Assembly (NCBI GenBank): GCA_022842945.1
Contig: JALHOO010000001.1
Span: forward strand, 288,040-352,039
Origin: Minisyncoccota bacterium
GTDB taxonomy: Bacteria; Patescibacteriota; Minisyncoccia; Phycocordibacterales; Phycocordibacteraceae
Direction of reading: 5' to 3'
Length of the DNA: 64,000 nucleotides
The translations under genes were made by a program, and so were the position numbers. Position 1 is the stretch's first letter. Every line of letters begins with the position of its first letter. Below, piece after piece: positions 1 through 64,000 of this stretch. The notes under the pieces are model-generated. The model was not told the DNA's origin. It did not search any database and saw only the letters and a program-made list of their open reading frames with translations.

Positions 1-1822
1 GAAGGTGCTCCTGCGGCACGGGGTGCGCATTGCCTTCTGGGTCATAGACCATAGGGATAGGACATCCCCAGTATCGCTGCCTGCCCACAGACCAGTCGCG
101 CATGCGGTAGTTAGTAACGCGCTCGCCGCCCACGAAGTCGATAATCTCGTTCATCGCTTCTCGATTACTGCGTCCATCAAACTGACCAGAGTTTCGCAGC
201 AAGCCGTCGTCTCCATAGGCGCTCGGTGTAAGGAACCGTGCGAGTGCGTAGCTATGAAGTGGATCTTGTATCTCGCTCATGGCGCGCGCAACAGGAACCC
301 ACTCAACCTCAAACTTCCCTTTCTCGTCCTCTTCAAGAGCAGGCTCAATACGAGCATCACTGTTTAGACGGAAGTGCAGAAGGGTGGTGTGTGCTACAAA
401 CGCTTTGTTCTTAGAGTGTGCAAAATACTCGTGGTGTACCTGCTCCTCCGCTCTCTCAACGAGTTCAAGATCGGTATAGCCAGTTTCCTCTTTAATTTCA
501 CGCATAGCCGTGTCAGCGGCATCCTCATCTGGCTCCGCAGTCCCCCCAACAGACAAACGTCCTCCAAGCTCAGGTTTCCAGTTGATGGTGAGGACTTGTC
601 CTTCGTGTTCAACAACCGCAACAATCTTCGCTTTGTCTTCTGGATTCTCTTGAGGAGAGCCGGTAACAGGATCAATAACGCGCTTTAGAGGAAGGTTGTA
701 CGTCTTTGCAAACGCAAAGTCCCGCTCGTCATGTGCAGGAACTGCCATAACCGCTCCGGTCCCGTAGCTTGCGAGTACATAGTCTGCGATATAGACAGGA
801 ATTTCTTCCTTCGTAGCGGGATTAATTGCCATAACTCCCTCAAGACGAACTCCCGTCTTCTCCTTGTTCTCAAGGCGCTCGCGTTCAGACTTCTTTGCAG
901 TCTCCGCTACGTACGCAACAACCTCGCTCTTATTAGAAACAACATCGTCATCCTCCGTATCCCATACTGCACGCACCCACGGATGCTCGGGAGCCAAGAC
1001 TATGTAGGTAGCACCAAAGACCGTGTCAGGACGTGTAGTAAAGACTTCGATGCGTGCTGGGTTTCCATCTTCGTCCCTCCAGTCGTTGTGCTCTGGATGT
1101 GCTGAGAAGGAAAGTGTGAAGGAGAGTTTTGCGCCCTCTGACTTTCCTATCCATGCGCGCTGCGCTTCCTTAATCTCTTCGCGCCATGGAAGCGGTTCAA
1201 GGTCTGTTAGAAGACGCTCTGCATACATAGAGATAGCAAGAAACCACTGCGTAAGGTTACGCTCTTCAACTTCCGTGCCGCAGCGTTCACACTTCCCGTC
1301 ATTCACCTGCTCGTTTGCAAGTACGGTCTGATCCTTCGGGCACCACTTAACGGCCGCTTCTTTGCGGTATGCAAGATCGTGCTCGTAGAGCTTCGTAAAT
1401 AGCCACTGTGTCCACTTGTAGTAGGACGGATCTGATGTCATCACTTCCTTGGACCAATCAAGTGACGTACCCATGGAGCGCACCTGCGCGCGCATGGTCT
1501 CCATATTCTGAAGTGTCCACGCTTCCGGACTCTTTCCGTACTTAATAGCAGCGTTCTCAGCCGGAAGTCCGAACGAATCAAATCCCATAGGGAACAAGAC
1601 GTTCTTCCCCTGCATACGCTTGAAGCGTGCAAAGATGTCCGTTAGCGCAAAGGCATACCAATGCCCTATGTGCAGGTCTCCGGAGGGATACGGGAATTCA
1701 AAGAGAAGATAGTATGGCTCCTTCTCAGAGTCTGTAAGGTCTGTTTCGTACAGTTTGAGCGCCTCCCATTTCTCTTGGGCAGTCTGCTCTATGGCTGTGT
1801 GATCGAAACGCTCTTTTTTCAT
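1..1822 (-). CDS. leuS: Leucyl-tRNA synthetase, N-terminal ~607 aa (C-terminus beyond the window), carrying an inserted Nudix hydrolase domain
   Basis: My own minus-strand translation from the ATG at 1822..1820 reads MKKERFDHTAIEQTAQEKWEALKLYET, then a class-I HIGH region (PYPSGDLHIGH-like) and CP1. Further on come YGTGAVMAVPAHDERDFAFAKTYNLPLKRVIDPVTG, a ~140-aa Nudix domain, and YRMRDWSVGRQRYWGCPIPMVYDPEG. The ORF runs off the left edge, which is why the ORF track does not list it. Confidence 0.9.
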   Translation of the reverse strand, partial: MKKERFDHTAIEQTAQEKWEALKLYETDLTDSEKEPYYLLFEFPYPSGDLHIGHWYAFALTDIFARFKRMQGKNVLFPMGFDSFGLPAENAAIKYGKSPEAWTLQNMETMRAQVRSMGTSLDWSKEVMTSDPSYYKWTQWLFTKLYEHDLAYRKEAAVKWCPKDQTVLANEQVNDGKCERCGTEVEERNLTQWFLAISMYAERLLTDLEPLPWREEIKEAQRAWIGKSEGAKLSFTLSFSAHPEHNDWRDEDGNPARIEVFTTRPDTVFGATYIVLAPEHPWVRAVWDTEDDDVVSNKSEVVAYVAETAKKSERERLENKEKTGVRLEGVMAINPATKEEIPVYIADYVLASYGTGAVMAVPAHDERDFAFAKTYNLPLKRVIDPVTGSPQENPEDKAKIVAVVEHEGQVLTINWKPELGGRLSVGGTAEPDEDAADTAMREIKEETGYTDLELVERAEEQVHHEYFAHSKNKAFVAHTTLLHFRLNSDARIEPALEEDEKGKFEVEWVPVARAMSEIQDPLHSYALARFLTPSAYGDDGLLRNSGQFDGRSNREAMNEIIDFVGGERVTNYRMRDWSVGRQRYWGCPIPMVYDPEGNAHPVPQEHL

Positions 1823-1826
1823 GCGC

Positions 1827-2855
1827 CTAACGAAGCGTCTTCTCGAACAGAGGATAGCGCTCAGGGTCTATGGTGCGGTTGAAACACACCTCTCCTTCTC
1901 CGTGTGCCCAGGAGTCATTCATATCCATAGATGGGTATGCCGTATCACGGGGATAGTTTCCCGTACCACGAGTATCAGGAGTTGGTTTGTTGAATGTGCC
2001 GCAGAAAGAGAAGGATAGCGCTCCTGTTACGGCATACTCGTACGCTTCTCCAGACTCCGGATCAACCGGCGTCATGAAGCTTGATATAGGATCGTTTAGG
2101 TACGTAAGGTCCTCAGGAAGCTCTCCCTTCTGCTGGTAGAAGTTCACTACCTGGTACTGAATGCTCTGGAGGTCACTTACCTTCTGCTCATCATAGCGAA
2201 GCGCACGAATCTCTCCTGGCGTTCCGATAATAAAGAAGCCAGCAACAACTGAAAGGAGGGCAAGCACTCCAACGGCCGCACCAACCATAGTGGCTTTCAT
2301 CTGATTCTGTATCCAATATCCTTTCAAGTCCGCTAGGAAGTGCATGAACACACCGAGTGCAACGAGAAGCACCACCGCAACCTTAAGACCAAAGCGTACG
2401 GAGAGTTCTCCGCCAAGGAAGGTAGTTATGAGGGTGATGAGGTCGATAAGAATAACCACAACCGCAATAAAGATGGTGAGCACAAGCGCCCAGCGACGTG
2501 CCCAGATCTCAGCCTTGCCTGGATCACTCACTATGCTCTTACGAATAATACGCAGGAGAATAAGCGTGGTTGGGATAAGCACAATAACCCCGGCCATTGC
2601 AGCGCGCACGACACCTCCATACGGGTCTCCGTAGTATGCGAGCGGATCAGGGAACGCGGTGTTCACATACTCAAAGAAGAGCGCAATAACGGAGATAACT
2701 GATCCGTAGAGCGCTATAACCGCACCTGCCCAGAGAAAGAAGTCGCGCGGTGTTGTCTTTGCGAGGCCCGGAGCACGTGCAGGTGTTGTTTCCATATGCT
2801 CTGGATTATACCACACTAAATGAAATGGCCCGCTTCCTTGAGCGAGCCATTTCAT
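1827..2855 (-). CDS. Hypothetical polytopic membrane protein with a C-terminal soluble domain; likely true start at the ATG at 2795 (METTPARAPG), preceded by a TATAAT-like box
   Basis: The 342-aa ORF has multiple hydrophobic helices. Internal ATG at 2795 sits downstream of 'gtggtataat'. No recognisable family. Confidence 0.55.
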   Translation of the reverse strand: MKWLAQGSGPFHLVWYNPEHMETTPARAPGLAKTTPRDFFLWAGAVIALYGSVISVIALFFEYVNTAFPDPLAYYGDPYGGVVRAAMAGVIVLIPTTLILLRIIRKSIVSDPGKAEIWARRWALVLTIFIAVVVILIDLITLITTFLGGELSVRFGLKVAVVLLVALGVFMHFLADLKGYWIQNQMKATMVGAAVGVLALLSVVAGFFIIGTPGEIRALRYDEQKVSDLQSIQYQVVNFYQQKGELPEDLTYLNDPISSFMTPVDPESGEAYEYAVTGALSFSFCGTFNKPTPDTRGTGNYPRDTAYPSMDMNDSWAHGEGEVCFNRTIDPERYPLFEKTLR

Positions 2856-2869
2856 TCTTCCTTACAGCA

Positions 2870-3295
2870 CTACAGCACCCGCTTCTTGTGGATGTTTGGT
2901 ATGCGCGGGATAAGGGCAATGATAATCGCTGCAACAACCGCAATAACATAGAAGCCGTATCCAATGGCCATACCGAGTCCCGCAGCGAACCAGAGACTGG
3001 CGGCAGTGGTGAGGTTCTTAACGCTCGTTCCCTCCTTAAGGATGAGTCCGGCTCCTAGGAAGCCTATACCAACCACAATCTGAGAAGCGATACGAGAGGT
3101 TGAGAGCGGATCAACCACATTCGATATAAGGGTGAAAAGCATAGCGCCTCCAATAACGAGGATGTGGGTGCTGATACCCGCATCCTTGTCACGCATCTCG
3201 CGCTCAACGCCGATGATGTACCCAAGAATAAGCGAGAGACCGAGACCAATGGCGAACTGAGCTTCTAGAGGACCAAAGAGTGATGCTATTTCCAT
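2870..3295 (-). CDS. MgtC/SapB family membrane protein
   Basis: 'GVEREMRDKDAGISTHILV' matches the MgtC family signature. Four predicted TM segments. Start taken at MEIASLFG (ATG at 3295). Confidence 0.7.
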   Translation of the reverse strand: MEIASLFGPLEAQFAIGLGLSLILGYIIGVEREMRDKDAGISTHILVIGGAMLFTLISNVVDPLSTSRIASQIVVGIGFLGAGLILKEGTSVKNLTTAASLWFAAGLGMAIGYGFYVIAVVAAIIIALIPRIPNIHKKRVL

Positions 3296-3338
3296 ATGCA
3301 AAGGAGTATAGCAAACGATAGAGAGCAATACTGGCGCT

Positions 3339-3764
3339 CTAGTCTAGATACTGCGCAGCGATACCTCGCCACTTATCTGATGAGTCGAGTAGTAAAAACT
3401 CTTCCTTCGTTACCCATCGATACTCCTCATGCTCAAAACTAAGCGTTACGTCTGTTGCTTTTGTGTCCGCTCTATAGGCGACCGTTACCCATCTATCTCC
3501 GCTTCCGTCGTGTTCGCTAACCAAACACAGCGGTCTAGTGCCAGTAACCGCAAGTCCTGTCTCTTCCTTTATCTCGCGTTCAGCTCCCTCTATAGGGGTC
3601 TCATCTATCTCTAGCGCTCCTCCAGGCAGATCCCACTTCAAGGGGCGAGTGGGAGCAGTTGCGGTGCGTAATAGTGTCAGAAATTTCCCTTCTGTATTAA
3701 ACACGAAGGTTTTTTGACTCAAGCAAACTCTACTGTTTCTAAATGCATCCACTCCTGTCTCCAT
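3339..3764 (-). CDS. Nudix hydrolase
   Basis: Canonical Nudix box 'GGALEIDETPIEGAEREIKEETGL' (GX5EX7REUXEEXGU). Confidence 0.85.
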   Translation of the reverse strand: METGVDAFRNSRVCLSQKTFVFNTEGKFLTLLRTATAPTRPLKWDLPGGALEIDETPIEGAEREIKEETGLAVTGTRPLCLVSEHDGSGDRWVTVAYRADTKATDVTLSFEHEEYRWVTKEEFLLLDSSDKWRGIAAQYLD

Positions 3765-3777
3765 ACTACGTACACCT

Positions 3778-4872
3778 CTACCCGTGCAAGAACACCATCA
3801 CATCCCCATCCTTCACGATATACGTCTTCCCTTCAGTTCTGATGTCTCCCTTGTCCCTGGCCGCGGACCACGAACCATCCGCCACAAGCGTGTCGCATCC
3901 AATAACCTCTGCACGGATAAACTTGTCTTTGAAATCATTATGAATAGCGGCTCCAGCTTCAGGAGCTGAATCGCCTTCGGTAATGGTCCAGGCACGAGTC
4001 TCTTTGGGGCCGGTGGTGAAGAAGGTGATAAGGCCAAGCGTTTTGTAGGCGCCGCGGATGAGTGCCTCAAGTCCGTCTACCTGTACCCCAAGCTCGGAAC
4101 GGAACATCTCTTTGTCCTCTCCTGCTACGTCATTAAGCTCGTGCTCTGTGCGTGCATCAACCTCCACATACTGGCTTCCTAGAGACTCTACAAGGTCATA
4201 CGCAGCCTGTGCGCGACCATCATTCATCTCAGAGAGATTGTGTCCTCCGGCCTTTCCGTTGAATGAGTACAGGATAGGTTTGCGTGTAAGGAGGTTGAGA
4301 GACTTGATGCGCTTAACCTCCTCGTCCGAAAGCTCAACGGTGCGTGCAAGCTTTCCTGCAAGAAGTGCTTGTTCAACAACCGCGAGTACAGCGTCCTCAG
4401 CAATAGCATCTTTATTTCCTGCCTTCACATCACGCGCAAGACGCTCACGACGCCCTGTTACAGACTGCTGATCCGCAAGGATAAGCTCGAGGTTAATAAT
4501 CTCGATGTCACGAACAGGGTCCACATCCCCGTGTACGTGAATAACGTCAGGATCGTCAAAGAAGCGCACCATCTGAAGAATCGCGTCTACCTCCCGGATG
4601 TGCGAAAGGAACTGGTTCCCGAGTCCTTCGCCCTCAGACGCACCCTTAACGAGTCCTGCAATGTCTACGAACTCAATAGCAGCGGGAAGTATCTTCTCGG
4701 ACTTCGAGACTTCCGCAAGGCGCTCAAGACGCTCGTCTGGAACACCAACCACACCCACAGAAGGATCAATGGTACAGAACGGATAATTCTCAGCCGGGAC
4801 GGCTGCTTTGGTAAGTGCGTTAAAGAGAGTGGACTTCCCAACGTTCGGAAGTCCTACGATGCCGATTTTCAT
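3778..4872 (-). CDS. ychF: Ribosome-binding ATPase YchF (Obg-family GTPase/ATPase)
   Basis: N-terminus 'MKIGIVGLPNVGKSTLFNALT...NYPFCTIDPSVGVV' and a 364-aa length are typical of YchF. C-terminal TGS-like domain present. Confidence 0.95.
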   Translation of the reverse strand: MKIGIVGLPNVGKSTLFNALTKAAVPAENYPFCTIDPSVGVVGVPDERLERLAEVSKSEKILPAAIEFVDIAGLVKGASEGEGLGNQFLSHIREVDAILQMVRFFDDPDVIHVHGDVDPVRDIEIINLELILADQQSVTGRRERLARDVKAGNKDAIAEDAVLAVVEQALLAGKLARTVELSDEEVKRIKSLNLLTRKPILYSFNGKAGGHNLSEMNDGRAQAAYDLVESLGSQYVEVDARTEHELNDVAGEDKEMFRSELGVQVDGLEALIRGAYKTLGLITFFTTGPKETRAWTITEGDSAPEAGAAIHNDFKDKFIRAEVIGCDTLVADGSWSAARDKGDIRTEGKTYIVKDGDVMVFLHG

Positions 4873-4979
4873 AGCTTCAGCCTAACGGTTATGTGGGTAA
4901 AACGCAAAGACGCATACATTGACACCATTCATATATACTGGTATTACTCACATGTAACTTTGTTGAAAGGAGTTTTTCA

Positions 4980-5204
4980 ATGCACAAGGTTATCCGCAAT
5001 AAGTACTTTCTCATCGCTTCGGTATATGTCTCCATCAGCCTCATTATTTGGCAGGTGGTTGCGAAGTTCGTATTCATTCGAGATATTGCCCTATGGCAAG
5101 CACTCGTAATGTTTCTCGCAGACAATGTACCGGGCAGTATAGGCCTCTTGTCTCTGTTATTCGCTTGGGGAGCGCTTACAGTCAAGGAGGTCGACAAGAA
5201 GTAA
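4980..5204 (+). CDS. Small hypothetical membrane protein (74 aa)
   Basis: An 'aaaggag' RBS lies 7 nt upstream of the ATG. Two hydrophobic segments. Confidence 0.4.
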   Translation: MHKVIRNKYFLIASVYVSISLIIWQVVAKFVFIRDIALWQALVMFLADNVPGSIGLLSLLFAWGALTVKEVDKK

Positions 5205-5265
5205 TCACTTCTTTCAGAGCCTCACATCTACACGTATACGCGTCCCGATTTGGGGCTCTGTTAGT

Positions 5266-5850
5266 TTATAGAGCTCGCTTTGCAAGGTTCGCTACCTCCT
5301 TCTTCCAGCCATCCTTCACGCGTGTCTCTGCACGCTCTGCGTTCCCGTACGCCGTTACCTTCACTTTGAAACCCGCAAATCCAAGAAGAGACCTACGAAT
5401 TGAGGCTGTGTAGTCGCCGAACGCAAGGTGATCGAGCAAGGGCGGATTGTTCGACGTTATAACAAGACGCGCAGTGCGTCCCTTCAAAAGGCACTCCCAC
5501 CCAAACCTATTCTTCCACATACGAAACGCAAAGGACGGAAGATACATGCGGTCCCACATACCCTTTAGAAGAGCGGGCATACCTCCCCACCAGTTCGGGT
5601 ACATAAGCACAAAGTGCTCGCACCATTTCATGTTCTCCTGCACGTGTATGAGGTCTGGTTCGAGGTCTTGGATAACCCGGTATCCTTTGTGCAAGATAGG
5701 GTCGAAGGAAAGACTCGAAAGATCCATACGACGCACCTCGTGTCCTGCGGCTCGCGCAGCGGTCTCATAGGTATCAGCGAACTGCCGAGACAAGGGTTCA
5801 GGTCCCGAGTCCGGGTGTCCGAGGAGCACGAATATACGCTTTGATTTCAT
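5266..5850 (-). CDS. Flavodoxin-like fold NAD(P)H dehydrogenase (quinone) family protein (Flavodoxin_2/NQO-like)
   Basis: 'IFVLLGHPDSG...PNWWGGMPALLKGMWDRM' resembles NAD(P)H:quinone oxidoreductase/MdaB-like proteins. Confidence 0.65.
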   Translation of the reverse strand: MKSKRIFVLLGHPDSGPEPLSRQFADTYETAARAAGHEVRRMDLSSLSFDPILHKGYRVIQDLEPDLIHVQENMKWCEHFVLMYPNWWGGMPALLKGMWDRMYLPSFAFRMWKNRFGWECLLKGRTARLVITSNNPPLLDHLAFGDYTASIRRSLLGFAGFKVKVTAYGNAERAETRVKDGWKKEVANLAKRAL

Positions 5851-5855
5851 GTGTG

Positions 5856-6089
5856 CTATTTCTGAGGACCCACAAGGGCTGCAAGCTGCTCACGGTACTT
5901 CTTCATAACCTCCATAGACGCTTTCATCTGGTTCTCTCCTCCCTTAACCCTGCGATCTACTTCTTCGCCAATCTTTTTAAAGAGTTCCGGGTCCTTTTCT
6001 ACAAGCGTAAGGATCTGCTCCCGCTGTGCTTCGGGCATGTCCTTCATCTTCATTTTAAGCGCCTGACGTACGAGGAATTTCTGAATCAT
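5856..6089 (-). CDS. Hypothetical small protein (77 aa), charged helical
   Basis: ORF only; compact spacing to neighbours. Confidence 0.35.
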   Translation of the reverse strand: MIQKFLVRQALKMKMKDMPEAQREQILTLVEKDPELFKKIGEEVDRRVKGGENQMKASMEVMKKYREQLAALVGPQK

Positions 6090-6130
6090 ATGCTCACCAT
6101 TTTATCACAACCCCAAAACCTGAGAACACT

Positions 6131-6550
6131 CTAGAGATTTGGCTTCATAGGAACATGCGGCACGGAGAGTCCGCGTACGGTCCGCGTTGCAAAGTACAGA
6201 GCCGCAAGGAAGAGGAAAGCTATAAGCGCAACAAGACCGTCTCCTCCAAAGAGCTCGGCACTTGTATCAATACGAGAGAATGCGAGTCCGCCGAACGTGA
6301 GCACACCCGCAATGGAGAGGAACATGTTCCCGTAGTGTATGAGACGTTGCACGGGATTGGTTATACCTGCCGCGATAACCAATACAAGAATGAGGAGCAT
6401 AATGGCGCCGAACGTAAACGGAAGCTCGTTCCCCACAAACCTTGTGGCGAAGATGAGACCCGCACACAACAGGAACAACGCACGAACCGTATCGCCATGG
6501 TAATGGCTTGGACCTGTGGGCACTGGTTCGAATTCGCCGTCTTCGTTCAT
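6131..6550 (-). CDS. Hypothetical membrane protein (start taken at MNEDGEF, ATG 6550, just after the atp terminator)
   Basis: Four hydrophobic helices. The longer ORF start at 6685 would overlap atpC and the terminator hairpin. Confidence 0.5.
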   Translation of the reverse strand: MNEDGEFEPVPTGPSHYHGDTVRALFLLCAGLIFATRFVGNELPFTFGAIMLLILVLVIAAGITNPVQRLIHYGNMFLSIAGVLTFGGLAFSRIDTSAELFGGDGLVALIAFLFLAALYFATRTVRGLSVPHVPMKPNL

Positions 6551-6586
6551 ATGTTCGTAAGTATGGTACGTAGGCCAGTAATGTAA

Positions 6587-6620
6587 AGCGCCGCACGGGG
6601 AGAACCCGTGCGGCGCTTTA
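6587..6620 (-). terminator. Rho-independent terminator after atpC
   Basis: Perfect 13-bp GC-rich stem 'agcgccgcacggg'/'cccgtgcggcgct' with loop 'gagaa', immediately 3' of atpC on the minus strand. Confidence 0.7.
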
Positions 6621-6632
6621 CTGATCGCTCCA

Positions 6633-6881
6633 CTATAGAAGAACCGTTGCCTGTCCTCCCGACACTTCAGCGATACCACCCTCATGCAGGGTGTACGAGG
6701 TCTCAGACCCGTCCGCCATCTTTACGAGTGCAACACCAGACTTTAGAGGCGTAACAAAAGCCTCGTGTCCGGCCATAACCGTAAACACCCCTTCCGCTCC
6801 AGGGAGCGTAACCGATAGCGCCTCGCCGTCGAAGAGATTCTCTCCGAGGTTTGCGATCGTTAGCTGGAAGGTCTTTGCCAT
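6633..6881 (-). CDS. atpC: ATP synthase epsilon subunit, short form (82 aa, beta-sandwich only)
   Basis: Position as last gene of the atp operon. 'LTIANLGENLFDGEALSVTLPGAEGVFTVMAGHEAFVTPLKSG' resembles the epsilon N-domain. No C-terminal helical hairpin. Confidence 0.8.
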   Translation of the reverse strand: MAKTFQLTIANLGENLFDGEALSVTLPGAEGVFTVMAGHEAFVTPLKSGVALVKMADGSETSYTLHEGGIAEVSGGQATVLL

Positions 6882-6888
6882 AGAAGAG

Positions 6889-8310
<1,422 letters not shown>

Positions 8311-9219
8311 CTACGTTGATAATGCCTCACGGCCGCCCACGATCTCCGACACCTCGCGAGTAATGGCCGCCTGACGCACCTTGTTGTAGGTACGCGTGAG
8401 GTCTCCCACCACCTTCTTCGAGTTGTCGGACGCACCCTTCATCGCAACCATGCGTGCCGAGTGCTCGGACGCCTTCGCCTCGAGCAGCATGTGATAGAGG
8501 GCAACCGCCACAAGCTTCGGAACGAGGATGCCGAGCACCTCGCCACCTGAAGGCTCTACCTCGTAGCTCTCAGGGGCTTCAATAGCCTCCTCATTCGCCC
8601 ACTTGCCCTTAGCAGGCACAATACCCGCCACAATCTCTTCAAGTGCTGGAAGAGAAAGCGGGAGAAGACGGCGCATGGTTGGCACCTGCTCAAACGTAGA
8701 CTTGAAGTTGCTATATACCGCAACTACCTTGTCGAACGAACCTGCAAGATATCCATCAGTTATTTCCTGCACAAGCTCCTCCATAACCGACACCGGAATC
8801 TCGTCCTGGCGGTTCTCAACAGAACGAGCAACGGTGTATCCGCGACGAGCGAAGTAATCATTACCCTTCTTGCCGTACGCATAGATGGTTACGTCTTCAA
8901 CCGCGCGTCCTTCAAGAGTCTCCACCGCGCGCTTAATAACGCCGCTGTTGAGCGCACCCGCGAGACCCTTGTCGCTCGTAATAACCACAAGCGCGAGCTT
9001 CGAGCCTTCGCGTGCTTGTCCAAGCGGATGCTCCTTTACGTGACGGGTTCCTGCAAGGCGCGTAAGCACCGCCACAGCTGCACGCGCGTAGGCGCGTCCC
9101 GTAAGGGCTGCTGCCTGCGTCTTGCGCATCTTAACGGCAGACACAGCCTCCATAGCGCGTGTCACTTTGTGCATGCGCTCGGTAGCCTTGATCTTCGTTT
9201 TGATGTCTTTAAGTGCCAT
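8311..9219 (-). CDS. atpG: ATP synthase gamma subunit
   Basis: 302 aa with N-terminus 'MALKDIKTKIKATERMHKVTRAMEAVSAVKMRK', typical of gamma. Confidence 0.9.
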   Translation of the reverse strand: MALKDIKTKIKATERMHKVTRAMEAVSAVKMRKTQAAALTGRAYARAAVAVLTRLAGTRHVKEHPLGQAREGSKLALVVITSDKGLAGALNSGVIKRAVETLEGRAVEDVTIYAYGKKGNDYFARRGYTVARSVENRQDEIPVSVMEELVQEITDGYLAGSFDKVVAVYSNFKSTFEQVPTMRRLLPLSLPALEEIVAGIVPAKGKWANEEAIEAPESYEVEPSGGEVLGILVPKLVAVALYHMLLEAKASEHSARMVAMKGASDNSKKVVGDLTRTYNKVRQAAITREVSEIVGGREALST

Positions 9220-9234
9220 TGCGGTGGTGTGTCT

Positions 9235-10785
9235 CTATGCAGAACGCTCTACGAACTTCTCAAGCGCAGCACGGAGATCCTTCTCTGTTGCCTCGCCAAT
9301 TTCCTTCGTAGTGCGGATAGCCGCAAGTACGCCGGTTGCCTCGCGGTTCAGGAAGTCCTGAAGACGAATCTCAGCTGCTGCCGTCTCTTCAGGCTTGAAG
9401 GAGTCGAAGTAGCCGTTGGTTGCCGCGAAGATAATCGCAGACTCCATCTCAAACGCGATTGGCTTCCCGTTAGACTGCTTCAACATCTCCGTCATACGCT
9501 GTCCTGCCTCAATCTGCTTCTTGGTGTTGTCATCAAGATCAGAGGAGAACTGCATGAATGCCTCAAGCTCACGGAACTGAGCAAGCTCAAGCTTAATCTT
9601 TCCAGACACCTTCTTCATAGCCTTGGTCTGTGCTGCTGATCCCACGCGCGACACGGAGATACCCACGTTCATAGCCGGACGGAAGCCCTTGTTGAAGAGA
9701 TCGGTCTCGAGGAAGATCTGTCCGTCCGTAATCGAAATTACGTTGGTTGGAATGTACGCAGACACGTCGTTCTCCTGCGTCTCGATAATAGGGAGCGCCG
9801 TAATAGAACCTCCACCCTTTTCCTTTGAGAGCTTTGCAGCACGCTCAAGAAGACGGGAGTGCAAGTAGAACACGTCTCCCGGGTACGCTTCGCGACCTGG
9901 TGGGCGACGAAGAAGAAGCGACATCTGGCGGTAGGCAACAGCCTGCTTTGAAAGGTCGTCATACACCACGAGCGCGTCCTTACCCTGCTCCATGAAGTGC
10001 TCTGCAATAGCGGCTCCTGCAAATGGTGCCAAGAACTGGAAGGCAGCTGGAGACGACGCTGGAGCAGTCACTACGATGGTGTAGTCCATAGCACCCGCTT
10101 CTGTAAGCTGGCCCACGATGCGCGCGGTCTTAGACTCCTTCTGTCCGATAGCCACGTACACACAGATAGGGCGTGTCGCACTGTCCTCAGACTTCTGGTT
10201 GAGGATGGTGTCGATTGCGATAGTGGTCTTTCCGGTACCGCGGTCTCCAATGATGAGCTGTCGCTGTCCACGACCAATTGGGGTCATGGCGTCAATTGCC
10301 TTGATACCGGTGTGAAGCGGAGTGTTAACGGGAGCGCGGTCGATAACGCCGTACGCTTCCTTCTCAATAGGACGGAAGGTGTTTGCCTTCGTCGGGCCCT
10401 TACCGTCTACCGCTTCTCCAAGCGGATTAACCACGCGACCCACGAGCGAGTCTCCTACCGGGATGGAGAGGAGGCGACCCACACGACGAACAAGCATGCC
10501 TTCGTACACCTTAGACGCGTCTCCAAGGATAACGGCGCGAACACCGTCTTCCTCGAGGTTGAGAACGAGACCGTAGACCGGAGCCGCGTCCTTGAGTGCT
10601 TCTTCAAGAGTACGATCGAACGTAGGGTCGAAGAGCACCATCTCAGACATGATGGCGTTTTCAAGGCCATCTATCTCTGCAATACCGTCACCGGTTGCCC
10701 GGACGATACCCGTCTCTGCTTTCTCAACCTTCCCTCCTGGGAGCGAGGCAATCTCGGACTCGATGCGCTTGATGATGCTTTCCAT
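9235..10785 (-). CDS. atpA: ATP synthase alpha subunit
   Basis: 'GDRGTGKT' P-loop; 516 aa. Confidence 0.97.
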
Positions 10786-10788
10786 ACC

Positions 10789-11154
10789 CTAGTTCGTAAT
10801 CTTTTGATAAAGGTCTACTAATGCTTGTTTTGCAGAACGATCTACGAGCACACTTCCTGAACGAGCACGCCAGCCTTGGATAAGGTTCGGGTTAACGGAT
10901 ACGGTTGTCGTATCAATGCCCTGTGCCTTGGCTTGTGCAATAGCGCTCTCCTTCTCAGCTTCTGTGGCAACTTCAAGAGACGGAGCAAGTACGCTTCTAC
11001 GAGCCTGAAGTACGTTCAGTTCGCGAAGTACGCCTGGGAGAATCTTCATGCGGCCCTCTTCCTTGAGGTGCTTCATGAATCCGTCCACGAGCTTCGCCTC
11101 ATCCGTGCCGGAAGCAAGAGATCGTGCGAGCGCTTGTGCGTACTCCTTTTCCAT
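10789..11154 (-). CDS. atpH: ATP synthase delta (OSCP) subunit, short (121 aa)
   Basis: Position between atpF and atpA. C-terminal 'LIQGWRARSGSVLVDRSAKQAL' is delta-like. Confidence 0.7.
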   Translation of the reverse strand: MEKEYAQALARSLASGTDEAKLVDGFMKHLKEEGRMKILPGVLRELNVLQARRSVLAPSLEVATEAEKESAIAQAKAQGIDTTTVSVNPNLIQGWRARSGSVLVDRSAKQALVDLYQKITN

Positions 11155-11156
11155 AC

Positions 11157-11603
11157 TTATTTTCCTTCGCGAAGCACCTTCTCTGCAGCAAGTACTGCAA
11201 GGCGTGCGATTTCTTTCTCAGAATCGCGAAGTGCCTTTGCAGCGGTTTCCGTTGCGCGTGCCTCAGCGTCCGCGGCCACTTGTGCAGCGCGTGCCTCAGC
11301 TTCTTTCATGATGCGTGCCTTCTCAGAGCCTGCGAGGTCCCGGGCTCCAGCAACAATGCCTTCAGCCTCGGTCTCTGCTCCCTTTACCACTTTCGCGGCG
11401 TCTTCGTCTGCAGTCTCTGCCTTCTTCGAAGCGAGTTCTGCATCCTCAACACCCTGCGCGATCTTTGCTGCACGCTCGTCGAGCGTCTTCATAACCGGCT
11501 TATAGAGAAGCCAGGTGAGCGCTACGAAAAGCACGCCGAAGTTGACGAGCTGCGCTAGAAGCAGCTTGCCATCTATGCCGAATGCGGTGAGAAGGGATTC
11601 CAT
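11157..11603 (-). CDS. atpF: ATP synthase b subunit
   Basis: N-terminal TM followed by a long Ala/Glu-rich helix; operon position. Confidence 0.85.
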   Translation of the reverse strand: MESLLTAFGIDGKLLLAQLVNFGVLFVALTWLLYKPVMKTLDERAAKIAQGVEDAELASKKAETADEDAAKVVKGAETEAEGIVAGARDLAGSEKARIMKEAEARAAQVAADAEARATETAAKALRDSEKEIARLAVLAAEKVLREGK

Positions 11604-11623
11604 AAGAGCGCGCGCTTACTACC

Positions 11624-11914
<291 letters not shown>

Positions 11915-12775
11915 CTAATGCGCCTCATCCCCATGTGGTTCCATGATCGATAGCTTGATGAAGAACAGCGTCAACATCGAGAACACCACTGCCTGGATGA
12001 ACCCCACGAACACCTCAAAGGCTATGAGGGGCACCGGCAGCAGGTACGCGACGAAGAACAGTGCCACCACAATCATCACCTCTCCGGCGAACACGTTCCC
12101 GAAGAGACGGAAGGAGAAGGAGATGAGGCGGCCGATGTTCGAGAGTAGCTCGATGATACCTACCGCGAAGTTAACCGGTGAACTGAAATTAACATATTTT
12201 CCGGCATACTTGAAAAAACCAAGTATAACGACCCCGGTTATCTCAATAACGAGGAACGCGATAATCGCGAGTGCGAGTGTCATGTTGAGGTCTGCCGCAG
12301 GCGCACGAAGAAGCGGCACCATCGAGCCCGCATGGTCTACAAGAATAGAACCCACACCCGGAAGGAATGCGAGCTGGTTCGCCACAAGCACGAACAAGAA
12401 TATCGTCATGATGAGCGGGAAGAACTTGCGTGCGAGTGCCTTGCTCTCAAGCGTCTCCGCCATGTAGTCGAGCACGCCCTGGAACAGCATCTCAACACCT
12501 GCCTGAAGCTTGCCGGGGATCATGGCGAGCTTGCTGCGCACGAAGTACGCAAACGCAATCAAGAGGACGGTACTGATAACCGTCATGATGAGTGAGTTAG
12601 TTATAGGAAACCCAGCGAGGTTGAATACCTCCTCAGCCTTAAGCACCACATGGATACCCGATCCATGCTCTGCTGCACCTTCTGCGTGCCCAGCGGCTTC
12701 CGTCGCCGCAAAAGCGACGGGTGTACCGAAGAGATTATTGAAAAAAGACCCGAGTTGGGCCAGTACCCCTGACAT
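11915..12775 (-). CDS. atpB: ATP synthase a subunit
   Basis: 'FSFRLFGNVFAGEVM' contains the conserved Arg. Start taken at MSGVLAQLG (ATG 12775). The longer ORF up to 12868 is less likely. Confidence 0.85.
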   Translation of the reverse strand: MSGVLAQLGSFFNNLFGTPVAFAATEAAGHAEGAAEHGSGIHVVLKAEEVFNLAGFPITNSLIMTVISTVLLIAFAYFVRSKLAMIPGKLQAGVEMLFQGVLDYMAETLESKALARKFFPLIMTIFLFVLVANQLAFLPGVGSILVDHAGSMVPLLRAPAADLNMTLALAIIAFLVIEITGVVILGFFKYAGKYVNFSSPVNFAVGIIELLSNIGRLISFSFRLFGNVFAGEVMIVVALFFVAYLLPVPLIAFEVFVGFIQAVVFSMLTLFFIKLSIMEPHGDEAH

Positions 12776-12812
12776 GCACTTAGTGTAGCAGAGGCCTGGT
12801 ATATAGACAAAA

Positions 12813-13184
12813 TTAGTCTGGTGAACTCCAGGTAAGAGCGTAGGTTCCGAGGCCTCGCATATTATCAATAGTTACAGCACCGTCAGTCTGTTTATGAAGT
12901 TTTTTTCTAAGATGAGCGAGAAATACACTTACCTGATTTCCAAGTGGAATATCCGCATCTTCATCGTCGTGGATAAACTCTAAAATATCTTGCTCTGATA
13001 TCGGGTTTCCTTGCGCCCTAATTAAAAGCCACAGTGTCTGGTATTCGCTTGGTGTAAGAATCTGGCGTTCACTAGAACCCTTTGATTGGAGCGACTTTGA
13101 TGTCATATCAAGCCATACTGGCCCGAATTCTGGACGACGTCGCTCGCCATAGTTTAGCTTTTCACCCAAGGGTACCCCTTCCAT
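12813..13184 (-). CDS. Stand-alone OmpR/PhoB-type winged-helix DNA-binding protein (trans_reg_C-like), no receiver domain
   Basis: 'LTPSEYQTLWLLIRAQGNPISEQDILEFI...LGNQVSVFLAHLRKKL' parallels the OmpR C-terminal domain (LTxxEFxLLxxL...VDVHIRRLRKKL). Confidence 0.55.
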   Translation of the reverse strand: MEGVPLGEKLNYGERRRPEFGPVWLDMTSKSLQSKGSSERQILTPSEYQTLWLLIRAQGNPISEQDILEFIHDDEDADIPLGNQVSVFLAHLRKKLHKQTDGAVTIDNMRGLGTYALTWSSPD

Positions 13185-13252
13185 ATGTACGTACTGTAAC
13201 AGTGTGAAGTATATAAACAAAAGGGGGACGGAATCCGTCCCCCTCGAATGTT

Positions 13253-13543
13253 CTACAGGATAACGAGCCTATTGGCTGCATACGGTCGAGGGGTCGGTAC
13301 ACCCACCACTCGCACATCGACTGAGCCTGTTCGCTTGTTAACGCCGCAAACCTTCCCTTTGCCGTCTGGAGTCTGGACCTCCATTCTTTCCTTGAAAGAC
13401 TGCGCCGCGCGAATCCGTGCGGCACGGTCCAGAGCATCTGCTTGCCGTATCTCTGCGCTTTTTGCAGAGTGGTTTGCGGTCAAATTCGTTCCTGCATCCA
13501 GACAGTGCTGACGTGCCAGTTTGAAACTTTTATGCTTAGCCAA
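13253..13543 (-). CDS. Hypothetical basic protein (96 aa), TTG start with strong RBS
   Basis: 'ggaaagagggagc' lies 8 nt upstream of a TTG start codon. No family recognised. Confidence 0.45.
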   Translation of the reverse strand: MAKHKSFKLARQHCLDAGTNLTANHSAKSAEIRQADALDRAARIRAAQSFKERMEVQTPDGKGKVCGVNKRTGSVDVRVVGVPTPRPYAANRLVIL

Positions 13544-13613
13544 TTGATTTGCTCCCTCTTTCCTTTAATAGAATACAAGTTTGTGTGGCAAAGTCAAAAG
13601 ACAACGCTCTGTG

Positions 13614-13686
13614 TGGACCCAAGGAGACTCGAACTCCTCACCTCTTCCATGCCATGGAAGCGCTCTACCAGATGAGCTATGGGCCC
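13614..13686 (-). tRNA. tRNA-Ala (anticodon GGC)
   Basis: Cloverleaf GGGCCCA/TA/GCTC-ATCTGGTA-GAGC/G/CTTCC-ATGGCAT-GGAAG/AGGTG/AGGAG-TTCGAGT-CTCCT/TGGGTCC/A. G3:U70 and A73 are Ala identity elements. No encoded CCA. Confidence 0.9.
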
Positions 13687-13697
13687 GTCCGCACACT

Positions 13698-14231
13698 CTA
13701 CTTCGAGTTCTTCAACGCCTCAAGGTCCTCTAGCACGCGCTGAACATCTTTTGTTAGCTGTTCAAGTGTCTGTGCCTTCGTTGGCTTCCTCTTCGGCTTC
13801 TCTGTCTTCTTTGCGGGAACATCGTCGTCCTCTTCGTTGAGCTCTTCAACGTCTTCCTGAATCTCGTCGATGTCTTCGCTAATCTCCTCAATGTCTTCAG
13901 AGATCTCTTCAAGATCCTCCTGGATATCCTCCATATCCTCGCCGAGCTCTTCGAGGTCTTCGGAGATCTCATCAATCTCCTCCTCCACATCCTTAAGGGA
14001 CTGGGTGTGGCGGTTAACCGTTATCTGAATGAAGAGGGCTAGATAGATAGCCTCTAGGGAGACCACGGTTGTAAGGATAAGGAGCATGAGCTCCCACTCG
14101 ATAATGCCGAGGAAGGCAATAGCGAAGAAGAGCGTAAACACCGCAGTGTGCGCAATAAGGGAGGCGGTTGAACCGATAGTGGCGACGATTCGCTCAACGC
14201 CGGTTGGCTCTACTGGAGTAGTGTCACGCAT
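13698..14231 (-). CDS. Hypothetical membrane protein with two N-terminal TM helices and an acidic low-complexity repeat region (EEIDEISEDLEEL...)
   Basis: ORF translation. Imperfect internal repeats 'ISEDIEE/IQEDLEE'. Lys-rich C-terminal tail. Confidence 0.55.
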   Translation of the reverse strand: MRDTTPVEPTGVERIVATIGSTASLIAHTAVFTLFFAIAFLGIIEWELMLLILTTVVSLEAIYLALFIQITVNRHTQSLKDVEEEIDEISEDLEELGEDMEDIQEDLEEISEDIEEISEDIDEIQEDVEELNEEDDDVPAKKTEKPKRKPTKAQTLEQLTKDVQRVLEDLEALKNSK

Positions 14232-14327
14232 TCCTTTGACCGTAGCACTCGACTCCTATCTCTGTCGAGCAGGAGTTGTTCCTAACTACTAGTTTGCATA
14301 GAGGGAATTAGCGCTACAATACAGAAA

Positions 14328-15386
14328 ATGGCACCGACACCAAGAAGGCCGCTTATGCCGCATCCGTTTGTACGCGCTCGTAAGCGCGTGAACAAGCCTA
14401 TGGACCTGCGTGCTGCAGGCTCTGGCATTGTTGCACTCCTCCTTATAGCCCTTGGTCTCCTTTCCCTTCCAGGCATGCTTGAGAGCGAGATTCGTATTGC
14501 GGCAACGGAGCCCGCGAAGCCTCCGTTCCCCGTAACGGTTGATCCTATTAATGAGACCATCTCTGAGGACCCGGCTGTGGACGCGCTCTTTGGCGAAACC
14601 AGCCAGGCACTTGAGGCAGGAGCCTCTTTGGCAACAAGCGGTATTACGTGGCTCGCGAACATGGTTACGCGTATTCCTGGATACTCACAGATTGCCGGAA
14701 GCGATATCGTGTTCATTGATATCAAGTCTGGATACCGTGAAGAGGAAGTGGCTCGTGCCTTTGGTTTGGCACTCGGATGGACCTCTGCAGAACAGACTGC
14801 ATTCCTAAAGCAGGTACACACAACTAGTCCTGAGCTCTCAGAGGGACAGTTTGTACCAGGCACCTATATGGTTAGCTCTGCTGCAAGTGCTTCGTACGTA
14901 CAGGAACTTCTTGCAGACCGGTATGAACGCGACATCGCGTCTCGCTATAGCCCTGAAGCCGAGCGTGTCCTTCCTCTTGCTGACGCTCTTACCATTGCTT
15001 CCCTCCTGCAGCGCGAGACACGCGACCCTTCCGAGATGCGCCTTATCTCTGGAATCATTTGGAACCGTCTGTGGATGGGTATGAACCTGCAGATTGATGC
15101 AACACTTCAGTATGCAAAGGCTTCTAACGGCGGCACGAAGAGCTGGTGGCCAGTACCGCGTCCCGCAGACAAGTACATAAAGTCTCCATACAACACATAC
15201 CAGAACGAGGGACTTCCTCCCGCCCCTATCTCAAACCCTTCAACGGAAGCTATCCTTGCAGCCCTTAACCCAAAGAAGACCGACTGTATCTTCTATTTCC
15301 ATGACAGCCGCGGCAAGATGTTCTGCTCCCCAGACTATGAAGGACATGTGCGCATGCTCAAGAAGAGCTACGGGCAAGGGAAATAG
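14328..15386 (+). CDS. mltG: Endolytic murein transglycosylase MltG (YceG-like)
   Basis: 'LASLLQRETR...GIIWNRLWMGMNLQIDATLQY...PYNTYQNEGLPPAPISNPSTEAILAALNPKKTDCIFYFHD' are YceG/MltG family signatures. N-terminal TM anchor. Confidence 0.85.
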   Translation: MAPTPRRPLMPHPFVRARKRVNKPMDLRAAGSGIVALLLIALGLLSLPGMLESEIRIAATEPAKPPFPVTVDPINETISEDPAVDALFGETSQALEAGASLATSGITWLANMVTRIPGYSQIAGSDIVFIDIKSGYREEEVARAFGLALGWTSAEQTAFLKQVHTTSPELSEGQFVPGTYMVSSAASASYVQELLADRYERDIASRYSPEAERVLPLADALTIASLLQRETRDPSEMRLISGIIWNRLWMGMNLQIDATLQYAKASNGGTKSWWPVPRPADKYIKSPYNTYQNEGLPPAPISNPSTEAILAALNPKKTDCIFYFHDSRGKMFCSPDYEGHVRMLKKSYGQGK

Positions 15387-15420
15387 AAAAAGGCGCTCTC
15401 TTTCGAGAGCGCCTTTTTCT

Positions 15421-15891
15421 TTAGTTCAATACCAGAAACCCAATCGTTAGGGTTGTTGCGTACGTAACCCAGAGGAGATACGGGATCATGAGGTACGTAG
15501 CGAGCTTTGAATGGTTCCAGTACAACTTCATGAGTGCCACGATAAGCCCAAGGAGCACGAGGATAACAATCGTAGCGAGAAGCACCTCATGCATACCAAA
15601 GAAGGCAATGCTCCAGAAGGTATTAACGAGAAGATGTGCGAGGAACAACCAGAGTGCGAGATACTTCCCAACCTTCTTTGAGCGAGAGACAAGGTATGCC
15701 GCAACTCCCATAAGCACATAGAGCGTAGTCCACACGGGAGCGAACACCCAGTTTGGGGGTGTCCATGACGGACGCACCTGTGTTGCATACCATCCGTTTA
15801 TAGAGTCCATAGTTGCAAAGGATCCGAGGAACCCTGCCGCAAGGGATATGGAGACGAAGAACGCGAGAGAAAGAAAGGAGCCGAGACGCAT
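15421..15891 (-). CDS. TspO/MBR (tryptophan-rich sensory protein) family
   Basis: 'WYATQVRPSWTPPNWVFAPVWTTLYVLMGVAAYLV' plus five TM helices. Start taken at MRLGSFLSL. Confidence 0.85.
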   Translation of the reverse strand: MRLGSFLSLAFFVSISLAAGFLGSFATMDSINGWYATQVRPSWTPPNWVFAPVWTTLYVLMGVAAYLVSRSKKVGKYLALWLFLAHLLVNTFWSIAFFGMHEVLLATIVILVLLGLIVALMKLYWNHSKLATYLMIPYLLWVTYATTLTIGFLVLN

Positions 15892-15892
15892 A

Positions 15893-16297
15893 TTAGTAGT
15901 TGAGGAACTTGGTAGCGATGAGGTATACCGCACCTGACGTGAAGGCCGTGAAGAACGTTCCCCATGCAAGGTCTACGAACGTAAGGGGGAGTGGCCAGCC
16001 GGTGAGAGTCGCAAGGTTTGAGAGATCGTATGCGGCATAGGCTGCAAGACCGAGGAATGCACCGGTTAGGAGTACACGAACAAAGGAGTGCACGCCAAGT
16101 GCCGGCGCAACAACGAAGAATGCTATAGCAAGCGCGTAGATAACATAGAACGCTATAGCTGCAGGCCACACCACGTCAGGACGGAGCATAGAGCCCAGCT
16201 GAGAGCGGTAGAAGCCAGCGCCAACCACACCGATCCAGATGAGGTCGACGATAATCATTATTGGGAATGCGATGGTGGCTAGGATGAGTGTTTGCAT
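15893..16297 (-). CDS. DUF2177-like membrane protein
   Basis: Four TM helices; adjacent to and co-oriented with the TspO gene. Confidence 0.55.
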   Translation of the reverse strand: MQTLILATIAFPIMIIVDLIWIGVVGAGFYRSQLGSMLRPDVVWPAAIAFYVIYALAIAFFVVAPALGVHSFVRVLLTGAFLGLAAYAAYDLSNLATLTGWPLPLTFVDLAWGTFFTAFTSGAVYLIATKFLNY

Positions 16298-16353
16298 AGT
16301 GTCGGGGTTATGTAGATAAGAGTAGCATCCCTTTCCTCAAGAAAACTCCCTAA

Positions 16354-17034
16354 TTATAAAGGATCATGCTTGCCATCATTATAGAGCTTTCGGCCATACA
16401 TTACTTCAACTTCTGCAAGCCGTACTGCTTCTCCTCTGTATAAGTTATCCAACAAGAGCTGGAAATCTCTTTGTATTTCCTTTTTCCAGCCTGGCTCTTC
16501 AGGTTTCCACCAATATGATACTCCTCCATCATCAAAATCCCTTCCTATCGAGTTCAGAAGGATGGCGACATCGTTAATTAACTCATACATACTATTGCTC
16601 GATGGAATAGTAGGTAGCACGTAATTCTTCTCCCGATGTGCAAAATATGTATCTCGTGCATCTTTCAAAAGTTGCAACGATCTTGAATGCTTTATCTTGA
16701 GTTGCTCAAACTCGCTGTCTCTATTTATTTTATACTTCTTTGCCTCATCCAGTAGATATGAGAGAGTGCGTTTTTGTTTATTCTTTCCGTCTTCAAACAT
16801 CTGTGTTACGGACAGTACTGTAGCGTAACAAATGCCATGTTCTAGTGAGCGAAAGAAATAATTATATTTACCCATTACTTCTACATTGTGCTTTGCATCT
16901 TGCTCTCCCAGATACACTCTACTTTTTGAAAGAGCGCAACAAAATAAAAGTTCACAATATGTGCTGGTTTCATACAAATGACTAAAGAAGTTATTCCAGA
17001 GTTCTTTAAACATTTCTTTATTACCCGTACTCAT
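16354..17034 (-). CDS. Hypothetical protein in AT-rich island with HEPN-like Rx5H motif (RDTYFAH); putative Abi-like defence protein
   Basis: The AT-rich codon usage is unlike neighbouring genes. 226 aa, all-helical look. Motif 'ARDTYFAHREKNY'. Confidence 0.35.
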   Translation of the reverse strand: MSTGNKEMFKELWNNFFSHLYETSTYCELLFCCALSKSRVYLGEQDAKHNVEVMGKYNYFFRSLEHGICYATVLSVTQMFEDGKNKQKRTLSYLLDEAKKYKINRDSEFEQLKIKHSRSLQLLKDARDTYFAHREKNYVLPTIPSSNSMYELINDVAILLNSIGRDFDDGGVSYWWKPEEPGWKKEIQRDFQLLLDNLYRGEAVRLAEVEVMYGRKLYNDGKHDPL

Positions 17035-17309
17035 TTGTTTAAGTTTACATTATCAAAGCACTTCAAATCACAATTCGGAATTCTTTGTGGGCGGGGGTTA
17101 ATTAGACAAAAGACGCCTTTTGAGCGTCTTTTGTCTTCTAGTGTGGACATAGCATACAAAAGTTTGAACTCACTTAAAAGCTACCTAACTCGGTTCTGGG
17201 ACTACTATCAATCAAGCCCCGCCTTACAAAACGCACTTGGAAACGCCTAGTTCTCTAGACTTAGAGTACCCACAATAGAGAATTAGAATTAGTAAGGTAA
17301 ATGGAAAAG

Positions 17310-17337
17310 GTCTGGGAGACTGGGACGATGTTGGAAC
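17310..17337 (+). repeat. Conserved intergenic element, copy A (partial internal duplication: gtctgggaga-ctgggacgatgttggaac)
   Basis: Shares 'ctgggacgatgttggaac' with copies B-D. Confidence 0.8.
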
Positions 17338-17382
17338 TTTTATAAAGATTCAGGCCAGACGCTTCCGCGCCTGGCCCAAGGA

Positions 17383-17727
17383 TCATTGTAGGCGAAGATC
17401 CATCGCCTCGAACTCGCTCCGAATAAACGCCATCTCGCAGACGGCCTCGGTGTGAAGGGCCGGATTCCTGCGATCGATGTCGAGTGCCGGAATAAGCTCG
17501 TCACGAAGGCGCATGATATGACTCGCGAGTCGGCGCACATGGTCTCCATGGTTGGTCAGCACCAGCTCATCCCCGAGAACTTTACGGGTATATTCTCGCG
17601 ACTTCTCACGCGCGGTATCTTCCGCATGTTCAGCGAACTCCCTCAGGTTCTCGAAGGAAAGCAGTCCTACCATGGCGCGAGCGAAAACCTGGGTGTTGGT
17701 TAGAACGTACTGTGCACGATTCAGCAT
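17383..17727 (-). CDS. Hypothetical protein with C-terminal RNxxxH (HEPN-like) motif
   Basis: 'DIDRRNPALHTEAV' near the C-terminus of a 114-aa helical protein. Followed by hairpin 'ggccagacgc-ttcc-gcgcctggcc' and a T-run on the minus strand. Confidence 0.35.
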   Translation of the reverse strand: MLNRAQYVLTNTQVFARAMVGLLSFENLREFAEHAEDTAREKSREYTRKVLGDELVLTNHGDHVRRLASHIMRLRDELIPALDIDRRNPALHTEAVCEMAFIRSEFEAMDLRLQ

Positions 17728-17796
17728 ATCAGTCTCCGTTTCCGAGATGTATCTGCTGGGAATGTATACCTCATCGCCCTAATTGTCGAGCTAAAG

Positions 17797-17818
17797 ATTG
17801 CTGGCCGTCTGGCACGAT
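17797..17818 (+). repeat. Conserved intergenic element, diverged copy E (attgctggccgtctggcacgat)
   Basis: About 20 of 24 positions match the left half of copy D (tgctggc.gtctgg.acgat). Confidence 0.5.
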
Positions 17819-17831
17819 ATTATTCAAACGG

Positions 17832-18386
17832 CTATCTCATTATTTTAGTTAATGCTTTAAGCGCATGGGGCAATGTATTCCATCCCGCCGCCCCATTTAA
17901 ATGGCCGCCGTTCTTAACGATGACCAGCTCAGCATCCAACTCTTTAGCAAGAAAGACCCCCTGCTCTATCGGTACACTTCGGTCAGTATCGCCGTGTATA
18001 ACAACAACCTTTCCTGCCTTCTGTTTTATAGTCTTGAAATTAAAGGGTGTATTCAGGAAGCTAGCGACCTTTTTCTTCGTGATTTTGAAGACCGGACCCG
18101 AAACAAGAACGACACCGCGCACTTGCTTTCCTGGAGCTTTTTCGAGATAGCGCAGAATTGCTGGTACTCCCAGACTATGGCCGACCAGATATACCTGGTC
18201 CTTGGTATTTGATTCAACATGTCTCGAAATCTCTTTAACCCAGTCTTTTGATTCAGGCTTGTTAGGCGAGGGCATAGCAAGAGCACAGGTATATATGCCC
18301 TGCTTATCAAGTTCAGCCATAAGCCATGGCCGCCATCCTCCATTAGGACTGCCTTCGAAACCATGGATTAAAAATACCTTTTTCAT
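17832..18386 (-). CDS. RBBP9/YdeN-family alpha/beta serine hydrolase
   Basis: 'MKKVFLIHGFEGSPNGGW...VYLVGHSLGV...VVVIHGDTD' gives the GHSLG nucleophile elbow and catalytic Asp/His spacing. Confidence 0.7.
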   Translation of the reverse strand: MKKVFLIHGFEGSPNGGWRPWLMAELDKQGIYTCALAMPSPNKPESKDWVKEISRHVESNTKDQVYLVGHSLGVPAILRYLEKAPGKQVRGVVLVSGPVFKITKKKVASFLNTPFNFKTIKQKAGKVVVIHGDTDRSVPIEQGVFLAKELDAELVIVKNGGHLNGAAGWNTLPHALKALTKIMR

Positions 18387-18392
18387 ATTTTG

Positions 18393-19121
18393 TTATGCTG
18401 CGTACGACACACGAATCGCGTCTTTCTCCTTCTTAATCTTTCGGATTGTAATAGTGCCAATAGTTCCTAGATTGTTCACGTGAGTTCCTCCGCAGGGAAT
18501 GCCTGCTGCTCCGTACATAACCACTCGCGCGGGCTTTCCTTCTGGGAGATACTCGGGCACGTTTTGGCAGACCGTATGCATCTCTTCTTTCGGCATGAAC
18601 TGTATGGAAACCGCATCTGCACGCATGACGATTTCGTTCGACTTCTCCTCAAGAGCTTTCTTGAATGTATCAATGTCTCCTGCCTCCTCTATGTCTCCCT
18701 AGTATTCAACGTAGGGTCCTTGCGGGAAGTGATAGCCCTTCCCGGGCTTCCAATGAATGTTCGGAAACTCTAGGAGCGCGAGATCAACGACGTGCCCTGC
18801 AGAGTGCAAGCGTGCATGAAGTAGCCGTCTCTCGGCATCTACTTCGCACTGAACTGTTTCGCCTGCAGAGAAGTTGCCCTGCTCAAACATTCCCACGTGC
18901 TTCACGATTCCATCAACGAACCTCACTTCTTCTACTTTGAATACAGCAGACGCAGAACGTATAAAGCCCTGATCAAAAGGCTGTCCTCCGCCTTGAGGGT
19001 AGAAGATAGTCTGATCCAATACGACCACCGTCTTTCCTTCCTCTTCTTCAACTGCCAGAACCTCAGCCTCAAGAGCTAAGAGGCTCATATCTTCGAGGTA
19101 TGTAAGGGATGTTGGCTTCAT
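18393..19121 (-). pseudogene. alaX: AlaX-M-type alanyl-tRNA editing protein interrupted by one in-frame TAG (at 18701..18699)
   Basis: ORFs 18699..19178 and 18393..18626 are in the same frame, separated only by TAG. Together they carry 'QTIFYPQGGGQPFDQG', HxxxH ('HSAGHVV') and CxxxH ('CGGTHV') Zn motifs of the AlaRS editing core. TAG is a real stop elsewhere (mltG, topA). Confidence 0.7.
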
Positions 19122-19140
19122 TGGGTTAATCGTATCAGAT

Positions 19141-19176
19141 TTTATTGCTGGGGGTGTGGGACGATGTTGGAACCGC
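19141..19176 (+). repeat. Conserved intergenic element, copy B (tttattgctgggggtgtgggacgatgttggaaccgc)
   Basis: About 32 of 38 positions identical to copy D. About 20 nt upstream of the alaX start on the minus strand. Confidence 0.85.
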
Positions 19177-19461
19177 ACTAGTCAGCCTTAACAACATAAA
19201 AGGCTAAAACTCCTTCCTGTTGTTCCTCTCAAGCGTAGACTTAGAAGTTCCTTGTCGAACCGCCCTGAAGAAGGCTACTACCTTGGTCAGAAGTCCTTAT
19301 TCTGTCTGGAAAGACATGCCTGTACGTGAGCAGCATGAGCTCTTTTTCTTTATCTTTGACGCTAAACTGACGTATAGCAAAAAAGATGGCTATCGAACCG
19401 CAGAAACGCCAACAGCCGCAAGGCTTTTTGAAGGCTTTGCGGCTGTTGACTCTTCTACGGT

Positions 19462-19533
19462 GGACCGTACAGGATTCGAACCTGCGACCCTCTCATTGCA
19501 AATGAGATGCTCTACCAACTGAGCTAACGGCCC
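19462..19533 (-). tRNA. tRNA-Ala (anticodon TGC)
   Basis: GGGCCGT/TA/GCTC-AGTTGGTA-GAGC/A/TCTCA-TTTGCAA-TGAGA/GGGTC/GCAGG-TTCGAAT-CCTGT/ACGGTCC/A. G3:U70 and A73. Confidence 0.9.
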
Positions 19534-19552
19534 TTTCGGGAACTCATGAACT

Positions 19553-20527
19553 TTAGCGTTTCTTTCCCGTTAGAGCAAGGTCTACTAGGTGGGAAAGGAA
19601 GTCCGGGAAGGATACCCCCACGGCAGCCAGGGACTTCGGCAATAGGCTCTCAGACGTCATGCCCGGGAGGGTATTGGTTTCTATGAAGTAGATACCTTTG
19701 GGGGTAACCATAAAGTCAGAGCGGGAATAGTGTCTGAGATTGAGTCCCTGGTGCATAACTCGCGCCATACGCATGAGCTCTTCAGACACCGAGCGGGAGA
19801 AGCGCCCCGGCACAATCTCCTTCGAGCTTCCTGAATATTTCGCATCATACGAGAAGAAGTCCCTCTCCGGGGGCACTATCTCTATAGGCGGAAGTGCATA
19901 GAGCTCTTCGTCCCGAAGACCCTCCACAACTCCAGCCGTAGCCTCGGTGCCCCGTATAAGCTCCTCCACAAGCACTCCTCCGCTTCCTGCTTCAAGAAGC
20001 GCGTCTATAGCGTCATGGACGGGTTTAAACCCTCCTACGATACTAATGCCCACAGACGATCCCCAACGAAGTGGCTTTACAATAACCGGCTGATGGAAGG
20101 AGCGCGTAATCTCCATAGCAACAGCCTCGGTGTCTGCACCCACTTCAACGAAGCGATACTTCGGCGTAAGAAGCCCCAGCTCCTTTGCACGTTCCTTGGT
20201 AAGCACTTTGTGCATAGCCAGGTACGAACCGAAGGGATCAGACCCGGTATACGGAACCCCGTACCGCTCGAGCACCTTCTGTACTTCCCCGTCTTCTCCG
20301 TATTCCCCATGAAGACCCACGACAACTGCGTCTAAGGAGGGCAACACACGGCCAGGGGACGTAGGACGGCCACGCTCGTGCCACACACCTTCTGTATCTA
20401 TGTAGATGTCACGCGTTGTATACCGGTCCTCTGGCAGGTTCGTGAGGATGGCATGCCCAGTCTTCAGAGACACTTCGTGCTCTTTGGAAGGACCTCCTCG
20501 CAATACGCCAACAACGGTGCCTCGCAT
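19553..20527 (-). CDS. ddl: D-alanine--D-alanine ligase
   Basis: N-terminus 'VGVLRGGPSKEHEVSLKTG' and an ATP-grasp C-terminus 'FIETNTLPGMT' are typical of Ddl. Confidence 0.9.
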   Translation of the reverse strand: MRGTVVGVLRGGPSKEHEVSLKTGHAILTNLPEDRYTTRDIYIDTEGVWHERGRPTSPGRVLPSLDAVVVGLHGEYGEDGEVQKVLERYGVPYTGSDPFGSYLAMHKVLTKERAKELGLLTPKYRFVEVGADTEAVAMEITRSFHQPVIVKPLRWGSSVGISIVGGFKPVHDAIDALLEAGSGGVLVEELIRGTEATAGVVEGLRDEELYALPPIEIVPPERDFFSYDAKYSGSSKEIVPGRFSRSVSEELMRMARVMHQGLNLRHYSRSDFMVTPKGIYFIETNTLPGMTSESLLPKSLAAVGVSFPDFLSHLVDLALTGKKR

Positions 20528-20563
20528 ATAGAGTGAGTATATCAGTACGAGTACACAAGGAAG

Positions 20564-21823
20564 CTACGTACTCTTGCGCATTGCTCGTGTGCGAGCCTTT
20601 CGATGATTTGAAAGAGAGAACCGATGCGCCTCTGCGTTAGCGAGCACCGCGTCAGCATCAGACACGCCCGCACGTAGTCCTCCGAGCACTTCACGTGGTC
20701 GGTGCTTTTCATCTTTCACAACCGCAACAACCGGCAATCCAATCCCTACTTCCTTCAACAGATCCTCTGCTGCCTTCTTATGCGTCTTCCCTCCGTCTAC
20801 AACGAATGCCTTCGGTAGCGGCCACTCTGAGTGCCCGAGCCTACGCGAAAGAATCTCCTTCAAAGAGGCGATGTCGTCGTTAAGGGACTTGCCTCCCGTG
20901 CCTTTAATCGTAAAGGTACGGTAATCCTTCTTAACAGCAGAGCCGTTCTCAATAACCGTCATAACACCTATCGCATTAGTGCCGCTCAAGTGCGCAGTGT
21001 CATAGGCCTCAATACGTGGACCCTGATCGTCACCACGATCTTCCTTGATAAGCGATACGTCCTGAATATGATCAAGCGCAAAGAGTTGGCGTCGTATTTG
21101 CGCAGCCTCTTCAAACTCCTCTTTCTTCGCAAACGCATGCATGTCACGCGTAAGTTGAGCGCGTAGCGCCTTAACCCTTCCGGAGAGGAACAACGATACG
21201 TTCCTAATGGAGCGCATGTACTCAGAACGTGCCATATCCTTCGGATAGAGACCCACCTGCCTATTGAACTCAACCTTGGCCTGTAGGTGCTTATTCCCGT
21301 CTCCTACGGGCTTCTGGGTGTCGTAGAAAGGGAAGATGCGGCGTATAAGCTTCAAACCTTCACGCAATTGGTATCCCGAAGGAAACGGTCCATGGATGCT
21401 TTTGAGTTTGAGTCCCGTGAGCAACACCTTCTTCCCCTTCATATCAAGCTCCGCACCACGTATCGCAAGCACACGAGGTATCTCTTCGTCTGTAACAACC
21501 GCATAGAGGAAGGTCTTGTCGTCCTTGCCCATGGAGTTAGCCGGTGGCAGGTGCTCGCGAATAAGTGCCGCCTCACGCACCAACGCCTCAAGTACGGTTG
21601 GTGTTGCCTCAAACATAACCCCGTCTGACTTCGTAACCATGTCCACAATACGCGGGCCACGAGTAGCAATAAGCTCTATATCAAAATAAGACCGTACCCG
21701 ATCGCGAAGCGAGGTTGCCTTTCCTACGTACAGAATCTTCTTAGACCGTCCCTTGCCTTCCGTAAACAAATACACCCCCGGACAATCCGGGAGTTCAAAC
21801 TTGGCGAGGTCTGCGCGTTCCAT
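20564..21823 (-). CDS. uvrC: Excinuclease ABC subunit C, short form (419 aa; GIY-YIG + UVR + endonuclease domain, no C-terminal HhH)
   Basis: 'PDCPGVYLFTEGKGRSKKILYVGKATSLRDRVRSYF' is GIY-YIG. 'EEFEEAAQIRRQLFAL' is a UVR motif. 'VVDGGKTHKKAAEDLL' resembles the UvrC endonuclease domain. Confidence 0.8.
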   Translation of the reverse strand: MERADLAKFELPDCPGVYLFTEGKGRSKKILYVGKATSLRDRVRSYFDIELIATRGPRIVDMVTKSDGVMFEATPTVLEALVREAALIREHLPPANSMGKDDKTFLYAVVTDEEIPRVLAIRGAELDMKGKKVLLTGLKLKSIHGPFPSGYQLREGLKLIRRIFPFYDTQKPVGDGNKHLQAKVEFNRQVGLYPKDMARSEYMRSIRNVSLFLSGRVKALRAQLTRDMHAFAKKEEFEEAAQIRRQLFALDHIQDVSLIKEDRGDDQGPRIEAYDTAHLSGTNAIGVMTVIENGSAVKKDYRTFTIKGTGGKSLNDDIASLKEILSRRLGHSEWPLPKAFVVDGGKTHKKAAEDLLKEVGIGLPVVAVVKDEKHRPREVLGGLRAGVSDADAVLANAEAHRFSLSNHRKARTRAMRKST

Positions 21824-21892
21824 AGATACATCCTACCGGCCCAACAGTGCTGCGTAAATGAAATGCGGGTCCAAACTCTTGGACCCGCTTTC

Positions 21893-22210
21893 TCAAGCAA
21901 CCACTAAATGCAGTTTTCTCAGCCGCTCCTTGTAATAGGAACAAATGTAGTAGGGAACCCTTGCACGCAAGGTCCAAGCTTCGAAATCGGCTGCCGCAAT
22001 CTTTACGAGCTCAGGATCGCTAACTGGCTTGCACCTGTATTTCGCAAGCGCGAACAGGAAGAGGTCTGCGTCAGACGCGTCCCTCTCCCAGCCAACGGCG
22101 CTCGCTTCTGCGAACAACGCTCGTACACCGTGAAGAAGGTTCTTGCGTTGCGACACGTCCTCCGCGATCTTCTGGCAGTCTAGGTTCTCAATGGATGCTA
22201 AATCCATCAT
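21893..22210 (-). CDS. Hypothetical protein (105 aa) between uvrA and uvrC
   Basis: ORF only. Confidence 0.35.
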   Translation of the reverse strand: MMDLASIENLDCQKIAEDVSQRKNLLHGVRALFAEASAVGWERDASDADLFLFALAKYRCKPVSDPELVKIAAADFEAWTLRARVPYYICSYYKERLRKLHLVVA

Positions 22211-22277
22211 GATGCTTCCCTCCCAAGGACAATGTATCTAAAGCCTAAGTGTAGCACGCGCATAAGCGCACTATCCC

Positions 22278-24944
22278 CTAAGACTTCTTAACCGGCTTCT
22301 GGTGCTTCTTAAGAAGCTTTGCGAGGTACGTTCCCGTGTGGGATCCGGCGGTTTCCGCAACCTCCTCAGGCGTTCCCTTCGCTACAATCTTTCCGCCTCC
22401 GGTGCCTCCTTCCGGACCAAAGTCTATGAGATAGTCTGCAGACTTAATAACGTCGAGGTTGTGCTCAATCACCACAACGGTGTTTCCGCGACGCACCAAC
22501 TCCTGCAGGATCTCAATAAGCTTGCGTACGTCTTCGTAATGAAGACCAACCGTAGGCTCATCGAGAAGATACAGCGTCTTCATCGTAATAGGACGGTACA
22601 GCTCAGACGCAATCTTCACGCGCTGTGCTTCTCCTCCAGACAAGGTCGTTGCACTCTGTCCCAGGGTTAAATACTGAAGGCCCGTAGAGTTAAGACTCTC
22701 AAGGCGGTCGTTAATAGCAGGGATATCCTTGAAGAACACCTCGGCCTCTTCAACCGTCATCTGAAGCACTTCGTAGATGTTCTTGCCGCGGTACGTAACC
22801 TCAAGCGTCTCCTTCATATAGCGTGTACCATTACACACGTCACAGGTTACATACACCGTTGGGAGGAAGTGCATCTCAACTGCAATAACCCCATTGCCCT
22901 GACACGCTTCGCAGCGTCCACCCGCAACATTGAATGAGAAGCGTCCTGGCTTCCACCCGCGCGCCCTCGCCTCGCTAGACGCAGAAAAGAGATCACGAAT
23001 ATGTGTAAACGCACCTGTATAGGTTGCAGGGTTTGAGCGCGGCGTGCGGCCAATAGCAGACTGGTCTATGAGCACTACGCGCCCCAAGTACTCGGTTCCC
23101 GTTATGCTTGCGCAGTGTTCAGGTTCGCTCTGTCGGCGTGAGAAACGTGCGGCAACATTCTTGTGCAGAATGTCGTAGAGGAACGTGGACTTCCCAGAGC
23201 CCGATACGCCCGTTATACAGACGAGCTTGCCCAAAGGAACCTCAACGTTCAGGTTCTTGATGTTGTGTAGCGTTGCACCCTTTATCTTAATAGAGCCCTT
23301 CTGACTGGTGCGGCGCTCTTCCGGAAGCTCTACGCGGGTTTCCTCACGCAGGTATGAGAGGGTAGTTGAACCGCTCTCGTTGGTTGGCGCGGTGAGTAAG
23401 TCGTCGAGCCATCCTTCTGCCACCACGTTTCCTCCATGGACTCCCGCTCCAGGTCCAATATCAAGAAGGTAGTCAGCGGCGTAGATAGTGTCCTCGTCAT
23501 GCTCAACCACGAGAATCGTATTCCCCAGCTTCTTAAGGGTAAGGAGGGTATTAATAAGGCGCTCGTTGTCCCTCTGATGCAGACCAATCGTCGGCTCATC
23601 AAGCACGTAGAGTGCTCCCACAAGACCGGTGCCAAGCTGAGACGCCAAGCGAATGCGCTGTGCTTCCCCACCTGAAAGCGTAGCCGCTGAGCGGTTAAGG
23701 GTGAGGTAGTCGAGTCCAACGTTCAACATGAAATCAAGACGTGCCGTAATCTCGCGAAGAATCGGGAACGCAATCTCAGACTTCATCTCAGAGAGCACGA
23801 GCGTATCCATGAAGTCTTTCGCTTCTTTAATCGACATGCCCACAAAGTCCACGATGTTTGTACCTACGTCCGTGAGTTCGTCTTCGTTCACGTTCATCTT
23901 CTTTTTAGTCGAAAGGTACACACGAAGCGCTTCAGGACGCAGACGCTTCCCTTCACACACCGGACACACCTCGTCCGAGAACAGAGACTTCGTACCAAGA
24001 CCGTTACAGTTTGGACACGCACCATACGGACTATTAAAGGAGAAGAGACGTGGCTCAACTTCTGGGAAGGACGTGCCGTCTATAGGGCAGATAAACTTAG
24101 CTGAGAGGGTCTCCATAGAGCCGTCTGCGTGCTTTATCTTAACGAGCCCGTCACTCTCCTTGAGAGCCAATTCTAGGGCTTCTGAGAGGCGCTCCTTAGC
24201 TGCGTCCGGACTCCTATCGAAGTCTGAGACGTAGATAGAATCCACAATTGCGTCGATGTCATGACGCTTATTGCGATCAAGTGTTACCTTCTCGCGAAGC
24301 GCGTGTGGCTTCCCGTCTATAAGCACCTTCTCGTATCCCTTTCCGAGAAGATCATAGAGGAGCTGGTAGTACTCACCTTTGCGACCAACCACCACCGGCG
24401 CATAGATAGTTATCGCCGTCTTATCAACCGCAACGCCCATAACCTCTTCCTTTGTGCGCGTATCGTTACGCTTCTTAATATTCTCCTGCACCATGCGGAT
24501 CATCTCCTCTTTTGAGAGCTTTTCGATAGGCACATCATGGTTGATGCAGTACGGCTGTCCTGCACGTGCGTAGAGCACGCGAAGGTAGTCATAAATCTCC
24601 GTAACCGTAGCAACCGTTGAGCGCGGGTTATTAGAACGAGACTTCTGGTCTATGGAAATAGCCGGCGCGAGTCCCGTTATCTCATCCACGTCAGGCTTCT
24701 GCATCTGGTTCAAGAACTGGCGGGCGTATGCAGACAAAGACTCTACATAGCGACGCTGTCCCTCAGCAAAGATAGTGTCGAAGGCGAACGAAGACTTTCC
24801 GGAGCCCGAGAGTCCCGTAACAACGGTCATGGCACCCCGAGGGAACTCGGTACTGATGTTCTTTAAGTTATGGGTACGCGCACCCTTCACGCGGATCCAG
24901 TCCTCGCCTATGTGTTGTTCGTGTTTCTTGGTGACCTTCTTCAT
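22278..24944 (-). CDS. uvrA: Excinuclease ABC subunit A
   Basis: 888 aa with two ABC modules, 'GLSGSGKSS' and 'GVSGSGKST' P-loops, and Zn-finger Cys clusters. Confidence 0.97.
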
Positions 24945-25073
24945 GTATAGAAATGCCCTGCCCGTGTCGGGGCAGGTACCCTAGGAATGTATCACATTAT
25001 GTACCTGAAGGCTTTGTGAGTAGCGTACACACGTTTTGTGTGCGAAGGTCTACACAGAGAGGAGACTATTCTT

Positions 25074-25274
25074 ATGTTCAATCTTCAGTACCTCCCCATC
25101 GTCCACTTCTTCTGGATCCGGCATCGTACCTGCTGGCGCAAAGTGAAGCATGCAAACCAAGCAACTGCTGCACGCATTGCAAAGCGCACCGGACCTAATC
25201 TGCACGAGTACAAGTGTCCGTACTGCAGGAAGTGGCATGTGGGGCACCTGAAAGCAAAAAGGCTTCGCCCGTAA
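25074..25274 (+). CDS. Small Cys-containing (zinc-ribbon-like CPYCxxxH) hypothetical protein
   Basis: An 'aggaga' RBS lies 8 nt upstream of the ATG at 25074. Motif 'YKCPYCRKWHVGH'. Confidence 0.4.
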   Translation: MFNLQYLPIVHFFWIRHRTCWRKVKHANQATAARIAKRTGPNLHEYKCPYCRKWHVGHLKAKRLRP

Positions 25275-25302
25275 ACAGGCGAAGCCTTTTACCTTTTTTC
25301 CC

Positions 25303-25683
25303 TTATGCTGCAGCGAGCATCCCTTCAATCTTCGCAACAATCTCCTCAACGGCAACTTCAGCCTTAATGAGGTAGTCGTTAGCACCAAGAGTCTTTGCCT
25401 TTTCAATATCAGCCTCTGCACCGAGGTTTGATACCACAATAATAGGGGTGGACTTGAGCTCGTCGGCTCGGCCACGGATAGAGGAAAGCACCGCAAAGCC
25501 GTCCATAGTTGGAAGCATAAGATCAAGAAGCACGAGCACCGGCTTGTTGGTCTCAAACAGCGCGAGTGCTTCGTTTCCGTCTGAGGCGTAGAGCGTCTGA
25601 TACTTGCCCGCTAGCGTGTGGCCAAGCAGGTTTTTAAGCACAGGGTCGTCTTCAACCACGAGGATGAATTTGGTGTCAGGCAT
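25303..25683 (-). CDS. Single-domain response regulator (CheY-like receiver)
   Basis: 'ILVVEDDPVL...LLDLMLPTMDG...' carries the conserved receiver Asp/Lys pattern. 126 aa. Confidence 0.8.
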   Translation of the reverse strand: MPDTKFILVVEDDPVLKNLLGHTLAGKYQTLYASDGNEALALFETNKPVLVLLDLMLPTMDGFAVLSSIRGRADELKSTPIIVVSNLGAEADIEKAKTLGANDYLIKAEVAVEEIVAKIEGMLAAA

Positions 25684-25699
25684 AAGAAAAGTATAGCAC

Positions 25700-26782
25700 C
25701 TAGCCCGCAAGCGGTAGAGAGAGGACAAACGTAGTCCCCAGCCCTGTACCATTGCTCTCAAAGGCTAGATCTCCCCCGTGGTCTGTGGCCACAGTGCGAG
25801 CGATATAGAGCCCAAGACCGTTCCCGCCGTTCTCTTTGGCTATAGCGTTTGGTGCCCTATAGAAGCGCTCAAAGATATTCCCCTTGTCTTCAGGCGCAAT
25901 ACCAATACCCGTGTCCTTCACACGCACGAGAGCACGCCCTGGAACTATTTCTACCGTCACTCGCACAGATCCTCCTGGTGGCGTATAGCGAATGGCGTTC
26001 TCGACAAGGTTGTTGAGCACCCACCGTATGCGCTCCCTATCAACCGTTACCCGTGCGCTTGCTTCTCCCGTCTTCTCAAAGAGCAAAGAGACCTGCATCT
26101 TTCCTGCGAGCTCCTGGAAGTCAGTGACGACACTCGTAACAATCTCGTCGAGCTGCGTCTTCTGCATAGTGTACTTGTACTTCCCTGACTCAATGCTTGA
26201 AATATCAAGGAGTGTTCCAACTACCGACACAAGCTGGTGGCTCTTCTCAACCGCGCTCGCAACCAGAGACTTCTGGCTCTCGGTTAACTGCTCCATCTGG
26301 AGCGCTTCTAGTGCCCAACGAATACCGGTAAGGGGAGTGCGGAGCTGGTGTGCAGCGGTTGAAATGAAGTCAGACTTCACGCGGGAAATCTCTGTATCGT
26401 GTTTGTGTACTTCGTCTACGCTCTCCGTGAACGTATCAAACGCTGCCGAAAGGGTACGCACCTCCTTTGGCGTCCAGCCCTGCATGGGCTCTGGCTTCAC
26501 CCCCGTCTCAGAGAACGTCTGCATACCCTTAGTTATGGTGTATATAGGGTGCGCTATAAACTTCCCCACCATAAAGAACAAGAGAGCGAGGAGTGCTGCG
26601 ACAAGTACGAACGAGACAATGGAGGTGGTAATAACCAAATCAACGAGTGCCTGGTTGTTCTCTATGCCAACCAAAAGCGGTGCCAGCTCGCTGTAAAGCA
26701 GAAAAGCAGTGAATGCAATACTTCCAAGAGAAACTGCAAACACTCCCGTAAGGAGGAACGCCATGAAAAGCCGTATGGTCAT
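25700..26782 (-). CDS. Sensor histidine kinase (2 TM + HisKA + HATPase_c)
   Basis: H-box 'ISTAAHQLRTPLTGI'; G-boxes 'GGNGLGLYIARTV...GTGLGTTFVLSLPL'. Confidence 0.85.
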   Translation of the reverse strand: MTIRLFMAFLLTGVFAVSLGSIAFTAFLLYSELAPLLVGIENNQALVDLVITTSIVSFVLVAALLALLFFMVGKFIAHPIYTITKGMQTFSETGVKPEPMQGWTPKEVRTLSAAFDTFTESVDEVHKHDTEISRVKSDFISTAAHQLRTPLTGIRWALEALQMEQLTESQKSLVASAVEKSHQLVSVVGTLLDISSIESGKYKYTMQKTQLDEIVTSVVTDFQELAGKMQVSLLFEKTGEASARVTVDRERIRWVLNNLVENAIRYTPPGGSVRVTVEIVPGRALVRVKDTGIGIAPEDKGNIFERFYRAPNAIAKENGGNGLGLYIARTVATDHGGDLAFESNGTGLGTTFVLSLPLAG

Positions 26783-26804
26783 ATCCGTATGCTAGCACGC
26801 ACCC

Positions 26805-28940
26805 CTAGCGTCCACGACGCTTTGCACTAGGCTTCTTTGCGGGACGCTTCTTCTCAGGAATATCCTTCCCTTCAAGCGCGTAGATCTCGTCACGCAGAAT
26901 TGCCGCAGTCTCGAAATCAAGCGCCTCTACCGCATCTGCCATCTGCTGGCGCTTTGCTTTCATAAAGGCTTCAGGGTCTTCCTTATACAGCGCACCATCG
27001 AGCTGCAGAAGTCCGGACACCGTCTTCTGATGCTCTGAACGCATAGACTCCGCAATGTCGCGTATCTCTTTCTTAATAGTGAGAGGAGTGATGCCATGCT
27101 TCTCGTTGTAGACAAGCTGAATCTTCCTTCGGCGCTCAGTCTCTCCAATGGCGCGCTCCATAGAGCCCGTCATTACGTCGGCATAGAGAATAACCGTGCC
27201 CAGTACGTTGCGTGCTGCGCGTCCAATAGTCTGGATGAGCGAGGTCTCAGAGCGAAGGAATCCTTCCTTGTCTGCGTCAAGAATACCCACAAGCTCAACC
27301 TCAGGCAGGTCGAGTCCCTCGCGAAGCAAGTTCACACCCACAAGCACATCGAACGTTCCCCTACGGAATGCCGTAAGGATATCGATGCGGTCTATGGTCT
27401 TCACGTCTGAGTGGAGGTACTCGGCCTTCATGCCACGCTCTCTGAGGAACTCAGCAAGGTCCTCTGCCATCTGCTTGGTGAGGGTGGTGGCAAGCGCGCG
27501 TCCTCCGCGCTTAATAACGATCTCTGATTCCCGTATGAAATCAGCTACCTGCCCCTTATAGTCTCCACTCTCAACAATGGGCTTAATCGTAAGCTCCGGA
27601 TCAATAAGTCCTGTGGGACGAATAATCTGCTCTGCAACTTGCCCGTGAGGCGCCACACTGTGCTCTATCTCGTATTTTCCAGGAGTAGCTGAGGTGTAAA
27701 TAGTCTGGCCGATGCGCTCTTCAAACTCGTCGAACTTCAAGGGACGGTTGTCTCTGGCGGACGGCAGACGGAATCCGTGCTCAACGAGCACGTCTTTGCG
27801 TGAACGGTCTCCCGCATACATACCCCCAACCTGCGTAACGGTTACGTGAGACTCGTCGATAACCGTAAGGAAGTCAGGCTTTCCTTCTTTGGTGTGCGGG
27901 AAGTAGGAAAGCAGGGTGTGTGCCGCCTCTCCAGGCTCTCGTCCATCAAAGTGGCGGGAGTAGTTCTCAATACCTGAGGTGTAGCCAATCTCTCGTATAA
28001 GGGCGAGATCGTGCTGAGTCCTGCGCTTCAAGCGCTCATACTCAAGTACCTTCTCTTCGCGCTTAAAGACTGCAAGCTGTTCCTCGAGCTCATTCTTGAT
28101 GCTTTCAATTGCACGAGCCCTTCCTTCCTCGTCTGTTACGAAGTGTTTGGCAGGGAAGACGAATAGGGAATCAGGTGTAGCAGTTAACGCACGAGACACC
28201 GGGTCAAGGCATTCAATTCTAGATACCTCATTTCCATCAAAGAGAATGCGGTACACCACACGTTCGTTGGTTGGCATGAGCTCTATAGCGTTCCCAACAG
28301 CCCTAATCTTTCCGGGTTCAAGGTCTGCGTTAGTGCGCTCGAAGTAAATACCAATGAGTTTGCGGATAAGTGCCGCACGATTCTCTTCCCCGCCAACCAA
28401 AAGCTTTACGTGACGCTTCTCATAGTTCTCAGGCGAACCGAGTCCGTAAATAGCTGATACCGACGCTACGATAATCACATCCTTGCGCGTGAGGAGTGCC
28501 TGGGTAGCAGCATGACGCAGGCGATCTATCTCTGCGTTAATCTGAGCCTCCTTTTCAATGTAGGTGTCTGAGTGCGCGATATAGGCCTCCGGCTGGTAGT
28601 AGTCGTAGTAGGAGACGAAGTAGTGCACAGCGTTCTCTGGAAAGAACTCCCTGTACTCCTGCGCGAGTTGAGCAGCGAGGGTCTTGTTGTGCGCCATAAC
28701 AAGCGTTGGCTTCCCTACATTCTGAATAACGTTGGCGATGGTGTACGTCTTGCCGGAACCTGTAACACCAAGCAGGGTCTGGTGTCGCATACCCTTCTGT
28801 ATGCCTTCGGTAAGCTTTTCTATAGCCTTCGGCTGGTCGCCAGCGGGCGGGAAGGGAGAATGCATCTTGAACGTTGCCATAATGGTGTTCAGTGTACCTG
28901 TGGTGGATGAATTAATGAAGAAGGAGTGGTTGTTTGCCAA
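26805..28940 (-). CDS. uvrB: Excinuclease ABC subunit B
   Basis: 'GVTGSGKTYT', a helicase core and the C-terminal UVR 'AAILRDEIYAL'. 711 aa. Confidence 0.97.
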   Translation of the reverse strand: MANNHSFFINSSTTGTLNTIMATFKMHSPFPPAGDQPKAIEKLTEGIQKGMRHQTLLGVTGSGKTYTIANVIQNVGKPTLVMAHNKTLAAQLAQEYREFFPENAVHYFVSYYDYYQPEAYIAHSDTYIEKEAQINAEIDRLRHAATQALLTRKDVIIVASVSAIYGLGSPENYEKRHVKLLVGGEENRAALIRKLIGIYFERTNADLEPGKIRAVGNAIELMPTNERVVYRILFDGNEVSRIECLDPVSRALTATPDSLFVFPAKHFVTDEEGRARAIESIKNELEEQLAVFKREEKVLEYERLKRRTQHDLALIREIGYTSGIENYSRHFDGREPGEAAHTLLSYFPHTKEGKPDFLTVIDESHVTVTQVGGMYAGDRSRKDVLVEHGFRLPSARDNRPLKFDEFEERIGQTIYTSATPGKYEIEHSVAPHGQVAEQIIRPTGLIDPELTIKPIVESGDYKGQVADFIRESEIVIKRGGRALATTLTKQMAEDLAEFLRERGMKAEYLHSDVKTIDRIDILTAFRRGTFDVLVGVNLLREGLDLPEVELVGILDADKEGFLRSETSLIQTIGRAARNVLGTVILYADVMTGSMERAIGETERRRKIQLVYNEKHGITPLTIKKEIRDIAESMRSEHQKTVSGLLQLDGALYKEDPEAFMKAKRQQMADAVEALDFETAAILRDEIYALEGKDIPEKKRPAKKPSAKRRGR

Positions 28941-28992
28941 ATAGCGTAGAGGACCGTAAGGTTCTTCCTAGACCCTTTGGAGGAGAGACGGG

Positions 28993-29298
28993 ATGTCTGA
29001 ACTGAGCGAAACGTTCAAGGCTTTGATGGCAAAGCACAAGGAGAATCTCAAAAGGTGGCCGAGTATCGGCTTCATCGTTAACGCGCTTTCAGATGATCGC
29101 ACAGTACGAGGATTTGGAGACGATTCAATAGTCTCCGTGTTTCCTCAGGTTTCCGATCTTGTCGACAAGTTCCTTTCTGAAGACGTCGAGGATTCGCAGG
29201 AAGGACTTGCGGTCATCGAGAAGTTTGCGGTGTTGTTCGTTCCCATGCTTCAAGAAGTGATGCAGAAGGCCGGGACCTCTTCCTTGCGAGCCGTGTGA
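28993..29298 (+). CDS. Hypothetical protein (101 aa)
   Basis: A GGAGG RBS lies about 10 nt upstream of the ATG. Confidence 0.45.
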   Translation: MSELSETFKALMAKHKENLKRWPSIGFIVNALSDDRTVRGFGDDSIVSVFPQVSDLVDKFLSEDVEDSQEGLAVIEKFAVLFVPMLQEVMQKAGTSSLRAV

Positions 29299-29336
29299 CG
29301 CATAAAAGGCCGGGGTGTACAGCACCCCGGCTTTTT

Positions 29337-30551
29337 CTATTGGTAATACGCTTTGTTGAACGTATCCTTGTACTCCTCAAACCTATCCTCAAGCAGAGCC
29401 TCCCGCGCTCCATCAACCAGCTGCAAAATAAACCCGAGGTTATGCATAGACGCTATAACCTGTCCGAGAATCTCGTTCGCGCGAATAAGATGCGAAAGGT
29501 ATGCGCGTGAGAACTTCTCGGTGCCTGGCACCATAGTCTCTGGATCAAGCGGACCGAAGTCGCTTAAGTACTGCTCCTTCTTCATATGAATAGGGCCTCT
29601 CTTTGTGTAGATAGTGCCGTGTCTGCCGAGCCGTGTGGCCGCAACGCAATCAAAGGTGTCCATACCCTCCTGAATACCGAGAAGAAGATCCCCTGGTTCC
29701 CCAATACCAAGGAAGTGCCGCGGTTTCTCTTCTGGAAGATGTTTAACGGCCGCCTGGAGCGCACCCATCATGTCTTCCTTGCTGAAGGACCCGCCAATAC
29801 CAAAGCCGTCGAAGTCCATTGAAGCAATCTCCTTCGCACTCTCCTCACGCAAGTCTTCAAAGCGACCTCCTTGGATAATGCCAAATATGCCCTGCTTCCT
29901 GTTCGCTTCGATATTCTGCCGATGCGCCTTTAGTGAGCGTTCTGCCCACTTGTGCGTGCGGTTCATAGCTTCCCTTTGATACTCGTACGGCTCCGTTGGC
30001 GACGTACACTCGTCAAAGGCGAAGAACATATCAGCGCCGAGCGCGTGCTGAATTTCTATGGAGCGCTCAGGGGTAAAGCGGTGGAGAGAGCCGTCATGGT
30101 GTGAGGTGAAGGTAACGCCTTCTTCGTCTATAACCGCAAGCTGTCCGTGCTGCGTCTGTACATCCTCGTCGAAGACCGCTACGCCCTGATCGCGCTCGTT
30201 CTCCTCGCCTTTCGCGATCTTCGTTATGGTCCTGCCGAATGCAGCTCCCAAAGAGAACACCTGGAATCCTCCTGAGTCCGTCATGGTAGGTCCTTCGAAC
30301 CCCATAAAGGTACCGAGACCTCCCGCGTTCTTCACAACCTGCTCTCCAGGCTGAAGGTAGAGATGATACGTATTAGCGAGCACCGCCTGCGCACCAATAC
30401 TCTTTAGCTGTTCAGGGAGTATGCCTTTCACCCCAGCCTTGGTACCAACGGGAATAAAGGCAGGAGTCTGAATGTCTCCGTTTGGAGTATGGATAACACC
30501 CGCACGAGCATTCCCGTGTTTCTTAAGTGTATTGAATGTTATCGGTCTCAT
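29337..30551 (-). CDS. tgt: Queuine tRNA-ribosyltransferase
   Basis: 'TPAFIPVGTKAGVKG...DSGGFQVFSL' and a C-terminal Zn-binding region. 404 aa. Confidence 0.9.
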   Translation of the reverse strand: MRPITFNTLKKHGNARAGVIHTPNGDIQTPAFIPVGTKAGVKGILPEQLKSIGAQAVLANTYHLYLQPGEQVVKNAGGLGTFMGFEGPTMTDSGGFQVFSLGAAFGRTITKIAKGEENERDQGVAVFDEDVQTQHGQLAVIDEEGVTFTSHHDGSLHRFTPERSIEIQHALGADMFFAFDECTSPTEPYEYQREAMNRTHKWAERSLKAHRQNIEANRKQGIFGIIQGGRFEDLREESAKEIASMDFDGFGIGGSFSKEDMMGALQAAVKHLPEEKPRHFLGIGEPGDLLLGIQEGMDTFDCVAATRLGRHGTIYTKRGPIHMKKEQYLSDFGPLDPETMVPGTEKFSRAYLSHLIRANEILGQVIASMHNLGFILQLVDGAREALLEDRFEEYKDTFNKAYYQ

Positions 30552-30607
30552 TACCCCACCCTAGCCGTACCTGGGCCATAGAGCAAGCAACTACGGCGTA
30601 TACAGCT

Positions 30608-30636
30608 ATTGACAAATATGTGTTGTGTGCCTATAA
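30608..30636 (+). promoter_or_regulatory. Consensus sigma70-type promoter (TTGACA-17 nt-TATAAT) upstream of the GC-rich lipoprotein gene
   Basis: Sequence 'TTGACAaatatgtgttgtgtgccTATAAT' gives exact hexamers and the optimal 17-nt spacer. A ~90-nt leader is followed by a GAGGA RBS and the ATG at 30729. Confidence 0.55.
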
Positions 30637-30728
30637 TAGGACCAGAAAGTCCTTTTCATCGCAATAGTGTTGAAGCGGACTAAACGTCGGCATTCGCCGT
30701 CGTTCACACCAGCGTGAGGAATCACACC

Positions 30729-31427
30729 ATGCAAAAGACCACCATCTTGCGGGGGGTGACCCTCGCGATCGCTGCCATGAGCCTCGCGGCCTGCGGCAGC
30801 ACCGGGAACAACTTCCGCGGCACCGACTACAACGGCGCCGTTTCGGGGCAAATCACCCCGGAGCAGTCCAACGTCGAGTTCACTGTCGGCGTCGCCTACG
30901 ACATCTACACGGGCTTCGACGAGAACGGGCACATCAACCCGGATCGTCCGTTCACCCGCACCGAGTCGGTCATGATCGCGGAAATCGAAACCCGCTGTGA
31001 GCGCAAGGTGCGACAGGCCGAACGTGTCGCTCGGGAAGAGTTCGGAAAGGGCACCTTCTTCTCGGTCGTCGGCGCCTTCGCCTACGCGGCGATCGCCACG
31101 GCGATTCCCGGCGCGGACGTCGCCAACAACGCCATCACCGGCGGCGGCGCATTCGGAGCCAGCGCCGCTGTCACGGGTGAAACCATGTGGGATCAAACGC
31201 GAGGGATTTACTACTCCACCTGCGTGTCCAACTGGGTGAGCGCGAACAAGGCGGATGTGGGCGATCGTCGCCTGGGTGACGTCCTGGTCAGTCCTCTGCT
31301 TCGCGGTCGGGCTCCCCGTCCCACCATGGGCTCGGGCGAAACCCTGCGCCGCGACGCCGACGACGACAGCTACGACGACCTGCCTTCGGAGTCGGCCCCC
31401 GTGCCGACTCCGATCGTGCCGATGTAA
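30729..31427 (+). CDS. Putative lipoprotein (signal peptide + LAACGS lipobox; Gly/Ala-rich glycine-zipper-like segment), GC-rich foreign composition
   Basis: 'MQKTTILRGVTLAIAAMSLAACGS'. Codons are strongly GC3-biased, unlike neighbours. The antisense ORF 30606..31196 is spurious. Confidence 0.7.
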   Translation: MQKTTILRGVTLAIAAMSLAACGSTGNNFRGTDYNGAVSGQITPEQSNVEFTVGVAYDIYTGFDENGHINPDRPFTRTESVMIAEIETRCERKVRQAERVAREEFGKGTFFSVVGAFAYAAIATAIPGADVANNAITGGGAFGASAAVTGETMWDQTRGIYYSTCVSNWVSANKADVGDRRLGDVLVSPLLRGRAPRPTMGSGETLRRDADDDSYDDLPSESAPVPTPIVPM

Positions 31428-31448
31428 GGCCGCTACAACACTACTGCG

Positions 31449-31482
31449 AAACCCCCCGAGCCAAAAACTCGGGGGGTTTTCA
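31449..31482. terminator. Bidirectional rho-independent terminator between the lipoprotein gene and the FKBP gene
   Basis: 'aaccccccgag-ccaaaaa-ctcggggggtt' is a perfect 11-bp stem, flanked by T/A runs on both sides. Confidence 0.75.
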
Positions 31483-31495
31483 CATGTAGATTCTT

Positions 31496-32017
31496 CTACT
31501 GAACGCTCACGAGCTCAACCTCAAATACGAGAGTTGCGTTGGCAGGAATAACTCCTCCCACAGCCTGATTTCCGTATGCGAGTGTAGGCGGGATAACAAG
31601 GAGACGCTTGCCGCCTACTTTCATACCCTTAACCCCTTCATCCCATCCACGGATAACCTGTCCTGCGCCAAGTGGGAACGTAAACGCTCCACCATGGTTT
31701 GCAGATGCATCGAATACGGTTCCGTCTGGAAGCGCACCGACGTAGTTAACGGATACCGTTGAGCCAGTTGTGGCCTCAGGACCAGAGCCCACAACGAGGT
31801 CGGTAACAACGAGTTCGGTTGGCAATGGCTCAGAAGGGTTAAGTGCTAGATCCATAGGGGCGGTTGTAGTGCTGATAGTAGTAGTGCCGACAGTCATTTC
31901 CTCCTGAACAGGGGCAACACCCCCGAACGAGGAAAGCATTGGCGTTCCAAGAGCAAGGAAGCCAAGCGCTACGATAACCGCGAGCGCTACAGCAATTCCA
32001 GTTCCAGTGACATTCAT
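31496..32017 (-). CDS. FKBP-type peptidyl-prolyl cis-trans isomerase, membrane-anchored/secreted
   Basis: C-terminal 'GAGQVIRGWDEGVKGMKVGGKRLLVIPPTLAYGNQAVGGVIPANATLVFEVELV' is the FKBP_C signature. Confidence 0.9.
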   Translation of the reverse strand: MNVTGTGIAVALAVIVALGFLALGTPMLSSFGGVAPVQEEMTVGTTTISTTTAPMDLALNPSEPLPTELVVTDLVVGSGPEATTGSTVSVNYVGALPDGTVFDASANHGGAFTFPLGAGQVIRGWDEGVKGMKVGGKRLLVIPPTLAYGNQAVGGVIPANATLVFEVELVSVQ

Positions 32018-32019
32018 AG

Positions 32020-32331
32020 CTATTCTTTATTAGTGCCGGTGACAGCAAGTATATCATCCGTGAGCTCAGCCACGGTTTCAGCCACAGCTGAGTCAGCGTC
32101 TGGCACACGCTCCTTCAGAAAGGCTTCAACGGTCTCCTCGTCTGCGTCAGAGTCCATAAGAGCCGCAAACTCATCTCGCGACTTCTCATCCATGCGCTCA
32201 ATAAGACGCACCATAGAGCCACGGAATACTATTTCGTTTAACTCAATCAATAGTGCCTCCTGCTCTTCGGGAGCAAGGGTCTCAAGTTCAAGCGCAGACA
32301 AAAGCTCGTTAGATGTGTGGGTAGTGTTCAT
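32020..32331 (-). CDS. Small acidic hypothetical protein (103 aa)
   Basis: ORF tightly coupled (3-nt gaps) to the flanking genes on the same strand. Confidence 0.45.
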   Translation of the reverse strand: MNTTHTSNELLSALELETLAPEEQEALLIELNEIVFRGSMVRLIERMDEKSRDEFAALMDSDADEETVEAFLKERVPDADSAVAETVAELTDDILAVTGTNKE

Positions 32332-32334
32332 AGA

Positions 32335-35184
32335 TTAGCGACGGGTTGGGATGGGCTGGTAATCTTCAGGACCTGGAATCGGGGGCACCGGTATCTCAAT
32401 TCCTCCTCTCACGGTGTACGGCACAACCATACCAGCACCGTCATTACTGTTCGGGTCAAACACCACGCCACGCACAATGCGCTCGAGTCCTCCAAGGACC
32501 GTCATATTCTCCTCAATGTAGTAGACCGGCGTATCAGGTTGGGTGCGCCCAATTCTCTCTGCATATTCGATTGCAAGCGCATAGTTCGCATCGTTATCAG
32601 CGCCTCCATGCGCAAAGTACTTCCCATCTGCAAGAGACACATCAGGCTTACTGAGATCAACACCATAGGCATTTATGTTGCCGCTAACAGTCTCAGGTGT
32701 ATTGTCTGGAGCAATCTCTGTGCGTACAGGTTCTGTCTCAGCCACCTGTGGTTGAGATTCTACGGATACTGGCGACGGCATAGCTTCTGGAGCAGACACA
32801 TCAAGAGACTGCACCTCGGGCACCACTACTGGATCTATACCCTGATACTCAAACGAGCGGTCCACAGGTACCACTCGCACCTCAGAAGGTTCTACTGGAG
32901 CAGCGTCAGGTGTAGGCGCCTCTGAAACAACCGGTTCTGCTGCGGACTCATTTGACACGACCTCTGCACTTGCGACAGGAGGCGCAACCTCCCTAGGAGG
33001 GAACTCATGTACCTCAACACCGTTGGATGCAGATGGATTGTTCTCAAGAATAAGTCGTGGGACTTCTCCTTCACGAACAAACCAGACGTTCTCTTTAGCA
33101 TCTACAACAAGTTTGTCGCCTACTTCCATAACCATACTTTCTCCCGTTACCGGGTCGAATGCACCAATAGCATCAGAAAGCTGTGTGGGAGTTAGTTCTC
33201 CATTAAGGAGACAGTTTCCAACTGGAGTTGAACCATTGAATCCAGACTCACGAAGGCCCGTGAACAAATGGTTGAATCCTTCTCCCTGTTCAATCTCTAC
33301 GGTTCGAAGCATGCCCTCGGGAGCCGTAGGTGTTACATACGAGGCTTCAGCGCTTGGTGTAGGCACTGCGTCGCGAGTTGATGCCTCTTCAACTCGTACA
33401 CCCGCGTCAATTCCGTTACCTGTCTGTACTGCATCAGCCGCATCTTGAACAACAGACAGATCTGCAAGGAGTGCTGCGCTTCCTGCACCAAATCCCATAG
33501 CGGTAAGGGCCTTGATGAGCACCTTACGTCTCTGGAAGGCCATCTCAGACGAATCGATAGTAAGCTTCTCTCGCTTCTCGTCCATTGCCTGAAGAGCATC
33601 GAGTGTTAGCCCGCTTGAGACATCCATATTCTTCCCTGCCTTGCGGAGCGACAGCCTTGCCTTCTCTTGAGCCTTCCTACCGAACAGTTCAAAGACTGCC
33701 CCGGCACCTTCTCCGGCCGCAGCACCCACGAGTGCCCCAGCCATCGAGCGTGCGAACTTAATTCCTCCACCCATAGCGAGAGCGGTAAGTCCAAGTGGCG
33801 CAATAACCCCAGCGGCGCCAAGTACACCCGCACCAAGAGACACCACCGCAATACCACCCGCCGCCTGTATGGCACGCGCTCCCCACTTTCCATGCTTCTC
33901 TACAAGAGCCACGTTAAGTCTTCCAGACCACGCAAGACCCTTCTCAAGAGCATTCTTTCCTCGAGAGCTGAGCGCTTCTTCGCGTGCGGCAAGCTTCTTC
34001 TCTGTTAGAGGGCGTATAACATTGCGATACGTGAGGTAGCTTGAGACACGCTCTTGCGTACTGTATGCGCGAGCCTCAGCACGCTTAAGGAACCTTTCGA
34101 AGGACATCACGGTCCCGTCTGCATTTCGCGCAATCTTGTCTGAAGCAATGAGCCTGTCGTACTTCTGTCTTGTGTGTTCTTCGAAATTCGCATCTCGCTC
34201 GGCTACGCGTTCAGAAACATTGTTAGTCAAAGCATTCGCATACGCCACACGAAGCGCATCATATTCGCCCTTCAGTACTTCAACGCGCTCTGTCTCAGCC
34301 TTCAGCTCCTTGTTTGGGAACAGTCTGTTCCAAATTCTTCGCTTCTGTTCAAGCTCTTTGTATGCCAAGAGGTACTCAGCCTCTTTCGCTTGTACTTGGG
34401 CACGCTCTTCTGGGGCGGTAGAGGGCTTTGAGACATCTTCCGGCTTGTCGAGTGCGGCTCGCAATGCGTCATGCTGTTCTCTTGGCGTAAACGGCTCAGT
34501 TGCAGGATCCATTGCAGGTGCACTCTCAAGTGCTGTTAGCGCAGCTTCAGCTGCTTGCAACTCTTCCGTGAAAGCGAGCTGCGCCTTAGCGACACTCGCA
34601 GCGGCGGCCTGCATCGTTGCTTCTGCTGGCTCATTCTCAGCCTGACGTAGTGCCTCCTCAGCCTTACTACGCAATGCATCAGCTTGTCTCTTAGCGGTCT
34701 CGTATCCCTCTAGAGCGCTTAGTGCTTCCGCAGAAGCATTCGCCCCCTTCAACAACCTAAACCTGGAATGAAGTTCCTTTGAGCGATCATCGGTTGCTAC
34801 GTGTGTAGCATGGAGTTTCTCAATACCCTCCACAATACTTGAGTCAACTACTTTACTGCTTGATTCCATTGCGGTCTTCTTCTTTGTCGCTGGCTTCTTT
34901 GCGGTCTTCCCTCCGCGACTCGAAGGCGTTAGTCCTGCGTGCTTTGCAGTACGCACTGAAGCACCCCCCTCTAACTCTTCTCGAACCATCTGATCTGGTG
35001 CAGTACGCTCAGCCTCAGCTCGTTCCATAAAGCCTGTGAAATCAAGAGGTGCGCCGTCGCTATCCGTGGGAAGCTCTCCCGCTTCTTGCAGTACATAGAA
35101 TTCTGCTTGCTTTTTCTCCTCAAACTCTAGAGAGCGTCCTTTTGGTGGCTTTGGTGGTGGGAATCCAGTCTCGCTCATAGGCAA
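32335..35184 (-). CDS. Large (949 aa) multi-domain membrane protein: N-terminal coiled-coil/low-complexity region, central Gly/Ala-rich TM bundle, C-terminal exported domain; candidate T4SS-like channel/scaffold component
   Basis: Translation shows 'GGIAVVSLGAGVLGAAGVIAPLGLTALAMGGGIKF' and 'ALTAMGFGAGSAALLADL' TM regions. Immediately downstream of, and co-oriented with, the VirB4-like ATPase gene. Confidence 0.5.
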   Translation of the reverse strand: MPMSETGFPPPKPPKGRSLEFEEKKQAEFYVLQEAGELPTDSDGAPLDFTGFMERAEAERTAPDQMVREELEGGASVRTAKHAGLTPSSRGGKTAKKPATKKKTAMESSSKVVDSSIVEGIEKLHATHVATDDRSKELHSRFRLLKGANASAEALSALEGYETAKRQADALRSKAEEALRQAENEPAEATMQAAAASVAKAQLAFTEELQAAEAALTALESAPAMDPATEPFTPREQHDALRAALDKPEDVSKPSTAPEERAQVQAKEAEYLLAYKELEQKRRIWNRLFPNKELKAETERVEVLKGEYDALRVAYANALTNNVSERVAERDANFEEHTRQKYDRLIASDKIARNADGTVMSFERFLKRAEARAYSTQERVSSYLTYRNVIRPLTEKKLAAREEALSSRGKNALEKGLAWSGRLNVALVEKHGKWGARAIQAAGGIAVVSLGAGVLGAAGVIAPLGLTALAMGGGIKFARSMAGALVGAAAGEGAGAVFELFGRKAQEKARLSLRKAGKNMDVSSGLTLDALQAMDEKREKLTIDSSEMAFQRRKVLIKALTAMGFGAGSAALLADLSVVQDAADAVQTGNGIDAGVRVEEASTRDAVPTPSAEASYVTPTAPEGMLRTVEIEQGEGFNHLFTGLRESGFNGSTPVGNCLLNGELTPTQLSDAIGAFDPVTGESMVMEVGDKLVVDAKENVWFVREGEVPRLILENNPSASNGVEVHEFPPREVAPPVASAEVVSNESAAEPVVSEAPTPDAAPVEPSEVRVVPVDRSFEYQGIDPVVVPEVQSLDVSAPEAMPSPVSVESQPQVAETEPVRTEIAPDNTPETVSGNINAYGVDLSKPDVSLADGKYFAHGGADNDANYALAIEYAERIGRTQPDTPVYYIEENMTVLGGLERIVRGVVFDPNSNDGAGMVVPYTVRGGIEIPVPPIPGPEDYQPIPTRR

Positions 35185-35187
35185 TAA

Positions 35188-37554
35188 TTAAGAAAGATAA
35201 CGAGCCCTTATTGATGCTTCAACAGTAGCACGGTCCCGTCCATACGTTAGGTACGAAAGCTCGCGAAGATCGTCCACCTGCGCAAGATTCCCCTTAGTTG
35301 GCGGGAGTGTCTGAATGTTAAACGGCTTCTGTGGTACGCCGTTAGCGAGGATGCGCAGGTAGGCATTGTAATTCTCGACACTCGTGAAGTCAGTAGCCTT
35401 GAAGGTTGGTTCAAATAGCTTCCCGAAGAACTCCCCGTCCTCCTGTCCAACACGGAACACGGCCATAGACCCTACGTTGCCGAACACCGCATCGCGGATC
35501 TTTTCGTCCACTTGCGCCAAGTACTGGTGCGCGATGGTAAGGGAGAGTTTGTACTTGCGAGCTTCTGAGAGGATGCCCGGAATGGACGAGGTCGTGATGT
35601 TCTGGAACTCGTCGATGTAAAGATAGAACGGCGGGAACGCAGTTCCTGGAGAGTCTGCACGAGAGAGCGCTGCCATGAACAGCTTCCCAACAAGGATAAG
35701 GCCAAGGAGATTTGCATTGCGCTCGCCAAGTCTTCCCTTAGAGAGGTTAACCAGGAGAATCTTCTTTGAGTCGATAACATCGCGGAACTTAAAGGAGCTT
35801 TCTTGCTGCCCGATGATAGGGCGCATGAAGTCGCTTCCCGTGAACTCGTCGAACTTGTTCGTGATGTACGGCACGATGTTCTGCAGAGACGCTTCGCCTT
35901 CAGCCTTTGTGGCAATCTCATTCCAGAACTGGTTAACCACCGGATTGTTGCTCTTTGCGAGCTTCATGTTCCTGAACTCAGCATTTGAGAGTACGCGCCC
36001 AATGTCCATAAGCGTAGAACCGGACGCTGGGTCTTCCATAATGAGCTGCGTCGCATTGCGGAAGTACTGCTCGAACGCCGGACCCATAGACTCCGGTACG
36101 TCCCCATAGAGCTGGCGGAATATTGCAAGCATCTCGTTCACAATGAAGGACTTCTGCTCCGGGCGACGCACATCGTACTCAAGCATGTTGAGACCGAACG
36201 GACGATCTATGTATGCAGGGTCGAAGTAGATAACGTCTTCGTACCGCTCTGGCGGAATGATGGAAAGGATATCGAGGATGTCGTTGCCGTGCGGATCAAT
36301 AAAGCAGACACCTGCGCCGTTCTTTATGTCCTGCTCAATGAGCGTTTTCATAAACGACGTCTTTCCAGCGCCCGTCTGTCCAATAACATAGAGGTGGCGG
36401 AGACGATCCTCGTCTGAAAGCTTTACATCCGTTGCCTGTCCGCGGAACGTGTTCTTTCCAAGCAACAGACCCTCGCGTGGCAACTCTGTAGGAGCGGCAG
36501 CAACGGTTGCCCTGGACTGCTTTAGGTGTGGAGACGAGTTAATGCCAGACGGCGGGAAGTGGTAAAGCGTGGTGAGCTCGCGAAGAGAAAGAGGGAGGTT
36601 GGTACTTGCGCGATACAGACGGAAGGAGAAGTCACGCATCAATTCCTTTAGACTTCCCTTACTTGGCCTTCTAAACTCAATACGATTCCCCATGGTGTTA
36701 TCAAACTGATTGAACGCAGACTCGAGTTCAGTGAGCAATTGATGCGCACGTCCCTGATCTCCAGAAGACGTAACCAGACGAATGTTCGTTGCAATAACCG
36801 GAGCGACTATCTTCTTCTCAACCATCTCAATCGCCTTCTGATCTATCGGCTCCTGGCTTGTCTGCTTTTTCTTCGTAAAGATAAGGCTCGCTGCTTCTCG
36901 TGCGAGATCTCCCACAAAGGTCTCAGGCAAACTAAACGCACGCGAACGGTGCTCTCCCTGACGCAACGCATGCAGAATGCGTCTATAGTGCTCGATGTAG
37001 TGATTCCCCGCAGGCTTAAACACAATCTGGAGTGATGCACCTTCGCCTTCTGGTGCAATCTTAGCGAAGGCATTCAGGATGGAGTTGAGGGGATCGTAAT
37101 CAAAATCCTGATAGTCCTTAAGTGGCAGCATTGCCTTGTCCTTGAGTGTGGCAACCGACGCAAGAGATACGCCGCCCTCCACAAAGACGTTGTAATCATT
37201 CGGCTGGGCCTGAAGTCGGGCATTCGGGAATATAGCAAGCAGCTGGTTCTCAAAGAGATCCCTCCGAGTGTTTGGTACGCTTACATAAAACGTGAGGTGT
37301 GGGGCATCCACAGGCACCGCAAGTTCAAGAGTGAGGTATGCGGGTTCTCCTCGTCCTGCATGTTCAACCGCGAGCATACCTGAATAGAACTGCTCCATAG
37401 AGGAGATGAGCTCTTTGAGGGCCTTACCCTTAGATTCCTCGCTGCTGTTGGCCTCAGGCAATGCAATCTCATACAGAGTCATGCGAAGCGCTTTCCATTC
37501 AGGCTGGTTCTCTGCAAGACCCTTAGCCTGCATACCCGCTACAAGGTACTGCAC
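35188..37554 (-). CDS. VirB4/TrbE-like (CagE_TrbE_VirB family) secretion/conjugation ATPase
   Basis: 788 aa. Soluble N-domain, then Walker A 'VIGQTGAGKTSFMKTL' and Walker B 'FYLYIDEFQN'. Further motifs 'LTIAHQY' and 'GSMAVFRV'. No N-terminal TM, which argues against VirD4. Confidence 0.55.
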   Translation of the reverse strand: MQYLVAGMQAKGLAENQPEWKALRMTLYEIALPEANSSEESKGKALKELISSMEQFYSGMLAVEHAGRGEPAYLTLELAVPVDAPHLTFYVSVPNTRRDLFENQLLAIFPNARLQAQPNDYNVFVEGGVSLASVATLKDKAMLPLKDYQDFDYDPLNSILNAFAKIAPEGEGASLQIVFKPAGNHYIEHYRRILHALRQGEHRSRAFSLPETFVGDLAREAASLIFTKKKQTSQEPIDQKAIEMVEKKIVAPVIATNIRLVTSSGDQGRAHQLLTELESAFNQFDNTMGNRIEFRRPSKGSLKELMRDFSFRLYRASTNLPLSLRELTTLYHFPPSGINSSPHLKQSRATVAAAPTELPREGLLLGKNTFRGQATDVKLSDEDRLRHLYVIGQTGAGKTSFMKTLIEQDIKNGAGVCFIDPHGNDILDILSIIPPERYEDVIYFDPAYIDRPFGLNMLEYDVRRPEQKSFIVNEMLAIFRQLYGDVPESMGPAFEQYFRNATQLIMEDPASGSTLMDIGRVLSNAEFRNMKLAKSNNPVVNQFWNEIATKAEGEASLQNIVPYITNKFDEFTGSDFMRPIIGQQESSFKFRDVIDSKKILLVNLSKGRLGERNANLLGLILVGKLFMAALSRADSPGTAFPPFYLYIDEFQNITTSSIPGILSEARKYKLSLTIAHQYLAQVDEKIRDAVFGNVGSMAVFRVGQEDGEFFGKLFEPTFKATDFTSVENYNAYLRILANGVPQKPFNIQTLPPTKGNLAQVDDLRELSYLTYGRDRATVEASIRARYLS

Positions 37555-37577
37555 GAGGAAACGATGGAAATCGTCCT

Positions 37578-37925
37578 CTAAGTGCGCATTGTTGAGCTTT
37601 GAAAGAATGGTAAAGGCATTGTGTATACCCTTTCCTCCATAACAGTGCGCAGTTCCGCAATCGCCTCATCGTTCTGTTCAGGATCAAGATTGAGCGTAAG
37701 AGTTTCAGCATGTGTAGTGGCCTCCCGGTCACTAATCTGATATTCCTTCGCAAGCGTCCCTTCCGGTCCTGACATGCGGTGATGCAGAATGCGCTCATGT
37801 GCAATGTCTTTGAGTGGGCGCTCGCGTTTCAGAGTTGCAAGCTCCGCTTCCTTTGCAGAAATCTGCTCACGCAAGAAGCGTAACTCCTCCTCCGGAGAGG
37901 TGATGGGTAGTATGGGTCCCTCCAT
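37578..37925 (-). CDS. Hypothetical coiled-coil protein (115 aa; start MEGPILPITSPEE)
   Basis: Internal ATG of the longer ORF 37578..38300. The longer form would overlap a well-supported + gene. Sits directly upstream of the VirB4-like gene. Confidence 0.4.
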   Translation of the reverse strand: MEGPILPITSPEEELRFLREQISAKEAELATLKRERPLKDIAHERILHHRMSGPEGTLAKEYQISDREATTHAETLTLNLDPEQNDEAIAELRTVMEERVYTMPLPFFQSSTMRT

Positions 37926-38022
37926 TCCCTTTAGTATATAGGATAGACGCACTAGATTTCTGGTACTTCTATTAGGATAACGGTATAGTCCCTTCAGAAT
38001 CTTTGAACGAGGGGATCTGTTA

Positions 38023-38313
38023 ATGAACGAAAGAGAAGAAGCACTGAGACTTGTGTTGAGGGGTGCACAATTGCTTGACGAACGTGCACCTGGAAAGCTT
38101 GAGAGCGTAGACCACACCAACCTGTATCTGAGCTCATGCACTAAGTGCGTGCTGGGGTTCATATACGGCCATGTAAAGAAAGGGATGACTGAGCTAGGGT
38201 TATCCTTGGAAGACATGAAGGGGTATGGCTTCAGCGATACCCTGCCCGGAGGCGTTCTTGGCGAAGCGTGGCGTACCCTTATCGCTGAGCGCAAAGGCAT
38301 ACGCTACTGCTAA
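38023..38313 (+). CDS. Hypothetical protein (96 aa)
   Basis: RBS 'gagggg' lies 8 nt upstream of the ATG. Confidence 0.45.
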   Translation: MNEREEALRLVLRGAQLLDERAPGKLESVDHTNLYLSSCTKCVLGFIYGHVKKGMTELGLSLEDMKGYGFSDTLPGGVLGEAWRTLIAERKGIRYC

Positions 38314-38367
38314 TACCACGAAGGCCCGGACACTGCGTCCGGGCCTTCATTGCACACATGGAGAGGA

Positions 38368-38700
38368 TTATCGCTTCGTAACCGCACCAAAGAGTGCAGA
38401 CACGAGTGCAACCACAATACCGAAGAAGAACGCTGACCAGAACCCTGCCACTACAAACCCAGGCACAATCATACCCGCGAGCATGATAAGAAGGGCATTC
38501 ACCACGAGGGAAAAGAGACCCAGAGTGAAGATGTTGAGCGGAAGGGTGAGCAGGTTAATAATCGGCTTCAAGAACATGTTGATGATGCCGAGCACAACCG
38601 CAAGGACGAGTGCACCAAGGAGGGTAACCTCGATACCTGGGATGAGGTATGCGGCAATACCAATGGCAAGTGCAGAAACTATCCAGTGAACAATAGACAT
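38368..38700 (-). CDS. Phage-holin-4_2/DUF360-like small membrane protein
   Basis: 110 aa with four TM helices and C-terminal 'GAVTKR'. Pattern 'GIINMFLKPIINLLTLPLNIFTLGLFSLVVNALLIML' is typical of the YvlD/holin_4_2 family. Confidence 0.55.
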   Translation of the reverse strand: MSIVHWIVSALAIGIAAYLIPGIEVTLLGALVLAVVLGIINMFLKPIINLLTLPLNIFTLGLFSLVVNALLIMLAGMIVPGFVVAGFWSAFFFGIVVALVSALFGAVTKR

Positions 38701-38773
38701 GGGGTACAGATTATCGGGCGACTAATACTCCTAGCATACCGTTCTTTGATGAGCCCTTCATGAGGGGTGTGTA

Positions 38774-39454
38774 CTATCGTGCGAACGTAAAACTTTGGAC
38801 AATATCTGAGAGCTTCTTGTACTCGCGTGCAAGTGCTTCGTCAGGAATATCTGCCTCACTCACTGCATCATCCCTGTAGATTGATCCTGTCTGAATCATC
38901 TCCATAGCAATACACCGGTCCTCAAACACGGTGCGATACGACACGCCACGTGCGTACTGCATCATACCCGCAGACTCAAAGGAGAATGCTTTCCACACAC
39001 GCCCGTTAATCGTAGCGTCGGGAAGTGGAGTTTCTCCTTGTGCCTCAGCTGGCTTTTCGCATCGCTCTATTTCTTGTTTGTCGCTCGAGGCTCCAATACG
39101 CACCATAGCGTTGAAATACCGAGGGTAGGAACTCTCGCTTTTAACCGCATACGGAACAATAGAAACAAGCGGATTACCTACCGACTCAGGAAGCGCATTT
39201 GTCCGCCATGCAGACCCTACGTGATACCCCGCATCGAATACATAGGAGACTTCTGACGCCTCAGGATAGAAGATGGAGAAGCCGTAGGGACCGTTGGTAT
39301 AAATGGCCAGCCCCTCACTCGCTTCTGGGGGTGTGGTTGGTGCAGCTGGTACGGTGCCGAACGCATCATTCCGTGAATCAATGAGATACCACGTAACCCC
39401 TCCACCAATAGCAACCATGAGGAGGAGAAACAGTATGAATGAGAGTCGGTTCAT
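38774..39454 (-). CDS. Hypothetical exported protein (N-terminal TM/signal anchor)
   Basis: 'MNRLSFILFLLLMVAIGGGV' then a soluble domain. Confidence 0.45.
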   Translation of the reverse strand: MNRLSFILFLLLMVAIGGGVTWYLIDSRNDAFGTVPAAPTTPPEASEGLAIYTNGPYGFSIFYPEASEVSYVFDAGYHVGSAWRTNALPESVGNPLVSIVPYAVKSESSYPRYFNAMVRIGASSDKQEIERCEKPAEAQGETPLPDATINGRVWKAFSFESAGMMQYARGVSYRTVFEDRCIAMEMIQTGSIYRDDAVSEADIPDEALAREYKKLSDIVQSFTFAR

Positions 39455-39492
39455 AAGATGAGTATACGAGGTACTAACCGTTTATGCATTGC

Positions 39493-39915
39493 TTAGAGGC
39501 GGTATACCTCCGTTACTTCAACTGTTTCGTTCTTCGCGATACCCACCACACGCACGCTTTCGTCCTGTTGTACTGGCACTCCCGGCTGATTGGTTGCGCA
39601 CGGAAGGTTCACGTCTGCGCATGCGTCTCTGTGTGCAAACACCAAGCGCTTGGTCCGAATCATAGGCTTTCCTTGATCGTTATAGTCGGTATACAGGATG
39701 TAGGGTGTACCTCCCTGTCCCTGTGTCATATCAAGGACAATGGTGCCCTCTTTATCGAAATACCCCGCATCCTGCTCTGCCATGATGGCGGACGCGGAGA
39801 GACGCACTGGCTCTGTGGTATCCACCACCTCACGAGTTATAGACCTCCCGTTTACCCATACCAACGTTCCTCCGATAACGAGGATAAGAGCGAATAGTTT
39901 TAATAGTGTTCCCAT
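39493..39915 (-). CDS. Hypothetical exported protein
   Basis: 'MGTLLKLFALILVIGGTLVWV' signal anchor then a soluble domain. Confidence 0.45.
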   Translation of the reverse strand: MGTLLKLFALILVIGGTLVWVNGRSITREVVDTTEPVRLSASAIMAEQDAGYFDKEGTIVLDMTQGQGGTPYILYTDYNDQGKPMIRTKRLVFAHRDACADVNLPCATNQPGVPVQQDESVRVVGIAKNETVEVTEVYRL

Positions 39916-39976
39916 GGATAGAAGCGTACACAATCGTACCTATCAGAATGATGAATTCCTCTAGGCACAATGTCGG

Positions 39977-40921
39977 TTACCGGTTGAAGAATGGCGCGAA
40001 GAACCGCGAGGAAGGTGTTGTCACGGGCTCCTCTTCGATTTCTGGAGTACTGGTTGCCGTGGTGGTTGCGGTAGAGGACGCTGAGATGCTCGCAGGTTGC
40101 GCTGAAAAGAGTGTGCTCGACATGGCAGCCGTTGCGTCCATAGAGTCATCCTTACGCAAGAGAGCAAGGTCGACATTCTCCTTTGCTGCCGCTGTGGAGA
40201 GGACTGATTCAAGACGCTCACGAGTTGTAGCAAGGGTTTTCGATTTCTCAAATACACGGTCTGCAAACTGATTTGCAGCACTATCGTCTACACCCGCCCT
40301 AGCGCTCAGCATGCTCTCCTCGCTAGCCCCGTGTGCTGAGAAGCTCTCCACACGCTCCGTGAGGGTTTGCTCGAGGTCCGTGCGCACCGCAAGCGATACT
40401 GCAATCTCGCCCTTAGCTTCAAGCGCGGTTGTCTCTTTCGCAAGCAGGTCTACCTGCGCATCAAAGCGCGATGCGAGGTCTCCCGCGGTTGCCTGATCAA
40501 GCTTTCCTTCTGAGGAAAGTGCCGCTGCTTCCTCTACACGTCGGGACGCAAAACGTGCAGCAAGTCCTGCTTTCTGCTCGCTAGAAAGCGCAAATGTAAG
40601 CGCCATAGGTTCGCTAATCGCTACCTTTATAGGATAGAGCAGGTCTCCGGGCTTGGTGTTCTCTGCTGCAAGACTTGCTTGAGTGCCTCCTGCAACCATA
40701 AGGAGGAGTGCGAGAGTGCCTGCATAGAGGCTGCGAGTGCGTGCGAAGAGACCGAAATAGGGAGAGCGCACTGGTTCTGAAGGACTAGCCTCCATGGAAT
40801 GCAAATCCGCATACGAGGAAAGATCCGCGCGCATGCGCTCTTTAGTGTCCTCAGAGAGCCGTATCGCTCTGAGGTCGTGTATCAAATCTTCTGGAGTACG
40901 GGATGGGTCGTTAGTCGGCAT
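39977..40921 (-). CDS. Putative anti-sigma factor / membrane protein downstream of the ECF sigma factor
   Basis: Overlaps the sigma gene stop by 11 nt. Cytoplasmic N-region, single TM 'AGTLALLLMVAGG', extracytoplasmic coiled-coil region. Confidence 0.5.
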   Translation of the reverse strand: MPTNDPSRTPEDLIHDLRAIRLSEDTKERMRADLSSYADLHSMEASPSEPVRSPYFGLFARTRSLYAGTLALLLMVAGGTQASLAAENTKPGDLLYPIKVAISEPMALTFALSSEQKAGLAARFASRRVEEAAALSSEGKLDQATAGDLASRFDAQVDLLAKETTALEAKGEIAVSLAVRTDLEQTLTERVESFSAHGASEESMLSARAGVDDSAANQFADRVFEKSKTLATTRERLESVLSTAAAKENVDLALLRKDDSMDATAAMSSTLFSAQPASISASSTATTTATSTPEIEEEPVTTPSSRFFAPFFNR

Positions 40922-41414
40922 GTAGCAGGGTGCGCACTTTCTTTATAGCGCGATTCAATCGTACAGAGACAGCATTCGCAGACTCTCCCGTGAGCTCGGC
41001 TATGTCCTTGGGCGAGAGGCCTTCAACGTAACGCATAAGAAGGGCTTCGCGGGACGGATCATCAAGTTCTCCCACGGCACGAAGTGCCTCATCCATCTCA
41101 GCGCTTATCGTTACGTCGCCAGCGCCATCTCCCATGAATTCTATCCCCTCATCTGCAAGTGCGTCGAGTGAGGATTCTTTCTTCTTTCGGTACCAATCAA
41201 TAACGAGATTGCGGGCCATGGTGTAGAGGAGCGCTCGCTCACTACGCATGACCGTACCCTCCCGCAGGGCTTGCCAGAAGCGGGTGAAAACCTCCTGACT
41301 CAGATCCTGTGCGAGCTCCCGGTTGCTTACCCTAAGGTAGCAAAACCAGTATATATCGTCCGCGTAGGTATCGTATATCTGAAGGAAATAGGCCTTTGTC
41401 TCGTCTTGGTCCAT
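40911..41414 (-). CDS. ECF-type sigma-70 family sigma factor
   Basis: Sigma70_r2 'DLSQEVFTRFWQ...RALLYTMARNLVIDWYRKKK' and r4 'LSPKDIAELTGESANAVSVRLNRAIKKVR'. Confidence 0.85.
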   Translation of the reverse strand: MDQDETKAYFLQIYDTYADDIYWFCYLRVSNRELAQDLSQEVFTRFWQALREGTVMRSERALLYTMARNLVIDWYRKKKESSLDALADEGIEFMGDGAGDVTISAEMDEALRAVGELDDPSREALLMRYVEGLSPKDIAELTGESANAVSVRLNRAIKKVRTLLHAD

Positions 41415-41577
41415 AGGGTATGACGTACCGCCGGGCGTACTCTTAGCAAGAGTTCTTGCACACTAAGCCCGGCGGTCTTCCTATACTCGCACACGCCTAG
41501 GCAAGGACCAATACTCGGTTTCTTCATGAAAAGCCCGCACCATCTCTGGTACGGGCTTTCCTCTTCTATCCTTCTGA

Positions 41578-42069
41578 CTAGCGAGACTTCTTTGCTGCCT
41601 TCTTCGCAACCTTCTTCGGAGCTGCCTTCTTCGCAACCTTCTTCGGAGCTGCCTTCTTAACGGTCTTCTTTACAGACGTGGTTGCCTTCTTGGCAGTAGA
41701 GCGAAGTTCCTTCTGGATCTTGTTCCAGTTGCTCTTGAGCTCACCCACTGCGGCACGGAGGTCTCCCGGGGTTACGTCATCAAGTCCCTTGTATGCGCGT
41801 GCAGCCTGGTCAACGATTGCAGCCATTGCAGCCTCGTCGAGCTTCTTAAGCTTCTTGGCTTCACGTACAACATCGTTCTTGAGTCCCTTTGCCCACTTCT
41901 GGGTTGCATTACGGTGCTTCTTAGCGTCCTTTGCACCATAGAAGTAGTAGCTTGCAGCTCCCGCAGCTGCAACAGCTGCAAGTACGCCTGCACCAACCTC
42001 TACCTTCTCAAGTGTGCTCATGCCCTTCTTCTTTGCGGGTGCCTTCTTAACGGTCTTCTTAGTTGCCAT
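41578..42069 (-). CDS. Histone H1-like Lys/Ala-rich basic protein with AAPKKVAKK repeats
   Basis: Lys/Ala-rich N- and C-terminal tails. A 27-bp tandem repeat at 41596-41649 encodes (AAPKKVAKK)x2. Confidence 0.6.
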   Translation of the reverse strand: MATKKTVKKAPAKKKGMSTLEKVEVGAGVLAAVAAAGAASYYFYGAKDAKKHRNATQKWAKGLKNDVVREAKKLKKLDEAAMAAIVDQAARAYKGLDDVTPGDLRAAVGELKSNWNKIQKELRSTAKKATTSVKKTVKKAAPKKVAKKAAPKKVAKKAAKKSR

Positions 42070-42092
42070 ACGTCTGAATTTATACGAAATGA

Positions 42093-42374
42093 TTATGATG
42101 ATGACTTCTTGCGACGCGACTTAGGCTTTACGAAGCCCGTGAGAAGGCTGAGCAACTGCCCTGCCTTCACTGCTTCAGCTTTCACGTTCGCGCGCACCTC
42201 ACGGATGTCGTCCCGGATCTCCTTCGCCTCTTCTTGGACTATCTCAGAAACCTCATCGACAGTCTTAAGAATGCGCAGGAGCCGAATGAGCACCATCACC
42301 AAGAGCACGGACACCACAACAACCGCGACTGAGGTCACGCCGAAGAAAATATCCATCTTGAGAAAGTCATCCAT
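42093..42374 (-). CDS. DUF948-like membrane protein (N-terminal TM + coiled coil)
   Basis: 'IFFGVTSVAVVVVSVLLVMVLIRLLRILKTVDEVSEIVQEEAKEIRDDIREV'. Confidence 0.6.
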   Translation of the reverse strand: MDDFLKMDIFFGVTSVAVVVVSVLLVMVLIRLLRILKTVDEVSEIVQEEAKEIRDDIREVRANVKAEAVKAGQLLSLLTGFVKPKSRRKKSSS

Positions 42375-42443
42375 CCGTCTGTGTATGGTATCCCGCCCGT
42401 AGTGAAGCGCAAGGGTAGCTGTGTATAGAGAACGCCCCGTGAA

Positions 42444-42677
42444 CTAAATATCCCGGACAAAAATGAACCGAGGACCCTTATATTCCACCTCCGGTTTATC
42501 AACCTCGCCCATAAACATCTCAAGCGGACGCACGAAGAATGCCTGATCCGTCTCGTACAAGGGCTTATACAACACCATAGGCTCCTCGGTCTCGGTATGG
42601 AAAGCGATACCCATTACTTCGTAGTGCTTGTTTGCGTCTTTGAAGTGATGGTAGATGCCGGGCTTTGGGGTATTCAT
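42444..42677 (-). CDS. DUF1653 family protein
   Basis: 'YHHFKDANKHYEVMGIAFHTETEEPMVLYKPLY' is the characteristic DUF1653 pattern. 77 aa. Confidence 0.65.
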   Translation of the reverse strand: MNTPKPGIYHHFKDANKHYEVMGIAFHTETEEPMVLYKPLYETDQAFFVRPLEMFMGEVDKPEVEYKGPRFIFVRDI

Positions 42678-42680
42678 ATA

Positions 42681-43103
42681 TTAAAGGTTGTCGATGTAAA
42701 TCTTCCCTTGTAGCCAGCTCTTTATAACCGCTCCACTTGGAAGGAATAGGTTCTCGGGAATCTCATCCGGCGCGCACCAGGTCCAATTGCGCGCTTTCTC
42801 TGACTCCATGGCCACAGGTTCTCCAGACTTCCACTTGGCGAGCATACCGATAGTTACAAAATGCTTTCCGTATACGCGATCGTTCTTCACGCATATCAAA
42901 TCCGTTATTTCTACATCCGTAAGGCCGGTCTCCTCTTCCAGTTCTCTGCGAGCCGTATCTTCAAAAGACTCATCAAATTCCATATGTCCTCCTGGGATAC
43001 TGTATGATCCGGCACCGTGACTAGCGAGACGTTCGCCAATGAGGACTTTTCCGTCTTTAACCACAAGCACCCCTACGCCAACTTTGGGCCGTTCTGTTTC
43101 CAT
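42681..43103 (-). CDS. Nudix hydrolase
   Basis: Nudix box 'GGHMEFDESFEDTARRELEEETGL'. Start taken at METERPKV. Confidence 0.85.
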   Translation of the reverse strand: METERPKVGVGVLVVKDGKVLIGERLASHGAGSYSIPGGHMEFDESFEDTARRELEEETGLTDVEITDLICVKNDRVYGKHFVTIGMLAKWKSGEPVAMESEKARNWTWCAPDEIPENLFLPSGAVIKSWLQGKIYIDNL

Positions 43104-43218
43104 GGAGGAAGTATACCAATGTACGTACGTGCGGTACTGTAGACCTATGAACAAGCCTCGAGGAAGAAGTGCTCCGAAGAAGCAGGTAGAGTCTCAGTCA
43201 ACTGAGGCGGTCTTCCCG

Positions 43219-43917
43219 ATGCGCGTGAACAAGTATCTCGCCATGAAGGGATTCGCGACACGTCGTGAAGCAGACGTACTCGTTGAGAAGAAGAAGGTAC
43301 TCATCAACGGACAGGTAGCGGCTTTGGGAGACAAGGTGAAGGAAACAGACACCGTGGAGCTCCGTGGCCAGACGCGTCCGAAGGCGTACGCGTACATAGC
43401 GTTCAACAAGCCTGCTGGTATGGACACACACCGCGAAGCAACAGGCGAACTAAACGTACTTGATTCCCTTCCAAGCGACTTGAAGCGACTTGCTCTCTTC
43501 CCAGTTGGCAGACTCGACAAGGCTTCGAGCGGCCTTCTTATCCTTACGAACGACGGTCGCGTAACGGATCGTCTGTTGAACCCTAAGTACGCACACGAGA
43601 AGACGTACGATGTAACCACAAAGAAGTCTCTGCGCACGTCCTTCAAAGAGAAGATGGAAGCCGGGGTAGATATCGAAGGCTATATGACGAAGCCCGCAAA
43701 GGTTGAAGTGCTCGCCGCAGACCGCTTCCGCATAACCCTAACGGAAGGCAAGCCACATCAGGTGCGACGCATGGTTGTTGCCCTCTTCAACGAAGTGAAG
43801 AGTCTGAAGCGCTCAAGCATTATGGGTGTGCGCCTTGGTCCCTTGAAGCTTGGGGGCTATCGCCCTATTGAAGGGAAGGAGCTTGAGAAGTTCCTTACGG
43901 ACCTTGGTCTAGCGTAG
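43219..43917 (+). CDS. Pseudouridine synthase, RsuA/RluB family (S4 + PseudoU_synth_2)
   Basis: S4 motif 'MRVNKYLAMKGFATRREADVLV'. Catalytic motif 'LFPVGRLDKASSGLLILTNDG'. Start at 43219, with alternatives upstream at 43147 and 43039. Confidence 0.85.
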   Translation: MRVNKYLAMKGFATRREADVLVEKKKVLINGQVAALGDKVKETDTVELRGQTRPKAYAYIAFNKPAGMDTHREATGELNVLDSLPSDLKRLALFPVGRLDKASSGLLILTNDGRVTDRLLNPKYAHEKTYDVTTKKSLRTSFKEKMEAGVDIEGYMTKPAKVEVLAADRFRITLTEGKPHQVRRMVVALFNEVKSLKRSSIMGVRLGPLKLGGYRPIEGKELEKFLTDLGLA

Positions 43918-44226
43918 ACCCTTTTGCCACTGAGACTCTTTGAGATTAACCTTCGTTCCTTTGAAGGAAACACCTTCGTCGAGAAGCATCGTTCGCTTTG
44001 TGGAGAGTCCTTGTCCGGCACTGTATCCCGTGAGTGCGCCGTTGCTTGCAACAACCCGGTGACACGGGGTCTTTGGAATATCCGGATTGCATCGCATGGC
44101 GAAACCAACCGCTCGTGCTGCTCCGGGACTCCCTGCAAGTAGAGCTATCTGTCCGTACGTAGCAACCTTACCTTTAGGAATGGAGCGCGCAATGGCGTAT
44201 ACCGTTTCCGTAAAGGCAGTGGCCAT
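43909..44226 (-). CDS. ogt: Methylated-DNA--protein-cysteine methyltransferase (DNA-binding/active-site domain)
   Basis: Active-site 'PCHRVV'. Other family matches 'TYGQIA' and 'AARAVGFAMRCNP'. Confidence 0.85.
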   Translation of the reverse strand: MATAFTETVYAIARSIPKGKVATYGQIALLAGSPGAARAVGFAMRCNPDIPKTPCHRVVASNGALTGYSAGQGLSTKRTMLLDEGVSFKGTKVNLKESQWQKGLR

Positions 44227-44228
44227 AG

Positions 44229-44618
44229 TTAGATAAGCGTAAATCCAACGAGACAGAGATACACACCAAGGAGAATCGCAAGGGTACCGCCAAGGTGATA
44301 CCACATACGCACGTTAAAGGTTCTAATAATCCACGACATTATGCGATCTGGCACAAGCAGATACGCTGCTCCTTCAATAACAAGAAGGTAACCGATAGCG
44401 GTAATGATACCCGATGCATAGGAGCTCCAATCCGTATGTGCAATAACAAGGAAGAGACCTGCAAGAAGCTCAAGAATACCCATGAGCATGCGGGTAAGAC
44501 GCTCCTCAACAAACTCGCCGATAACCGGTACAAAGTACTGTTTGCGATACAAAACCGCCGCACCTACTATGATAAGGAAGAGCCCGAGTACCTGTGACAG
44601 AAAAAGTGTTGTTTCCAT
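44229..44618 (-). CDS. Hypothetical 4-TM membrane protein
   Basis: ORF adjacent to ogt. Hydrophobic helices. Confidence 0.5.
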   Translation of the reverse strand: METTLFLSQVLGLFLIIVGAAVLYRKQYFVPVIGEFVEERLTRMLMGILELLAGLFLVIAHTDWSSYASGIITAIGYLLVIEGAAYLLVPDRIMSWIIRTFNVRMWYHLGGTLAILLGVYLCLVGFTLI

Positions 44619-44693
44619 ACGGAAAAGTATATACCCAGAAAGACACTAAAAGGAAAAGGCCCGTGTACGGGCCTTTTCCTACTCGTAGGGAAC

Positions 44694-45119
44694 CTATCCC
44701 TTCCAGACGATGCGGTCGAGGGACCACTTGCCAGCACCTGAGAGCGCGAGCGACGCACTTCCTGCAAGAAGAAGCAGTATAAACTCATACCCTCCGGTAC
44801 TCATGAAGAAGCCGTTTGGAAGGTGCACCATGAAGAGTGCCACGAGTGACACCACAACAAGAGACTTCGCTGCCCAACGAGTAAGGAAGCCAACGATGAG
44901 CATGATACCGCCGAGAAGCTCAGCAGCGATGAGAAGCACTGCGAAGAACTCAGGTGCAGGGAATCCGAGAGACGAAACGAATCCTGCGGTGCCTGCAATT
45001 CCACCCTGGAGCTTCTGCCATCCATGCATAGCAAAGATGACACCCACCGCAAGACGAAGCACGAGCGGTGCGTAGTCGCGCCAGCTATCCATATAAGAGC
45101 ACTGTAAGAATTTCTTCAT
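44694..45119 (-). CDS. DoxX family membrane protein
   Basis: 'LVLRLAVGVIFAMHGWQKL...' gives the DoxX pattern and four TM helices. Confidence 0.75.
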   Translation of the reverse strand: MKKFLQCSYMDSWRDYAPLVLRLAVGVIFAMHGWQKLQGGIAGTAGFVSSLGFPAPEFFAVLLIAAELLGGIMLIVGFLTRWAAKSLVVVSLVALFMVHLPNGFFMSTGGYEFILLLLAGSASLALSGAGKWSLDRIVWKG

Positions 45120-45190
45120 AGAGATACGTAATAAGTAACCTCTTTATTGTATCCCTACTTCAGGAAGGCAATGTGGGGACAGGTGCGTAT

Positions 45191-45445
45191 CTATGGCTTC
45201 TTGCAAAGACCCATCTTCTCCTCGCGAGTGAGCTTCTTAATAGCTGCTTCCCTGATGCAGGCTTCGCTTCTCGTATCAAATGCTTCCTGGTGTACAAGCA
45301 CTACGGGTCTGCGCACGCGTGTGTACTTTGCTCCTTTTGGAGACGTGTTGTGTTCTTCTAAGCGGCGCGTGAGATCTGTGGTTACGCCCGTGTAGAGGGT
45401 GCCGTCAGCGCAGGTGAGGATATAGACGTACCAATCAGAAGACAT
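45191..45445 (-). CDS. GIY-YIG nuclease family protein (UPF0213/YhbQ-like)
   Basis: 'WYVYILTCADGTLYTGVTTDLTRRLEEHN' is the GIY-YIG core. 84 aa. Confidence 0.85.
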   Translation of the reverse strand: MSSDWYVYILTCADGTLYTGVTTDLTRRLEEHNTSPKGAKYTRVRRPVVLVHQEAFDTRSEACIREAAIKKLTREEKMGLCKKP

Positions 45446-45523
45446 GCGATAAGTGTACTCCCTTTGCTCGAGGTGCGAGCTCCCTTACATCAAGACATGA
45501 AGAGCAAATGATAGAATTGTTCT

Positions 45524-46024
45524 ATGGAATCAAGTGACGCAAAGATAAATATTGCGTATATAGACGCAGCCAATCTTGATAGAGCTATTAGAGATCTGCA
45601 GTGGAAGCTGGACTATAAAAAGTTTAGGGTCTGGCTTGCAGATAAATATAAAGTAGAACGCGCATATATTTTTATTGGACTTATCCCAAAGTACAAGGAT
45701 TTGTATACATACTTTCAGGAATGTGGATTTACATTGGTCTTTAAAGAGGTTGTATATCAAGGTAGCGGTGTACCTAAAGGAAATTGTGACACTGACTTAA
45801 TCATGCAGGCCATAGACGATGCGTATGAAGACCGACTTGAGAAGGCTTTACTAATTTCTAGCGATGGAGACTATGCGCCACTCGTAAAGAAGTTACAAGT
45901 ACGCAACCAGTTCCTCGGGATTCTCTCTCCTGCTCCTGCAAAGAAGTGTTCGATTCTATTGAAACGAACAAATGCGCCGATTGCTTATATTAACGACCAG
46001 AAAAAACTTCTGCAGATAAAATAA
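45524..46024 (+). CDS. NYN-domain (LabA-like PIN-fold) protein in an AT-rich island
   Basis: 'YIDAANL...KGNCDTDLIMQAIDDAY...LISSDGDYAPLVKKL' matches the NYN/LabA acidic motif arrangement. AT-rich codon usage. Confidence 0.7.
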   Translation: MESSDAKINIAYIDAANLDRAIRDLQWKLDYKKFRVWLADKYKVERAYIFIGLIPKYKDLYTYFQECGFTLVFKEVVYQGSGVPKGNCDTDLIMQAIDDAYEDRLEKALLISSDGDYAPLVKKLQVRNQFLGILSPAPAKKCSILLKRTNAPIAYINDQKKLLQIK

Positions 46025-46135
46025 AAAGGCCCCCGATGCGGACGAGCCGCATAAGGGTCCTTTTCGTGGTGATACGAGCATTATACTCTTCGAATTCTGA
46101 AGGGTCAATGATATCCCCACCATCCTTAGAGTGGC

Positions 46136-47623
46136 TTATTTAGCGAGATCCAAGACCTCGTCTATCCGGATTTGCTCCACGAACTCAGGAACGTGTGACA
46201 CGAGCACCATAGCGCCTTCGTACTGGTCGAGTGCTTTAGCAATAACCGGGATGTGGCGGAAGTTTATGTGGTTGGTTGGCTCGTCGAGAATGAGGAGACC
46301 TGGCTGCATGAGAACTAACCGCGCGAACGCAACAAGTCCCTTCTGTCCTTCAGAGAGCGCGCCAATCTTCTTGTTGATGGAGTCGCTGGTTATGATGAAG
46401 CTCGCTGCAACCTTGCGCATCTGCTCTTCGTTTGGCTTGTCCATTGCCTGAAGCAAGGACTCGCGCACCGTGTGCTCAAAGTTAAGGGTTGAGAAGTCCT
46501 GTCGGTAGTAGCCAACCTTCACGCTCTTCGTTATGGCAGCGCCCTTAGCGGTGCCGTTCGCCAAAGACTCAAGGAGTGTGGTCTTGCCAATACCGTTAGG
46601 ACCCTTAAGAAGAAGATGCTGTTTCTTCTTCATAACGATGTTTGCAGACTTCTCTTTCGGCTGATGGGTCTTCGGATCAATTATAGAAAGGGAGCTGATG
46701 GTGAGAATCTCTCCTACGATGTCTTCCTGTACGGGAATAACGAACGGGCGAATGGTCTTGTCCTCCTTACGGACATCAACCTTAGACTCCTCCATCTCCT
46801 CAATCTCGTCACGCATCTTCTTTGCAACCACACGCATCTTGCCTCCCTTCTGTGCGAAGAAGTTCGCTTTGTCCTTGTTGTCCTGGATCTTCTTCTCGAG
46901 CTGAGCGTTCTTGCGATTTTCGCGCTCAATACGGGCTGAGATCTCGTTTAGGAGGTCGTAGTAGTTTCCGACGTACTGCTCTACCTTCTTGGTGTGCACA
47001 TCGAGGTAGAGGACGCCGTTCGAGAACGTGTTCAAGAACTCTGCGTCATGGGAAATAACCATAACGGTCTTCTCGTAGGTAAGGAGGAACTTTGTGAGGT
47101 GCTCGATGCCGGCTGTGTCGAGATTGTTCGTAGGCTCGTCAAGCAGAAGGAGGTCTGGGTCCTGAATAAGGGCAGACGCAAGAAGAAGACGTGCCTGCTG
47201 GCCTCCAGAGAAGGTCTTTATGATGCGATCATGCGGCGCATGGAGGTTCACCACCTCAAGCACCTCATCAATCTTTGGATCAATGTCGTACACCTTCTCG
47301 GCAAAACGCTTCTCGAAAAAGGCACGCACGGTAAGTTCCCTGTCTTCCGGCACAATAACCTGGTGCGAAAGGGCAATGGTGAGGCCGCGAGGCGTCTGAA
47401 TCTTTCCGCTCTCAGGCTTTAGCGTCCCTTCGATCATCTTGAAGATAGTGGACTTGCCTGCACCGTTCTGTCCCATGAGGGTAACCTTCATTCCCTTACG
47501 CAACGAGAAGTTAACCTCCGTAACAATAGGGTAGTTGTGCCCGTAGTTGAACGAGACGTCCTCAAAGCGCAAGACCGCTTCTTGCGGTCCATTACTTGTC
47601 TTTGCTGGTGCGTTCGGCGCCAT
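46136..47623 (-). CDS. ABC-F family ATPase (two tandem ABC domains, no TMD)
   Basis: Two Walker A motifs ('GQNGAGKST', 'GPNGIGKTT'), two 'LSGG/LSEG' signatures, and an inter-domain charged linker. 495 aa. Confidence 0.85.
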   Translation of the reverse strand: MAPNAPAKTSNGPQEAVLRFEDVSFNYGHNYPIVTEVNFSLRKGMKVTLMGQNGAGKSTIFKMIEGTLKPESGKIQTPRGLTIALSHQVIVPEDRELTVRAFFEKRFAEKVYDIDPKIDEVLEVVNLHAPHDRIIKTFSGGQQARLLLASALIQDPDLLLLDEPTNNLDTAGIEHLTKFLLTYEKTVMVISHDAEFLNTFSNGVLYLDVHTKKVEQYVGNYYDLLNEISARIERENRKNAQLEKKIQDNKDKANFFAQKGGKMRVVAKKMRDEIEEMEESKVDVRKEDKTIRPFVIPVQEDIVGEILTISSLSIIDPKTHQPKEKSANIVMKKKQHLLLKGPNGIGKTTLLESLANGTAKGAAITKSVKVGYYRQDFSTLNFEHTVRESLLQAMDKPNEEQMRKVAASFIITSDSINKKIGALSEGQKGLVAFARLVLMQPGLLILDEPTNHINFRHIPVIAKALDQYEGAMVLVSHVPEFVEQIRIDEVLDLAK

Positions 47624-47700
47624 AGTCTTCCTATCCTACACTATTTGTGTCGTATTGATAAGCGGGAGGTTGGAGCAAGCCTGGCTAATTCAAAATCACA

Positions 47701-47722
47701 AGTCTGGGACGATGCTGGAACC
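47701..47722 (+). repeat. Conserved intergenic element, copy C (agtctgggacgatgctggaacc)
   Basis: 21 of 22 positions match the core of copy D. Confidence 0.85.
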
Positions 47723-47779
47723 ATATATGCAAAACCGCCCCAATCATCGTAGCTGGGGCGGCAGGATAGACAAACTATA

Positions 47780-48190
47780 TCAATGAGCAGGAGTCAGGGT
47801 GTAAAGCTGATCAACTGTTGCTGAACGTTCCGCTTTGGTTATGTACAATTCCCAGGTAATAACTAGGTTTCCGGATGGGAAAACTAATTTGAGCATCAGC
47901 TCACTATCATCTGGGTTTTGTTGGAAGGCAGTATCGATCTCAACGCAGAGAGCAATAAGGCCCATTTCAAGAAGACTCGAAATCCTCAGACAGGTGTCCT
48001 TAGAGGTTGTGGCGAGACCGTAACGCTTGTTCGTACTGAGATCAGTGCACCAGAATCGATACACACGAACTCCCAGTTCCTCTCTGGCCACCAAAGCATC
48101 CATAAGAATGGTTTGATTGCCGGTTAGACTCTCAGTCGAGCTAGCTTTCTTAGCTTTCAATGTAAGCGTTTGCACTGCAACTCTCCTCAT
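47780..48190 (-). CDS. Hypothetical protein (136 aa) in an AT-rich island
   Basis: AT-rich ORF followed on the minus strand by hairpin 'ccgcccca...tggggcgg' and the conserved repeat element. Confidence 0.4.
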   Translation of the reverse strand: MRRVAVQTLTLKAKKASSTESLTGNQTILMDALVAREELGVRVYRFWCTDLSTNKRYGLATTSKDTCLRISSLLEMGLIALCVEIDTAFQQNPDDSELMLKLVFPSGNLVITWELYITKAERSATVDQLYTLTPAH

Positions 48191-48308
48191 TAGCAGAATC
48201 CACGGTAACGTCGCTAACCCGTATACCTGCTTGAATGATCAATACGACGTTATGCTTATTTAATATTAAATTCAGTGCAAGTCAATTCCTGGCAAACTAG
48301 GTATCAAA

Positions 48309-49538
48309 CTACGCACTCATCCCCGCCACATACCCCGTCGTCCAGCACAGCTGAAGCGAGTATCCTCCCGTTGGTCGCTTGATGTTAAGCAGATCTCCGA
48401 TAACAAAAAGATTGCCACAAACTTTTGAGCGCATGGTCTTGGTGTCAATCTCGGTTAGCGTTACGCCGCCGTCCGCAACAACCGCACGCGAAAGTCCCAT
48501 AAGTCCGGTTATAGTAAGCGGGAGTGCCTTAAGGAGTTCTGCAACACGCCTGCGTTCTTCCTTGGTTATGCTGTGCACACGCTTGTCTCGATCTATGTTC
48601 GGAAGGAGCGTAAGGAGGGCGTCACTAGTTCCCGCAGGCACAATCTGCCTCAGTACGTTCTGGAACTCTTTGTTCTTGTTTTGATCAAACACGCCTGCAA
48701 TATGCTTGTCGAGAATACCAAGATCCATAACAGGATACGCATCAATCGCCGCTGTTACCTCTCCTTCCTGCATGAGGTCGCTAATCTTTCCTGCTGCGTT
48801 AAGGATAAGGGGACCCGAGATACCAAAGTGCGTCATAAGCACATTGCCCTTGAGGACGAACTTCTTTGTGCCGTTCACATATACCGTCATCTTCATGTCA
48901 GGAATGGTGATGCCCGCAAGAGACTTTGCCCAGGTCTCACGCACCTTAACCGGCACAATAGTTGGGGTTGGATCGGTAACGGTGTGGCCGAGATCGGAAA
49001 GCCAACGGAACCCGTCTCCTGTTGAACCAGTCTCTGGGTGTGACACGCCGCCAGTCGCGAATATGTAGGAGGTAGCGGTGTACTCCTTTCCTCCCATGAG
49101 CACGCTCTTAATAGAACCGTTGCTTGCGTATACGCGCGCAACAGGAAGGCCCACCTTTATATCAACACCCTGCTCCTTTACGTAGGCAAACATAGCTGCC
49201 GTTACGTCCTCTGCGTTTTGTGACTCAGGGAATGCACGCTTCTTTGCTTCAACAACGATAGGTACCTCGATACTGTCAAAGAACTCGTAGGTTTCTTTAA
49301 GACCAAACTGCGAGAATGGAGAGTGCAGGAAGTTCGCACTGTCCCCAAAGTGCGAAAGCAAAAGACGCTCGTCCTCCTCTGCGTTCAGAATGTTACACCT
49401 GCCTCCACCTGTTATAGAAAGTTTCTCGCCAAGGCGCTTGTTCTTCTCAATAAGAAGAACCTTCTTCCCCTGGGAACCAGCGATACCGGCTGCCATCATG
49501 CCTGCAGCTCCTCCTCCAACAACAATTACATCGTACAT
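48309..49538 (-). CDS. HI0933-like / aminoacetone-oxidase-family FAD-binding oxidoreductase
   Basis: 'YDVIVVGGGAAGMMAAG' Rossmann fold and the family-specific 'ITGGGRCN'. Confidence 0.85.
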   Translation of the reverse strand: MYDVIVVGGGAAGMMAAGIAGSQGKKVLLIEKNKRLGEKLSITGGGRCNILNAEEDERLLLSHFGDSANFLHSPFSQFGLKETYEFFDSIEVPIVVEAKKRAFPESQNAEDVTAAMFAYVKEQGVDIKVGLPVARVYASNGSIKSVLMGGKEYTATSYIFATGGVSHPETGSTGDGFRWLSDLGHTVTDPTPTIVPVKVRETWAKSLAGITIPDMKMTVYVNGTKKFVLKGNVLMTHFGISGPLILNAAGKISDLMQEGEVTAAIDAYPVMDLGILDKHIAGVFDQNKNKEFQNVLRQIVPAGTSDALLTLLPNIDRDKRVHSITKEERRRVAELLKALPLTITGLMGLSRAVVADGGVTLTEIDTKTMRSKVCGNLFVIGDLLNIKRPTGGYSLQLCWTTGYVAGMSA

Positions 49539-49548
49539 ATCAGTTAGA

Positions 49549-49926
49549 TTAGGCATCAGACCACACGGCGAGCTCGTTGCCAGCAGGATCAGTAAAATGG
49601 AATCGCTTTCCTCCCGGGAAATCGAATATCGGGTTAACAATAGCGCCTCCCGCTTCTTCTACATCCTTAAGGGTCTGTGAGAGGTCGTTTGAGTAGAGGA
49701 TAACCAGAGCACCTTCTTTGCCACGATTGGTTCCTTTCTCGAATCCGCCGTCGAGAGTACCGTCCGTAAAGGCAGTGTAGGTTGGGCCGTAGTCGGTGAA
49801 CTGCCAGCCAAACACCTTCATATAGAAGGCTTTAACGGCCTCCAGATCCTCCGCAGGGAATTCGATGTAATTAATGGCGTGATGCCTGTTCATGTAGCTA
49901 CAGTACCTTGACTGCAGAGTCTGCAC
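49549..49926 (-). CDS. VOC (glyoxalase/bleomycin-resistance) family protein
   Basis: 'INYIEFPAEDLEAVKAFYMKVFGWQF...' is the VOC beta-alpha-beta-beta-beta module. Alternative start at 49893. Confidence 0.7.
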   Translation of the reverse strand: MQTLQSRYCSYMNRHHAINYIEFPAEDLEAVKAFYMKVFGWQFTDYGPTYTAFTDGTLDGGFEKGTNRGKEGALVILYSNDLSQTLKDVEEAGGAIVNPIFDFPGGKRFHFTDPAGNELAVWSDA

Positions 49927-49950
49927 AAAGCAGGACTGCAGATTCTCGGT

Positions 49951-49988
49951 TATTTACTGCTGGCAGTCTGGGACGATGTTGGAACCGC
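49951..49988 (+). repeat. Conserved intergenic element, copy D (tatttactgctggcagtctgggacgatgttggaaccgc)
   Basis: Longest, reference copy, between the VOC gene start and the stop of the AT-rich ORF 49994..50347. Confidence 0.85.
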
Positions 49989-49993
49989 CTTCT

Positions 49994-50347
49994 TCAGGTT
50001 TCAATACAAGTCTGTCTAAATTCTGTTGCCTTCCCCTCAGTATCTAAGGACACTCTAAGGGTGCATTGATATGAGAAGTTCTTTCCCTCTGAGTCAACAT
50101 ACTCTAGATCAATCCTGCATGTCCCGTTTTCATCATTTCCTAGGAATGATGAGTTCTGGAGCTTGAGAATCTTCTGTTCTTCTATTTCTTTCCATACTTT
50201 CCGTATCTCATCCCATGTTGTCATGGGATGAGATCCTTCCTCTTCGTAATAGGCTATGTCGTCTGCTAAGAGATCCTGTATAGATTCAATATCTTTGCGT
50301 ATCCATGCCCCCTTTAGTTTTTCAAACCACTCAAAGGATTTGTTCAT
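49994..50347 (-). CDS. Hypothetical protein (117 aa; NTF2/SnoaL-like fold suspected) in a small AT-rich island abutting tRNA-Gln
   Basis: AT-rich codon usage. Lies between the conserved repeat element and the tRNA gene. Confidence 0.45.
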   Translation of the reverse strand: MNKSFEWFEKLKGAWIRKDIESIQDLLADDIAYYEEEGSHPMTTWDEIRKVWKEIEEQKILKLQNSSFLGNDENGTCRIDLEYVDSEGKNFSYQCTLRVSLDTEGKATEFRQTCIET

Positions 50348-50356
50348 TGTCTCTAG

Positions 50357-50427
50357 TATATCAATGCTGGGAGACTAGGGATCGAACCTAGATTGAGGGC
50401 TTCAAAGGCCCCTGTCCTACCATTAGA
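50357..50427 (-). tRNA. tRNA-Gln (anticodon TTG)
   Basis: TGGGAGA/TC/GTCT-AATGGTA-GGAC/A/GGGGC-CTTTGAA-GCCCT/CAAT/CTAGG-TTCGATC-CCTAG/TCTCCCA/G. U1:A72 and G73 are typical Gln features. Confidence 0.85.
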
Positions 50428-50458
50428 CGATCTCCCAGTGCGAACGCCTTAATCCTGC

Positions 50459-50863
50459 ATGCAAACCTGTTTTGTCGCAAGGGACTTTATCAAAACTTTA
50501 ACTCTCTATGACTATGCTTTCTCTCTATCCCTTATAGAGACACATATGCCCGCCTCCAAAGACCCAGGTTCCTACATTATTCGTTCTAGCTTGTGGTACT
50601 TGAACGACACTCCTGAACGCATTGAGTACCATATAAAGAATGACGATTACCTCCCTCTCCTTGCCACTATGATGGGATTCATGGAAGAGGCACTACGCTT
50701 AAACGACACCGACGCCGTTAATGCTCGAAAGAGCGAGTTGGCCCTCGCCTTAGCAAAGGAACTTAGAGAAGACCTGCGCTTTGTTAGTGCGCACTATACC
50801 CTTGTGCCGAGAAACCCGGAAGACATCCGGGAGATTCGTTCAGGAAATGTGCTTGGTTCTTAA
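50459..50863 (+). CDS. Hypothetical protein (134 aa; alternative start at MPASKDPG)
   Basis: ORF only. Confidence 0.35.
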   Translation: MQTCFVARDFIKTLTLYDYAFSLSLIETHMPASKDPGSYIIRSSLWYLNDTPERIEYHIKNDDYLPLLATMMGFMEEALRLNDTDAVNARKSELALALAKELREDLRFVSAHYTLVPRNPEDIREIRSGNVLGS

Positions 50864-51771
50864 AACGCACAGACTTCTTTGAGTGCCGCGAGGTCCTCTT
50901 CAGAAAGAGTAAGCGTCTCTCCAATACTGTACGAATACATGATGGAGTCCGGATTCTCCACGTGCCCAATACCCAGCGCATGTCCGAGCTCATGCACCAG
51001 AACACGGGTAAGCTCGGCCTTGTCCTCAAACGTAAATATCGTTATGCGTCCTCCAGTATCAGTAGATACATAGTTTCCTTGATGGAAATCATGTCCGAGC
51101 GTTTCGTTGAACGTCTCTGCATCAGCATTCAACCGGCGCACCAGCATGTTTAAGGTATCTACCTGTGCATTTATATCCCGCCCTACACTTTGTATAAGCG
51201 TAGCCTGTCTGTTTAGATCTGCCTGACGCTCCTCAAGCGCCGCCTTACGCACCGCAAGACGCGCATACACTCCGGGAGGCGCTCCCCCGCGTTCGTTCCA
51301 CTCCACAACCTCCTGTTCGTATGATTCTGCTTCAACAGTAAAGGTGGCGAGACTCGTCTCGTACTCAGCCTGCAGGGCGCTGTAGCGCTGTCGCATGAGT
51401 TCTATAGCGTCTCGCAGTGCCTCGTAGTCTTCTTGCTCTGCACTAATAGCACCTCCAAGCTCCAGTGCCTGCTGTCGCTCGTCGTATGTGAGATTAATAG
51501 TAACGGTGGGGGCGGTTGAAGACGCAAAGAGCGTACGCCCTGACGTTTCGTTCCAGACCTGTGCGGCGGCTTCAATGGCCTCATTAAACTCGTCGCGCGT
51601 AATACCAAATCTTAGGTCATACACTCCTATACCGTACAGAAGCGGTGCACTACACGCACCCTGGAATCTATCTAGTACCGGCAGGTCTGTATGCGCAGTG
51701 AACGCATAGGCCCCGGCGCCGACAATCGCTATGGCGAGTATCGGACCCAGATACCGGAGCGCTCGCTTCAT
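50860..51771 (-). CDS. Matrixin-like (M10/metzincin) zinc metalloprotease with N-terminal TM anchor and central coiled coil
   Basis: C-terminal 'LVHELGHALGIGHVENPDSIMY' is HExxHxxGxxH plus a Met-turn. Confidence 0.8.
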   Translation of the reverse strand: MKRALRYLGPILAIAIVGAGAYAFTAHTDLPVLDRFQGACSAPLLYGIGVYDLRFGITRDEFNEAIEAAAQVWNETSGRTLFASSTAPTVTINLTYDERQQALELGGAISAEQEDYEALRDAIELMRQRYSALQAEYETSLATFTVEAESYEQEVVEWNERGGAPPGVYARLAVRKAALEERQADLNRQATLIQSVGRDINAQVDTLNMLVRRLNADAETFNETLGHDFHQGNYVSTDTGGRITIFTFEDKAELTRVLVHELGHALGIGHVENPDSIMYSYSIGETLTLSEEDLAALKEVCAF

Positions 51772-51777
51772 ACGAAA

Positions 51778-52806
51778 TCAACGAGAAAGTTCTAACACGG
51801 CAAGCTCAAGCGGAAGCTGTGGTACAGGTGCAAAACGCATTCTTCCGGACGCATCAAGGAACACTTTGAGAGTCTCATGCGTAAGCTTGGAACCTTCTGC
51901 CTGTGCAAGTGCCAGAGCTTCTGCATGTGCGTCCTCTCCAAGTTCCTCCTCAATACTCTTCCGGAGTTCAGGTGCGTGTCGCAGCAGAAGTATCTGTCGC
52001 ACGTACTCGAGTACAAGCGAAAGGTATAGCACCATATCTATACCCTGGTCGCTCACGGCGCGTATAGTATTTAGTGCTTTTCCAGAGTCTCCCTCTGAAA
52101 GCGCAGACGCAAGCGTATGCACGAGCGCATGCTTAGGCGCACCGGTAGCCTTCTCAACGTCTGCACGTGTGAGCTTCTTATCAACAGAGGATGCAAGAGC
52201 GCTTTGGAGCACCGAGAGCACATCGCGGTACGAGCCGTCCCCAAGCATGCCGATAAGGTCAGCTGCAGCAGGCTCTATAGCGTATCCTTCCTTCTTCCCT
52301 ACCGTCTTCACGAGCTCAGCAAGTCCTGCACGGGTTGGCTTTCTAAACTGGAACACCTGACACCGAGAGCGCACCGTATCGGGCACCTTATCAAGCTCCG
52401 TTGTAGCGAGGACAAGCACCACGTGTGCCGGAGGCTCTTCCAGAGTCTTCAGGAACGCATTCCACGCACTCTTTGAGAGCATGTGTGCCTCGTCTAGTAT
52501 GTAGACCTTTCGCGCAGAGTTGTACGGCAGGGTGTGCACACTTTCGTTGAGTGTACGCACATCCTCCACGCTGTTGTTCGATGCCGCATCAAGCTCATAA
52601 ATGTCGCGCTCGTCGGTATCAAGGGCACGCGCAAATATGCGTGCAATAGAGGTCTTTCCAAGCCCGCGGGACCCTGCAAACAAATAGGCATGTCCAACCT
52701 TCCCTTCCGCAATCTGAGACTCAAGAGGACCAACAATGTGATCCTGTCCAACAACATCCTTAAACGAATGCGGTCGGTACGCGCGATAGAGGGACTGCTG
52801 TGCCAT
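51778..52806 (-). CDS. dnaX: DNA polymerase III gamma/tau subunit, short (AAA+ module plus lid; 342 aa)
   Basis: 'YRPHSFKDVVGQDHIV...HAYLFAGSRGLGKTSIARIFARAL...ILDEAHMLS...' gives Walker A/B and sensor motifs. Confidence 0.8.
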   Translation of the reverse strand: MAQQSLYRAYRPHSFKDVVGQDHIVGPLESQIAEGKVGHAYLFAGSRGLGKTSIARIFARALDTDERDIYELDAASNNSVEDVRTLNESVHTLPYNSARKVYILDEAHMLSKSAWNAFLKTLEEPPAHVVLVLATTELDKVPDTVRSRCQVFQFRKPTRAGLAELVKTVGKKEGYAIEPAAADLIGMLGDGSYRDVLSVLQSALASSVDKKLTRADVEKATGAPKHALVHTLASALSEGDSGKALNTIRAVSDQGIDMVLYLSLVLEYVRQILLLRHAPELRKSIEEELGEDAHAEALALAQAEGSKLTHETLKVFLDASGRMRFAPVPQLPLELAVLELSR

Positions 52807-52838
52807 ATGCCGCTTAGTATACCAGCCCTTTTGTGTGG

Positions 52839-53810
52839 CTAGGAGAGGCGGTATTCGGTGAGGACTGCATCCATTTCGTCTGCAGTGGTAGTGTCCATAA
52901 GCTTTGACCGAAGCTCAGCAGCTCCGTCAAACCCTATAGCAAATGCCTTCACGTGCTTTCGTACCAAATGGAAGGACTTCGCTGGCTGCATAGCTTCAAA
53001 TGCATGTGCGAACTCAGAGAGCGCACTGAGTCTCTCTTCAGGAGAGGTGTCCTCAATAGAGCGGCCTGCAAAGACCCACGGATTTCCAAATATTCCGCGT
53101 CCAATCATAGCGCCGTCGCAGCCGCTCTCAACAATCTTTTGTTCTGCGTCAGTAAGATCAAGCACGTCGCCGTTTCCAATGATGCGTGTCTCTGGAGAAA
53201 TCGTGTCCCGAAGTGCCACCACTCGTGGCATAAGCTCCCAGTGCGCAGGTACCTTGGACATTTCTTTGCGAGTGCGCAGATGCACCGTGAGGGCAGGCAG
53301 CTTCTCTTCAAGAAGTAGAGGCAACCACTCGTCGATACTTTCCTGGTTGTATCCAATACGCGTCTTAACGGATACCGGAAGTCCTGAGGTTCTTGCCGCT
53401 GCGATTATCTCCTTCGCTTTGGCAGGGTTCTTAATCATAGCCGCGCCACACCCTTGCTTCTCAATAGACTTGTCGGGGCACCCCATGTTTATGTCCACAC
53501 CGTCAAAGCCAAGCTCGGCACACAGCTTCGCGGCATACGCCATGGTCTCCGGATTGCTTGAGAAGAGCTGCGCTACGATGGGGCGCTCTGCGTCTGTGAA
53601 CGTGAGGTCTCGCATAAGTGGGTTCTCAGCGTCTGGTATCCCCTTCTTCTCGCGGGTGTAGTACAGGCCGTCAGCAGAGACGAACTCTGTCCAGGTAACG
53701 TGCGGCTTTCCTTTTGCAGCAATAAGCGCGCGATAGGCAGGGTCAGTCACGTCCGCCATAGGCGCGAGAACGAAAAAAGGCCTCGGAAGGCTTTTCCAGA
53801 ACGATTCCAT
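52839..53810 (-). CDS. dus: tRNA-dihydrouridine synthase
   Basis: 'FVLAPMADVTDPAYRAL' and the TIM-barrel Dus catalytic Cys region 'VDINMGCP'. Confidence 0.9.
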   Translation of the reverse strand: MESFWKSLPRPFFVLAPMADVTDPAYRALIAAKGKPHVTWTEFVSADGLYYTREKKGIPDAENPLMRDLTFTDAERPIVAQLFSSNPETMAYAAKLCAELGFDGVDINMGCPDKSIEKQGCGAAMIKNPAKAKEIIAAARTSGLPVSVKTRIGYNQESIDEWLPLLLEEKLPALTVHLRTRKEMSKVPAHWELMPRVVALRDTISPETRIIGNGDVLDLTDAEQKIVESGCDGAMIGRGIFGNPWVFAGRSIEDTSPEERLSALSEFAHAFEAMQPAKSFHLVRKHVKAFAIGFDGAAELRSKLMDTTTADEMDAVLTEYRLS

Positions 53811-53907
53811 TGCGAGTATCCTACCGTTTCAGCCTGCATTCGACAATGAGTAGCGTGTGCCGTAAAGTGGCGGCAGACCCATTCGCGTCATAGAAAGGAG
53901 GCGGATA

Positions 53908-54342
53908 ATGTTCACGAACTGGGCGTCGTACGCCTTCATTCAACTGACTGAAAGAGACGGTCTTGAGCCAGAAATTCTCTGCATTAGACCTGTATTGAAA
54001 GGGACCGCCGACCTTCAATTACCCGGAGACTTCAAGGCATGGAGAGATACCGATAGCTTGGTAACTCTTATGCGCGCAATCCCGGAGCAGACAGGGTTAG
54101 CTGTTAAGGGGCATCAGGTTCGCAGAATGCGCTTCTCAGGCAAGGGCTGGCTTGGCAAGAGTGACTTCCGTCTACGCTTCTACTCCATCCTCCTGACTAC
54201 GGAACAGTTCCTTGATCGTACCGACGTTCATGACGGTACTGAACTTGTATTCACTCCTATATCTCAGGCAATAGAGATGAAGGAACTAATAAAACCACAC
54301 GGAGACCTCATACGTCTTGCGTGGCAGACCAAGAAAACCTAA
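53908..54342 (+). CDS. Hypothetical protein (144 aa), possibly a degenerate Nudix-fold protein
   Basis: AGGAGG RBS. A weak, degenerate Nudix-box-like segment 'GDFKAWRDTDSLVTLMRAIPEQTGL' lacks the catalytic Glu pair. Confidence 0.4.
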   Translation: MFTNWASYAFIQLTERDGLEPEILCIRPVLKGTADLQLPGDFKAWRDTDSLVTLMRAIPEQTGLAVKGHQVRRMRFSGKGWLGKSDFRLRFYSILLTTEQFLDRTDVHDGTELVFTPISQAIEMKELIKPHGDLIRLAWQTKKT

Positions 54343-54378
54343 CCGGTGCAGAGACTTTCTCTGCACCGGTTTTTTATT
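54343..54378 (+). terminator. Rho-independent terminator
   Basis: 'ccggtgcagag-acttt-ctctgcaccgg' followed by a T-run. Confidence 0.8.
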
Positions 54379-55393
54379 CTTCCTCCGCAGGTTCCCCTGC
54401 GCGTTTGAAATAGGCCTTCCCTGAGAACCGCAGATCCACATACTGGATGGAACCATCGTTAAGAGACAATTGCGGGAACACACTTGCCGCAATACCCGCA
54501 GCCTCCTCCTCGCGCCCAAGCACATACGTGATGCGGGTGCCGGCACTCGTGCGCGCATCCGCTTCGTCATCTCTAAGAGAGAACGACACTACGTCAGCAC
54601 CGAGTGTCTGCAAGGCCTTCACAAACCTCAGTGCCTCAGGAATATGCGACGCGTACCCAAGACGCGCTCGTATAGGAGACTCTCCCTCCTGTCCCTCAAG
54701 GGGACCATACACACGAAGAGCTTCTGTTGTTGAGGACACCTCAGGAGCTATCTGCGCAAAGATGAGCCCTTCTGCGTTCGCGCTGTAGCAGGAACCATCT
54801 GAAGTGTCGATTGCATAGCCACACCATACAAACGCCTCAGCACGCGGCAGAGTCCTTAGATGCAGTGTGTTGAGTCCGTTTGGCGCAATAGATACCGCTT
54901 CAATATCGGGATGCGCATCAAGAACGCGCGCACGGATATCGCTCTCGGGGATAAAGAACAACGAATTGCGCGGCAGGATGAATGCATGAGTGCCGTAGAG
55001 CGTGGTTTGTCCGAGAATAGCTGCAGACTCGGCATGCGGCCCACTTGCCGTTACCTCGTTCACACGAAAGGCCGGCATCCATGCCATGTACATAAGTGCA
55101 GCGAGGAGGATCGCTACAGCTACACCAATAACAACAAACAACGCTTTCTGGCTTTTCTTGCGACGCTTCTTGAGCGGCTCTTTGGACTCAGGTCGAGTCT
55201 TCTTCCCGCGAGAGATAGTTACATTACGCGTTGAAACCGGAACCGATGGCTTAGCGGGAGCTGCCTGCACACGTGGCTTTGCATGCATATCGCGCATAGT
55301 GCGCGGTGTAGCAGAACGCGCCGCACTCGGTGCGGCGGCGTGCGTGCGAGGTCTTGCGCTAGGCGCTATGTCCCAGGATTTCTTTGCCGACAT
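54374..55393 (-). CDS. ftsQ: FtsQ/DivIB-like cell division protein (basic N-tail, TM, POTRA-like periplasmic part)
   Basis: N-terminal Lys/Arg-rich region then TM 'LFVVIGVAVAILLAALMYMAWM' and a periplasmic domain. Overlaps the serS stop. Confidence 0.5.
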   Translation of the reverse strand: MSAKKSWDIAPSARPRTHAAAPSAARSATPRTMRDMHAKPRVQAAPAKPSVPVSTRNVTISRGKKTRPESKEPLKKRRKKSQKALFVVIGVAVAILLAALMYMAWMPAFRVNEVTASGPHAESAAILGQTTLYGTHAFILPRNSLFFIPESDIRARVLDAHPDIEAVSIAPNGLNTLHLRTLPRAEAFVWCGYAIDTSDGSCYSANAEGLIFAQIAPEVSSTTEALRVYGPLEGQEGESPIRARLGYASHIPEALRFVKALQTLGADVVSFSLRDDEADARTSAGTRITYVLGREEEAAGIAASVFPQLSLNDGSIQYVDLRFSGKAYFKRAGEPAEEE

Positions 55394-56639
55394 ACGGTAC
55401 TAACGCCTTAGGGACACGAATGGTGCCGTCTTCGTTCTGATAGTTTTCTACGAGCACCGCAAGGAAGCGAGGTGTTGCAAGCGCCGTGTTGTTCAACGAG
55501 TGCGCGAACTTCAAGGTGCCGTCCTCGTCGCGATAGCGGATGTTCAAGCGACGCGTCTGGAAATCATGGAAATACGAAGAGGAGTGTGTCTCACGATACT
55601 TCCCTTCACCCGGCATCCAGCACTCAATGTCGTACTTCTTTACCTGGCCGAGGCCGAGGTCTCCGCCACAGTTCACCACCACATGGTATGGAATCTCAAG
55701 AATCTTGAGTGCATCTTCTGCATTCTGGGTGAGCTCCTCATGCAGACGCACCGACTCTTCGTGCGACGCCTCACAGAGCACTACCTGCTCAAATTTGTAG
55801 AACTCATGTACACGCACCAATCCTTTGGTGTCCTTGCCGTGCGCACCAATCTCACGCCTGAAGCAAGGAGAGTACGAGAAGTACTTAAGAGGAAGACTGC
55901 TCTTCTCGAGTGTCTCGTCGAGGTGGTATGCCATGGTGGCAACTTCAGCGGTGCCCGAGAGATACTCGCCGTCCTGAGTCTTATACAGATCCTCTTCGCT
56001 CTGCGGAAGATATCCAGTACCCATGAACCCTTCGCGTCGCACCAAAGACGGCACAATCATGGGTGTGAAGCCTCCCTTCTGCATGAAGTGGTCTGTAAGG
56101 AAACGCCAGAGCGCAAAGGATAGGAGCGCACCGTCTCCCTTTAGGAAGTACCCGCGGAATCCGGCAACTTTGGTACCACGCTCAAAGTCTGCCATGCCCG
56201 CTTTCGTCATGAGCTCTACATGGTCTTTAGCCGGGAACGAAAACTCTGGCTTCTCTCCCCAGACACGAATCTCTGCATTGTCCGCGTCAGACGCACCCTC
56301 AGGCACCGTCATATCTGGAAGGTTCGGCACCATGAGCATAAGGAGCTGCCACTCCTCCATAACCTTCTTGTAGCGCTCATCAAGTTCCGCCATACCCTCC
56401 TTCACAAAGCGCATCGCTTCAAGAAGCTTCTCCTTTTCGTCTCCGCTTGAGAGCGCGATGGTGCGACTCGCATGATTCTGTTCCGCACGCTTCGCATCGA
56501 GTTGCTGACGTAGCGACTTACGCTCGTCATCAATCTGAACAAGACGATCAATGTCTATTTCTATGTGCTTCTTGGCCGCACCCATCTTAATGAGGTCGGC
56601 ATTCTCCCGGATGAAGTGGATATCGAGCATTCCTAGCAC
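55359..56639 (-). CDS. serS: Seryl-tRNA synthetase
   Basis: N-terminal coiled coil 'MLDIHFIRENADLI...'. Class-II motifs in 'FRREIGAHGKDTKGLVRVHEFYKFE' and 'YDIECWMPGEGKYRETHSSSYFHDFQTRRLNIRY'. Confidence 0.95.
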   Translation of the reverse strand: MLGMLDIHFIRENADLIKMGAAKKHIEIDIDRLVQIDDERKSLRQQLDAKRAEQNHASRTIALSSGDEKEKLLEAMRFVKEGMAELDERYKKVMEEWQLLMLMVPNLPDMTVPEGASDADNAEIRVWGEKPEFSFPAKDHVELMTKAGMADFERGTKVAGFRGYFLKGDGALLSFALWRFLTDHFMQKGGFTPMIVPSLVRREGFMGTGYLPQSEEDLYKTQDGEYLSGTAEVATMAYHLDETLEKSSLPLKYFSYSPCFRREIGAHGKDTKGLVRVHEFYKFEQVVLCEASHEESVRLHEELTQNAEDALKILEIPYHVVVNCGGDLGLGQVKKYDIECWMPGEGKYRETHSSSYFHDFQTRRLNIRYRDEDGTLKFAHSLNNTALATPRFLAVLVENYQNEDGTIRVPKALVPYVGKEILGHSA

Positions 56640-56685
56640 TATACGGTAGGTTGGCGTATGGGAAAAGTAGGTATTTTATCTTTTC

Positions 56686-57618
56686 ATGAGGTCCCTGTGT
56701 ACATACTTCGGATCTATGGATATACACACCATTGAAAAGAGCTCGTTCAAGAAAGTTGGGCTTGGTTCCCTTCTAGAAATTCCAGAACCTCCGGAGAGAC
56801 TTTGGGTGCGCGGAACACTTCCCTTGAAGGGCATGAAGCGGCTTGCCGTTGTAGGCTCGCGTGCACTAACCCCCTATGGGCGCTCTGCATGCGAGACGCT
56901 TATTCGAGACCTCTCAGGACATCCGGTATCCATCGTCTCCGGACTCGCGCTTGGTGCCGATGCCTGTGCGCACCGTGCCGCTCTAGCTTCAGGACTTCAC
57001 ACTATCGCTATCCCCGGGTCTGGCTTGAACTACGACACCATCGCCCCACAGACGAATCTTGCACTTGCGAAAGACATTGAAAGAGCAGGAGGAGTGCTAA
57101 TTTCGGAGCACCCTCCAGAGACCCCTGCACGTCCTGAATACTTTCCCTCAAGAAATCGCATCATGGCAGGACTTGCTGACGCAGTGCTTATGATTGAAGC
57201 CGGAGTGAAGTCGGGCACGCTCATAACCGCGAGACTTGCCGTTGAATACAATCGCGACCTCTTATGTGTGCCGCATCGCATAGACGACGTGCACGGGAAA
57301 GGTGCGCACCAGTTCCTGCGTATGGGCGCGGAGCTCGTATCCGAGTCTGCGCATATTCTGGAAGCACTCCATATTCCTTTAGAACCAGTCCTGCCCGCTC
57401 TTCCAAACCTGAAGGAGGAGGAGCTCTGTATCTATGGACTCTTGGACGAACCCTACGGGAAGAACGAGCTCGTGCGGCGTTCTCGATTGTCGCCAGCGAT
57501 AGCCGTAACAGCACTCATGACGCTCGAATTGAAGGGTCTTATAAAGGAGGAGTACGGAGTCTGGCGACGCACGAACCTAGCACTCTGCACAGGTTCATCG
57601 CTTGACCATCCTATATAA
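56686..57618 (+). CDS. dprA: DNA-processing protein A
   Basis: 'LAVVGSRALTPYGRSACETLIRDL...SGLALGADACAHRAAL...' is the DprA Rossmann-like domain. C-terminal winged-helix-like domain. Confidence 0.9.
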   Translation: MRSLCTYFGSMDIHTIEKSSFKKVGLGSLLEIPEPPERLWVRGTLPLKGMKRLAVVGSRALTPYGRSACETLIRDLSGHPVSIVSGLALGADACAHRAALASGLHTIAIPGSGLNYDTIAPQTNLALAKDIERAGGVLISEHPPETPARPEYFPSRNRIMAGLADAVLMIEAGVKSGTLITARLAVEYNRDLLCVPHRIDDVHGKGAHQFLRMGAELVSESAHILEALHIPLEPVLPALPNLKEEELCIYGLLDEPYGKNELVRRSRLSPAIAVTALMTLELKGLIKEEYGVWRRTNLALCTGSSLDHPI

Positions 57619-57640
57619 GGTACGGTATGTGTTAGCACAC

Positions 57641-60043
57641 ATGGCAAAACGACTCCTTATTGTTGAATCCCCCGCAAAGGCCCGCACCATCCAGCAGTAT
57701 CTGGGTAGCGAGTACGAGGTGCTTGCGTCAGTGGGGCATGTGCGCGACCTCCCAAAGAGCAACAAGGACGCCGTTGATATTGAGGACGGGTTCGTTCCCC
57801 GCTACGTTATCTCGCCTGACAAGCGCGAGGTTATCGAGCGCATCAAGAAAGCGGCAGGCAAAGCAGACGAGATATTCCTTGCAACGGACCCCGACCGCGA
57901 AGGAGAGGCTATTGCCTGGCACGTAAAGGAAGCGGTGGGTCTAAAGTCTCCGCAACGTGTGGTCTTTCATGAGATTACAAAGACTGCAGTTGAAGAAGCT
58001 ATTGCGCACCCTCGTGCAATTGATGAGAACCTGCGCCAGGCACAGGAAGCACGTCGCGTACTTGATCGCCTCGTAGGGTACGACCTCTCCGGACTTATCT
58101 GGAAGAAGGTGCGGTACGGCCTCTCTGCCGGACGCGTGCAATCTCCCGCACTTCGTATCCTCGCTGAACGCGAGCGTGAAATCAAAGCATTCATCCCAGA
58201 AACGTATTACACCCTCGACGCTGTCTTTGCCGCTAGCACCAAGCAAGAGAAAGCGGAGTTCCCTGCGTCCTGTGTTGAGGAACCAAAGACCGTAGAAGAG
58301 GCAGAGCGCATCGTTACGGTTGGGCGTGCGTCCTCGTGGATTGTGGCGGAGCTCAAGGAGCGTGCAGAGGAGCGCCAGCCTAAGCCACCGTTCACAACAT
58401 CTACACTTCAGCAGGCAGGTTCGACTCGTCTTGGATTCTCTCCAAGCCGCACTATGCGTGCCGCCCAGAAGCTGTACGAAGCCGGACTCATTACCTACAT
58501 GCGTACGGACTCCGTTACCCTTTCAAAGGACGCAACCGCAGTGCTCGTTGCAACTGCTGCCAAAGAGTTTGGCGCAGAGTACGCAGAGAGCCGTGTATAC
58601 AAGACCAAGAGCAAGAACGCACAGGAAGCGCACGAAGCGGTGCGTCCAACTGACCCAACCAAGAAGACTGCCGGCGCAACGGGAGACGAGCAAAACCTCT
58701 ATGAGCTCATTCGCACCCGCACGCTTGCAAGCCAGATGACGTCAGCGAAGATGTTGCGCACGAGCGTAAAGGCGAAGGCAGTTGCAACGGATGGTACAGA
58801 TGCAGGTATTCCTCTCTTTAGCGGGAATGGTTCACGCGTAACCTTCCCGGGATGGCTCGCTTGCGACACAAAGGCGCGTGGCGAAGATGTTGAGCTTCCG
58901 AAGCTTGCAGAGGGCGAACCGCTCGCACTTGTATCTCTTGGCTCCCTTGAGAAGCAAACCGAACCACCCAACCGCTACACCGAAGCTGGCCTCATCAAGG
59001 AACTTGAGAAGCGTGGCATCGGACGCCCGTCTACCTACGCAAGCATCATGAAGACTATTCAGGATCGCGGGTACGTAGAGAAGACTGGCCGCACTCTTAC
59101 CCCAACCGCAACCGGTATGGTTGTGTCTGGATGGCTTGAGGAGCATTTTGCAGAGTACATCTCTGACTCCTTTACGGCTGAGATGGAGGACGAGCTCGAC
59201 GAAATATCGCGTGGCGAGCGCGGCTATGTGGCTACCCTTTCTGAGTTCTACGGACCCTTTAAGAAAGCGGTTGATGCGAAGGAAGATCTTCCAAAGGCAA
59301 CGTCTCTCGGTCCCGTACCTTCTGAGTTTGTGTGTCCTACCTGTGGAGCCTCTATGGAATTCAAGCTCGGACGTGGCGGTATATTCATGAGCTGCACTCG
59401 CTACCCAGACTGCGAGGGCGCACGTCAGGAAGACGGCTCTGAACTGAAGAGCGACGAACCCCTCGGAAACGATCCAGAGAGCGGTACGCCAATATTTGTT
59501 AAGACAGGACGCTTCGGTCCGTATGTGGAGATGGAACTCCCAACCCCGGAGCCCGTGCAGGAGTTCACGAAGACCGGAAAGCCAAAGAAGATGAAAGAGG
59601 CAAAGAAGGTGTTCAAGCGTGCGAGTGTTCCTGCAGGAGTTGACCTTACCGCACTCACACTTAAAGACGCACTCCATTACCTTTCCCTTCCGCGTGCCCT
59701 TGGCAATCATCCAACTTCTGGAAAGCCCATCATCGCGAACATCGGCCGCTTCGGTCCGTACGTAGGACACGACGGCGAGTTCCGTTCTCTTAAGGGCGCT
59801 GACGACCCGTACACTATTACGCTTGACCGCGCGGTTAGTGTTCTTGCAGAACCAAAGCGCCCACCCAAGGGCGTAGACATTGTGCGGGAGGTTGGCAAGC
59901 ATCCGAAGACCGGAAAGAACATCGTGCTCTACAAGTCGAAGGCCGGACTCTTCCTTAAGAAGGGACTGCGTCGCATCTATTTGCCCGAAAGCCAGAAGGC
60001 TGACGAGCTCACACCACTTGAAGCTGCTGAGTATCTGAAGTAG
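57641..60043 (+). CDS. topA: DNA topoisomerase I
   Basis: TOPRIM 'LLIVESPAKARTIQQYLG...VGHVRDLP' and the active-site Tyr region. C-terminal Zn-ribbon 'CPTCGASME...CTRYPDCEG'. The ATG at 57641 is the first in-frame ATG. Confidence 0.97.
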   Translation: MAKRLLIVESPAKARTIQQYLGSEYEVLASVGHVRDLPKSNKDAVDIEDGFVPRYVISPDKREVIERIKKAAGKADEIFLATDPDREGEAIAWHVKEAVGLKSPQRVVFHEITKTAVEEAIAHPRAIDENLRQAQEARRVLDRLVGYDLSGLIWKKVRYGLSAGRVQSPALRILAEREREIKAFIPETYYTLDAVFAASTKQEKAEFPASCVEEPKTVEEAERIVTVGRASSWIVAELKERAEERQPKPPFTTSTLQQAGSTRLGFSPSRTMRAAQKLYEAGLITYMRTDSVTLSKDATAVLVATAAKEFGAEYAESRVYKTKSKNAQEAHEAVRPTDPTKKTAGATGDEQNLYELIRTRTLASQMTSAKMLRTSVKAKAVATDGTDAGIPLFSGNGSRVTFPGWLACDTKARGEDVELPKLAEGEPLALVSLGSLEKQTEPPNRYTEAGLIKELEKRGIGRPSTYASIMKTIQDRGYVEKTGRTLTPTATGMVVSGWLEEHFAEYISDSFTAEMEDELDEISRGERGYVATLSEFYGPFKKAVDAKEDLPKATSLGPVPSEFVCPTCGASMEFKLGRGGIFMSCTRYPDCEGARQEDGSELKSDEPLGNDPESGTPIFVKTGRFGPYVEMELPTPEPVQEFTKTGKPKKMKEAKKVFKRASVPAGVDLTALTLKDALHYLSLPRALGNHPTSGKPIIANIGRFGPYVGHDGEFRSLKGADDPYTITLDRAVSVLAEPKRPPKGVDIVREVGKHPKTGKNIVLYKSKAGLFLKKGLRRIYLPESQKADELTPLEAAEYLK

Positions 60044-60086
60044 CGCATCGTTTGCTGCATAGGCAGCCTCACAGTATCCTTACCCA

Positions 60087-61703
60087 ATGGTTACGGCTAA
60101 AGAGATCCTCGCACAAATGAGTAGCGCCACGCCGGAAGACGAGGCACTTATCGAGAAAGCGTACGAGTTCGGAAAGAAGGCACACGAGGGCCACACCCGC
60201 AATTCAGGCGAACCCTATTTCATACACCCAGCCGCTGCCGCAAAGCACTTGGCTGAGATGGGGATGGATGCTCCCACCATCGCGGCCGCACTTCTCCATG
60301 ACGCCATAGAAGATGTAGGGGTTACCCCTGAAGAGCTTGAGGCGGAACTTGGTGCTGAAGTGCGCTTTCTGGTTGAAGGCGTTACCAAGCTCGGGAAGCA
60401 TAAGTATCAAGGTGGCGAGCGCCACGCAGAGAGTCTCCGACGTCTTCTGGTTGCAACCTCAGCAGATGTTCGCGTGCTCATCATCAAGCTCGCAGACCGC
60501 TACCACAACATGACAACCCTCGAGCATGTGCCTGAGGAGAAGCGCCGCCGTATTGCACTTGAGACCCTTGAGATCTACGCACCTATTGCAGACCGTCTCG
60601 GTATGGGAAGTCTGAAGAAAGAACTTGAAGACCTCGCCTTTCCGTTTATTGATGCGGATGCACACACACATGCTCTTGAAGTGCGGAAGTTGAAGAACAA
60701 AGAGACTGAGGCTGGGCTTGCGCGCGTACAGAAGGAACTGCGCCATGCGCTTGCCCGCAAGAGCGTGCAAGGCTTCACCACATCTATTCGCACCAAAGGA
60801 CTCTGGAGTCTGCATCAGAAACTTAAGCGCAAAGGAGACGACATCACACGCATTCATGACATCGCGGCACTTCGCGTTATTGTGCCTACCGTTGACGACT
60901 GCTATAGCGCTCTGGGCGTTATACACGCCCTCTGGAAGCCGCTACCGGGCGAGTTTAAGGATTACATCTCCTTCCCGAAGCCAAACGGGTACCAGTCTCT
61001 GCATACGACGGTTGTAACGGGGGACGCAGGCATTGTTGAGGTGCAGATTCGCACCAAGGATATGCACCAGCGTGCACAGTTTGGTATCGCGTCGCATATG
61101 TCGTACAAGGCGCTCTCAAAGGACGCAGGCAAGAACGCGTTCCAGCGACTTTCCTTCCCATGGATTAGGGACTTAGTGCCAGCCCTTCTCAACATGAAGA
61201 AGGGTGCATCAGCAACAGAAACGAAGAACACCCTTTCCTCTACCACTGATGTTCCTCGCTGGTTAACAGACCTTAAGGAGGCTCACGCAGAAGTTGCAGG
61301 TCCTGACGACTTCGTTGAAGGACTTAAGAGCGACTTCTTCTCGCATCGCATTTTCATATTCACTCCTAAGGGCGACGTTATAGACCTTCCTACCGAATCC
61401 ACGCCTGTTGATTTTGCGTACGCCATACACAGCGATCTTGGAGACCATATGCAAGGAGCCAAGGTTAACGGAAAGCTGGTCTCATTCGATACGATACTTA
61501 GGAACGGCGACATTATTGAAATACTCAAATCAAAGTCTGCGCGTCCAACCGCTAAATGGATAGACTATGCACGCACCTCTATGGCGCGCCGCCATATACG
61601 CGCAACACTCGACGAAAGTGCACGCAATCGCCCGCATCCGGACGCTTCGAAGCCCAAGAAGAAGGATAAAGAGAAGCCTAAAAAGAAAGGAAAGCAGGAC
61701 TAG
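60087..61703 (+). CDS. RelA/SpoT homologue (HD hydrolase + synthetase + TGS; no C-terminal ACT/CC region), 538 aa
   Basis: HD motif 'HTRNSGEPYFIHP...HDAIED'. Synthetase 'RVIVPTVDDCYSALGVIHALWKPLPGEFKDYI'. TGS 'FIFTPKGDVIDLPTESTPVDFAY'. Confidence 0.9.
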   Translation: MVTAKEILAQMSSATPEDEALIEKAYEFGKKAHEGHTRNSGEPYFIHPAAAAKHLAEMGMDAPTIAAALLHDAIEDVGVTPEELEAELGAEVRFLVEGVTKLGKHKYQGGERHAESLRRLLVATSADVRVLIIKLADRYHNMTTLEHVPEEKRRRIALETLEIYAPIADRLGMGSLKKELEDLAFPFIDADAHTHALEVRKLKNKETEAGLARVQKELRHALARKSVQGFTTSIRTKGLWSLHQKLKRKGDDITRIHDIAALRVIVPTVDDCYSALGVIHALWKPLPGEFKDYISFPKPNGYQSLHTTVVTGDAGIVEVQIRTKDMHQRAQFGIASHMSYKALSKDAGKNAFQRLSFPWIRDLVPALLNMKKGASATETKNTLSSTTDVPRWLTDLKEAHAEVAGPDDFVEGLKSDFFSHRIFIFTPKGDVIDLPTESTPVDFAYAIHSDLGDHMQGAKVNGKLVSFDTILRNGDIIEILKSKSARPTAKWIDYARTSMARRHIRATLDESARNRPHPDASKPKKKDKEKPKKKGKQD

Positions 61704-62716
61704 ACCGTAAAGTTGCGCACGGAGTAGAGGTCTTCCTCAACCGCAGGAACAGGTGTGGTGTTCGTAAGTTGGGTGGTGTTTGGGAATTCACTTGCAACTG
61801 CAGCCTCTTCCTGCGTAACGGCAGGCTGCTCTGCTTCTTCAACAAGCGTCTCCTCTTGAGTCGCGAGTATAGCCGCTATGTGCGAGAGGTCTTCTGGAGA
61901 GAAGAACTCAATAAGGAGACGTCCTCCCTGTGGACGGTTCTCGATGAGTACCCGGGTACCAAGCGTCTCCGTAAGAGACTTCTCAAGTGCCATCATCTCA
62001 GGCGTCTTGTCGTGCTTACGGATTTTGTCCTGCGCAAGGCGGCGCGCCATCTGCTCAACCATACGCACTGACGTCTTCTTAAGGACAATTTCCTTGAAGA
62101 GCGTGTCGCGTTCTTCTGGCTTGTCGTTAAGCATGAGGAGTGCACGCGCATGTCCCTCAGACAGCTCCTTCCCTACAACCGCCATCTGAATAGCCTCAGG
62201 CAGAAGAAGGAGACGGATGGAGTTACTCACGTACTCGCGAGAGCGTCCAATCTTTGCACCAATCTCTGAGTGCGAAATAGCAAAGGTCTCAGCGAGCTGT
62301 GCGAGAGCTTTAGCGCGATCTATGGCGTTCAGGTCTTCACGCTGAAGGTTCTCAATGATGGCAAGCTCGAGCTTCATCTTGTCAGACTGTTCGCCAGCGC
62401 GAATAACCACCGGCACTTCCTTAAGACCGATGAGCTTCGACGCGCGAAGGCGTCTCTCGCCCGCTATAAGCTCGTAGGCAGCCTGGAGACCGCCCTCTGC
62501 CTTCTCTACCTCCTTACGCGTCACTACAAGCGGCTGGAGCACGCCGTACTGGCGAATGGACTCAGCAAGGGCTTTCAGCCGCTCCTCATCGAACTCTACG
62601 CGCGGCTGGTACGGGTTCGGTTCAATGCGACTAAGCTCTACCCAGTACACGGAATCGTACTTCGTAGGCTGAGCGAAGGACTCAGGTTCCTTCGAAGGAC
62701 TTCCAAACATGTTCAT
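61700..62716 (-). CDS. parB: ParB/Spo0J-like partition protein
   Basis: 'LQPLVV...YELIAGERRLRASKLIGLKEVPVVI' is the ParB N-domain. An HTH is also present. Confidence 0.85.
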   Translation of the reverse strand: MNMFGSPSKEPESFAQPTKYDSVYWVELSRIEPNPYQPRVEFDEERLKALAESIRQYGVLQPLVVTRKEVEKAEGGLQAAYELIAGERRLRASKLIGLKEVPVVIRAGEQSDKMKLELAIIENLQREDLNAIDRAKALAQLAETFAISHSEIGAKIGRSREYVSNSIRLLLLPEAIQMAVVGKELSEGHARALLMLNDKPEERDTLFKEIVLKKTSVRMVEQMARRLAQDKIRKHDKTPEMMALEKSLTETLGTRVLIENRPQGGRLLIEFFSPEDLSHIAAILATQEETLVEEAEQPAVTQEEAAVASEFPNTTQLTNTTPVPAVEEDLYSVRNFTV

Positions 62717-62874
62717 GTGTGCATTGTATCATCGCACCCGCACTTTGCAGGAGCGCGACCTGTGAAGTACGATAGCTTGCGTATCGATACGTCGATACAT
62801 TTCGTTCTTTTGCGTACGCGCAAAGGACATTCGTTCGGGCAGACGGGGGTACGCTCCCGGCTCTGCCCAAACTT

Positions 62875-62956
62875 GCCGGGGTGGCGGAGTTGGTATACGC
62901 GGCGGATTCAAAACCCGCTCCCGCAAGGGTCGAGGGTTCGAGTCCCTCCCCCGGCA
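62875..62956 (+). tRNA. tRNA-Leu (anticodon CAA), type II with long variable arm
   Basis: GCCGGGG perfectly paired with CCCCGGC, and A73. Anticodon loop TTCAAAA. Variable arm CCC-GCAA-GGG. The anticodon stem has an A31.C39 mismatch. Confidence 0.75.
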
Positions 62957-63059
62957 CACATTAGCGAGAATAGTATTCATAATTGCTTCTCATATCTGCA
63001 TCTGGTAGGGTTCGGCAAGGTGTTTTTTGTGGCATCGTAATCTTACAAGGAGACGTGTG

Positions 63060-63731
63060 ATGACCGAAGACGACTGGAGACGGAAGTTCGCCGACTGTGG
63101 CGCGTTCTGGCAGCACGACGGAAATCCGAAGCGTCCGTACGCGAGACTCACCACGAATCGTATCTCAGACGGGTTCTTCAATGGCGGTCGTGTCGCTGAG
63201 GAAGACCCGGCTACGTTTAGCGAGGGCACAAGGACTCTCATGTACCGATTCCAGGAATTGCTGCGGCACGAACTGGATCAGGGACAGGAGTTGAAATTCC
63301 CACGCATCATCGGCGCGGAGTACGGCGGCATCGCGCTATCTGTCATCTTTGCAGCTGGAGGCAGGTACAAGTCTGCGTTCGCGCAGAAGCAACCGGACGA
63401 TACACTGGCGTTCTTGCGCGCGGACATCAAGCCTGGCGAGAGGATCCTCATAGTCGAGGACACGATAACGACAGGCGGTACTGTTCTCAAACTCGTGGAC
63501 GCAGTGCGACGACTCGATCTGGCTGGATGCGACTTCATCCCGACCGTCTATACACTCTGCAATCGGTCAGGGAAAGACTTCGTCGGCGATTTTCAGATCG
63601 TGTCCCTCATCTCCCCCAACTTCACTGCATGGAAGGAGGGAGAGAATCCGTTCACGCCCGACGGCACGGAGATCGTTCCTCCGGTCCGTCCAAAGACCGA
63701 CTGGACAGCGCTCACTCGCGATTACGAGTAG
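63060..63731 (+). CDS. Phosphoribosyltransferase-family protein (PRTase type I fold)
   Basis: AAGGAGA RBS 6 nt upstream of the ATG at 63060. PRPP-binding motif 'ILIVEDTITTGGT'. Confidence 0.65.
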   Translation: MTEDDWRRKFADCGAFWQHDGNPKRPYARLTTNRISDGFFNGGRVAEEDPATFSEGTRTLMYRFQELLRHELDQGQELKFPRIIGAEYGGIALSVIFAAGGRYKSAFAQKQPDDTLAFLRADIKPGERILIVEDTITTGGTVLKLVDAVRRLDLAGCDFIPTVYTLCNRSGKDFVGDFQIVSLISPNFTAWKEGENPFTPDGTEIVPPVRPKTDWTALTRDYE

Positions 63732-63736
63732 ACGAC

Positions 63737-63772
63737 AGCCGGCGGCCCCTTTCGGGACCGCCGGCTTTTCCT
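63737..63772 (+). terminator. Rho-independent terminator
   Basis: 'agccggcggccc-ctttcg-gggaccgccggct' then 'tttcc'. Confidence 0.75.
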
Positions 63773-63784
63773 TATATGCCGTCT

Positions 63785-64000
63785 TAGATCTTCCCCACAA
63801 GATCCATCCCTGGCTCAAGCGTATCGTCTCCTGGCTCCCAGGATGCTGGGCACACTTTGCCTGCATTCTGCTCAACGAACTGTGCAGCCTGAAGCTTGCG
63901 GTATGTGTCCTTAGCAGAACGGCCGATGCTGTTGTCGTTCACTTCCATTGCGCGAAGGGTTCCTTTCGGATCAACAATGAAGGTGCCGCGCAGTGCGAGA
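63785..64000 (-). CDS. Peroxiredoxin (AhpC/Prx1 type), C-terminal part (N-terminus beyond the window)
   Basis: Reverse-strand translation reads '...ALRGTFIVDPKGTLRAMEVNDNSIGRSAKDTYRKLQAAQFVEQNAGKVCPASWEPGDDTLEPGMDLVGKI*'. Confidence 0.8.

What the first reader, a model, noticed from the sequence alone, without database searches (positions are those of the whole stretch)
16298..17830. AT-rich accessory island with two HEPN-motif proteins and a YdeN hydrolase, bounded by copies A and E of the conserved element
- The gene at 16354..17034 is markedly AT-rich compared with every neighbouring core gene. It carries an Rx5H motif (RDTYFAH) in a helical 226-aa protein, consistent with a HEPN/Abi-type RNase.
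- Its upstream region holds a perfect 13-bp hairpin (17104-17136, agacaaaagacgc/gcgtcttttgtct), then copy A of the repeat.
- Next come a 114-aa protein ending in RNPALH (canonical HEPN Rx4-6H placement near the C-terminus), copy E, and an RBBP9/YdeN serine hydrolase with lower GC.
- The arrangement looks like an inserted defence or toxin module between the TspO/DUF2177 pair and the alaX-tRNA-Ala region.
Basis: partly seen in the sequence, partly recalled or inferred. Interest (0 to 1): 0.55.

Follow-up and report, generated by a model that had tools for sequence, protein, structure and literature searches.

The report
AbiU2-type HEPN gene in tRNA-anchored islet
A small, AT-rich, horizontally acquired gene for a predicted RNA-cutting (HEPN, AbiU2-family) protein sits in a hypervariable stretch next to a tRNA-Ala gene of a Patescibacteria genome; only one of the two claimed HEPN proteins holds up, and the "conserved element" around it is an undescribed, very widespread 30-nt repeat that separates gene-sized units.

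Summary

**Confirmed**
- The gene at 16354..17034(-) is the lowest-GC stretch of the window (GC 0.376, GC3 0.35, z = -4.6).
- It passes Pfam's cutoff for HEPN_AbiU2, and its R127-x5-H133 motif is invariant in 22 homologues.
- The hairpin, repeat copies A and E, and the YdeN hydrolase are real.

**Not supported**
- The 114-aa protein is not a HEPN protein. It belongs to an uncharacterised family of 34 relatives in which RNPALH is not conserved. Its GC is native, and its relatives sit among housekeeping genes.
- Only about 16299-17140 is AT-rich.

**Context**
- Nine sister genomes show that the whole tRNA-Ala(TGC)-to-DUF2177 interval is hypervariable: 81 nt in one relative, 3.16 kb here.
- A C-terminal remnant of a large serine recombinase overlaps the tRNA-Ala 3' end.
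- The AbiU2-like gene appears in eight different contexts elsewhere, including next to a methylase plus GmrSD, a transposase, and integrases. It is AT-rich in every one.

**Verdict:** a new member of a known kind, a stand-alone predicted HEPN RNase acquired at a tRNA hot spot. A defence role is inferred, not shown.

**Side finding:** the 30-nt repeat forms co-oriented arrays of diverse single-gene units in more than 120 metagenome contigs. Its function is unresolved.

The parts
19459..19533 (-). tRNA-Ala(TGC). It is the conserved anchor of the variable interval and directly follows ddl in every sister genome.
19208..19519 (+). C-terminal remnant of a large serine recombinase gene. It converges on tRNA-Ala and overlaps its 3' end in antisense.
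   Evidence: phmmer E = 3.7e-6 against 2027 ORFs. BLASTP to residues 440-502 of the 525-aa L007 recombinase gives E = 5e-9. The L007 protein has Resolvase, Recombinase and Zn_ribbon_recom domains. Intact relatives overlap tRNA genes in the same way.
19146..19174 (-). Copy of the 30-nt conserved element, 27 nt upstream of the likely alaX start (ATG at 19121).
18393..19121 (-). alaX-type (AlaX editing domain) gene interrupted by an in-frame TAG at 18699-18701.
   Evidence: Pfam tRNA-synt_2c. Translation and sequence. The same split appears in independent Logan contigs.
17832..18386 (-). RBBP9/YdeN-type serine hydrolase, GC 0.456.
   Evidence: PF06821 E = 1.2e-27. GHSLG motif. GC.
17790..17826 (-). 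Copy E of the element. The 3' half is conserved (17799-17818) and the 5' half has diverged.
17383..17727 (-). orf114, a small four-helix protein of an uncharacterised family. H60, in an LTxHAxHMR motif, is the only invariant residue. It is not HEPN.
17350..17379 (-). Terminator-like hairpin (13 pairs) directly after the orf114 stop codon.
17141..17338 (-). Copy A of the element (17318-17338), followed by a conserved non-coding segment. The segment is 91% identical to L012:7732-7924.
   Evidence: No Rfam match. A tRNA origin is not significant.
17104..17136 (.). Perfect 13-14 bp hairpin. It is homologous to the hairpin that follows tRNA-Ala in L012 and marks the upstream edge of the AbiU2 insertion.
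16299..17140 (-). Inferred AT-rich insertion: the hairpin, a 69-nt leader, the AbiU2-like gene and a 55-nt tail. L012 lacks it at the orthologous site.
   Evidence: Homology with L012 stops at 17141 and resumes at 16298. GC 0.38-0.39.
16354..17034 (-). AbiU2-family HEPN protein, 226 aa. R127-D128-x4-H133 and E52-x3-K56 are conserved. It is a predicted metal-independent RNase.
15893..16297 (-). DUF2177 membrane protein, the conserved flank on the far side of the variable interval.

Best explanation
The window comes from a Patescibacteria (Paceibacterota/Minisyncoccia-like) genome.

**Anatomy**
- The stretch from the 3' end of tRNA-Ala(TGC) to DUF2177 (about 16298-19458) is a hypervariable, tRNA-anchored islet built by successive insertions.
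- At the tRNA junction lies the decayed 3' end of a large serine recombinase gene. It is the footprint of an integrative element.
- Next come gene-sized units, each preceded by a widespread 30-nt element: an alaX gene with an in-frame TAG plus the YdeN hydrolase, then orf114, then a 197-nt conserved non-coding segment.
- Last comes a separately acquired, AT-rich, 0.84-kb insertion (about 16299-17140). It consists of a hairpin and one gene.

**The gene**
- It encodes a stand-alone AbiU2-family HEPN protein.
- Inferred mechanism: a metal-independent endoribonuclease. H133 and R127 of the invariant Rx5H motif, helped by D128 and an upstream conserved Glu, would cleave RNA and leave 2',3'-cyclic phosphate ends.
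- By analogy with other HEPN Abi proteins, it would act as a phage-triggered, growth-arresting effector.

**Shown versus inferred**
- Shown here: family membership, motif invariance, compositional anomaly, absence from orthologous sites, scattered contexts, and the recombinase remnant.
- Inferred: RNase activity, an anti-phage role, and recombinase-mediated insertion.
For: **Family**
- Pfam HEPN_AbiU2 scores 36.2 bits (gathering cutoff 26.8) over residues 7-170.
- R127, D128, H133 and E52 are invariant and K56 is nearly invariant (>=90%) in 22 homologues of 57-78% identity.
- The AF2 model is all-helical (pLDDT 78.8).
- Anantharaman 2013 (PMC3710099) describes AbiU2 as a HEPN family with a conserved Rx4-6H motif, found in R-M operons.

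**Acquisition**
- The gene is the lowest-GC stretch of the window (z = -4.6).
- Homologues have GC 0.38-0.42 in hosts of GC 0.46-0.55. Only the coding sequence is shared between loci.
- L012 carries the same upstream 197 nt (91% identity) and DUF2177 without the gene.
- L010 has only 81 nt between tRNA-Ala and DUF2177.
- The interval measures 81 nt to 3.9 kb in nine sister genomes, with different contents.

**Mobility and defence-type contexts of homologues**
- A 4-bp overlap with an EcoRI-like methylase, close to GmrSD and DUF2726.
- Next to an IS1595 transposase.
- 3 kb from a serine recombinase plus a tyrosine integrase.
- Directly after tRNA-Ala in L002.
- Next to DUF4145.

**Recombinase remnant:**
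Against: - No PADLOC, NCBIfam or PHROG model matches the protein, and no relatives were found in viral contigs.
- In the founding lactococcal system, AbiUi alone confers resistance and adding AbiUii (AbiU2) lowers it. No AbiU2 protein has been shown to defend on its own (PMC13064643).
- No conserved partner gene, antitoxin or sensor is visible.
- No att-type direct repeats or conserved cassette ends flank the AbiU2-like gene.
- The resemblance of the 197-nt segment's end to the tRNA-Ala 3' end is not statistically significant.
Confidence: 0.72

Rival explanations
1. The AbiU2-like protein is a HEPN-fold protein but not a defence effector. It could be a modulator or regulator, as AbiUii appears to be in Lactococcus. 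It could also be an RNA-processing or selfish toxin-like gene that persists simply because it is mobile.
For: - AbiUii lowered rather than conferred resistance (PMC13064643).
- No PADLOC hit.
- No conserved partner across eight contexts.
- Several contexts are not defence islands.
Against: - The catalytic motif is invariant, which implies selection for enzymatic activity.
- Some homologues sit with R-M, GmrSD or DUF4145 genes.
- The literature predicts RNase function for HEPN families that keep Rx4-6H.
Confidence: 0.2
2. The region is a two-HEPN toxin or defence module (226-aa plus 114-aa proteins, with the hydrolase), inserted as one AT-rich island bounded by repeat copies A and E.
For: - RNPALH sits at the start of the last helix of a predicted four-helix bundle.
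- The genes are adjacent and on the same strand.
Against: - RNPALH is not conserved in the 32-member family alignment.
- The orf114 gene has native GC of 0.557.
- Its homologues sit in housekeeping contexts.
- The genes are separated by a terminator, an element copy, 197 nt of conserved non-coding DNA and a second hairpin.
- L012 shares the DNA between the two genes but has neither gene.
Confidence: 0.04
3. The low GC is not a sign of horizontal transfer. It would reflect gene-specific constraint (amino-acid content or expression level) in a vertically inherited gene, and the variable interval would result from differential loss.
For: - All homologues are AT-rich whatever the host GC.
- Three of the contexts lie near ddl (window, L002, L172).
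Against: - GC3 is 0.35 against 0.55-0.60 in the neighbours, so codon choice differs and not only amino-acid content.
- The gene is absent from seven of nine sister intervals and occupies different positions within the interval.
- It occurs next to transposases and integrases in unrelated contexts.
- The AT-rich tract extends into the non-coding leader.
Confidence: 0.06

Closest known systems
AbiU2 (AbiUii) family of HEPN proteins, Pfam PF18734 (Anantharaman et al. 2013; lactococcal AbiU, Dai et al. 2001)
   Same: - HMM match above the curated cutoff.
- Conserved Rx5H with a polar residue after the Arg, and an upstream Ex3K.
- All-helical protein of about 200-230 aa.
- Some homologues lie in R-M-type operons, as described for the family.
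   Different: - No AbiUi partner.
- The host is an ultra-small Patescibacteria genome rather than a lactococcal plasmid.
- The homologues found form a tight clade (57-78% identity to the window protein); the two with a source name are Patescibacteria/Minisyncoccia.
- No experimental phenotype exists for any stand-alone AbiU2.
tRNA-anchored genomic islets or integrative elements built by site-specific recombinases
   Same: - The variable DNA starts exactly at the 3' end of a tRNA gene.
- An empty site exists in a relative.
- A recombinase gene (remnant) lies at the tRNA junction.
- The cargo has anomalous composition.
   Different: - The recombinase is a large serine recombinase, not the usual tyrosine integrase, and is reduced to about 100 codons.
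- No significant tRNA-derived direct repeat was found at the far end.
- The islet is only 3.2 kb and is a mosaic of single-gene units.
Integron cassette arrays and CALINs (comparison for the 30-nt element arrays)
   Same: - Co-oriented repeats at gene-sized spacing.
- Very diverse, mostly single-gene cargo with almost no spare DNA.
- The same unit occurs in different arrays with unrelated neighbours.
   Different: - No IntI-type integrase was seen next to the arrays.
- The repeat is a 30-nt contiguous conserved sequence, not a 55-140-nt structured attC.
- Only 13% of copies have an upstream inverted partner.
- The element also precedes ordinary genes such as ABC-F and purD.
HepT/DUF86 minimal HEPN toxins of HEPN-MNT toxin-antitoxin pairs (comparison for orf114)
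   Same: - Similar size (114 aa).
- Predicted four-helix bundle.
- An RNxxxH string at the start of the last helix in this one sequence.
   Different: - The motif is not conserved in the family.

Membership tests
HEPN_AbiU2 (PF18734) | Match to the family HMM above the curated gathering score | tested here: met
   36.2 bits against a cutoff of 26.8, E = 5.4e-9. Residues 7-170 align to profile positions 6-175 of 193. All 24 homologues carry the precomputed PF18734 hit.
HEPN_AbiU2 (PF18734) | Conserved Rx4-6H motif with a polar residue after the Arg (PMC3710099) | tested here: met
   R127-D128-T-Y-F-A-H133. R127, D128 and H133 are invariant in 22 sequences.
HEPN_AbiU2 (PF18734) | Second conserved acidic residue upstream, typically Ex3[KR] | tested here: met
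   E52 is invariant and K56 is at least 90% conserved (E52-x3-K56). Equivalence to the canonical position is inferred, not shown structurally.
HEPN_AbiU2 (PF18734) | Four-helix up-down HEPN fold | tested here: inconclusive
HEPN_AbiU2 (PF18734) | Metal-independent RNase activity | not testable with these tools
   Needs biochemistry.
Lactococcal AbiU abortive-infection system | Presence of the AbiUi (AbiU1) effector, which is sufficient for resistance | tested here: not met
   No PADLOC model matches the three proteins tested (AbiU2-like, orf114, YdeN). DUF2177, on the other side, was identified by Pfam only.
Lactococcal AbiU abortive-infection system | Phage-resistance phenotype | not testable with these tools
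   The host is uncultivated, so a heterologous assay is needed.
HEPN superfamily (for the 114-aa protein) | Rx4-6H conserved across the protein's own family | tested here: not met
   In alignment A6 (32 sequences) R87 is variable and H92 is mostly Arg. H60 is the only invariant residue.
HEPN superfamily (for the 114-aa protein) | Sequence, profile or fold similarity to a HEPN family | tested here: not met
HEPN-MNT (HepT-MntA) toxin-antitoxin | Adjacent minimal nucleotidyltransferase antitoxin gene | tested here: not met
   The neighbours are the YdeN hydrolase and non-coding DNA.
RBBP9/YdeN serine hydrolase (PF06821) | HMM match and a GxSxG nucleophile motif | tested here: met
   E = 1.2e-27, 97.3 bits against a cutoff of 22. 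The sequence contains VGHSLGV.
tRNA-anchored genomic island | Insertion abuts a tRNA gene and is absent from relatives | tested here: met
tRNA-anchored genomic island | Site-specific recombinase gene at the junction | tested here: met
   Only a C-terminal remnant of about 100 codons is present. Intact relatives overlap tRNA genes in the same manner.
tRNA-anchored genomic island | Direct repeat of the tRNA 3' end at the distal boundary | tested here: inconclusive
   The local alignment score does not exceed shuffles. The adjacent hairpin does match the post-tRNA hairpin of L012 (80% over 45 nt).
Integron / CALIN (for the 30-nt element arrays) | IntI integrase next to the array, and attC sites with paired R''/L''-L'/R' structure | tested here: not met
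   No integrase lies upstream of the L052 array. Only one tyrosine recombinase was found in 690 kb of element-bearing DNA. An upstream inverted partner is present in 35 of 263 copies.

The most novel reading that the evidence does not exclude
The 30-nt element (AAAGGTTCCAACATCGTCCCAGAC.GCCAGCAA) may be the boundary or recombination site of a previously undescribed cassette system in Patescibacteria that lacks an integron integrase.
- It would consist of co-oriented arrays of diverse single-gene units.
- The arrays would be seeded next to tRNA genes (mostly tRNA-Gln; tRNA-Ala here), possibly by large serine recombinases.
- The window's islet would be a short example of such an array.

The main competing reading is that the element is a lineage-specific promoter or 5' leader of an accessory 'housecleaning' regulon.
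Probability: 0.3. Interest if true: 0.8.

Novelty: new member of a known kind. Interest (0 to 1): 0.42.

Why it matters
- Patescibacteria (CPR) have tiny genomes and, to my knowledge, few recognised defence systems. A stand-alone AbiU2-type HEPN gene that moves between their genomes adds a candidate single-gene immunity or toxin function to this group.
- It is also a compact test case (226 aa, invariant Rx5H) for asking what AbiU2 proteins do on their own. That has never been shown.
- The tRNA-Ala and tRNA-Gln hot spots, with recombinase genes overlapping the tRNA 3' ends, show how these reduced genomes take up accessory genes.
- If the 30-nt element proves to be a cassette boundary, it would define a new gene-capture architecture in a major uncultivated lineage.

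Tried and rejected
- **Foldseek of the AbiU2 model against the PDB:** nothing below E = 0.6.
- **PDB sequence-profile searches for both families:** nothing.
- **PADLOC, NCBIfam and PHROGs for the AbiU2-like protein and orf114:** PADLOC and PHROGs gave no hits; NCBIfam gave none for the AbiU2-like protein and one negligible sub-threshold hit for orf114.
- **Viral contigs scanned with the AbiU2 alignment:** no relatives.
- **Rfam on the window and, in permissive mode, on 17050-17400:** only tRNAs and two chance-level sRNA matches.
- **The 197-nt segment as a tRNA-derived gene or displaced tRNA-Ala 3' end:** relaxed ARAGORN found nothing in the window copy. The alignment score equals the shuffle mean. 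The idea is rejected as unsupported.
- **The 197-nt segment as a stably folded RNA:** z = -1.76 only, and most of that comes from the terminal hairpin.
- **orf114 as an orphan:** the word-indexed search found only the protein itself, but the exhaustive HMMER search found 34 relatives.
- **The 114-aa ORF of L013 at the equivalent position:** unrelated to orf114.
- **My 'downstream hairpin' statistic for the element:** the background rate was higher than the observed rate, so I discarded it.
- **Sigma-70, sigma-54 and ECF promoter readings of the element, and a dif/Xer-like dyad:** considered by inspection only. None fits the contiguous conservation pattern.
- **Literature search for the element's sequence:** nothing relevant.
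Full report
**1. What is at the coordinates**

Region 16298-17830 holds two minus-strand genes, and a third follows just beyond it:
- 16354..17034, 226 aa.
- 17383..17727, 114 aa.
- 17832..18386, 184 aa.

Sliding-window GC falls to 0.36-0.39 at about 16400-17200, against about 0.52 on either side. Per feature, the values are:
- The 226-aa gene has GC 0.376 and GC3 0.35. It is the lowest-GC 681-nt stretch in the whole window (z = -4.6).
- Its upstream non-coding leader has GC 0.39.
- The 114-aa gene has GC 0.557, with the native GC1/2/3 pattern.
- The hydrolase gene has GC 0.456.

The AT-rich tract is therefore about 0.84 kb, not the 1.5 kb claimed. The 13-bp hairpin at 17104-17136 is real (-21.1 kcal/mol, z = -7).

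**2. The 226-aa protein**

- It passes Pfam's gathering cutoff for HEPN_AbiU2 (36.2 bits against 26.8), covering nearly the whole model.
- A search of 5.8 billion proteins returned 24 homologues at 58-100% identity. All carry PF18734. The two that carry a source name are labelled Patescibacteria or Minisyncoccia.
- In a 22-sequence alignment, R127, D128, H133 and R134 of RDTYFAHR are invariant. E52 is invariant and K56 nearly so.
- These features match the description of HEPN active sites in Anantharaman et al. 2013: Rx4-6H, a polar residue after the Arg, and an upstream Ex3[KR]. That paper lists AbiU2 as a HEPN family with the motif conserved and with R-M operon associations (PMC3710099).
- The AlphaFold model is all-helical (pLDDT 78.8). 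Foldseek against the PDB found nothing significant.
- PADLOC, NCBIfam and PHROGs gave no hits, and viral contigs gave no relatives.
- A 2026 review records that in the founding lactococcal system AbiUi alone confers resistance, and that AbiUii (AbiU2) lowers it (PMC13064643). A defence role for a stand-alone AbiU2 is therefore an inference, not established knowledge.

**3. The 114-aa protein**

- The word-indexed search found only the protein itself. An exhaustive HMMER scan of 1.84 billion representatives found 34 relatives of similar length at 30-51% identity.
R87 is variable and H92 is mostly Arg.
- The only invariant residue is H60, in an LTxHAxHMR motif at the start of helix 3.
- No family member matches any Pfam family consistently.
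- There is no PDB sequence relative and no profile similarity to the AbiU2 family.
- Three homologues lie among housekeeping genes: aminoacyl-tRNA synthetases, TatD, S6/SSB/S18, RRF, and TatA/TatC.

The second-HEPN claim is not supported. The protein belongs to an uncharacterised small helical family.

**4. The hydrolase**

Pfam Ser_hydrolase (RBBP9/YdeN) matches at E = 1e-27, and the sequence carries a GHSLG nucleophile motif. This claim is confirmed.

**5. Core or accessory?**

Using DUF2177 as a probe, I retrieved nine Patescibacteria sister loci at 70-81% protein identity.
- Mapping the window's proteins and tRNAs onto them shows a conserved frame: UvrC, Ddl, tRNA-Ala(TGC), a variable interval, DUF2177, TspO, YceG, DUF948.
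- The distance from the tRNA-Ala 3' end to DUF2177 is 81 nt in L010, where it holds only a terminator hairpin.
- It is about 0.6 kb in L012, 0.7-1.2 kb in L014 and L016 (with other tRNAs), 2.6 kb in L015, 3.9 kb in L018 (the same contig as L002), and 3.16 kb in the window.
- No sister interval contains a detectable homologue of alaX, YdeN or orf114.
- Only L018 carries the AbiU2-like gene, and there it directly follows tRNA-Ala.

**6. Boundaries of the AbiU2 insertion**

- L012:7732-7924 is 91% identical to window(-) 17337-17141.
- Homology then stops and resumes only at the DUF2177 start codon (16298).
- The insertion is therefore about 16299-17140: the hairpin, a 69-nt leader, the gene and a 55-nt tail.
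- The hairpin with its 5' flank resembles the hairpin that follows tRNA-Ala in L012 (80% over 45 nt). This fits an ancestral arrangement in which the AbiU2 gene lay directly downstream of tRNA-Ala, as it does in L002/L018.
- I tested whether the end of the 197-nt segment is a displaced tRNA-Ala 3' end. The similarity does not exceed shuffles, and relaxed ARAGORN finds nothing in the window copy. I do not claim an att repeat.

**7. Mobility of the AbiU2-like gene**

Eight contexts were examined.

| Locus | Context |
|---|---|
| Window | before DUF2177 |
| L002 | directly after tRNA-Ala |
| L004 | next to an IS1595 transposase |
| L005/L006 | 4-bp overlap with an EcoRI-like methylase, near GmrSD and DUF2726 |
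| L007 | 3 kb from a large serine recombinase plus a tyrosine integrase, next to copper-resistance genes |
| JGI contig | next to an isochorismatase |
| L171 | before DUF4145 |
| L172 | two genes upstream of ddl |

In the four homologue loci measured (L002, L004, L005, L007) the gene has GC 0.38-0.42 against 0.46-0.55 for the rest of the locus, as in the window (0.376 against 0.522). Only the coding sequence is similar between these loci (72-75% nucleotide identity), and the flanks are not. This is the behaviour of a horizontally exchanged accessory gene. No defined cassette ends are visible.

**8. A recombinase footprint**

- A local phmmer screen found that window 19208-19519(+) matches the C-terminal tail (residues 440-502 of 525) of the L007 large serine recombinase. 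That stretch lies between tRNA-Ala and the first repeat element. The phmmer E-value is 3.7e-6, and the pairwise BLASTP E-value is 5e-9.
- The L007 protein carries Resolvase, Recombinase and Zn_ribbon_recom domains.
- The remnant converges on tRNA-Ala and overlaps its 3' end in antisense.
- Related intact genes do the same. In L128 the gene overlaps tRNA-Leu. In L115 it abuts tRNA-Gln, and a duplicated tRNA-Gln 3' end follows the tRNA. In L007 it overlaps a sequence resembling a tRNA 3' end.

The islet therefore began as, or received, an integrative element that used a serine recombinase at the tRNA 3' end. That this enzyme inserted the present cargo is an inference.

**9. The 'conserved element'**

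On the minus strand it reads AAAGGTTCCAACATCGTCCCAGAC.GCCAGCAA.

*In the window*
- Copies lie at 19146-19174, 17318-17338 (A), 47702-47722 and 49966-49986, with a half-copy at 17799-17818 (E).
- The last two full copies lie downstream of tRNA-Gln, in this order: tRNA-Gln, a SnoaL-like gene, element, a glyoxalase gene, an HI0933-like gene, a 136-aa ORF, element, an ABC-F gene.

*In metagenomes*
- Conservation is one contiguous block of about 30 nt.
- In 69 of 70 loci with two or more copies, all copies are on one strand. Spacing is mostly 300-800 nt.
- Units usually hold one ORF. The stop codon lies 0-20 nt before the next element in 46 of 83 same-strand units. The start codon usually lies 20-50 nt after an element.
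- 79 unit ORFs fall into 75 sequence clusters.
- The cargo includes NUDIX (4 units), GNAT, HAD, SDR, methyltransferases and a YdeN-type hydrolase. It also includes purD.
- At least five opposite-strand unit ORFs are real genes. Some other opposite-strand calls were artefacts that start in the reverse complement of the next element.
- One unit recurs in three arrays at 65-67% nucleotide identity. The homology runs from one element to the next, and the neighbouring units are unrelated.
- Ten of 50 arrays with enough upstream sequence have a co-oriented tRNA within 1.5 kb upstream, against about 1.7 expected. Nine are tRNA-Gln and one is tRNA-Ala.
- The element aligns to the T-arm and acceptor 3' strand of tRNA-Gln (20 of 24 positions, shuffle p about 0.006). 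It is, however, more conserved than those tRNA ends themselves.
- No integron-type integrase is adjacent to the arrays. Only 13% of copies have an upstream inverted partner. Neither Rfam nor the searchable literature describes the element.

Two readings remain open:
- A lineage-specific promoter or leader of an accessory regulon.
- A boundary or recombination site of modular cassettes.

In either case, copies A and E delimit orf114, not the AbiU2 gene. AbiU2 homologues elsewhere lack the element.

**10. Verdict**

- The second HEPN protein, the extent of the AT-rich tract, and the single bounded module are not supported.
- The best description has three parts. The first is a tRNA-Ala-anchored mosaic islet with a decayed serine-recombinase gene. 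The second is a set of element-delimited units. The third is a separately acquired single-gene AbiU2-type HEPN insertion.
- The protein's predicted activity is a motif-dependent RNase. Its biological role is most likely abortive-infection-type defence or a selfish toxin, and that role is untested.
- This is a new member of a known kind. The element arrays are the more unusual observation and deserve their own study.

Noticed in passing
window 17318-17338, 19146-19174, 47702-47722, 49966-49986 and 17799-17818 (all minus strand); loci L051-L170, L012, L013: A 30-nt contiguous conserved element (AAAGGTTCCAACATCGTCCCAGAC.GCCAGCAA) is present in more than 120 metagenome contigs. It forms co-oriented arrays spaced 300-800 nt apart, made of tightly packed units that mostly hold a single gene. 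The cargo is highly diverse (75 clusters among 79 ORFs). One unit recurs in three arrays with unrelated neighbours. The arrays are enriched downstream of tRNA-Gln. The element is absent from Rfam and from the searchable literature. Whether it is a promoter or leader, or a cassette boundary, is unresolved.
   Followed up: partly
window 19208-19519 (+): A C-terminal remnant of a large serine recombinase overlaps the tRNA-Ala 3' end in antisense. Intact relatives overlap or abut tRNA-Leu (L128:9865-10938) and tRNA-Gln (L115:111-1586). In L115 and L057 a duplicated tRNA-Gln 3' end follows the tRNA. L051 carries a second partial tRNA-Gln copy.
   Followed up: partly
window 18393-19121 (-), stop codon at 18699-18701: The alaX-type gene (AlaX editing domain) carries an in-frame TAG (...PYVEY*GDIEE...) and then continues in the same frame into the tRNA_SAD part. 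The same split appears in independent Logan assemblies (L001, L009). It may be a pseudogene, a readthrough site or a recoding event.
   Followed up: partly
window 17141-17317 (-) and L012:7752-7924: A non-coding segment of about 175-197 nt after element copy A is 91% identical between two genomes whose flanking proteins are only about 80-86% identical. In both genomes it ends at a strong hairpin. It could be an sRNA gene or a non-coding cassette. There is no Rfam match, and the fold z-score is only -1.76.
   Followed up: partly
window 17383-17727 (-); proteins P0026-P0057: orf114 belongs to an unannotated family of small (about 100-150 aa) four-helix proteins. The family has an invariant His in an LTxHAxHMR motif and matches no Pfam family. 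Its members are found in housekeeping neighbourhoods.
   Followed up: partly
window 45100-46050: This is the only other strongly low-GC stretch of the window. It holds a small GIY-YIG nuclease (45191..45445 -, 84 aa) and a NYN-domain protein (45524..46024 +, 166 aa), next to a DoxX membrane protein. It may be another acquired nuclease pair.
   Followed up: partly
window 46136-50437 (-): A second element-containing stretch lies downstream of tRNA-Gln. The order is tRNA-Gln, a SnoaL-like gene (117 aa), element, a glyoxalase/bleomycin-resistance-like gene (125 aa), an HI0933-like flavoprotein (443 aa), a 136-aa ORF, element, and an ABC-F ATPase (495 aa). GC is low at about 49850-50050.
   Followed up: partly
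window 13698-14231 (-): A DUF948-like membrane protein with a highly acidic, 21-nt-periodic repeat (EDLEEISEDIEEI...). It is conserved in all sister loci.
   Followed up: no
L171:5858-6499 and L005:1511-2743: AbiU2 homologues sit next to a DUF4145 protein (L171). In L005/L006 the homologue overlaps an EcoRI-like methylase gene by 4 bp and lies close to GmrSD and DUF2726 genes. These may be operon partners and are worth a systematic co-occurrence analysis.
   Followed up: no

Follow-up and report, generated by a model that had tools for sequence, protein, structure and literature searches.

What is the short intergenic element that recurs five times, always in one orientation, in the 64,000-nt stretch of DNA analysed here (the window): a promoter, operator or RNA leader shared by the genes of a small stress regulon, or a recombination hotspot or scar near tRNA genes that marks where foreign genes integrate? 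Both readings were put forward in the original prediction. The evidence favours gene capture at an integron-like site over a switch shared by several genes: the repeat is probably an att-like recombination junction bounding single-gene cassettes that accumulate downstream of tRNA-Gln. A repeat mimicking the tail of the tRNA-Gln gene would mark the borders of small, swappable accessory genes in ultra-small Patescibacteria.

The repeat itself is confirmed as real, with four strong copies and one diverged copy on a single strand. Searching the window with GTCTGGGACGATGTTGGAACC at up to three mismatches gave four sites, all on the plus strand (17318-17338, 19154-19174, 47702-47722 and 49966-49986; copies A, B, C and D, respectively), and zero sites in 100 shuffles. 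A profile built from 170 outside copies recovered the same four sites (E 4e-11 to 6e-7), together with the diverged copy E at 17796-17818, and nothing beyond these in the 64 kb. The predicted five dispersed, co-oriented copies are thereby borne out, and B and D, when recomputed, share 32 of 38 nt as had been stated. The core said to be common to all copies, TGGGACGATG(T/C)TGGAAC, is shared by A-D, whereas E shares its outline only; the block is preceded by GACT in A and by GTGT in B. None of the five copies in the 64 kb lies inside a coding region or in the opposite orientation, and their density is ~1 per 13 kb. Nor is the repeat confined to the window: 226 copies matching the consensus were counted in 99 Patescibacteria loci, which were gathered by an exact 18-mer in 8-kb tiles with crude ORF calling; some tallies below rest on 170 copies (profile, flanks, hairpins) or 174 copies (flank orientation). 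In gene-strand orientation, the 35-nt consensus reads ANAAAG-GTTCCAACATCGTCCCAGAC-nGCCAGCAA, in which no inverted repeat or dyad is visible.

Table 1 Repeat copies and associated features in the window.
Feature	Position	Strand	Sequence	Found by
Variable segment 1: B, alaX, serine hydrolase, E, HEPN-motif gene, A, AbiU2-like gene	16299..19452	-		
Copy A	17309..17343	-	ATAAAAGTTCCAACATCGTCCCAGTCTCCCAGACC	mismatch and profile searches
Copy E, diverged	17796..17830	-	CGTTTGAATAATATCGTGCCAGACGGCCAGCAATC	profile search (E = 0.034)
Copy B, full motif	19145..19179	-	AGTGCGGTTCCAACATCGTCCCACACCCCCAGCAA	mismatch and profile searches
T-arm-like fragment in the gap between tRNA-Ala and copy B (second at 19393-19401)	19255..19263	-	GCGGTTCGA	
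tRNA-Ala(UGC), left border of variable segment 1	19459..19533	-		
Variable segment 2: insertion between FAD oxidoreductase and conserved ABC-F promoter	47663..48307	-		
Degenerate tRNA-3'-like tail after copy C	47675..47701	-	TTGTGATTTTGAATTAGCCAGGCTTGC	read from sequence
Copy C, 5' arm only	47702..47727	-	TATATGGTTCCAGCATCGTCCCAGAC	mismatch and profile searches
Inserted cassette gene, 136 aa	47780..48190	-		
tRNA-Gln-3'-like fragment directly past FAD-oxidoreductase stop; left junction of variable segment 2	48286..48308	-	TTTGATACCTAGTTTGCCAGGAA	
Copy D, full motif	49957..49991	-	AAGGCGGTTCCAACATCGTCCCAGACTGCCAGCAG	mismatch and profile searches
SnoaL-like cassette gene, between tRNA-Gln and copy D	49994..50347	-		
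tRNA-Gln(UUG), same strand as all copies	50366..50437	-	3' end CTAGGTTCGATCCCTAGTCTCCCAGC	

Copy D begins 7 nt past the stop codon of the SnoaL-like gene and lies 381 nt 3' of tRNA-Gln; the SnoaL-like gene looks leaderless, because TGATATACT stands 7 nt ahead of its ATG. Copy C, within variable segment 2, comes after the hairpin that ends the inserted 136-aa gene, for which there was no Pfam match, and the tail following it loosely repeats, as judged by eye, the fragment at the left junction of that segment. Copy B is found 286 nt 3' of tRNA-Ala(UGC), a short way ahead of alaX, which also looks leaderless; the stop codon of the serine hydrolase (ORF end 17832) closely precedes copy E, and copy A is preceded by a terminator-like hairpin (17350-17379). 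The B/E/A cluster adjoins tRNA-Ala and not tRNA-Gln, an observation that counts against the reading involving tRNA-Gln. The two T-arm-like fragments near this tRNA-Ala may, on weak support, be recombination scars; the pattern GCGGTTCSA has four matches in the window, all on the minus strand, compared with 1.16 expected. Genes beside the copies (AbiU2-like HEPN, AlaX, ABC-F, VOC, HI0933-type FAD oxidoreductase, SnoaL-like, DUF2177 and TspO) were assigned as before, and the small neighbours are indeed AT-rich, with GC contents of 40% (SnoaL-like), 38% (AbiU2-like) and 46% (136-aa gene) against 52% for the window; set against the genome, the cassette genes are likewise AT-rich.

The original prediction had found no match to a tRNA 3' end. 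This was wrong: the 3' end of tRNA-Gln in the window can be aligned with the motif (AGGTTC...ATC..CC.AG.CT.CCAGCA), scoring 23 where shuffles score 12.8 ± 2.5 (z = 4.0; 0.3% of shuffles). Two indels separate the arm from the T-arm, so the similarity depends in part on gapped alignment. For the other three tRNAs of the window, alignment to the motif gave z ~0. About 7-12 nt of the repeat are equal or nearly equal to tRNA-Gln, and those bases co-vary with it: the motif core carries the end bases of tRNA-Gln where these are CGAGC (L085), CGAAC (L015, L065) or CCAAC (L068), and in L031, where tRNA-Gln ends in GCAAC, the motif has CCAAC (4/5 match). Within the window, the acceptor 3' strand of tRNA-Gln recurs without change as the 3' part of copy A, TCTCCCAG.

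Position links the two as well. Among the 47 tRNA genes in the 99 motif-bearing Patescibacteria loci, 26 are tRNA-Gln, and 25 of these are on the motif strand with every copy 3' of the tRNA, the first copy being usually separated from it by one gene (317-1500 nt). Immediately 3' of tRNA-Gln, the DNA is laid out as it is 3' of the motif (extended -10, 6-7 nt, ATG). Canonical 23-25-nt tRNA-Gln 3' fragments are present at some junctions, and five loci (L121, L102, L007, L061 and L088) show tRNA-Gln 3' fragments and partial tRNA-Gln duplications at motif sites.

Beyond the window, the repeat displays an integron-like trait, namely co-oriented arrays of single-ORF cassettes that each end in a site and are highly diverse in content. 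Multiple copies are held by 56 loci (183 copies), none of which is mixed in orientation, while the genes between copies run both forward (64) and in reverse (26). The 90 ORFs between copies (median 140 aa) represent 89 sequence clusters, and a Pfam scan of 57 between-copy ORFs gave matches including NUDIX, serine hydrolase, HD, SnoaL, HAD and RidA. Arrays are flanked by dnaX, a metalloprotease gene and tRNA-Gln, and those at the shared dnaX-tRNA-Gln locus differ in their genes (L004, L079, L055). The largest have up to 7 copies in ~3 kb, and the single gene that each bounds is intact and equipped with a promoter and a terminator of its own. Of 85 cases with a forward ORF upstream, 41 have its stop codon either no more than 12 nt from the motif or in the A-rich prefix of the motif, and CYTH and serine-hydrolase genes retain the arm while the DNA downstream differs; as read from these sequences, the arm belongs to the upstream gene.

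Comparison with sister genomes, which the original prediction had proposed, places both window clusters in segments that relatives lack or fill differently, with homology breaking at the motif edge. L178 carries an identical motif at the position of copy D, downstream of which the two genomes are homologous (83% nucleotide identity) and upstream of which they are unrelated; homology begins exactly at the 5' edge of copy D, and in place of the SnoaL-like gene L178 carries another gene, which runs on the opposite strand. Relative to L121 and L119, the window has an insertion of 645 bp that includes copy C (variable segment 2) and is absent from both. In these two syntenic loci, the same ABC-F promoter stands directly past the FAD-oxidoreductase stop without the motif, and no tRNA-Gln-3'-like fragment is present at the position of the left junction; at the same position, L102 has TTCGATCCTTGGTCTGCCAGCAA, followed by a different gene (NUDIX). 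In comparison with L235, the 3.15-kb B/E/A segment replaces a RelA_SpoT gene, the breakpoints being the 3' end of tRNA-Ala(UGC) and the start of DUF2177. Kinship with tRNA-Gln, position, co-variation and these variable segments all support the second of the two readings.

A junction of the kind proposed here would have two parts: a conserved ~26-nt arm (ANAAAG-GTTCCAACATCGTCCCAGAC), probably a diverged T-arm and acceptor region of tRNA-Gln, and a short core (nnCCAGCAA) matching the last bases of the genome's own tRNA-Gln gene. We infer a site-specific recombinase that would insert, and so move, small DNA units of one or two genes, each terminated by an arm, with the crossover in the core at the tRNA-Gln 3' end or at a previously inserted copy. 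Repeated insertion would generate a tandem array (tRNA-Gln / gene / arm-core / gene / arm-core) and would leave all repeats in the orientation of the tRNA, whatever the direction of the genes. The units would bring their own expression signals: for forward genes, an extended -10 box ~7-10 nt past the core and a leaderless ATG; for reversed genes, a sigma-70-type promoter beside the arm and a hairpin terminator beside the core. The repeat would therefore look like an upstream element of genes. In the window, this scheme would give one unit at tRNA-Gln (SnoaL-like gene and D), one at a secondary tRNA-like site past the FAD oxidoreductase (136-aa gene and C), and a three-copy array (B, E, A) in an island starting at tRNA-Ala.

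No recombinase was detected inside or next to the arrays with phmmer, using XerD, Hin and lambda Int seeds against 3285 ORFs. The sole match among the motif-bearing Patescibacteria loci was a conserved, syntenic XerD-like gene (L023); it adjoins a motif copy there and a degenerate one in L239, and adjoins none in three other genomes. No recombinase family is among the first 25 of the 45 Pfam families listed for the 57 cassette ORFs. Nothing seen in the motif loci corresponded to an excised circle, an empty/occupied pair at >95% identity or an identical cassette in two contexts; nor did a phage attP turn up, the viral scan returning only an unrelated alphaproteobacterial gene. The motif also lacks the dyad symmetry that core sites of tyrosine recombinases usually show.

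The lack of an array-linked integrase would also suit passive scars, that is, attR-type ends left by independent, decayed prophages or integrative elements targeting tRNA-Gln, with no dedicated cassette system. So would the partial tRNA-Gln duplications and canonical tRNA 3' fragments at the same sites, and an element with a large serine recombinase that L238 carries at the tRNA-Ala spot. We nevertheless consider this origin unlikely: the derived arm GGTTCCAACATCGTCCCAGAC, unable to rebuild a T-arm, is conserved across distant Patescibacteria lineages, including bases beyond the collecting 18-mer, the largest arrays are runs of intact genes, stop codons lie within the motif prefix, and no phage structural family is among the Pfam families listed for the scanned cassette ORFs.

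Rather less probable is a polar transcription insulator or factor-dependent terminator, which would take its orientation from the prevailing direction of transcription and whose likeness to a tRNA would be incidental or due to shared processing. Forward genes do often end 0-12 nt ahead of the motif, too close for a hairpin, opposite-strand genes reach it via a hairpin and T-tract (51 of 170), the forward RNA is C-rich and unstructured, and 53 of 63 clear loci have the motif oriented with the strand that carries most of the coding sequence. However, 42 of 174 copies lie between divergent genes, where there is nothing to terminate, and 27 copies, including A and C of the window, are already preceded by a forward hairpin terminator. 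Clustering 3' of tRNA-Gln, co-variation and cassette turnover would also be left unexplained.

The first of the two original readings, in which a promoter, operator or leader RNA bound by a regulator or sigma factor would place a stress or housecleaning regulon under common control, is largely refuted and keeps little credibility. Its appeal lies in the copies of the window, which occupy 5' regions of genes, in the many neighbours that are small detoxification or housecleaning enzymes, and in promoter-like signals: in ~15% of copies an extended -10 box (TGnTAnnnT) falls at +30 to +39, with an ATG at +46 to +49, and in ~13-14% a conserved extension of 30 nt can be read as a promoter on the opposite strand, the motif's TTGGAA forming its -35. 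The distance from motif to -10, however, covers a 10-nt range with two peaks, and that to start codons has no fixed value. Genes flanking 170 copies occur in all four orientation combinations, about a quarter of copies lying between convergent gene ends without a promoter (for example, in L010), and motif orientation tracks the array and not the gene. Moreover, L121, L119, L102, L117 and L096 retain the ABC-F promoter where the motif is missing. The suggested RNA motif fared no better, as both strands fold no better, indeed somewhat less well, than shuffles (z ~ +1) and no Rfam family matches. Among its ~60 genes the window has only five copies, and a regulon would not account for the tRNA-Gln link and co-variation.

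A selfish dispersed repeat (REP- or MITE-like) or DNA uptake signal is the most improbable of all, as the motif, although multi-copy, intergenic and conserved in a lineage thought to rely on DNA uptake, lacks inverted repeats and a hairpin, is strictly uniform in orientation, is sparse and absent from genes in the window, and clusters beside one tRNA gene; simple motif insertion is countered by both flanks differing between close relatives. An uptake sequence, which would be very dense, in both orientations and within genes, was rejected on the window counts.

The proposed att-like junction resembles several known systems in part. REP/BIME and other intergenic repeats are likewise short, multi-copy, intergenic and often beside terminators, but the motif differs from them in lacking a palindrome, in keeping strictly to one orientation, in being tied to a single tRNA gene and in having cassettes that turn over at its edges. 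Xer-dependent modules, such as IMEX elements and the pdif modules of Acinetobacter plasmids, depend for their mobility on a recombinase whose gene lies elsewhere; small gene modules between short recombination sites, and a conserved XerD-like gene in motif-bearing genomes, are common ground. Sites of the dif type are 11-6-11 dyads (~11-bp inverted arms, 6-8-bp spacer) whose orientation alternates in pdif modules, whereas the motif is asymmetric, always direct and without a dyad. Integrative elements that insert at the 3' end of tRNA genes, for whose att sites Williams is said to have defined sublocation classes in 2002, form tandem islands with direct repeats of the tRNA 3' segment at their borders. 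Their att sites also lie 3' of a tRNA gene in its orientation, share and co-vary with its terminal bases, and have variable AT-rich DNA between repeats and partial tRNA duplications nearby. By contrast, the units here are single genes without an integrase, up to seven in a row, and only ~7-12 nt equal the tRNA, the remaining arm being derived, conserved across lineages and unable to restore a functional tRNA. Integrons differ in that attC is an imperfect palindrome (R''/L''...L'/R' boxes) folding to a hairpin, which the motif is not and does not, in that the anchor here is tRNA-Gln instead of attI beside intI, with no integron integrase found beside the arrays, and in that the cassettes have their own promoters and terminators in place of a common Pc promoter. 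Yet integrons, including integrase-less CALIN, share with these loci tandem, mostly single-gene cassettes that vary widely in content and whose genes each have a conserved site at the 3' end, sites all in one orientation despite occasional inverted genes, and an array on a fixed chromosomal anchor whose content varies between relatives.

Searching the window with the 21-mer GTCTGGGACGATGTTGGAACC at up to three mismatches returned four sites, corresponding to motif copies A–D (see table), whereas 100 shuffles returned none. A profile built from copies outside the window recovered the same four sites and the diverged copy E (E = 0.034), with no others in the 64 kb. Read along the neighbouring minus-strand genes (the F direction), the window copies align as GGTTCCAACATCGTCCCAGACnnCCAGCA. 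The repeat is therefore real, and both the 32/38-nt identity between copies B and D and the identities of the genes beside the copies are as originally described. The internal partial duplication ascribed to copy A is a tRNA-derived core: its TCTCCCAG matches the 3′ acceptor strand of the window's own tRNA-Gln exactly. A caveat is that the second cluster (B/E/A), whose cores are of tRNA-Gln type, adjoins tRNA-Ala.

The element extends far beyond this genome. Scanning one genome per species for CTGGGACGATGYTGGAAC yielded at least 118 stretches, most of them from Patescibacteria metagenome-assembled genomes. The matches listed include Paceibacterota/Parcubacteria, Kaiser-, Nomura- and Wolfebacteria, with a few Microgenomates, WWE3 and Berkelbacteria, and carry up to seven copies per tile within ~3 kb; the rest of the listed matches are one alphaproteobacterial coding gene. 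This Rhodobacterales-type gene, which holds the 21-mer GTTCCAACATCGTCCCAGACA in a conserved reading frame (L008, L021, L035 and others; L196–L229), seems unrelated to the element of Patescibacteria, though it contaminates searches by pattern; it accounts for all 34 exact matches in IMG/VR viral contigs, among which no phage attP was seen. Comparison loci (L-numbers) were collected as 8-kb tiles around an exact 18-mer, with genes called by ORF heuristics. An information profile built from 170 copies delimits a sharp-edged 35-nt element, ANAAAG-GTTCCAACATCGTCCCAGAC-n-GCCAGCAA, in which the central 18 nt are imposed by the search pattern and the other 17, flanking positions reflect genuine conservation. 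It comprises an arm of ~26 nt, resembling a diverged tRNA-Gln T-arm/acceptor, and a short core. Tabulated across these tiles, flanking genes and orientation show a lineage-wide motif with a single orientation per multi-copy locus, a wider finding than could be seen from the window's sequence alone. The searchable literature on the sequence itself, Patescibacteria promoter motifs, intergenic repeats, integrons or tRNA islands yielded no account of the element.

The FAD oxidoreductase led to two syntenic metagenome relatives, L121 and L119. In L121, GGTTCGATCCCTACTCTGCCAGCAA lies 19 nt 3′ of tRNA-Gln and is a 3′ fragment of that tRNA, its end coinciding with the motif end; the link to tRNA-Gln was therefore tested by position, similarity and co-variation. 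Among the matches listed, tRNA-Gln makes up 26 of the 47 tRNA genes in 99 motif-bearing loci, and in 25 of these 26 it lies on the F strand with every copy 3′ of the tRNA, the first copy usually one gene off. Aligned to the 3′ end of the window's tRNA-Gln, the motif scores 23 versus 12.8 ± 2.5 for shuffles (z = 4.0, in a gapped alignment that has some freedom); for the window's two tRNA-Ala genes and tRNA-Leu, z is ~0. Finally, the core bases equal the tRNA-Gln end bases (CGAGC, CGAAC or CCAAC) in L085 (three times), L015, L065 and L068; L031 pairs a tRNA-Gln ending in GCAAC with a CCAAC core. Separately, three loci (L007, L061, L088) contain partial tRNA-Gln duplications that extend from the D-loop (GGTAGGACAG) as far as the 3′ end, ~30 nt past the intact gene, with the intervening spacer (ACAGCACATTTCACTC...) kept across genomes; we interpret these as the signature of another, classical tRNA-Gln-targeting element.

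As the original prediction proposed, the same loci were compared in relatives; content at both clusters differs. L121 and L119 have nothing between the FAD-oxidoreductase stop codon and the conserved ABC-F promoter (CTTATCAATACGACAC...); the DNA lying there in the window is therefore an insertion, whose 136-aa gene has no homologues outside its own population. L102 carries a different gene (NUDIX), starting with TTCGATCCTTGGTCTGCCAGCAA, at the same junction, and L117, L096 and L009 have other content again. At copy D, the window and L178 share an identical motif and 83% identity downstream, but are unrelated upstream of the motif's first base, where the window has a forward SnoaL gene and L178 a reverse gene whose promoter abuts the arm. 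By eye, an ORF upstream of tRNA-Gln in L121, with its HTH-like N-terminal region and ...ALYWAEGSK... motif, looks like a LAGLIDADG-type homing endonuclease, which raises the possibility of insertion at this locus driven by double-strand breaks.

At cluster B/E/A, comparison with L235 (Ddl 87% identical) places the window's variable segment in the position of a RelA_SpoT gene; one breakpoint is the 3′ end of tRNA-Ala(UGC), the other the start codon of DUF2177. The displaced 349-aa protein is small alarmone synthetase-like; its gene lies between tRNA-Ala and DUF2177-TspO and is absent there in the window. In L238, a 513-aa large serine recombinase (Resolvase + Recombinase) directly 3′ of tRNA-Ala(UGC), followed by ~6 kb of genes without assigned function, occupies the B/E/A position; the site is therefore a hotspot at which elements of different kinds integrate. 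No motif copy was found within 8 kb in either L235 or L238. Within the window segment, alaX has an in-frame TAG that separates an N-terminal, tRNA-synt_2c-like portion from the C-terminal one. The same two ORFs occur in an independent Logan assembly (L232), so the TAG is no assembly error of the window; either the cassette is decaying and alaX a pseudogene, or the codon is a site of read-through or recoding.

Coordinates of features in the window and in comparison loci
Feature	Locus	Position	Strand	Details
Copy A, 21-mer site	window	17318	+	pattern search, ≤3 mismatches
Copy B, 21-mer site	window	19154	+	pattern search, ≤3 mismatches
Copy C, 21-mer site	window	47702	+	pattern search, ≤3 mismatches
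Copy D, 21-mer site	window	49966	+	pattern search, ≤3 mismatches
Insertion	window	47663–48307		tRNA-like fragment, promoter, 136-aa gene, hairpin, copy C, degenerate tRNA-like tail
Variable segment, B/E/A	window	16299–19452		
alaX	window	18393–19121	−	TAG at 18699–18701 (…PYVEY*GDIEE…)
Leaderless-type gene, alaX	window	19121		TGnTAnnnT box
Leaderless-type gene, SnoaL	window	50347		TGnTAnnnT box
30-nt module (examples)	L014; also L055, L099, L116	5565–5594 (L014)		TCT(A/G)GACAGAAC..TA.CA....TTGCA.AA.G
Candidate homing endonuclease	L121	~6900–7880		
Segment with RelA_SpoT-domain gene	L235	9076–10271		
Large serine recombinase	L238	9015–10556		
Alpha-CTD ORF	L100	6210–6602		PF03118
XerD-like tyrosine recombinase	L023	4198–5190		302 aa; 78–100% identical across many Patescibacteria
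XerD-like tyrosine recombinase	L239–L242	5001–5909		as above

The genes lying between copies are AT-rich and diverse: among the matches listed, 90 such ORFs fall into 89 clusters (median 140 aa), and a Pfam scan of 57 returned NUDIX, serine hydrolase, HD, SnoaL, HAD, RidA, CYTH and methyltransferase domains among its matches. Arrays at the dnaX-tRNA-Gln locus of L004, L079 and L055 have no cassette in common, and a search for one cassette in two contexts gave a single pair, the CYTH gene of L010 and L073. Forward genes typically run up to the motif: for 41 of 85, the distance from stop codon to motif is at most 12 nt, and the stop often falls within the A-rich prefix itself. For the CYTH gene (L010, L073) and for serine hydrolases (window, L004, L010), the arm is kept while the downstream DNA differs. 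Moreover, the layout 3′ of tRNA-Gln (in the window, CCCAGCA-T-TGATATACT-7 nt-ATG of SnoaL) matches that 3′ of the motif core. Together, these features therefore define the unit as core, gene with its own signals, then arm; the tRNA-Gln 3′ end would serve as the first core. One 130-aa cassette ORF, in L100, is almost wholly an RNA polymerase alpha C-terminal domain (E = 1e-20), which is unusual as a free-standing accessory gene.

The alternative originally offered, a shared promoter, operator or RNA leader defining a small regulon, draws on promoter elements near some copies. About 15% have an extended −10 at +30 to +39, with an ATG 6–7 nt further (leaderless genes), but promoter boxes at set distances are confined to subsets of copies. 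The reading fails on mixed gene orientations and on RNA structure: both motif strands fold worse than shuffled sequence, and Rfam, at gathering thresholds and at E ≤ 10, returned nothing relevant to the motif. ORF-based calls place 59 copies between tandem forward, 22 between tandem reverse, 38 between convergent and 42 between divergent genes, whereas orientation is mixed in none of the 56 multi-copy loci (183 copies) among the matches listed. In L014, seven F copies divide small genes of opposite direction, the reverse genes having their own TTGACA-17-TATAAT-like promoter at the motif's GGAAC end and a hairpin terminator at its CAGCAA end. A −10 in the A-rich prefix, which would make the motif a common 5′ leader, was likewise rejected on convergent contexts and absent structure. 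A replication-oriented motif (KOPS, Chi or Ter-like) accounts for orientation less well than the tRNA link; motif orientation follows local forward genes except in L108 and L115, on one contig, where it flips along with the local genes but is opposed to them. By eye, sigma-70, sigma-54 and ECF readings founder on the lack of a conserved −10 within the motif, and the plus strand's likeness to TGGCACG-N4-TTGC misses the −12 GC and faces away from the genes. Shared 6–8-mers are all that supports complementarity to the 16S 3′ end or a resemblance to 5S rRNA, and were judged chance.

A 30-nt module lies 5′ of the motif in about 13–14% of copies (22 loci). On the opposite strand it presents an extended −10 (TGnTAnnnT) 13–14 nt past GGAAC and a conserved start region, GTTCTGTC(T/C)AGA, with a Shine-Dalgarno site after it; the module has the appearance of a portable promoter serving reverse-oriented cassettes. 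Its similarity to a longer tRNA-Gln remnant (TAGACAG versus TAGGACAG) is too weak, and the promoter module fits better. Many genes adjoining the motif or tRNA-Gln have a TGnTAnnnT box 6–8 nt before the ATG and no Shine-Dalgarno site, a pattern suggestive of widespread leaderless mRNAs in this set of accessory genes.

Site-specific recombination with crossover in a short identical core classically leaves direct repeats, a tRNA 3′ anchor, core identity and edge breakpoints. Of the two readings first put forward, the recombination hotspot or scar is the one borne out, by the tRNA-Gln link, core co-variation, uniform orientation and variable DNA at motif edges. These data support a more specific form of it, in which the motif derives from tRNA-Gln and forms an att-like repeat at the boundaries of Patescibacteria accessory-gene cassettes, and such crossover may take place at the motif. 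In the data compared, neither an excision product nor a phage attP nor a duplicated cassette turned up, so we infer recombination from sequence. A possible, still tentative model is an undescribed gene-capture system in many Patescibacteria (mainly Paceibacteria/Parcubacteria): self-expressing single-gene cassettes with a 26-nt pseudo-tRNA arm at the 3′ end would be inserted serially at the tRNA-Gln 3′ end by a recombinase encoded elsewhere, giving arrays that resemble integrons but lack both attC hairpins and an integron integrase. If so, the mixture of core variants matching other lineages' tRNA-Gln ends would record cassette exchange between lineages.

The recombinase may be the lineage's conserved XerD-like enzyme. 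Searches using approximate XerD, Hin and lambda Int seeds found no recombinase beside the arrays other than this gene, which has a conserved neighbourhood (NYN, rpsO, recombinase, Exo_endo_phos, CCA-adding enzyme) into which small variable genes have been inserted on either side. In L023 the 3′ end of the gene adjoins a motif copy and in L239 a degenerate one, whereas L240–L242 have none, so no specific tie of this gene to the motif emerges.

Patescibacteria, whose genomes are tiny, live attached to other cells; to our knowledge, their gain and loss of accessory functions is poorly understood. The conserved, easily searchable 35-nt tag shows an entry point for accessory genes, the tRNA-Gln 3′ end, and because it delimits each unit, the mobile gene pool of the radiation can be catalogued straight from metagenomes. 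It also offers a defined DNA substrate for a recombinase hunt and, in the few members that can be cultivated, perhaps a landing site for genetic tools. More generally, a conserved motif 5′ of genes can be a promoter-carrying recombination junction and not necessarily a regulon signal.

Unlike standard tRNA-targeting islands, the units described here have no integrases, and their arm is incapable of rebuilding the T-arm. They resemble integrons in forming arrays of single-gene units with a site at the 3′ end of each, but have no attC hairpin and no integrase next to the arrays, and hence are not integrons by definition.

What the first reader, a model, noticed from the sequence alone, without database searches (positions are those of the whole stretch)
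32335..37925. Type-IV-secretion-like module: VirB4/TrbE-like ATPase plus 949-aa multi-TM giant protein and small coiled-coil protein
- Three co-oriented, tightly packed genes.
- 35188..37554 has a soluble N-domain followed by Walker A (GQTGAGKTS), Walker B (LYIDEFQN) and further VirB4-like motifs, with no N-terminal TM.
- 32335..35184 encodes a 949-aa protein with a long coiled-coil or low-complexity N-region, a Gly/Ala-rich TM bundle and a C-terminal exported domain. It could be a VirB6/TrbL-like channel or a surface effector.
- In reduced-genome episymbionts such modules are proposed to mediate host attachment or DNA uptake.
- The usual partners (VirB2/3/8/9/10/11) are not evident nearby.
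Basis: partly seen in the sequence, partly recalled or inferred. Interest (0 to 1): 0.55.

Follow-up and report, generated by a model that had tools for sequence, protein, structure and literature searches.

The report
Orphan coupling-protein ATPase with membrane partner
This is a conserved two-gene chromosomal pair of Paceibacteria-type ultra-small bacteria, made of a membrane-anchor-less relative of conjugation "coupling" ATPases (broken here by a one-base deletion) and a fast-evolving membrane protein; it is not a VirB4/VirB6 secretion core, and what it transports is unknown.

Summary
The ORFs and motifs are real, but all lie on the minus strand, and there are two genes, not three.

- **Gene count.** The "small coiled-coil protein" (37578..37925) is the first ~98 codons of the ATPase gene. 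It is cut off by a 1-nt deletion at 37632/37633. All ~80 relatives examined encode one ~912-aa protein.
- **Partner.** The 949-aa protein matches no known family and shows nothing VirB6-like. It has a cytoplasmic coiled coil, three hydrophobic segments and an acidic exported part with a conserved ~90-aa "D1" domain.
- **Conservation.** The partner follows the ATPase in 60 of 70 related species.
- **Context.** The surrounding genes are housekeeping (FKBP, TGT, UvrB). No relaxase or VirB genes lie nearby.
- **Most likely function (inferred).** A relaxase-less T4CP-type translocase held at the membrane by a lineage-specific partner. The substrate is unknown.

Moderately interesting: a new variant of a known kind.

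The parts
35188..37925 (-). Whole T4CP-type ATPase gene (~912 codons in relatives), interrupted here by a 1-nt deletion
   Evidence: The closest 119 database hits are mostly 905-930 aa and start MEGPI.PI.SPEEEL. All loci but one match in a single frame. The DNA alignment shows the deletion.
37578..37925 (-). About 98 genuine codons are followed by 18 out-of-frame codons and a TAG stop.
   Evidence: The region is helical in the model. It is less conserved than the rest of the protein (72% falling to 29% identity across relatives).
37632..37633 (-). Frameshift site: one base missing (GAGGA-AAGGG against GAGGAGAAGGG in relatives)
   Evidence: the downstream frame is open from 37632. There is no X XXY YYZ slippery motif, judged from the sequence.
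36547..37419 (-). N-domain (Pfam DUF8128, precomputed), an alpha/beta fold; residues ~170-460 in 912-aa numbering
35188..36474 (-). C-terminal P-loop translocase domain of T4CP type, with a helical insert between Walker A and Walker B
36358..36381 (-). Walker A motif, GQTGAGKT
   Evidence: invariant in alignment A2.
35599..35625 (-). Walker B motif, YLYIDEFQN
   Evidence: invariant in alignment A2.
32335..35184 (-). Partner gene: a fast-evolving membrane protein (949 aa from TTG; 947 aa from ATG at 35178)
   Evidence: A large ORF follows the ATPase immediately in 60 of 70 relatives.
33880..35184 (-). Cytoplasmic N-terminal region of the partner (residues 1-435): long helices or coiled coil, with an internal repeat (residues 27-58 resemble 342-373)
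   Evidence: An HMM of this region finds 21 of 63 positional orthologues.
33445..33879 (-). Gly/Ala-rich hydrophobic cluster of the partner: a TM hairpin at ~438-478 and a TM at ~554-576, separated by a basic loop
   Evidence: Hydropathy scan and segment charges.
33016..33342 (-). D1, the conserved extracytoplasmic domain of the partner family (G-x-G motif; alpha/beta)
   Evidence: Iterated HMM finds it in 46 of 63 downstream proteins, always after the TM cluster. 65 cluster representatives in 1.84 billion proteins carry it, nearly all of them 640-1360 aa. Model pLDDT 63-80.
32338..32682 (-). D2, a variable C-terminal domain of the partner, lying after a Pro/Glu/Val-rich linker
   Evidence: Shared only with the partners in L003 and L017.
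32020..32331 (-). Small acidic DUF5663 protein, frequently next in the same operon-like string
   Evidence: Pfam 4e-7. Present downstream in 35 of 80 loci, always on the same strand.

Best explanation
The locus is a chromosomally fixed two-gene module of Paceibacteria-type Patescibacteria.

**Gene 1** encodes a ~912-aa cytoplasmic P-loop ATPase of the type IV coupling protein lineage (VirD4/TrwB/TraG).
- It belongs to the sub-family that has no transmembrane anchor and carries an N-terminal DUF8128 domain.
- The same sub-family occurs on Gram-positive and archaeal plasmids, next to relaxases, and in Bacillus phages (SPO1 gp27.4).
- In this window the gene is split by a 1-nt deletion. That is either a very recent lesion or an assembly error.

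**Gene 2** starts 9 nt after the ATPase stop codon (3 nt if the TTG is the start). It encodes a rapidly diverging membrane protein with:
- a ~430-aa cytoplasmic coiled coil;
- three hydrophobic segments;
- an acidic exported part carrying a conserved D1 domain.

**Proposed mechanism (inferred, not shown).**
- The ATPase forms a hexameric translocase.
- The partner holds it at the membrane. In canonical T4CPs the N-terminal TM domain does this job; in the phage relatives separate 'anchor' proteins were proposed to do it.
- ATP hydrolysis then recruits or pumps a DNA or protein substrate towards a channel. That channel could be the partner itself or a VirB4-type system encoded elsewhere.
- The variable ectodomain faces the wall or the host surface.
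- No relaxase is present, so classical conjugation is unlikely.

**Shown:** gene structure, family affinity, topology outline, synteny and conservation.
**Inferred:** hexamer formation, the anchoring role of the partner, and the substrate.
For: **Family affinity of the ATPase**
- Pfam: DUF87 37.6 bits and TraG-D_C 23.4 bits, both above their cut-offs.
- The best NCBIfam hits are TraD/VirD4-type models, matching the P-loop region only.
- Family profile against PDB sequences: DotL 0.017, TrwB 0.028, HerA 0.16.
- hhalign of the C-domain against TrwB: 95.5%, E 1.4e-8, 261 columns.
- TrwB finds the gene by tblastn in 74 of 81 loci; TrwK finds it in none.

**Plasmid homologues sit in the T4CP position**
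- In B. subtilis NZ_OX419581 a 913-aa homologue lies directly upstream of a replication-relaxation protein. A separate VirB4 (AAA_10, 285 bits) lies in the same Tcp-like cluster.
- In Embleya NZ_CP108778 the order is PrgI - (XF1762 family protein) - VirB4 - homologue - relaxase - NlpC/P60. There the homologue passes the cut-offs for T4SS-DNA_transf, TrwB_AAD_bind and TraG-D_C.
- BLASTP gives 2e-50 and 2e-27 to these homologues, against 1e-3 and 1.9 to their neighbouring VirB4s.

**Phage relatives**
- phrog_5156 matches at 5e-72 over the full length.
- SPO1 gp27.4 and phage G gp156 are hit.
- PMC3357382 describes these as TM-less coupling ATPases with a relaxase and proposed separate membrane anchors.

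**The module is conserved and chromosomal**
- At least 596 GTDB species carry the ATPase.
- The gene order holin_4_2-like, ATPase, partner, DUF5663, FKBP, TGT, UvrB recurs on one strand.
- The partner lies immediately downstream in 60 of 70 loci, with gaps of 12 nt or less or a 4-nt overlap.
- ATPase identity falls from 87% to 63% across relatives, similar to UvrB (92% to 74%) and TGT (90% to 71%). The partner falls from 50% to undetectable.
- GC content matches the surroundings.

**Literature**
- PMC12102498 reports 5,713 VirD4-type T4CP homologues in 2,918 Patescibacteria genomes. Only 148 lie near virB4, and the authors consider exaptation to other functions possible.
Against: - **The partner may be dispensable.** 10 of 70 relatives keep a full-length ATPase, N-terminal extension included, with no partner in the flank. 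The partner may therefore not be an obligatory anchor.
- **No evidence of physical interaction.** Co-folding could not be run.
- **Membership evidence for this protein itself is thin.** T4CP-specific models other than TraG-D_C fall below cut-off (TrwB_AAD_bind 15.3 against 20.5). All NCBIfam T4CP models are far below threshold.
- **The best structural matches are to VirB4 (TrwK), not to a T4CP**.
- **hhalign also gives 93.5% to one actinobacterial VirB4**, so the split between T4CP and VirB4 is not clean.
- **The ATPase-domain part of the model is poor** (pLDDT 30-60).
- **The gene is frameshifted in this genome,** so it may not be functional here.
- **The Saccharibacteria T4CP homologue was reported as non-essential** (PMC12102498). 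I did not test whether it is orthologous to this gene.
Confidence: 0.55

Rival explanations
1. One reading: a minimal T4SS core in which the ATPase is a divergent VirB4/TrbE and the 949-aa protein is a VirB6/TrbL-like channel.
For: - The architecture fits VirB4: a soluble N-domain, then an ATPase domain, with no TM segment.
- hhalign gives 93.5% to the Embleya VirB4.
Against: - No VirB4 profile matches.
- TrwK does not find the gene by tblastn, while TrwB does. hhalign to TrwK is 22% and covers only the P-loop.
- Plasmids that carry a homologue also carry a separate genuine VirB4, and the homologue sits beside the relaxase.
- hhalign of the N-domain finds nothing in four VirB4 sequences.
- The partner has only ~3 hydrophobic segments, no TrbL/VirB6 or PrgH match, and no structural hit.
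- No VirB3 or VirB8 genes lie nearby.
Confidence: 0.12
2. A HerA/FtsK-type housekeeping DNA translocase for chromosome segregation, repair or defence. On this view the membrane protein is merely a co-transcribed surface protein.
For: - DUF87 (HerA central domain) is the top Pfam hit.
- HerA and mad8 models are hit in PADLOC.
- Conservation resembles that of core enzymes, and the gene is stably linked to UvrB; in this window UvrA and UvrC also lie nearby.
- The ATPase persists without the partner in 10 of 70 species.
Against: - HerA and FtsK models score below cut-off (FtsK_SpoIIIE 15.8 against 24; NCBIfam HerA E 0.086).
- T4CPs score higher than HerA in every comparison.
- No NurA-like nuclease, Sir2 or other HerA partner lies adjacent.
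- The hit to the PADLOC mad8 model is weak: E 1e-12 over the ATPase core only.
- In 60 of 70 species the ATPase stop and the partner start are tightly juxtaposed, which argues for a functional pair.
Confidence: 0.18
3. A decaying remnant of an integrated conjugative element or prophage, that is, a pseudogene with no current function.
For: - The gene is frameshifted in this window.
- Its homologues are typical of plasmids and phages.
Against: - The same gene order among housekeeping genes recurs in dozens of species.
- All other relatives are intact in one frame.
- Divergence in this lineage is not accelerated relative to UvrB and TGT.
- The Walker motifs are intact.
- No integrase, relaxase or compositional anomaly is present.
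Confidence: 0.07

Closest known systems
TM-less 'coupling ATPases' of Bacillus phages (0305phi8-36 orf201, SPO1 gp27.4) and Sulfolobus pING/pNOB8 TraG-like proteins (PMC3357382)
   Same: These are direct sequence homologues (SPO1 gp27.4 E ~1e-12, phage G gp156 2e-32, pNOB8 2e-14; phrog_5156 5e-72 over the full length). They share a soluble N-domain, a T4CP-like ATPase domain and the lack of a TM helix. Membrane attachment was proposed to come from separate proteins.
   Different: The phage and plasmid versions sit beside a MobC-like or replication-relaxation relaxase. Here there is no relaxase, the gene lies in a fixed chromosomal position among housekeeping genes, the protein has an extra ~140-aa helical N-terminal extension, and it has a dedicated variable membrane partner.
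Plasmid T4CP-position proteins annotated as DUF87 or 'type IV secretory system conjugative DNA transfer family' (B. subtilis NZ_OX419581, 913 aa; Embleya NZ_CP108778, 812 aa)
   Same: 22-26% identity over 590-740 residues, covering both domains. The length is the same as the B. subtilis protein.
   Different: These lie inside complete MPF_FA/FATA-type transfer clusters with a VirB4, PrgI or TcpC/D/E, a relaxase and a wall hydrolase. None of those genes is present here.
TrwB/VirD4/DotL canonical coupling proteins
   Different: Canonical T4CPs have an N-terminal TM domain and no DUF8128 domain, and they are linked to a relaxase or a T4SS. Sequence identity is very low and largely confined to the P-loop region in phmmer.
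TrwK/VirB4
   Same: The overall N-domain plus ATPase architecture without TM helices is shared, and TrwK is the best structural match.
   Different: There is no sequence-profile similarity outside the P-loop. The protein is not linked to VirB3, VirB6 or VirB8. On plasmids it coexists with a genuine VirB4.
Orphan VirD4-type T4CP homologues of Patescibacteria (PMC12102498)
   Same: This gene is probably one of the 5,713 homologues reported, which are mostly encoded away from virB4. That assignment is an inference from its T4CP-like profile hits.
   Different: That study did not describe the DUF8128 architecture, the absence of a TM domain, or the conserved pairing with a hypervariable membrane protein. 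I did not test orthology to the Saccharibacteria gene that was found non-essential.

Membership tests
Type IV coupling protein (VirD4/TrwB/TraG) | P-loop NBD of the FtsK/HerA/T4CP type with Walker A and Walker B motifs | tested here: met
   GQTGAGKT and YLYIDEFQN are present. DUF87 scores 37.6 bits against a cut-off of 23.2. hhalign to TrwB gives 95.5%.
Type IV coupling protein (VirD4/TrwB/TraG) | Curated T4CP profiles reach their thresholds | tested here: inconclusive
   TraG-D_C scores 23.4 against a cut-off of 22 (passes). TrwB_AAD_bind scores 15.3 against 20.5 (fails). T4SS-DNA_transf is not hit. The NCBIfam TraD/VirD4 models score 25-43 bits against cut-offs of 250-650. The plasmid homologues do pass the Pfam T4CP models.
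Type IV coupling protein (VirD4/TrwB/TraG) | All-alpha domain inserted between Walker A and Walker B | tested here: inconclusive
   Eight helices span residues 590-719 between strands of the NBD, but model confidence there is low. The hhalign match spans TrwB residues 114-393.
Type IV coupling protein (VirD4/TrwB/TraG) | N-terminal transmembrane domain | tested here: not met
   No N-terminal hydrophobic segment; the only stretch at KD >= 1.2 (735-758) lies inside the ATPase domain. PMC3357382 reports that about 75% of this sub-family lack TM helices, and PMC7431656 notes that T4CP domain architecture is heterogeneous.
Type IV coupling protein (VirD4/TrwB/TraG) | Genetic linkage to a relaxase and/or a VirB4-type T4SS | tested here: not met
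   None is present in the 64-kb window. tblastn finds none in the +/-8 kb flanks of the 80 relatives, and none appears in the Pfam-annotated loci L001 and L003.
VirB4/TrbE/CagE | Match to VirB4 profiles (TIGR00929, CagE_TrbE_VirB, AAA_10, TraC_F_IV) | tested here: not met
   TIGR00929 scores 11.9 bits against a cut-off of 643. No VirB4-type Pfam family is hit at E <= 0.1. The genuine VirB4s on the plasmids score 285 bits on AAA_10.
VirB4/TrbE/CagE | Two-domain fold (VirB4 N-terminal domain plus RecA-like C-terminal domain) | tested here: inconclusive
VirB4/TrbE/CagE | Linkage to VirB3, VirB6 and VirB8 | tested here: not met
VirB6/TrbL (for the 949-aa protein) | Polytopic protein with 5 or more TM helices that matches TrbL/VirB6 or PrgH profiles | tested here: not met
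   About 3 hydrophobic segments. No Pfam or NCBIfam hit at E <= 0.1. No tblastn similarity to TrwI/VirB6. Foldseek finds only generic coiled coils, with a low-confidence model.
HerA / FtsK-SpoIIIE | Family profiles reach threshold; HerA has a nuclease partner; FtsK has TM and gamma domains | tested here: not met
   FtsK_SpoIIIE scores 15.8 against a cut-off of 24. NCBIfam HerA gives E 0.086. No nuclease gene is adjacent. HerA ranks below the T4CPs.

The most novel reading that the evidence does not exclude
The pair is a self-contained, T4SS-independent trans-membrane translocation device specific to Paceibacteria. In this reading, an ATPase that combines a VirB4-like N-domain with a T4CP-like motor (possibly an evolutionary intermediate between the two ATPase families) is docked by a hypervariable partner that contacts the host. 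It would move DNA or proteins between the episymbiont and its host without a relaxase, a pilus or a VirB channel.
Probability: 0.15. Interest if true: 0.75.

Novelty: new variant of a known kind. Interest (0 to 1): 0.42.

Why it matters
Patescibacteria depend on other cells, and their T4SS genes are the first of any bacterium shown to be essential. The literature also records thousands of 'orphan' T4CP homologues in these genomes whose role is unknown (PMC12102498).

This locus shows that one such orphan has four notable properties in a large Paceibacteria clade:
- it is conserved about as well as core repair and tRNA-modification enzymes;
- it has no membrane anchor;
- it probably carries a VirB4-like N-domain;
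- it usually sits next to, and is probably co-transcribed with, a fast-evolving exposed membrane protein.

That gives a concrete two-protein hypothesis to test for how these cells move macromolecules. It also gives a candidate surface protein that appears to be evolving fast, as expected for host or phage contact.

If the pair instead turns out to feed the known VirB4 system, the finding is a useful annotation rather than a discovery.

Tried and rejected
1. **Homologue search with the 949-aa protein** found only 4 proteins, and a D1 profile search found 3 fragments. The word index fails on this fast-evolving, low-complexity protein. I used positional orthologues and an exhaustive phmmer search instead.
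2. **AlphaFold model of the partner** (4-sequence alignment) had pLDDT 49, and Foldseek returned only coiled-coil noise. This says nothing about D1 function or VirB6-likeness.
3. **The ATPase model** was good only for the N-domain, because all available alignment rows were at least 69% identical. The T4CP-versus-VirB4 question therefore had to rest on sequence and context.
4. **hhalign of the N-domain** against four VirB4 sequences found nothing, so the VirB4-NTD likeness is structural evidence only.
5. **Looking up the window's own 788-aa product** found no record. The Logan contigs that carry the partner are too short to reach the frameshift, so the deletion could not be checked independently.
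6. **Programmed frameshifting** was considered and rejected, because there is no slippery heptamer at the site (judged from the sequence).
7. **A defence-system reading** (PADLOC) gave only weak ATPase-core hits to mad8 and HerA.
8. **The idea that the ATPase's N-terminal helical extension exists to bind the partner** is not supported, because species lacking the partner keep the extension.
9. **Promoter and terminator scans** found fewer sites than in shuffled sequence, so operon boundaries remain undefined.
10. **Literature searches** for 'DUF8128', and for 'DUF87' together with 'Candidate Phyla Radiation', found no papers.


Full report
**1. What is in the sequence**

All the features lie on the minus strand.
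- ORF 32335..35184 encodes 949 aa from a TTG start. The public copy, P0121, starts two codons later at the ATG at 35178.
- ORF 35188..37554 encodes 788 aa from a GTG start.
- With the ATG start, 9 nt separate the ATPase stop codon from the partner start; with the TTG start, 3 nt.
- Walker A (GQTGAGKT, 36358..36381) and Walker B (YLYIDEFQN, 35599..35625) are present.

**2. The third 'gene' is a frameshift product**

- A search of 5.8 billion proteins returned more than 6,700 relatives of the ATPase. Of the closest 119, nearly all are 905-930 aa, not 788.
- Their first ~98 residues (MEGPI.PI.SPEEELRFLREQI...) are the product of the small ORF.
- A DNA alignment with two syntenic relatives shows that the window reads GAGGA-AAGGG where they read GAGGAGAAGGG. 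This is a one-base deletion at 37632/37633.
- The ATPase frame is open from 37632 downward.
- In 80 species-representative loci the gene matches in one frame (one exception, L073, in two collinear pieces).
- The window lineage shows no extra divergence relative to UvrB or TGT, and the catalytic motifs are intact.
- The lesion is therefore either very recent or an assembly error. I could not decide which, because no independent contig covers the site.
- The site has no slippery heptamer, so programmed frameshifting is unlikely.

**3. What the ATPase is**

*Profile and sequence evidence*
- Pfam gives DUF87/HerA-central (37.6 bits) and TraG-D_C (23.4 bits), both above their cut-offs. FtsK_SpoIIIE and TrwB_AAD_bind are sub-threshold.
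- The best NCBIfam hits are TraD/VirD4-type coupling proteins, matching only around the P-loop and far below threshold. The VirB4 model TIGR00929 scores 11.9 bits against a cut-off of 643.
- The homologues carry the precomputed Pfam domain PF26449 (DUF8128) in the N-terminal half.
- A family profile searched against PDB sequences ranks DotL, then TrwB, then HerA. All are marginal.
- hhalign of the C-domain gives:
  - 95.5% to TrwB over 261 columns;
  - 22% to TrwK, covering the P-loop only;
  - 93.5% to one actinobacterial VirB4.
- TrwB used as a tblastn query finds the gene in 74 of 81 loci. TrwK finds it in none.

*Context of homologues elsewhere*
- A tblastn search of 72,556 plasmids found homologues in 537 records, from Bacillus, Streptomyces, Clostridium, haloarchaea and Sulfolobus pNOB8. 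They are annotated as DUF87, 'T4SS DNA-binding' or 'conjugative DNA transfer family'.
- In a B. subtilis plasmid, a 913-aa homologue lies directly upstream of a replication-relaxation protein. It is part of a Tcp-like transfer cluster that has its own VirB4 (AAA_10, 285 bits).
- In an Embleya plasmid the order is PrgI, (XF1762 family protein), VirB4, homologue, relaxase, NlpC/P60. There the homologue passes the Pfam cut-offs for T4SS-DNA_transf, TrwB_AAD_bind and TraG-D_C.
- BLASTP of the window protein gives 2e-50 and 2e-27 to these T4CP-position proteins. It gives 1e-3 and 1.9 to the VirB4s of the same plasmids.

*Phage relatives*
- The family is also phrog_5156 (5e-72 over the full length) and includes SPO1 gp27.4 and phage G gp156.
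- Pathria et al. (PMC3357382) described exactly these proteins as VirD4/TraG-like coupling ATPases. They noted that the proteins lack the N-terminal TM domain and sit next to a MobC-like relaxase, and they proposed that other proteins provide membrane attachment.

*Conclusion on lineage.* By lineage the ATPase is a TM-less T4CP-type translocase, not a VirB4.

**4. The VirB4-like fold**

- AlphaFold2 was run on the full-length relative P0002 (87% identical to the window protein). Mean pLDDT was 60.
- The N-domain (residues 170-460) is confident, at pLDDT 70-93. The ATPase domain is poor.
- Foldseek against the PDB puts R388 TrwK/VirB4 first (E 2.9e-6, ~800 aligned columns). DotL follows at 4e-3.
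- The excess for full-length TrwK most likely comes from the N-domain, so DUF8128 probably has a VirB4-NTD-like fold.
- This is an inference. I could not see which residues were aligned, and profile comparison of the N-domain with four VirB4 sequences found nothing.

**5. The 949-aa partner**

*Family searches*
- It has no Pfam, NCBIfam, PADLOC or PHROG match.
- Only three close homologues were found in the large database.

*Topology (an inference from hydropathy and charge)*
- A hydrophobic hairpin at ~438-478.
- A basic loop at ~500-553.
- A third hydrophobic segment at ~554-576.
- An acidic C-terminal region of ~370 aa.
- This gives an N-in, C-out orientation.
- The model (pLDDT 49) shows long helices across residues 113-450 and a small alpha/beta domain at 623-723.

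*Relationship to positional orthologues*
- The gene that occupies the same position in relatives is a homologue, but a very divergent and mosaic one. Identity is 50% over the C-terminal 379 aa in L003 and 22% over one domain in L001/L002.
- An iterated HMM shows that a ~90-aa domain, D1 (residues 615-703; G-x-G motif), is present in 46 of 63 downstream proteins. It always lies after the TM cluster.
- An exhaustive phmmer search of 1.84 billion cluster representatives found 65 D1 proteins, nearly all of them 640-1360 aa long with D1 in the second half.

*VirB6 likeness.* Nothing supports it. The protein has too few TM segments, no profile match, no similarity to TrwI, and no structural hit.

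**6. Conservation and context**

- At least 596 GTDB species carry the ATPase. The best 80 matches are all Paceibacteria, Kaiserbacteria or Parcubacteria-type MAGs; some are labelled Saccharibacteria by their submitters.
- The recurring gene order, all on one strand, is:
  - a Phage_holin_4_2-family membrane protein (59 of 80 loci);
  - the ATPase (80);
  - the partner;
  - DUF5663 (35);
  - a membrane-anchored FKBP (64);
  - TGT (58);
  - UvrB (51).
- Of 70 loci with enough downstream sequence, 60 have the partner immediately after the ATPase. The gap is usually 12 nt or less, or the genes overlap by 4 nt. The other 10 lack the partner but keep a full-length ATPase.
- ATPase identity across these species falls from 87% to 63%, comparable with UvrB (92% to 74%) and TGT (90% to 71%). 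The partner decays from 50% to undetectable.
- GC content matches the surroundings.
- tblastn finds no relaxase, VirB4, PrgI, TcpC/E or VirB6 in the window or in the +/-8 kb flanks of the relatives.

**7. Interpretation**

*Shown*
- A conserved chromosomal pair.
- A TM-less T4CP-lineage ATPase.
- A hypervariable membrane partner with an exposed conserved D1 domain.
- No conjugation context.

*Inferred*
- The ATPase works as a hexameric translocase.
- The partner supplies membrane attachment, as the TM domain does in canonical T4CPs and as separate anchor proteins were proposed to do in the phage operons.
- The substrate, DNA or protein, is delivered either to a channel formed with the partner or to the VirB4-type system that Patescibacteria usually encode near dnaA (PMC12102498).

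*Caveats*
- The 10 species without a partner show that the ATPase has a core role that does not need this partner nearby.
- The literature notes 5,713 VirD4-type homologues in 2,918 Patescibacteria genomes, nearly all away from virB4. It also notes that the Saccharibacteria copy is non-essential and raises exaptation (PMC12102498; reviewed in PMC12857230).
- This gene is very probably one of those homologues. I did not test orthology to the Saccharibacteria copy.

**8. Verdict**

- The ATPase is a member of a known but barely studied family.
- I found no description of the fixed pairing with a hypervariable D1-domain membrane protein, or of the probable VirB4-like N-domain, in the literature I could search.
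- This makes the module a new variant of a known kind, of moderate interest.

Noticed in passing
window 37926-38367 (includes + strand ORF 38023..38313): A 440-nt gap lies upstream of the ATPase start. It holds a 96-aa ORF on the + strand with no Pfam match, and this ORF is not homologous to the small gene that occupies the same slot in L003. The slot appears to vary between species: a SAICAR synthase gene plus a 91-aa gene in L003, and a 177-aa gene in L001.
   Followed up: partly
window 30714-31427 (+): A 237-aa lipoprotein-like ORF (LAAC lipobox) sits in a locally GC-rich block (0.574), on the opposite strand between the FKBP and TGT genes. It has only a 39% match in L003 and is absent from the other relatives, so this is another variable slot.
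   Followed up: partly
window 45524-46024 (+): An NYN-domain protein (Pfam 1.3e-14) has no counterpart in the syntenic relatives, which suggests a lineage-specific insertion.
   Followed up: partly
window 35184-33880 (-), partner residues 27-58 and 342-373: The partner's cytoplasmic region contains an internal repeat of a helix, short hairpin, helix motif (EAGELPTDSDGAPLDFTGFMERAEAE resembles SDKIARNADGTVMSFERFLKRAEARA). A similar motif is present in the L002 orthologue. Its meaning is unknown.
   Followed up: no
window 32020-32331 (-) and 31496-32017 (-): A small acidic DUF5663 protein and an FKBP-type isomerase with an N-terminal membrane anchor follow the partner on the same strand in many species (35 and 64 of 80 loci). 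They could belong to the same functional unit, for example folding of the exported ectodomain, or they could simply be neighbours.
   Followed up: partly
L073:1336-3864: The ATPase match in this relative comes in two pieces and spans only 2.5 kb. This may be a second case of a disrupted or internally deleted copy.
   Followed up: no
L020, L022, L025, L026, L030, L033, L034, L037, L040, L063, L064: Most of these relatives (10 of the 70 loci scored) keep a full-length ATPase but have no partner gene, or have it displaced. Their downstream genes are ~170-200 aa with an N-terminal TM segment (probably the FKBP), or 407-529-aa ORFs ~0.6 kb downstream, not identified (two are the size of TGT).
   Followed up: partly
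window 16001-18000: A low-GC block (0.454, against ~0.52 for the window) contains a 226-aa ORF, a 114-aa ORF and an alpha/beta-hydrolase-like 184-aa ORF. It may be a small island.
   Followed up: no
window 20564-28940 (-): UvrC-like, UvrA-like and UvrB genes, with a histidine kinase and response regulator pair between them, all lie within 8 kb on the same strand just downstream of the module. UvrB is syntenic with the ATPase in 51 of 80 relatives.
   Followed up: partly
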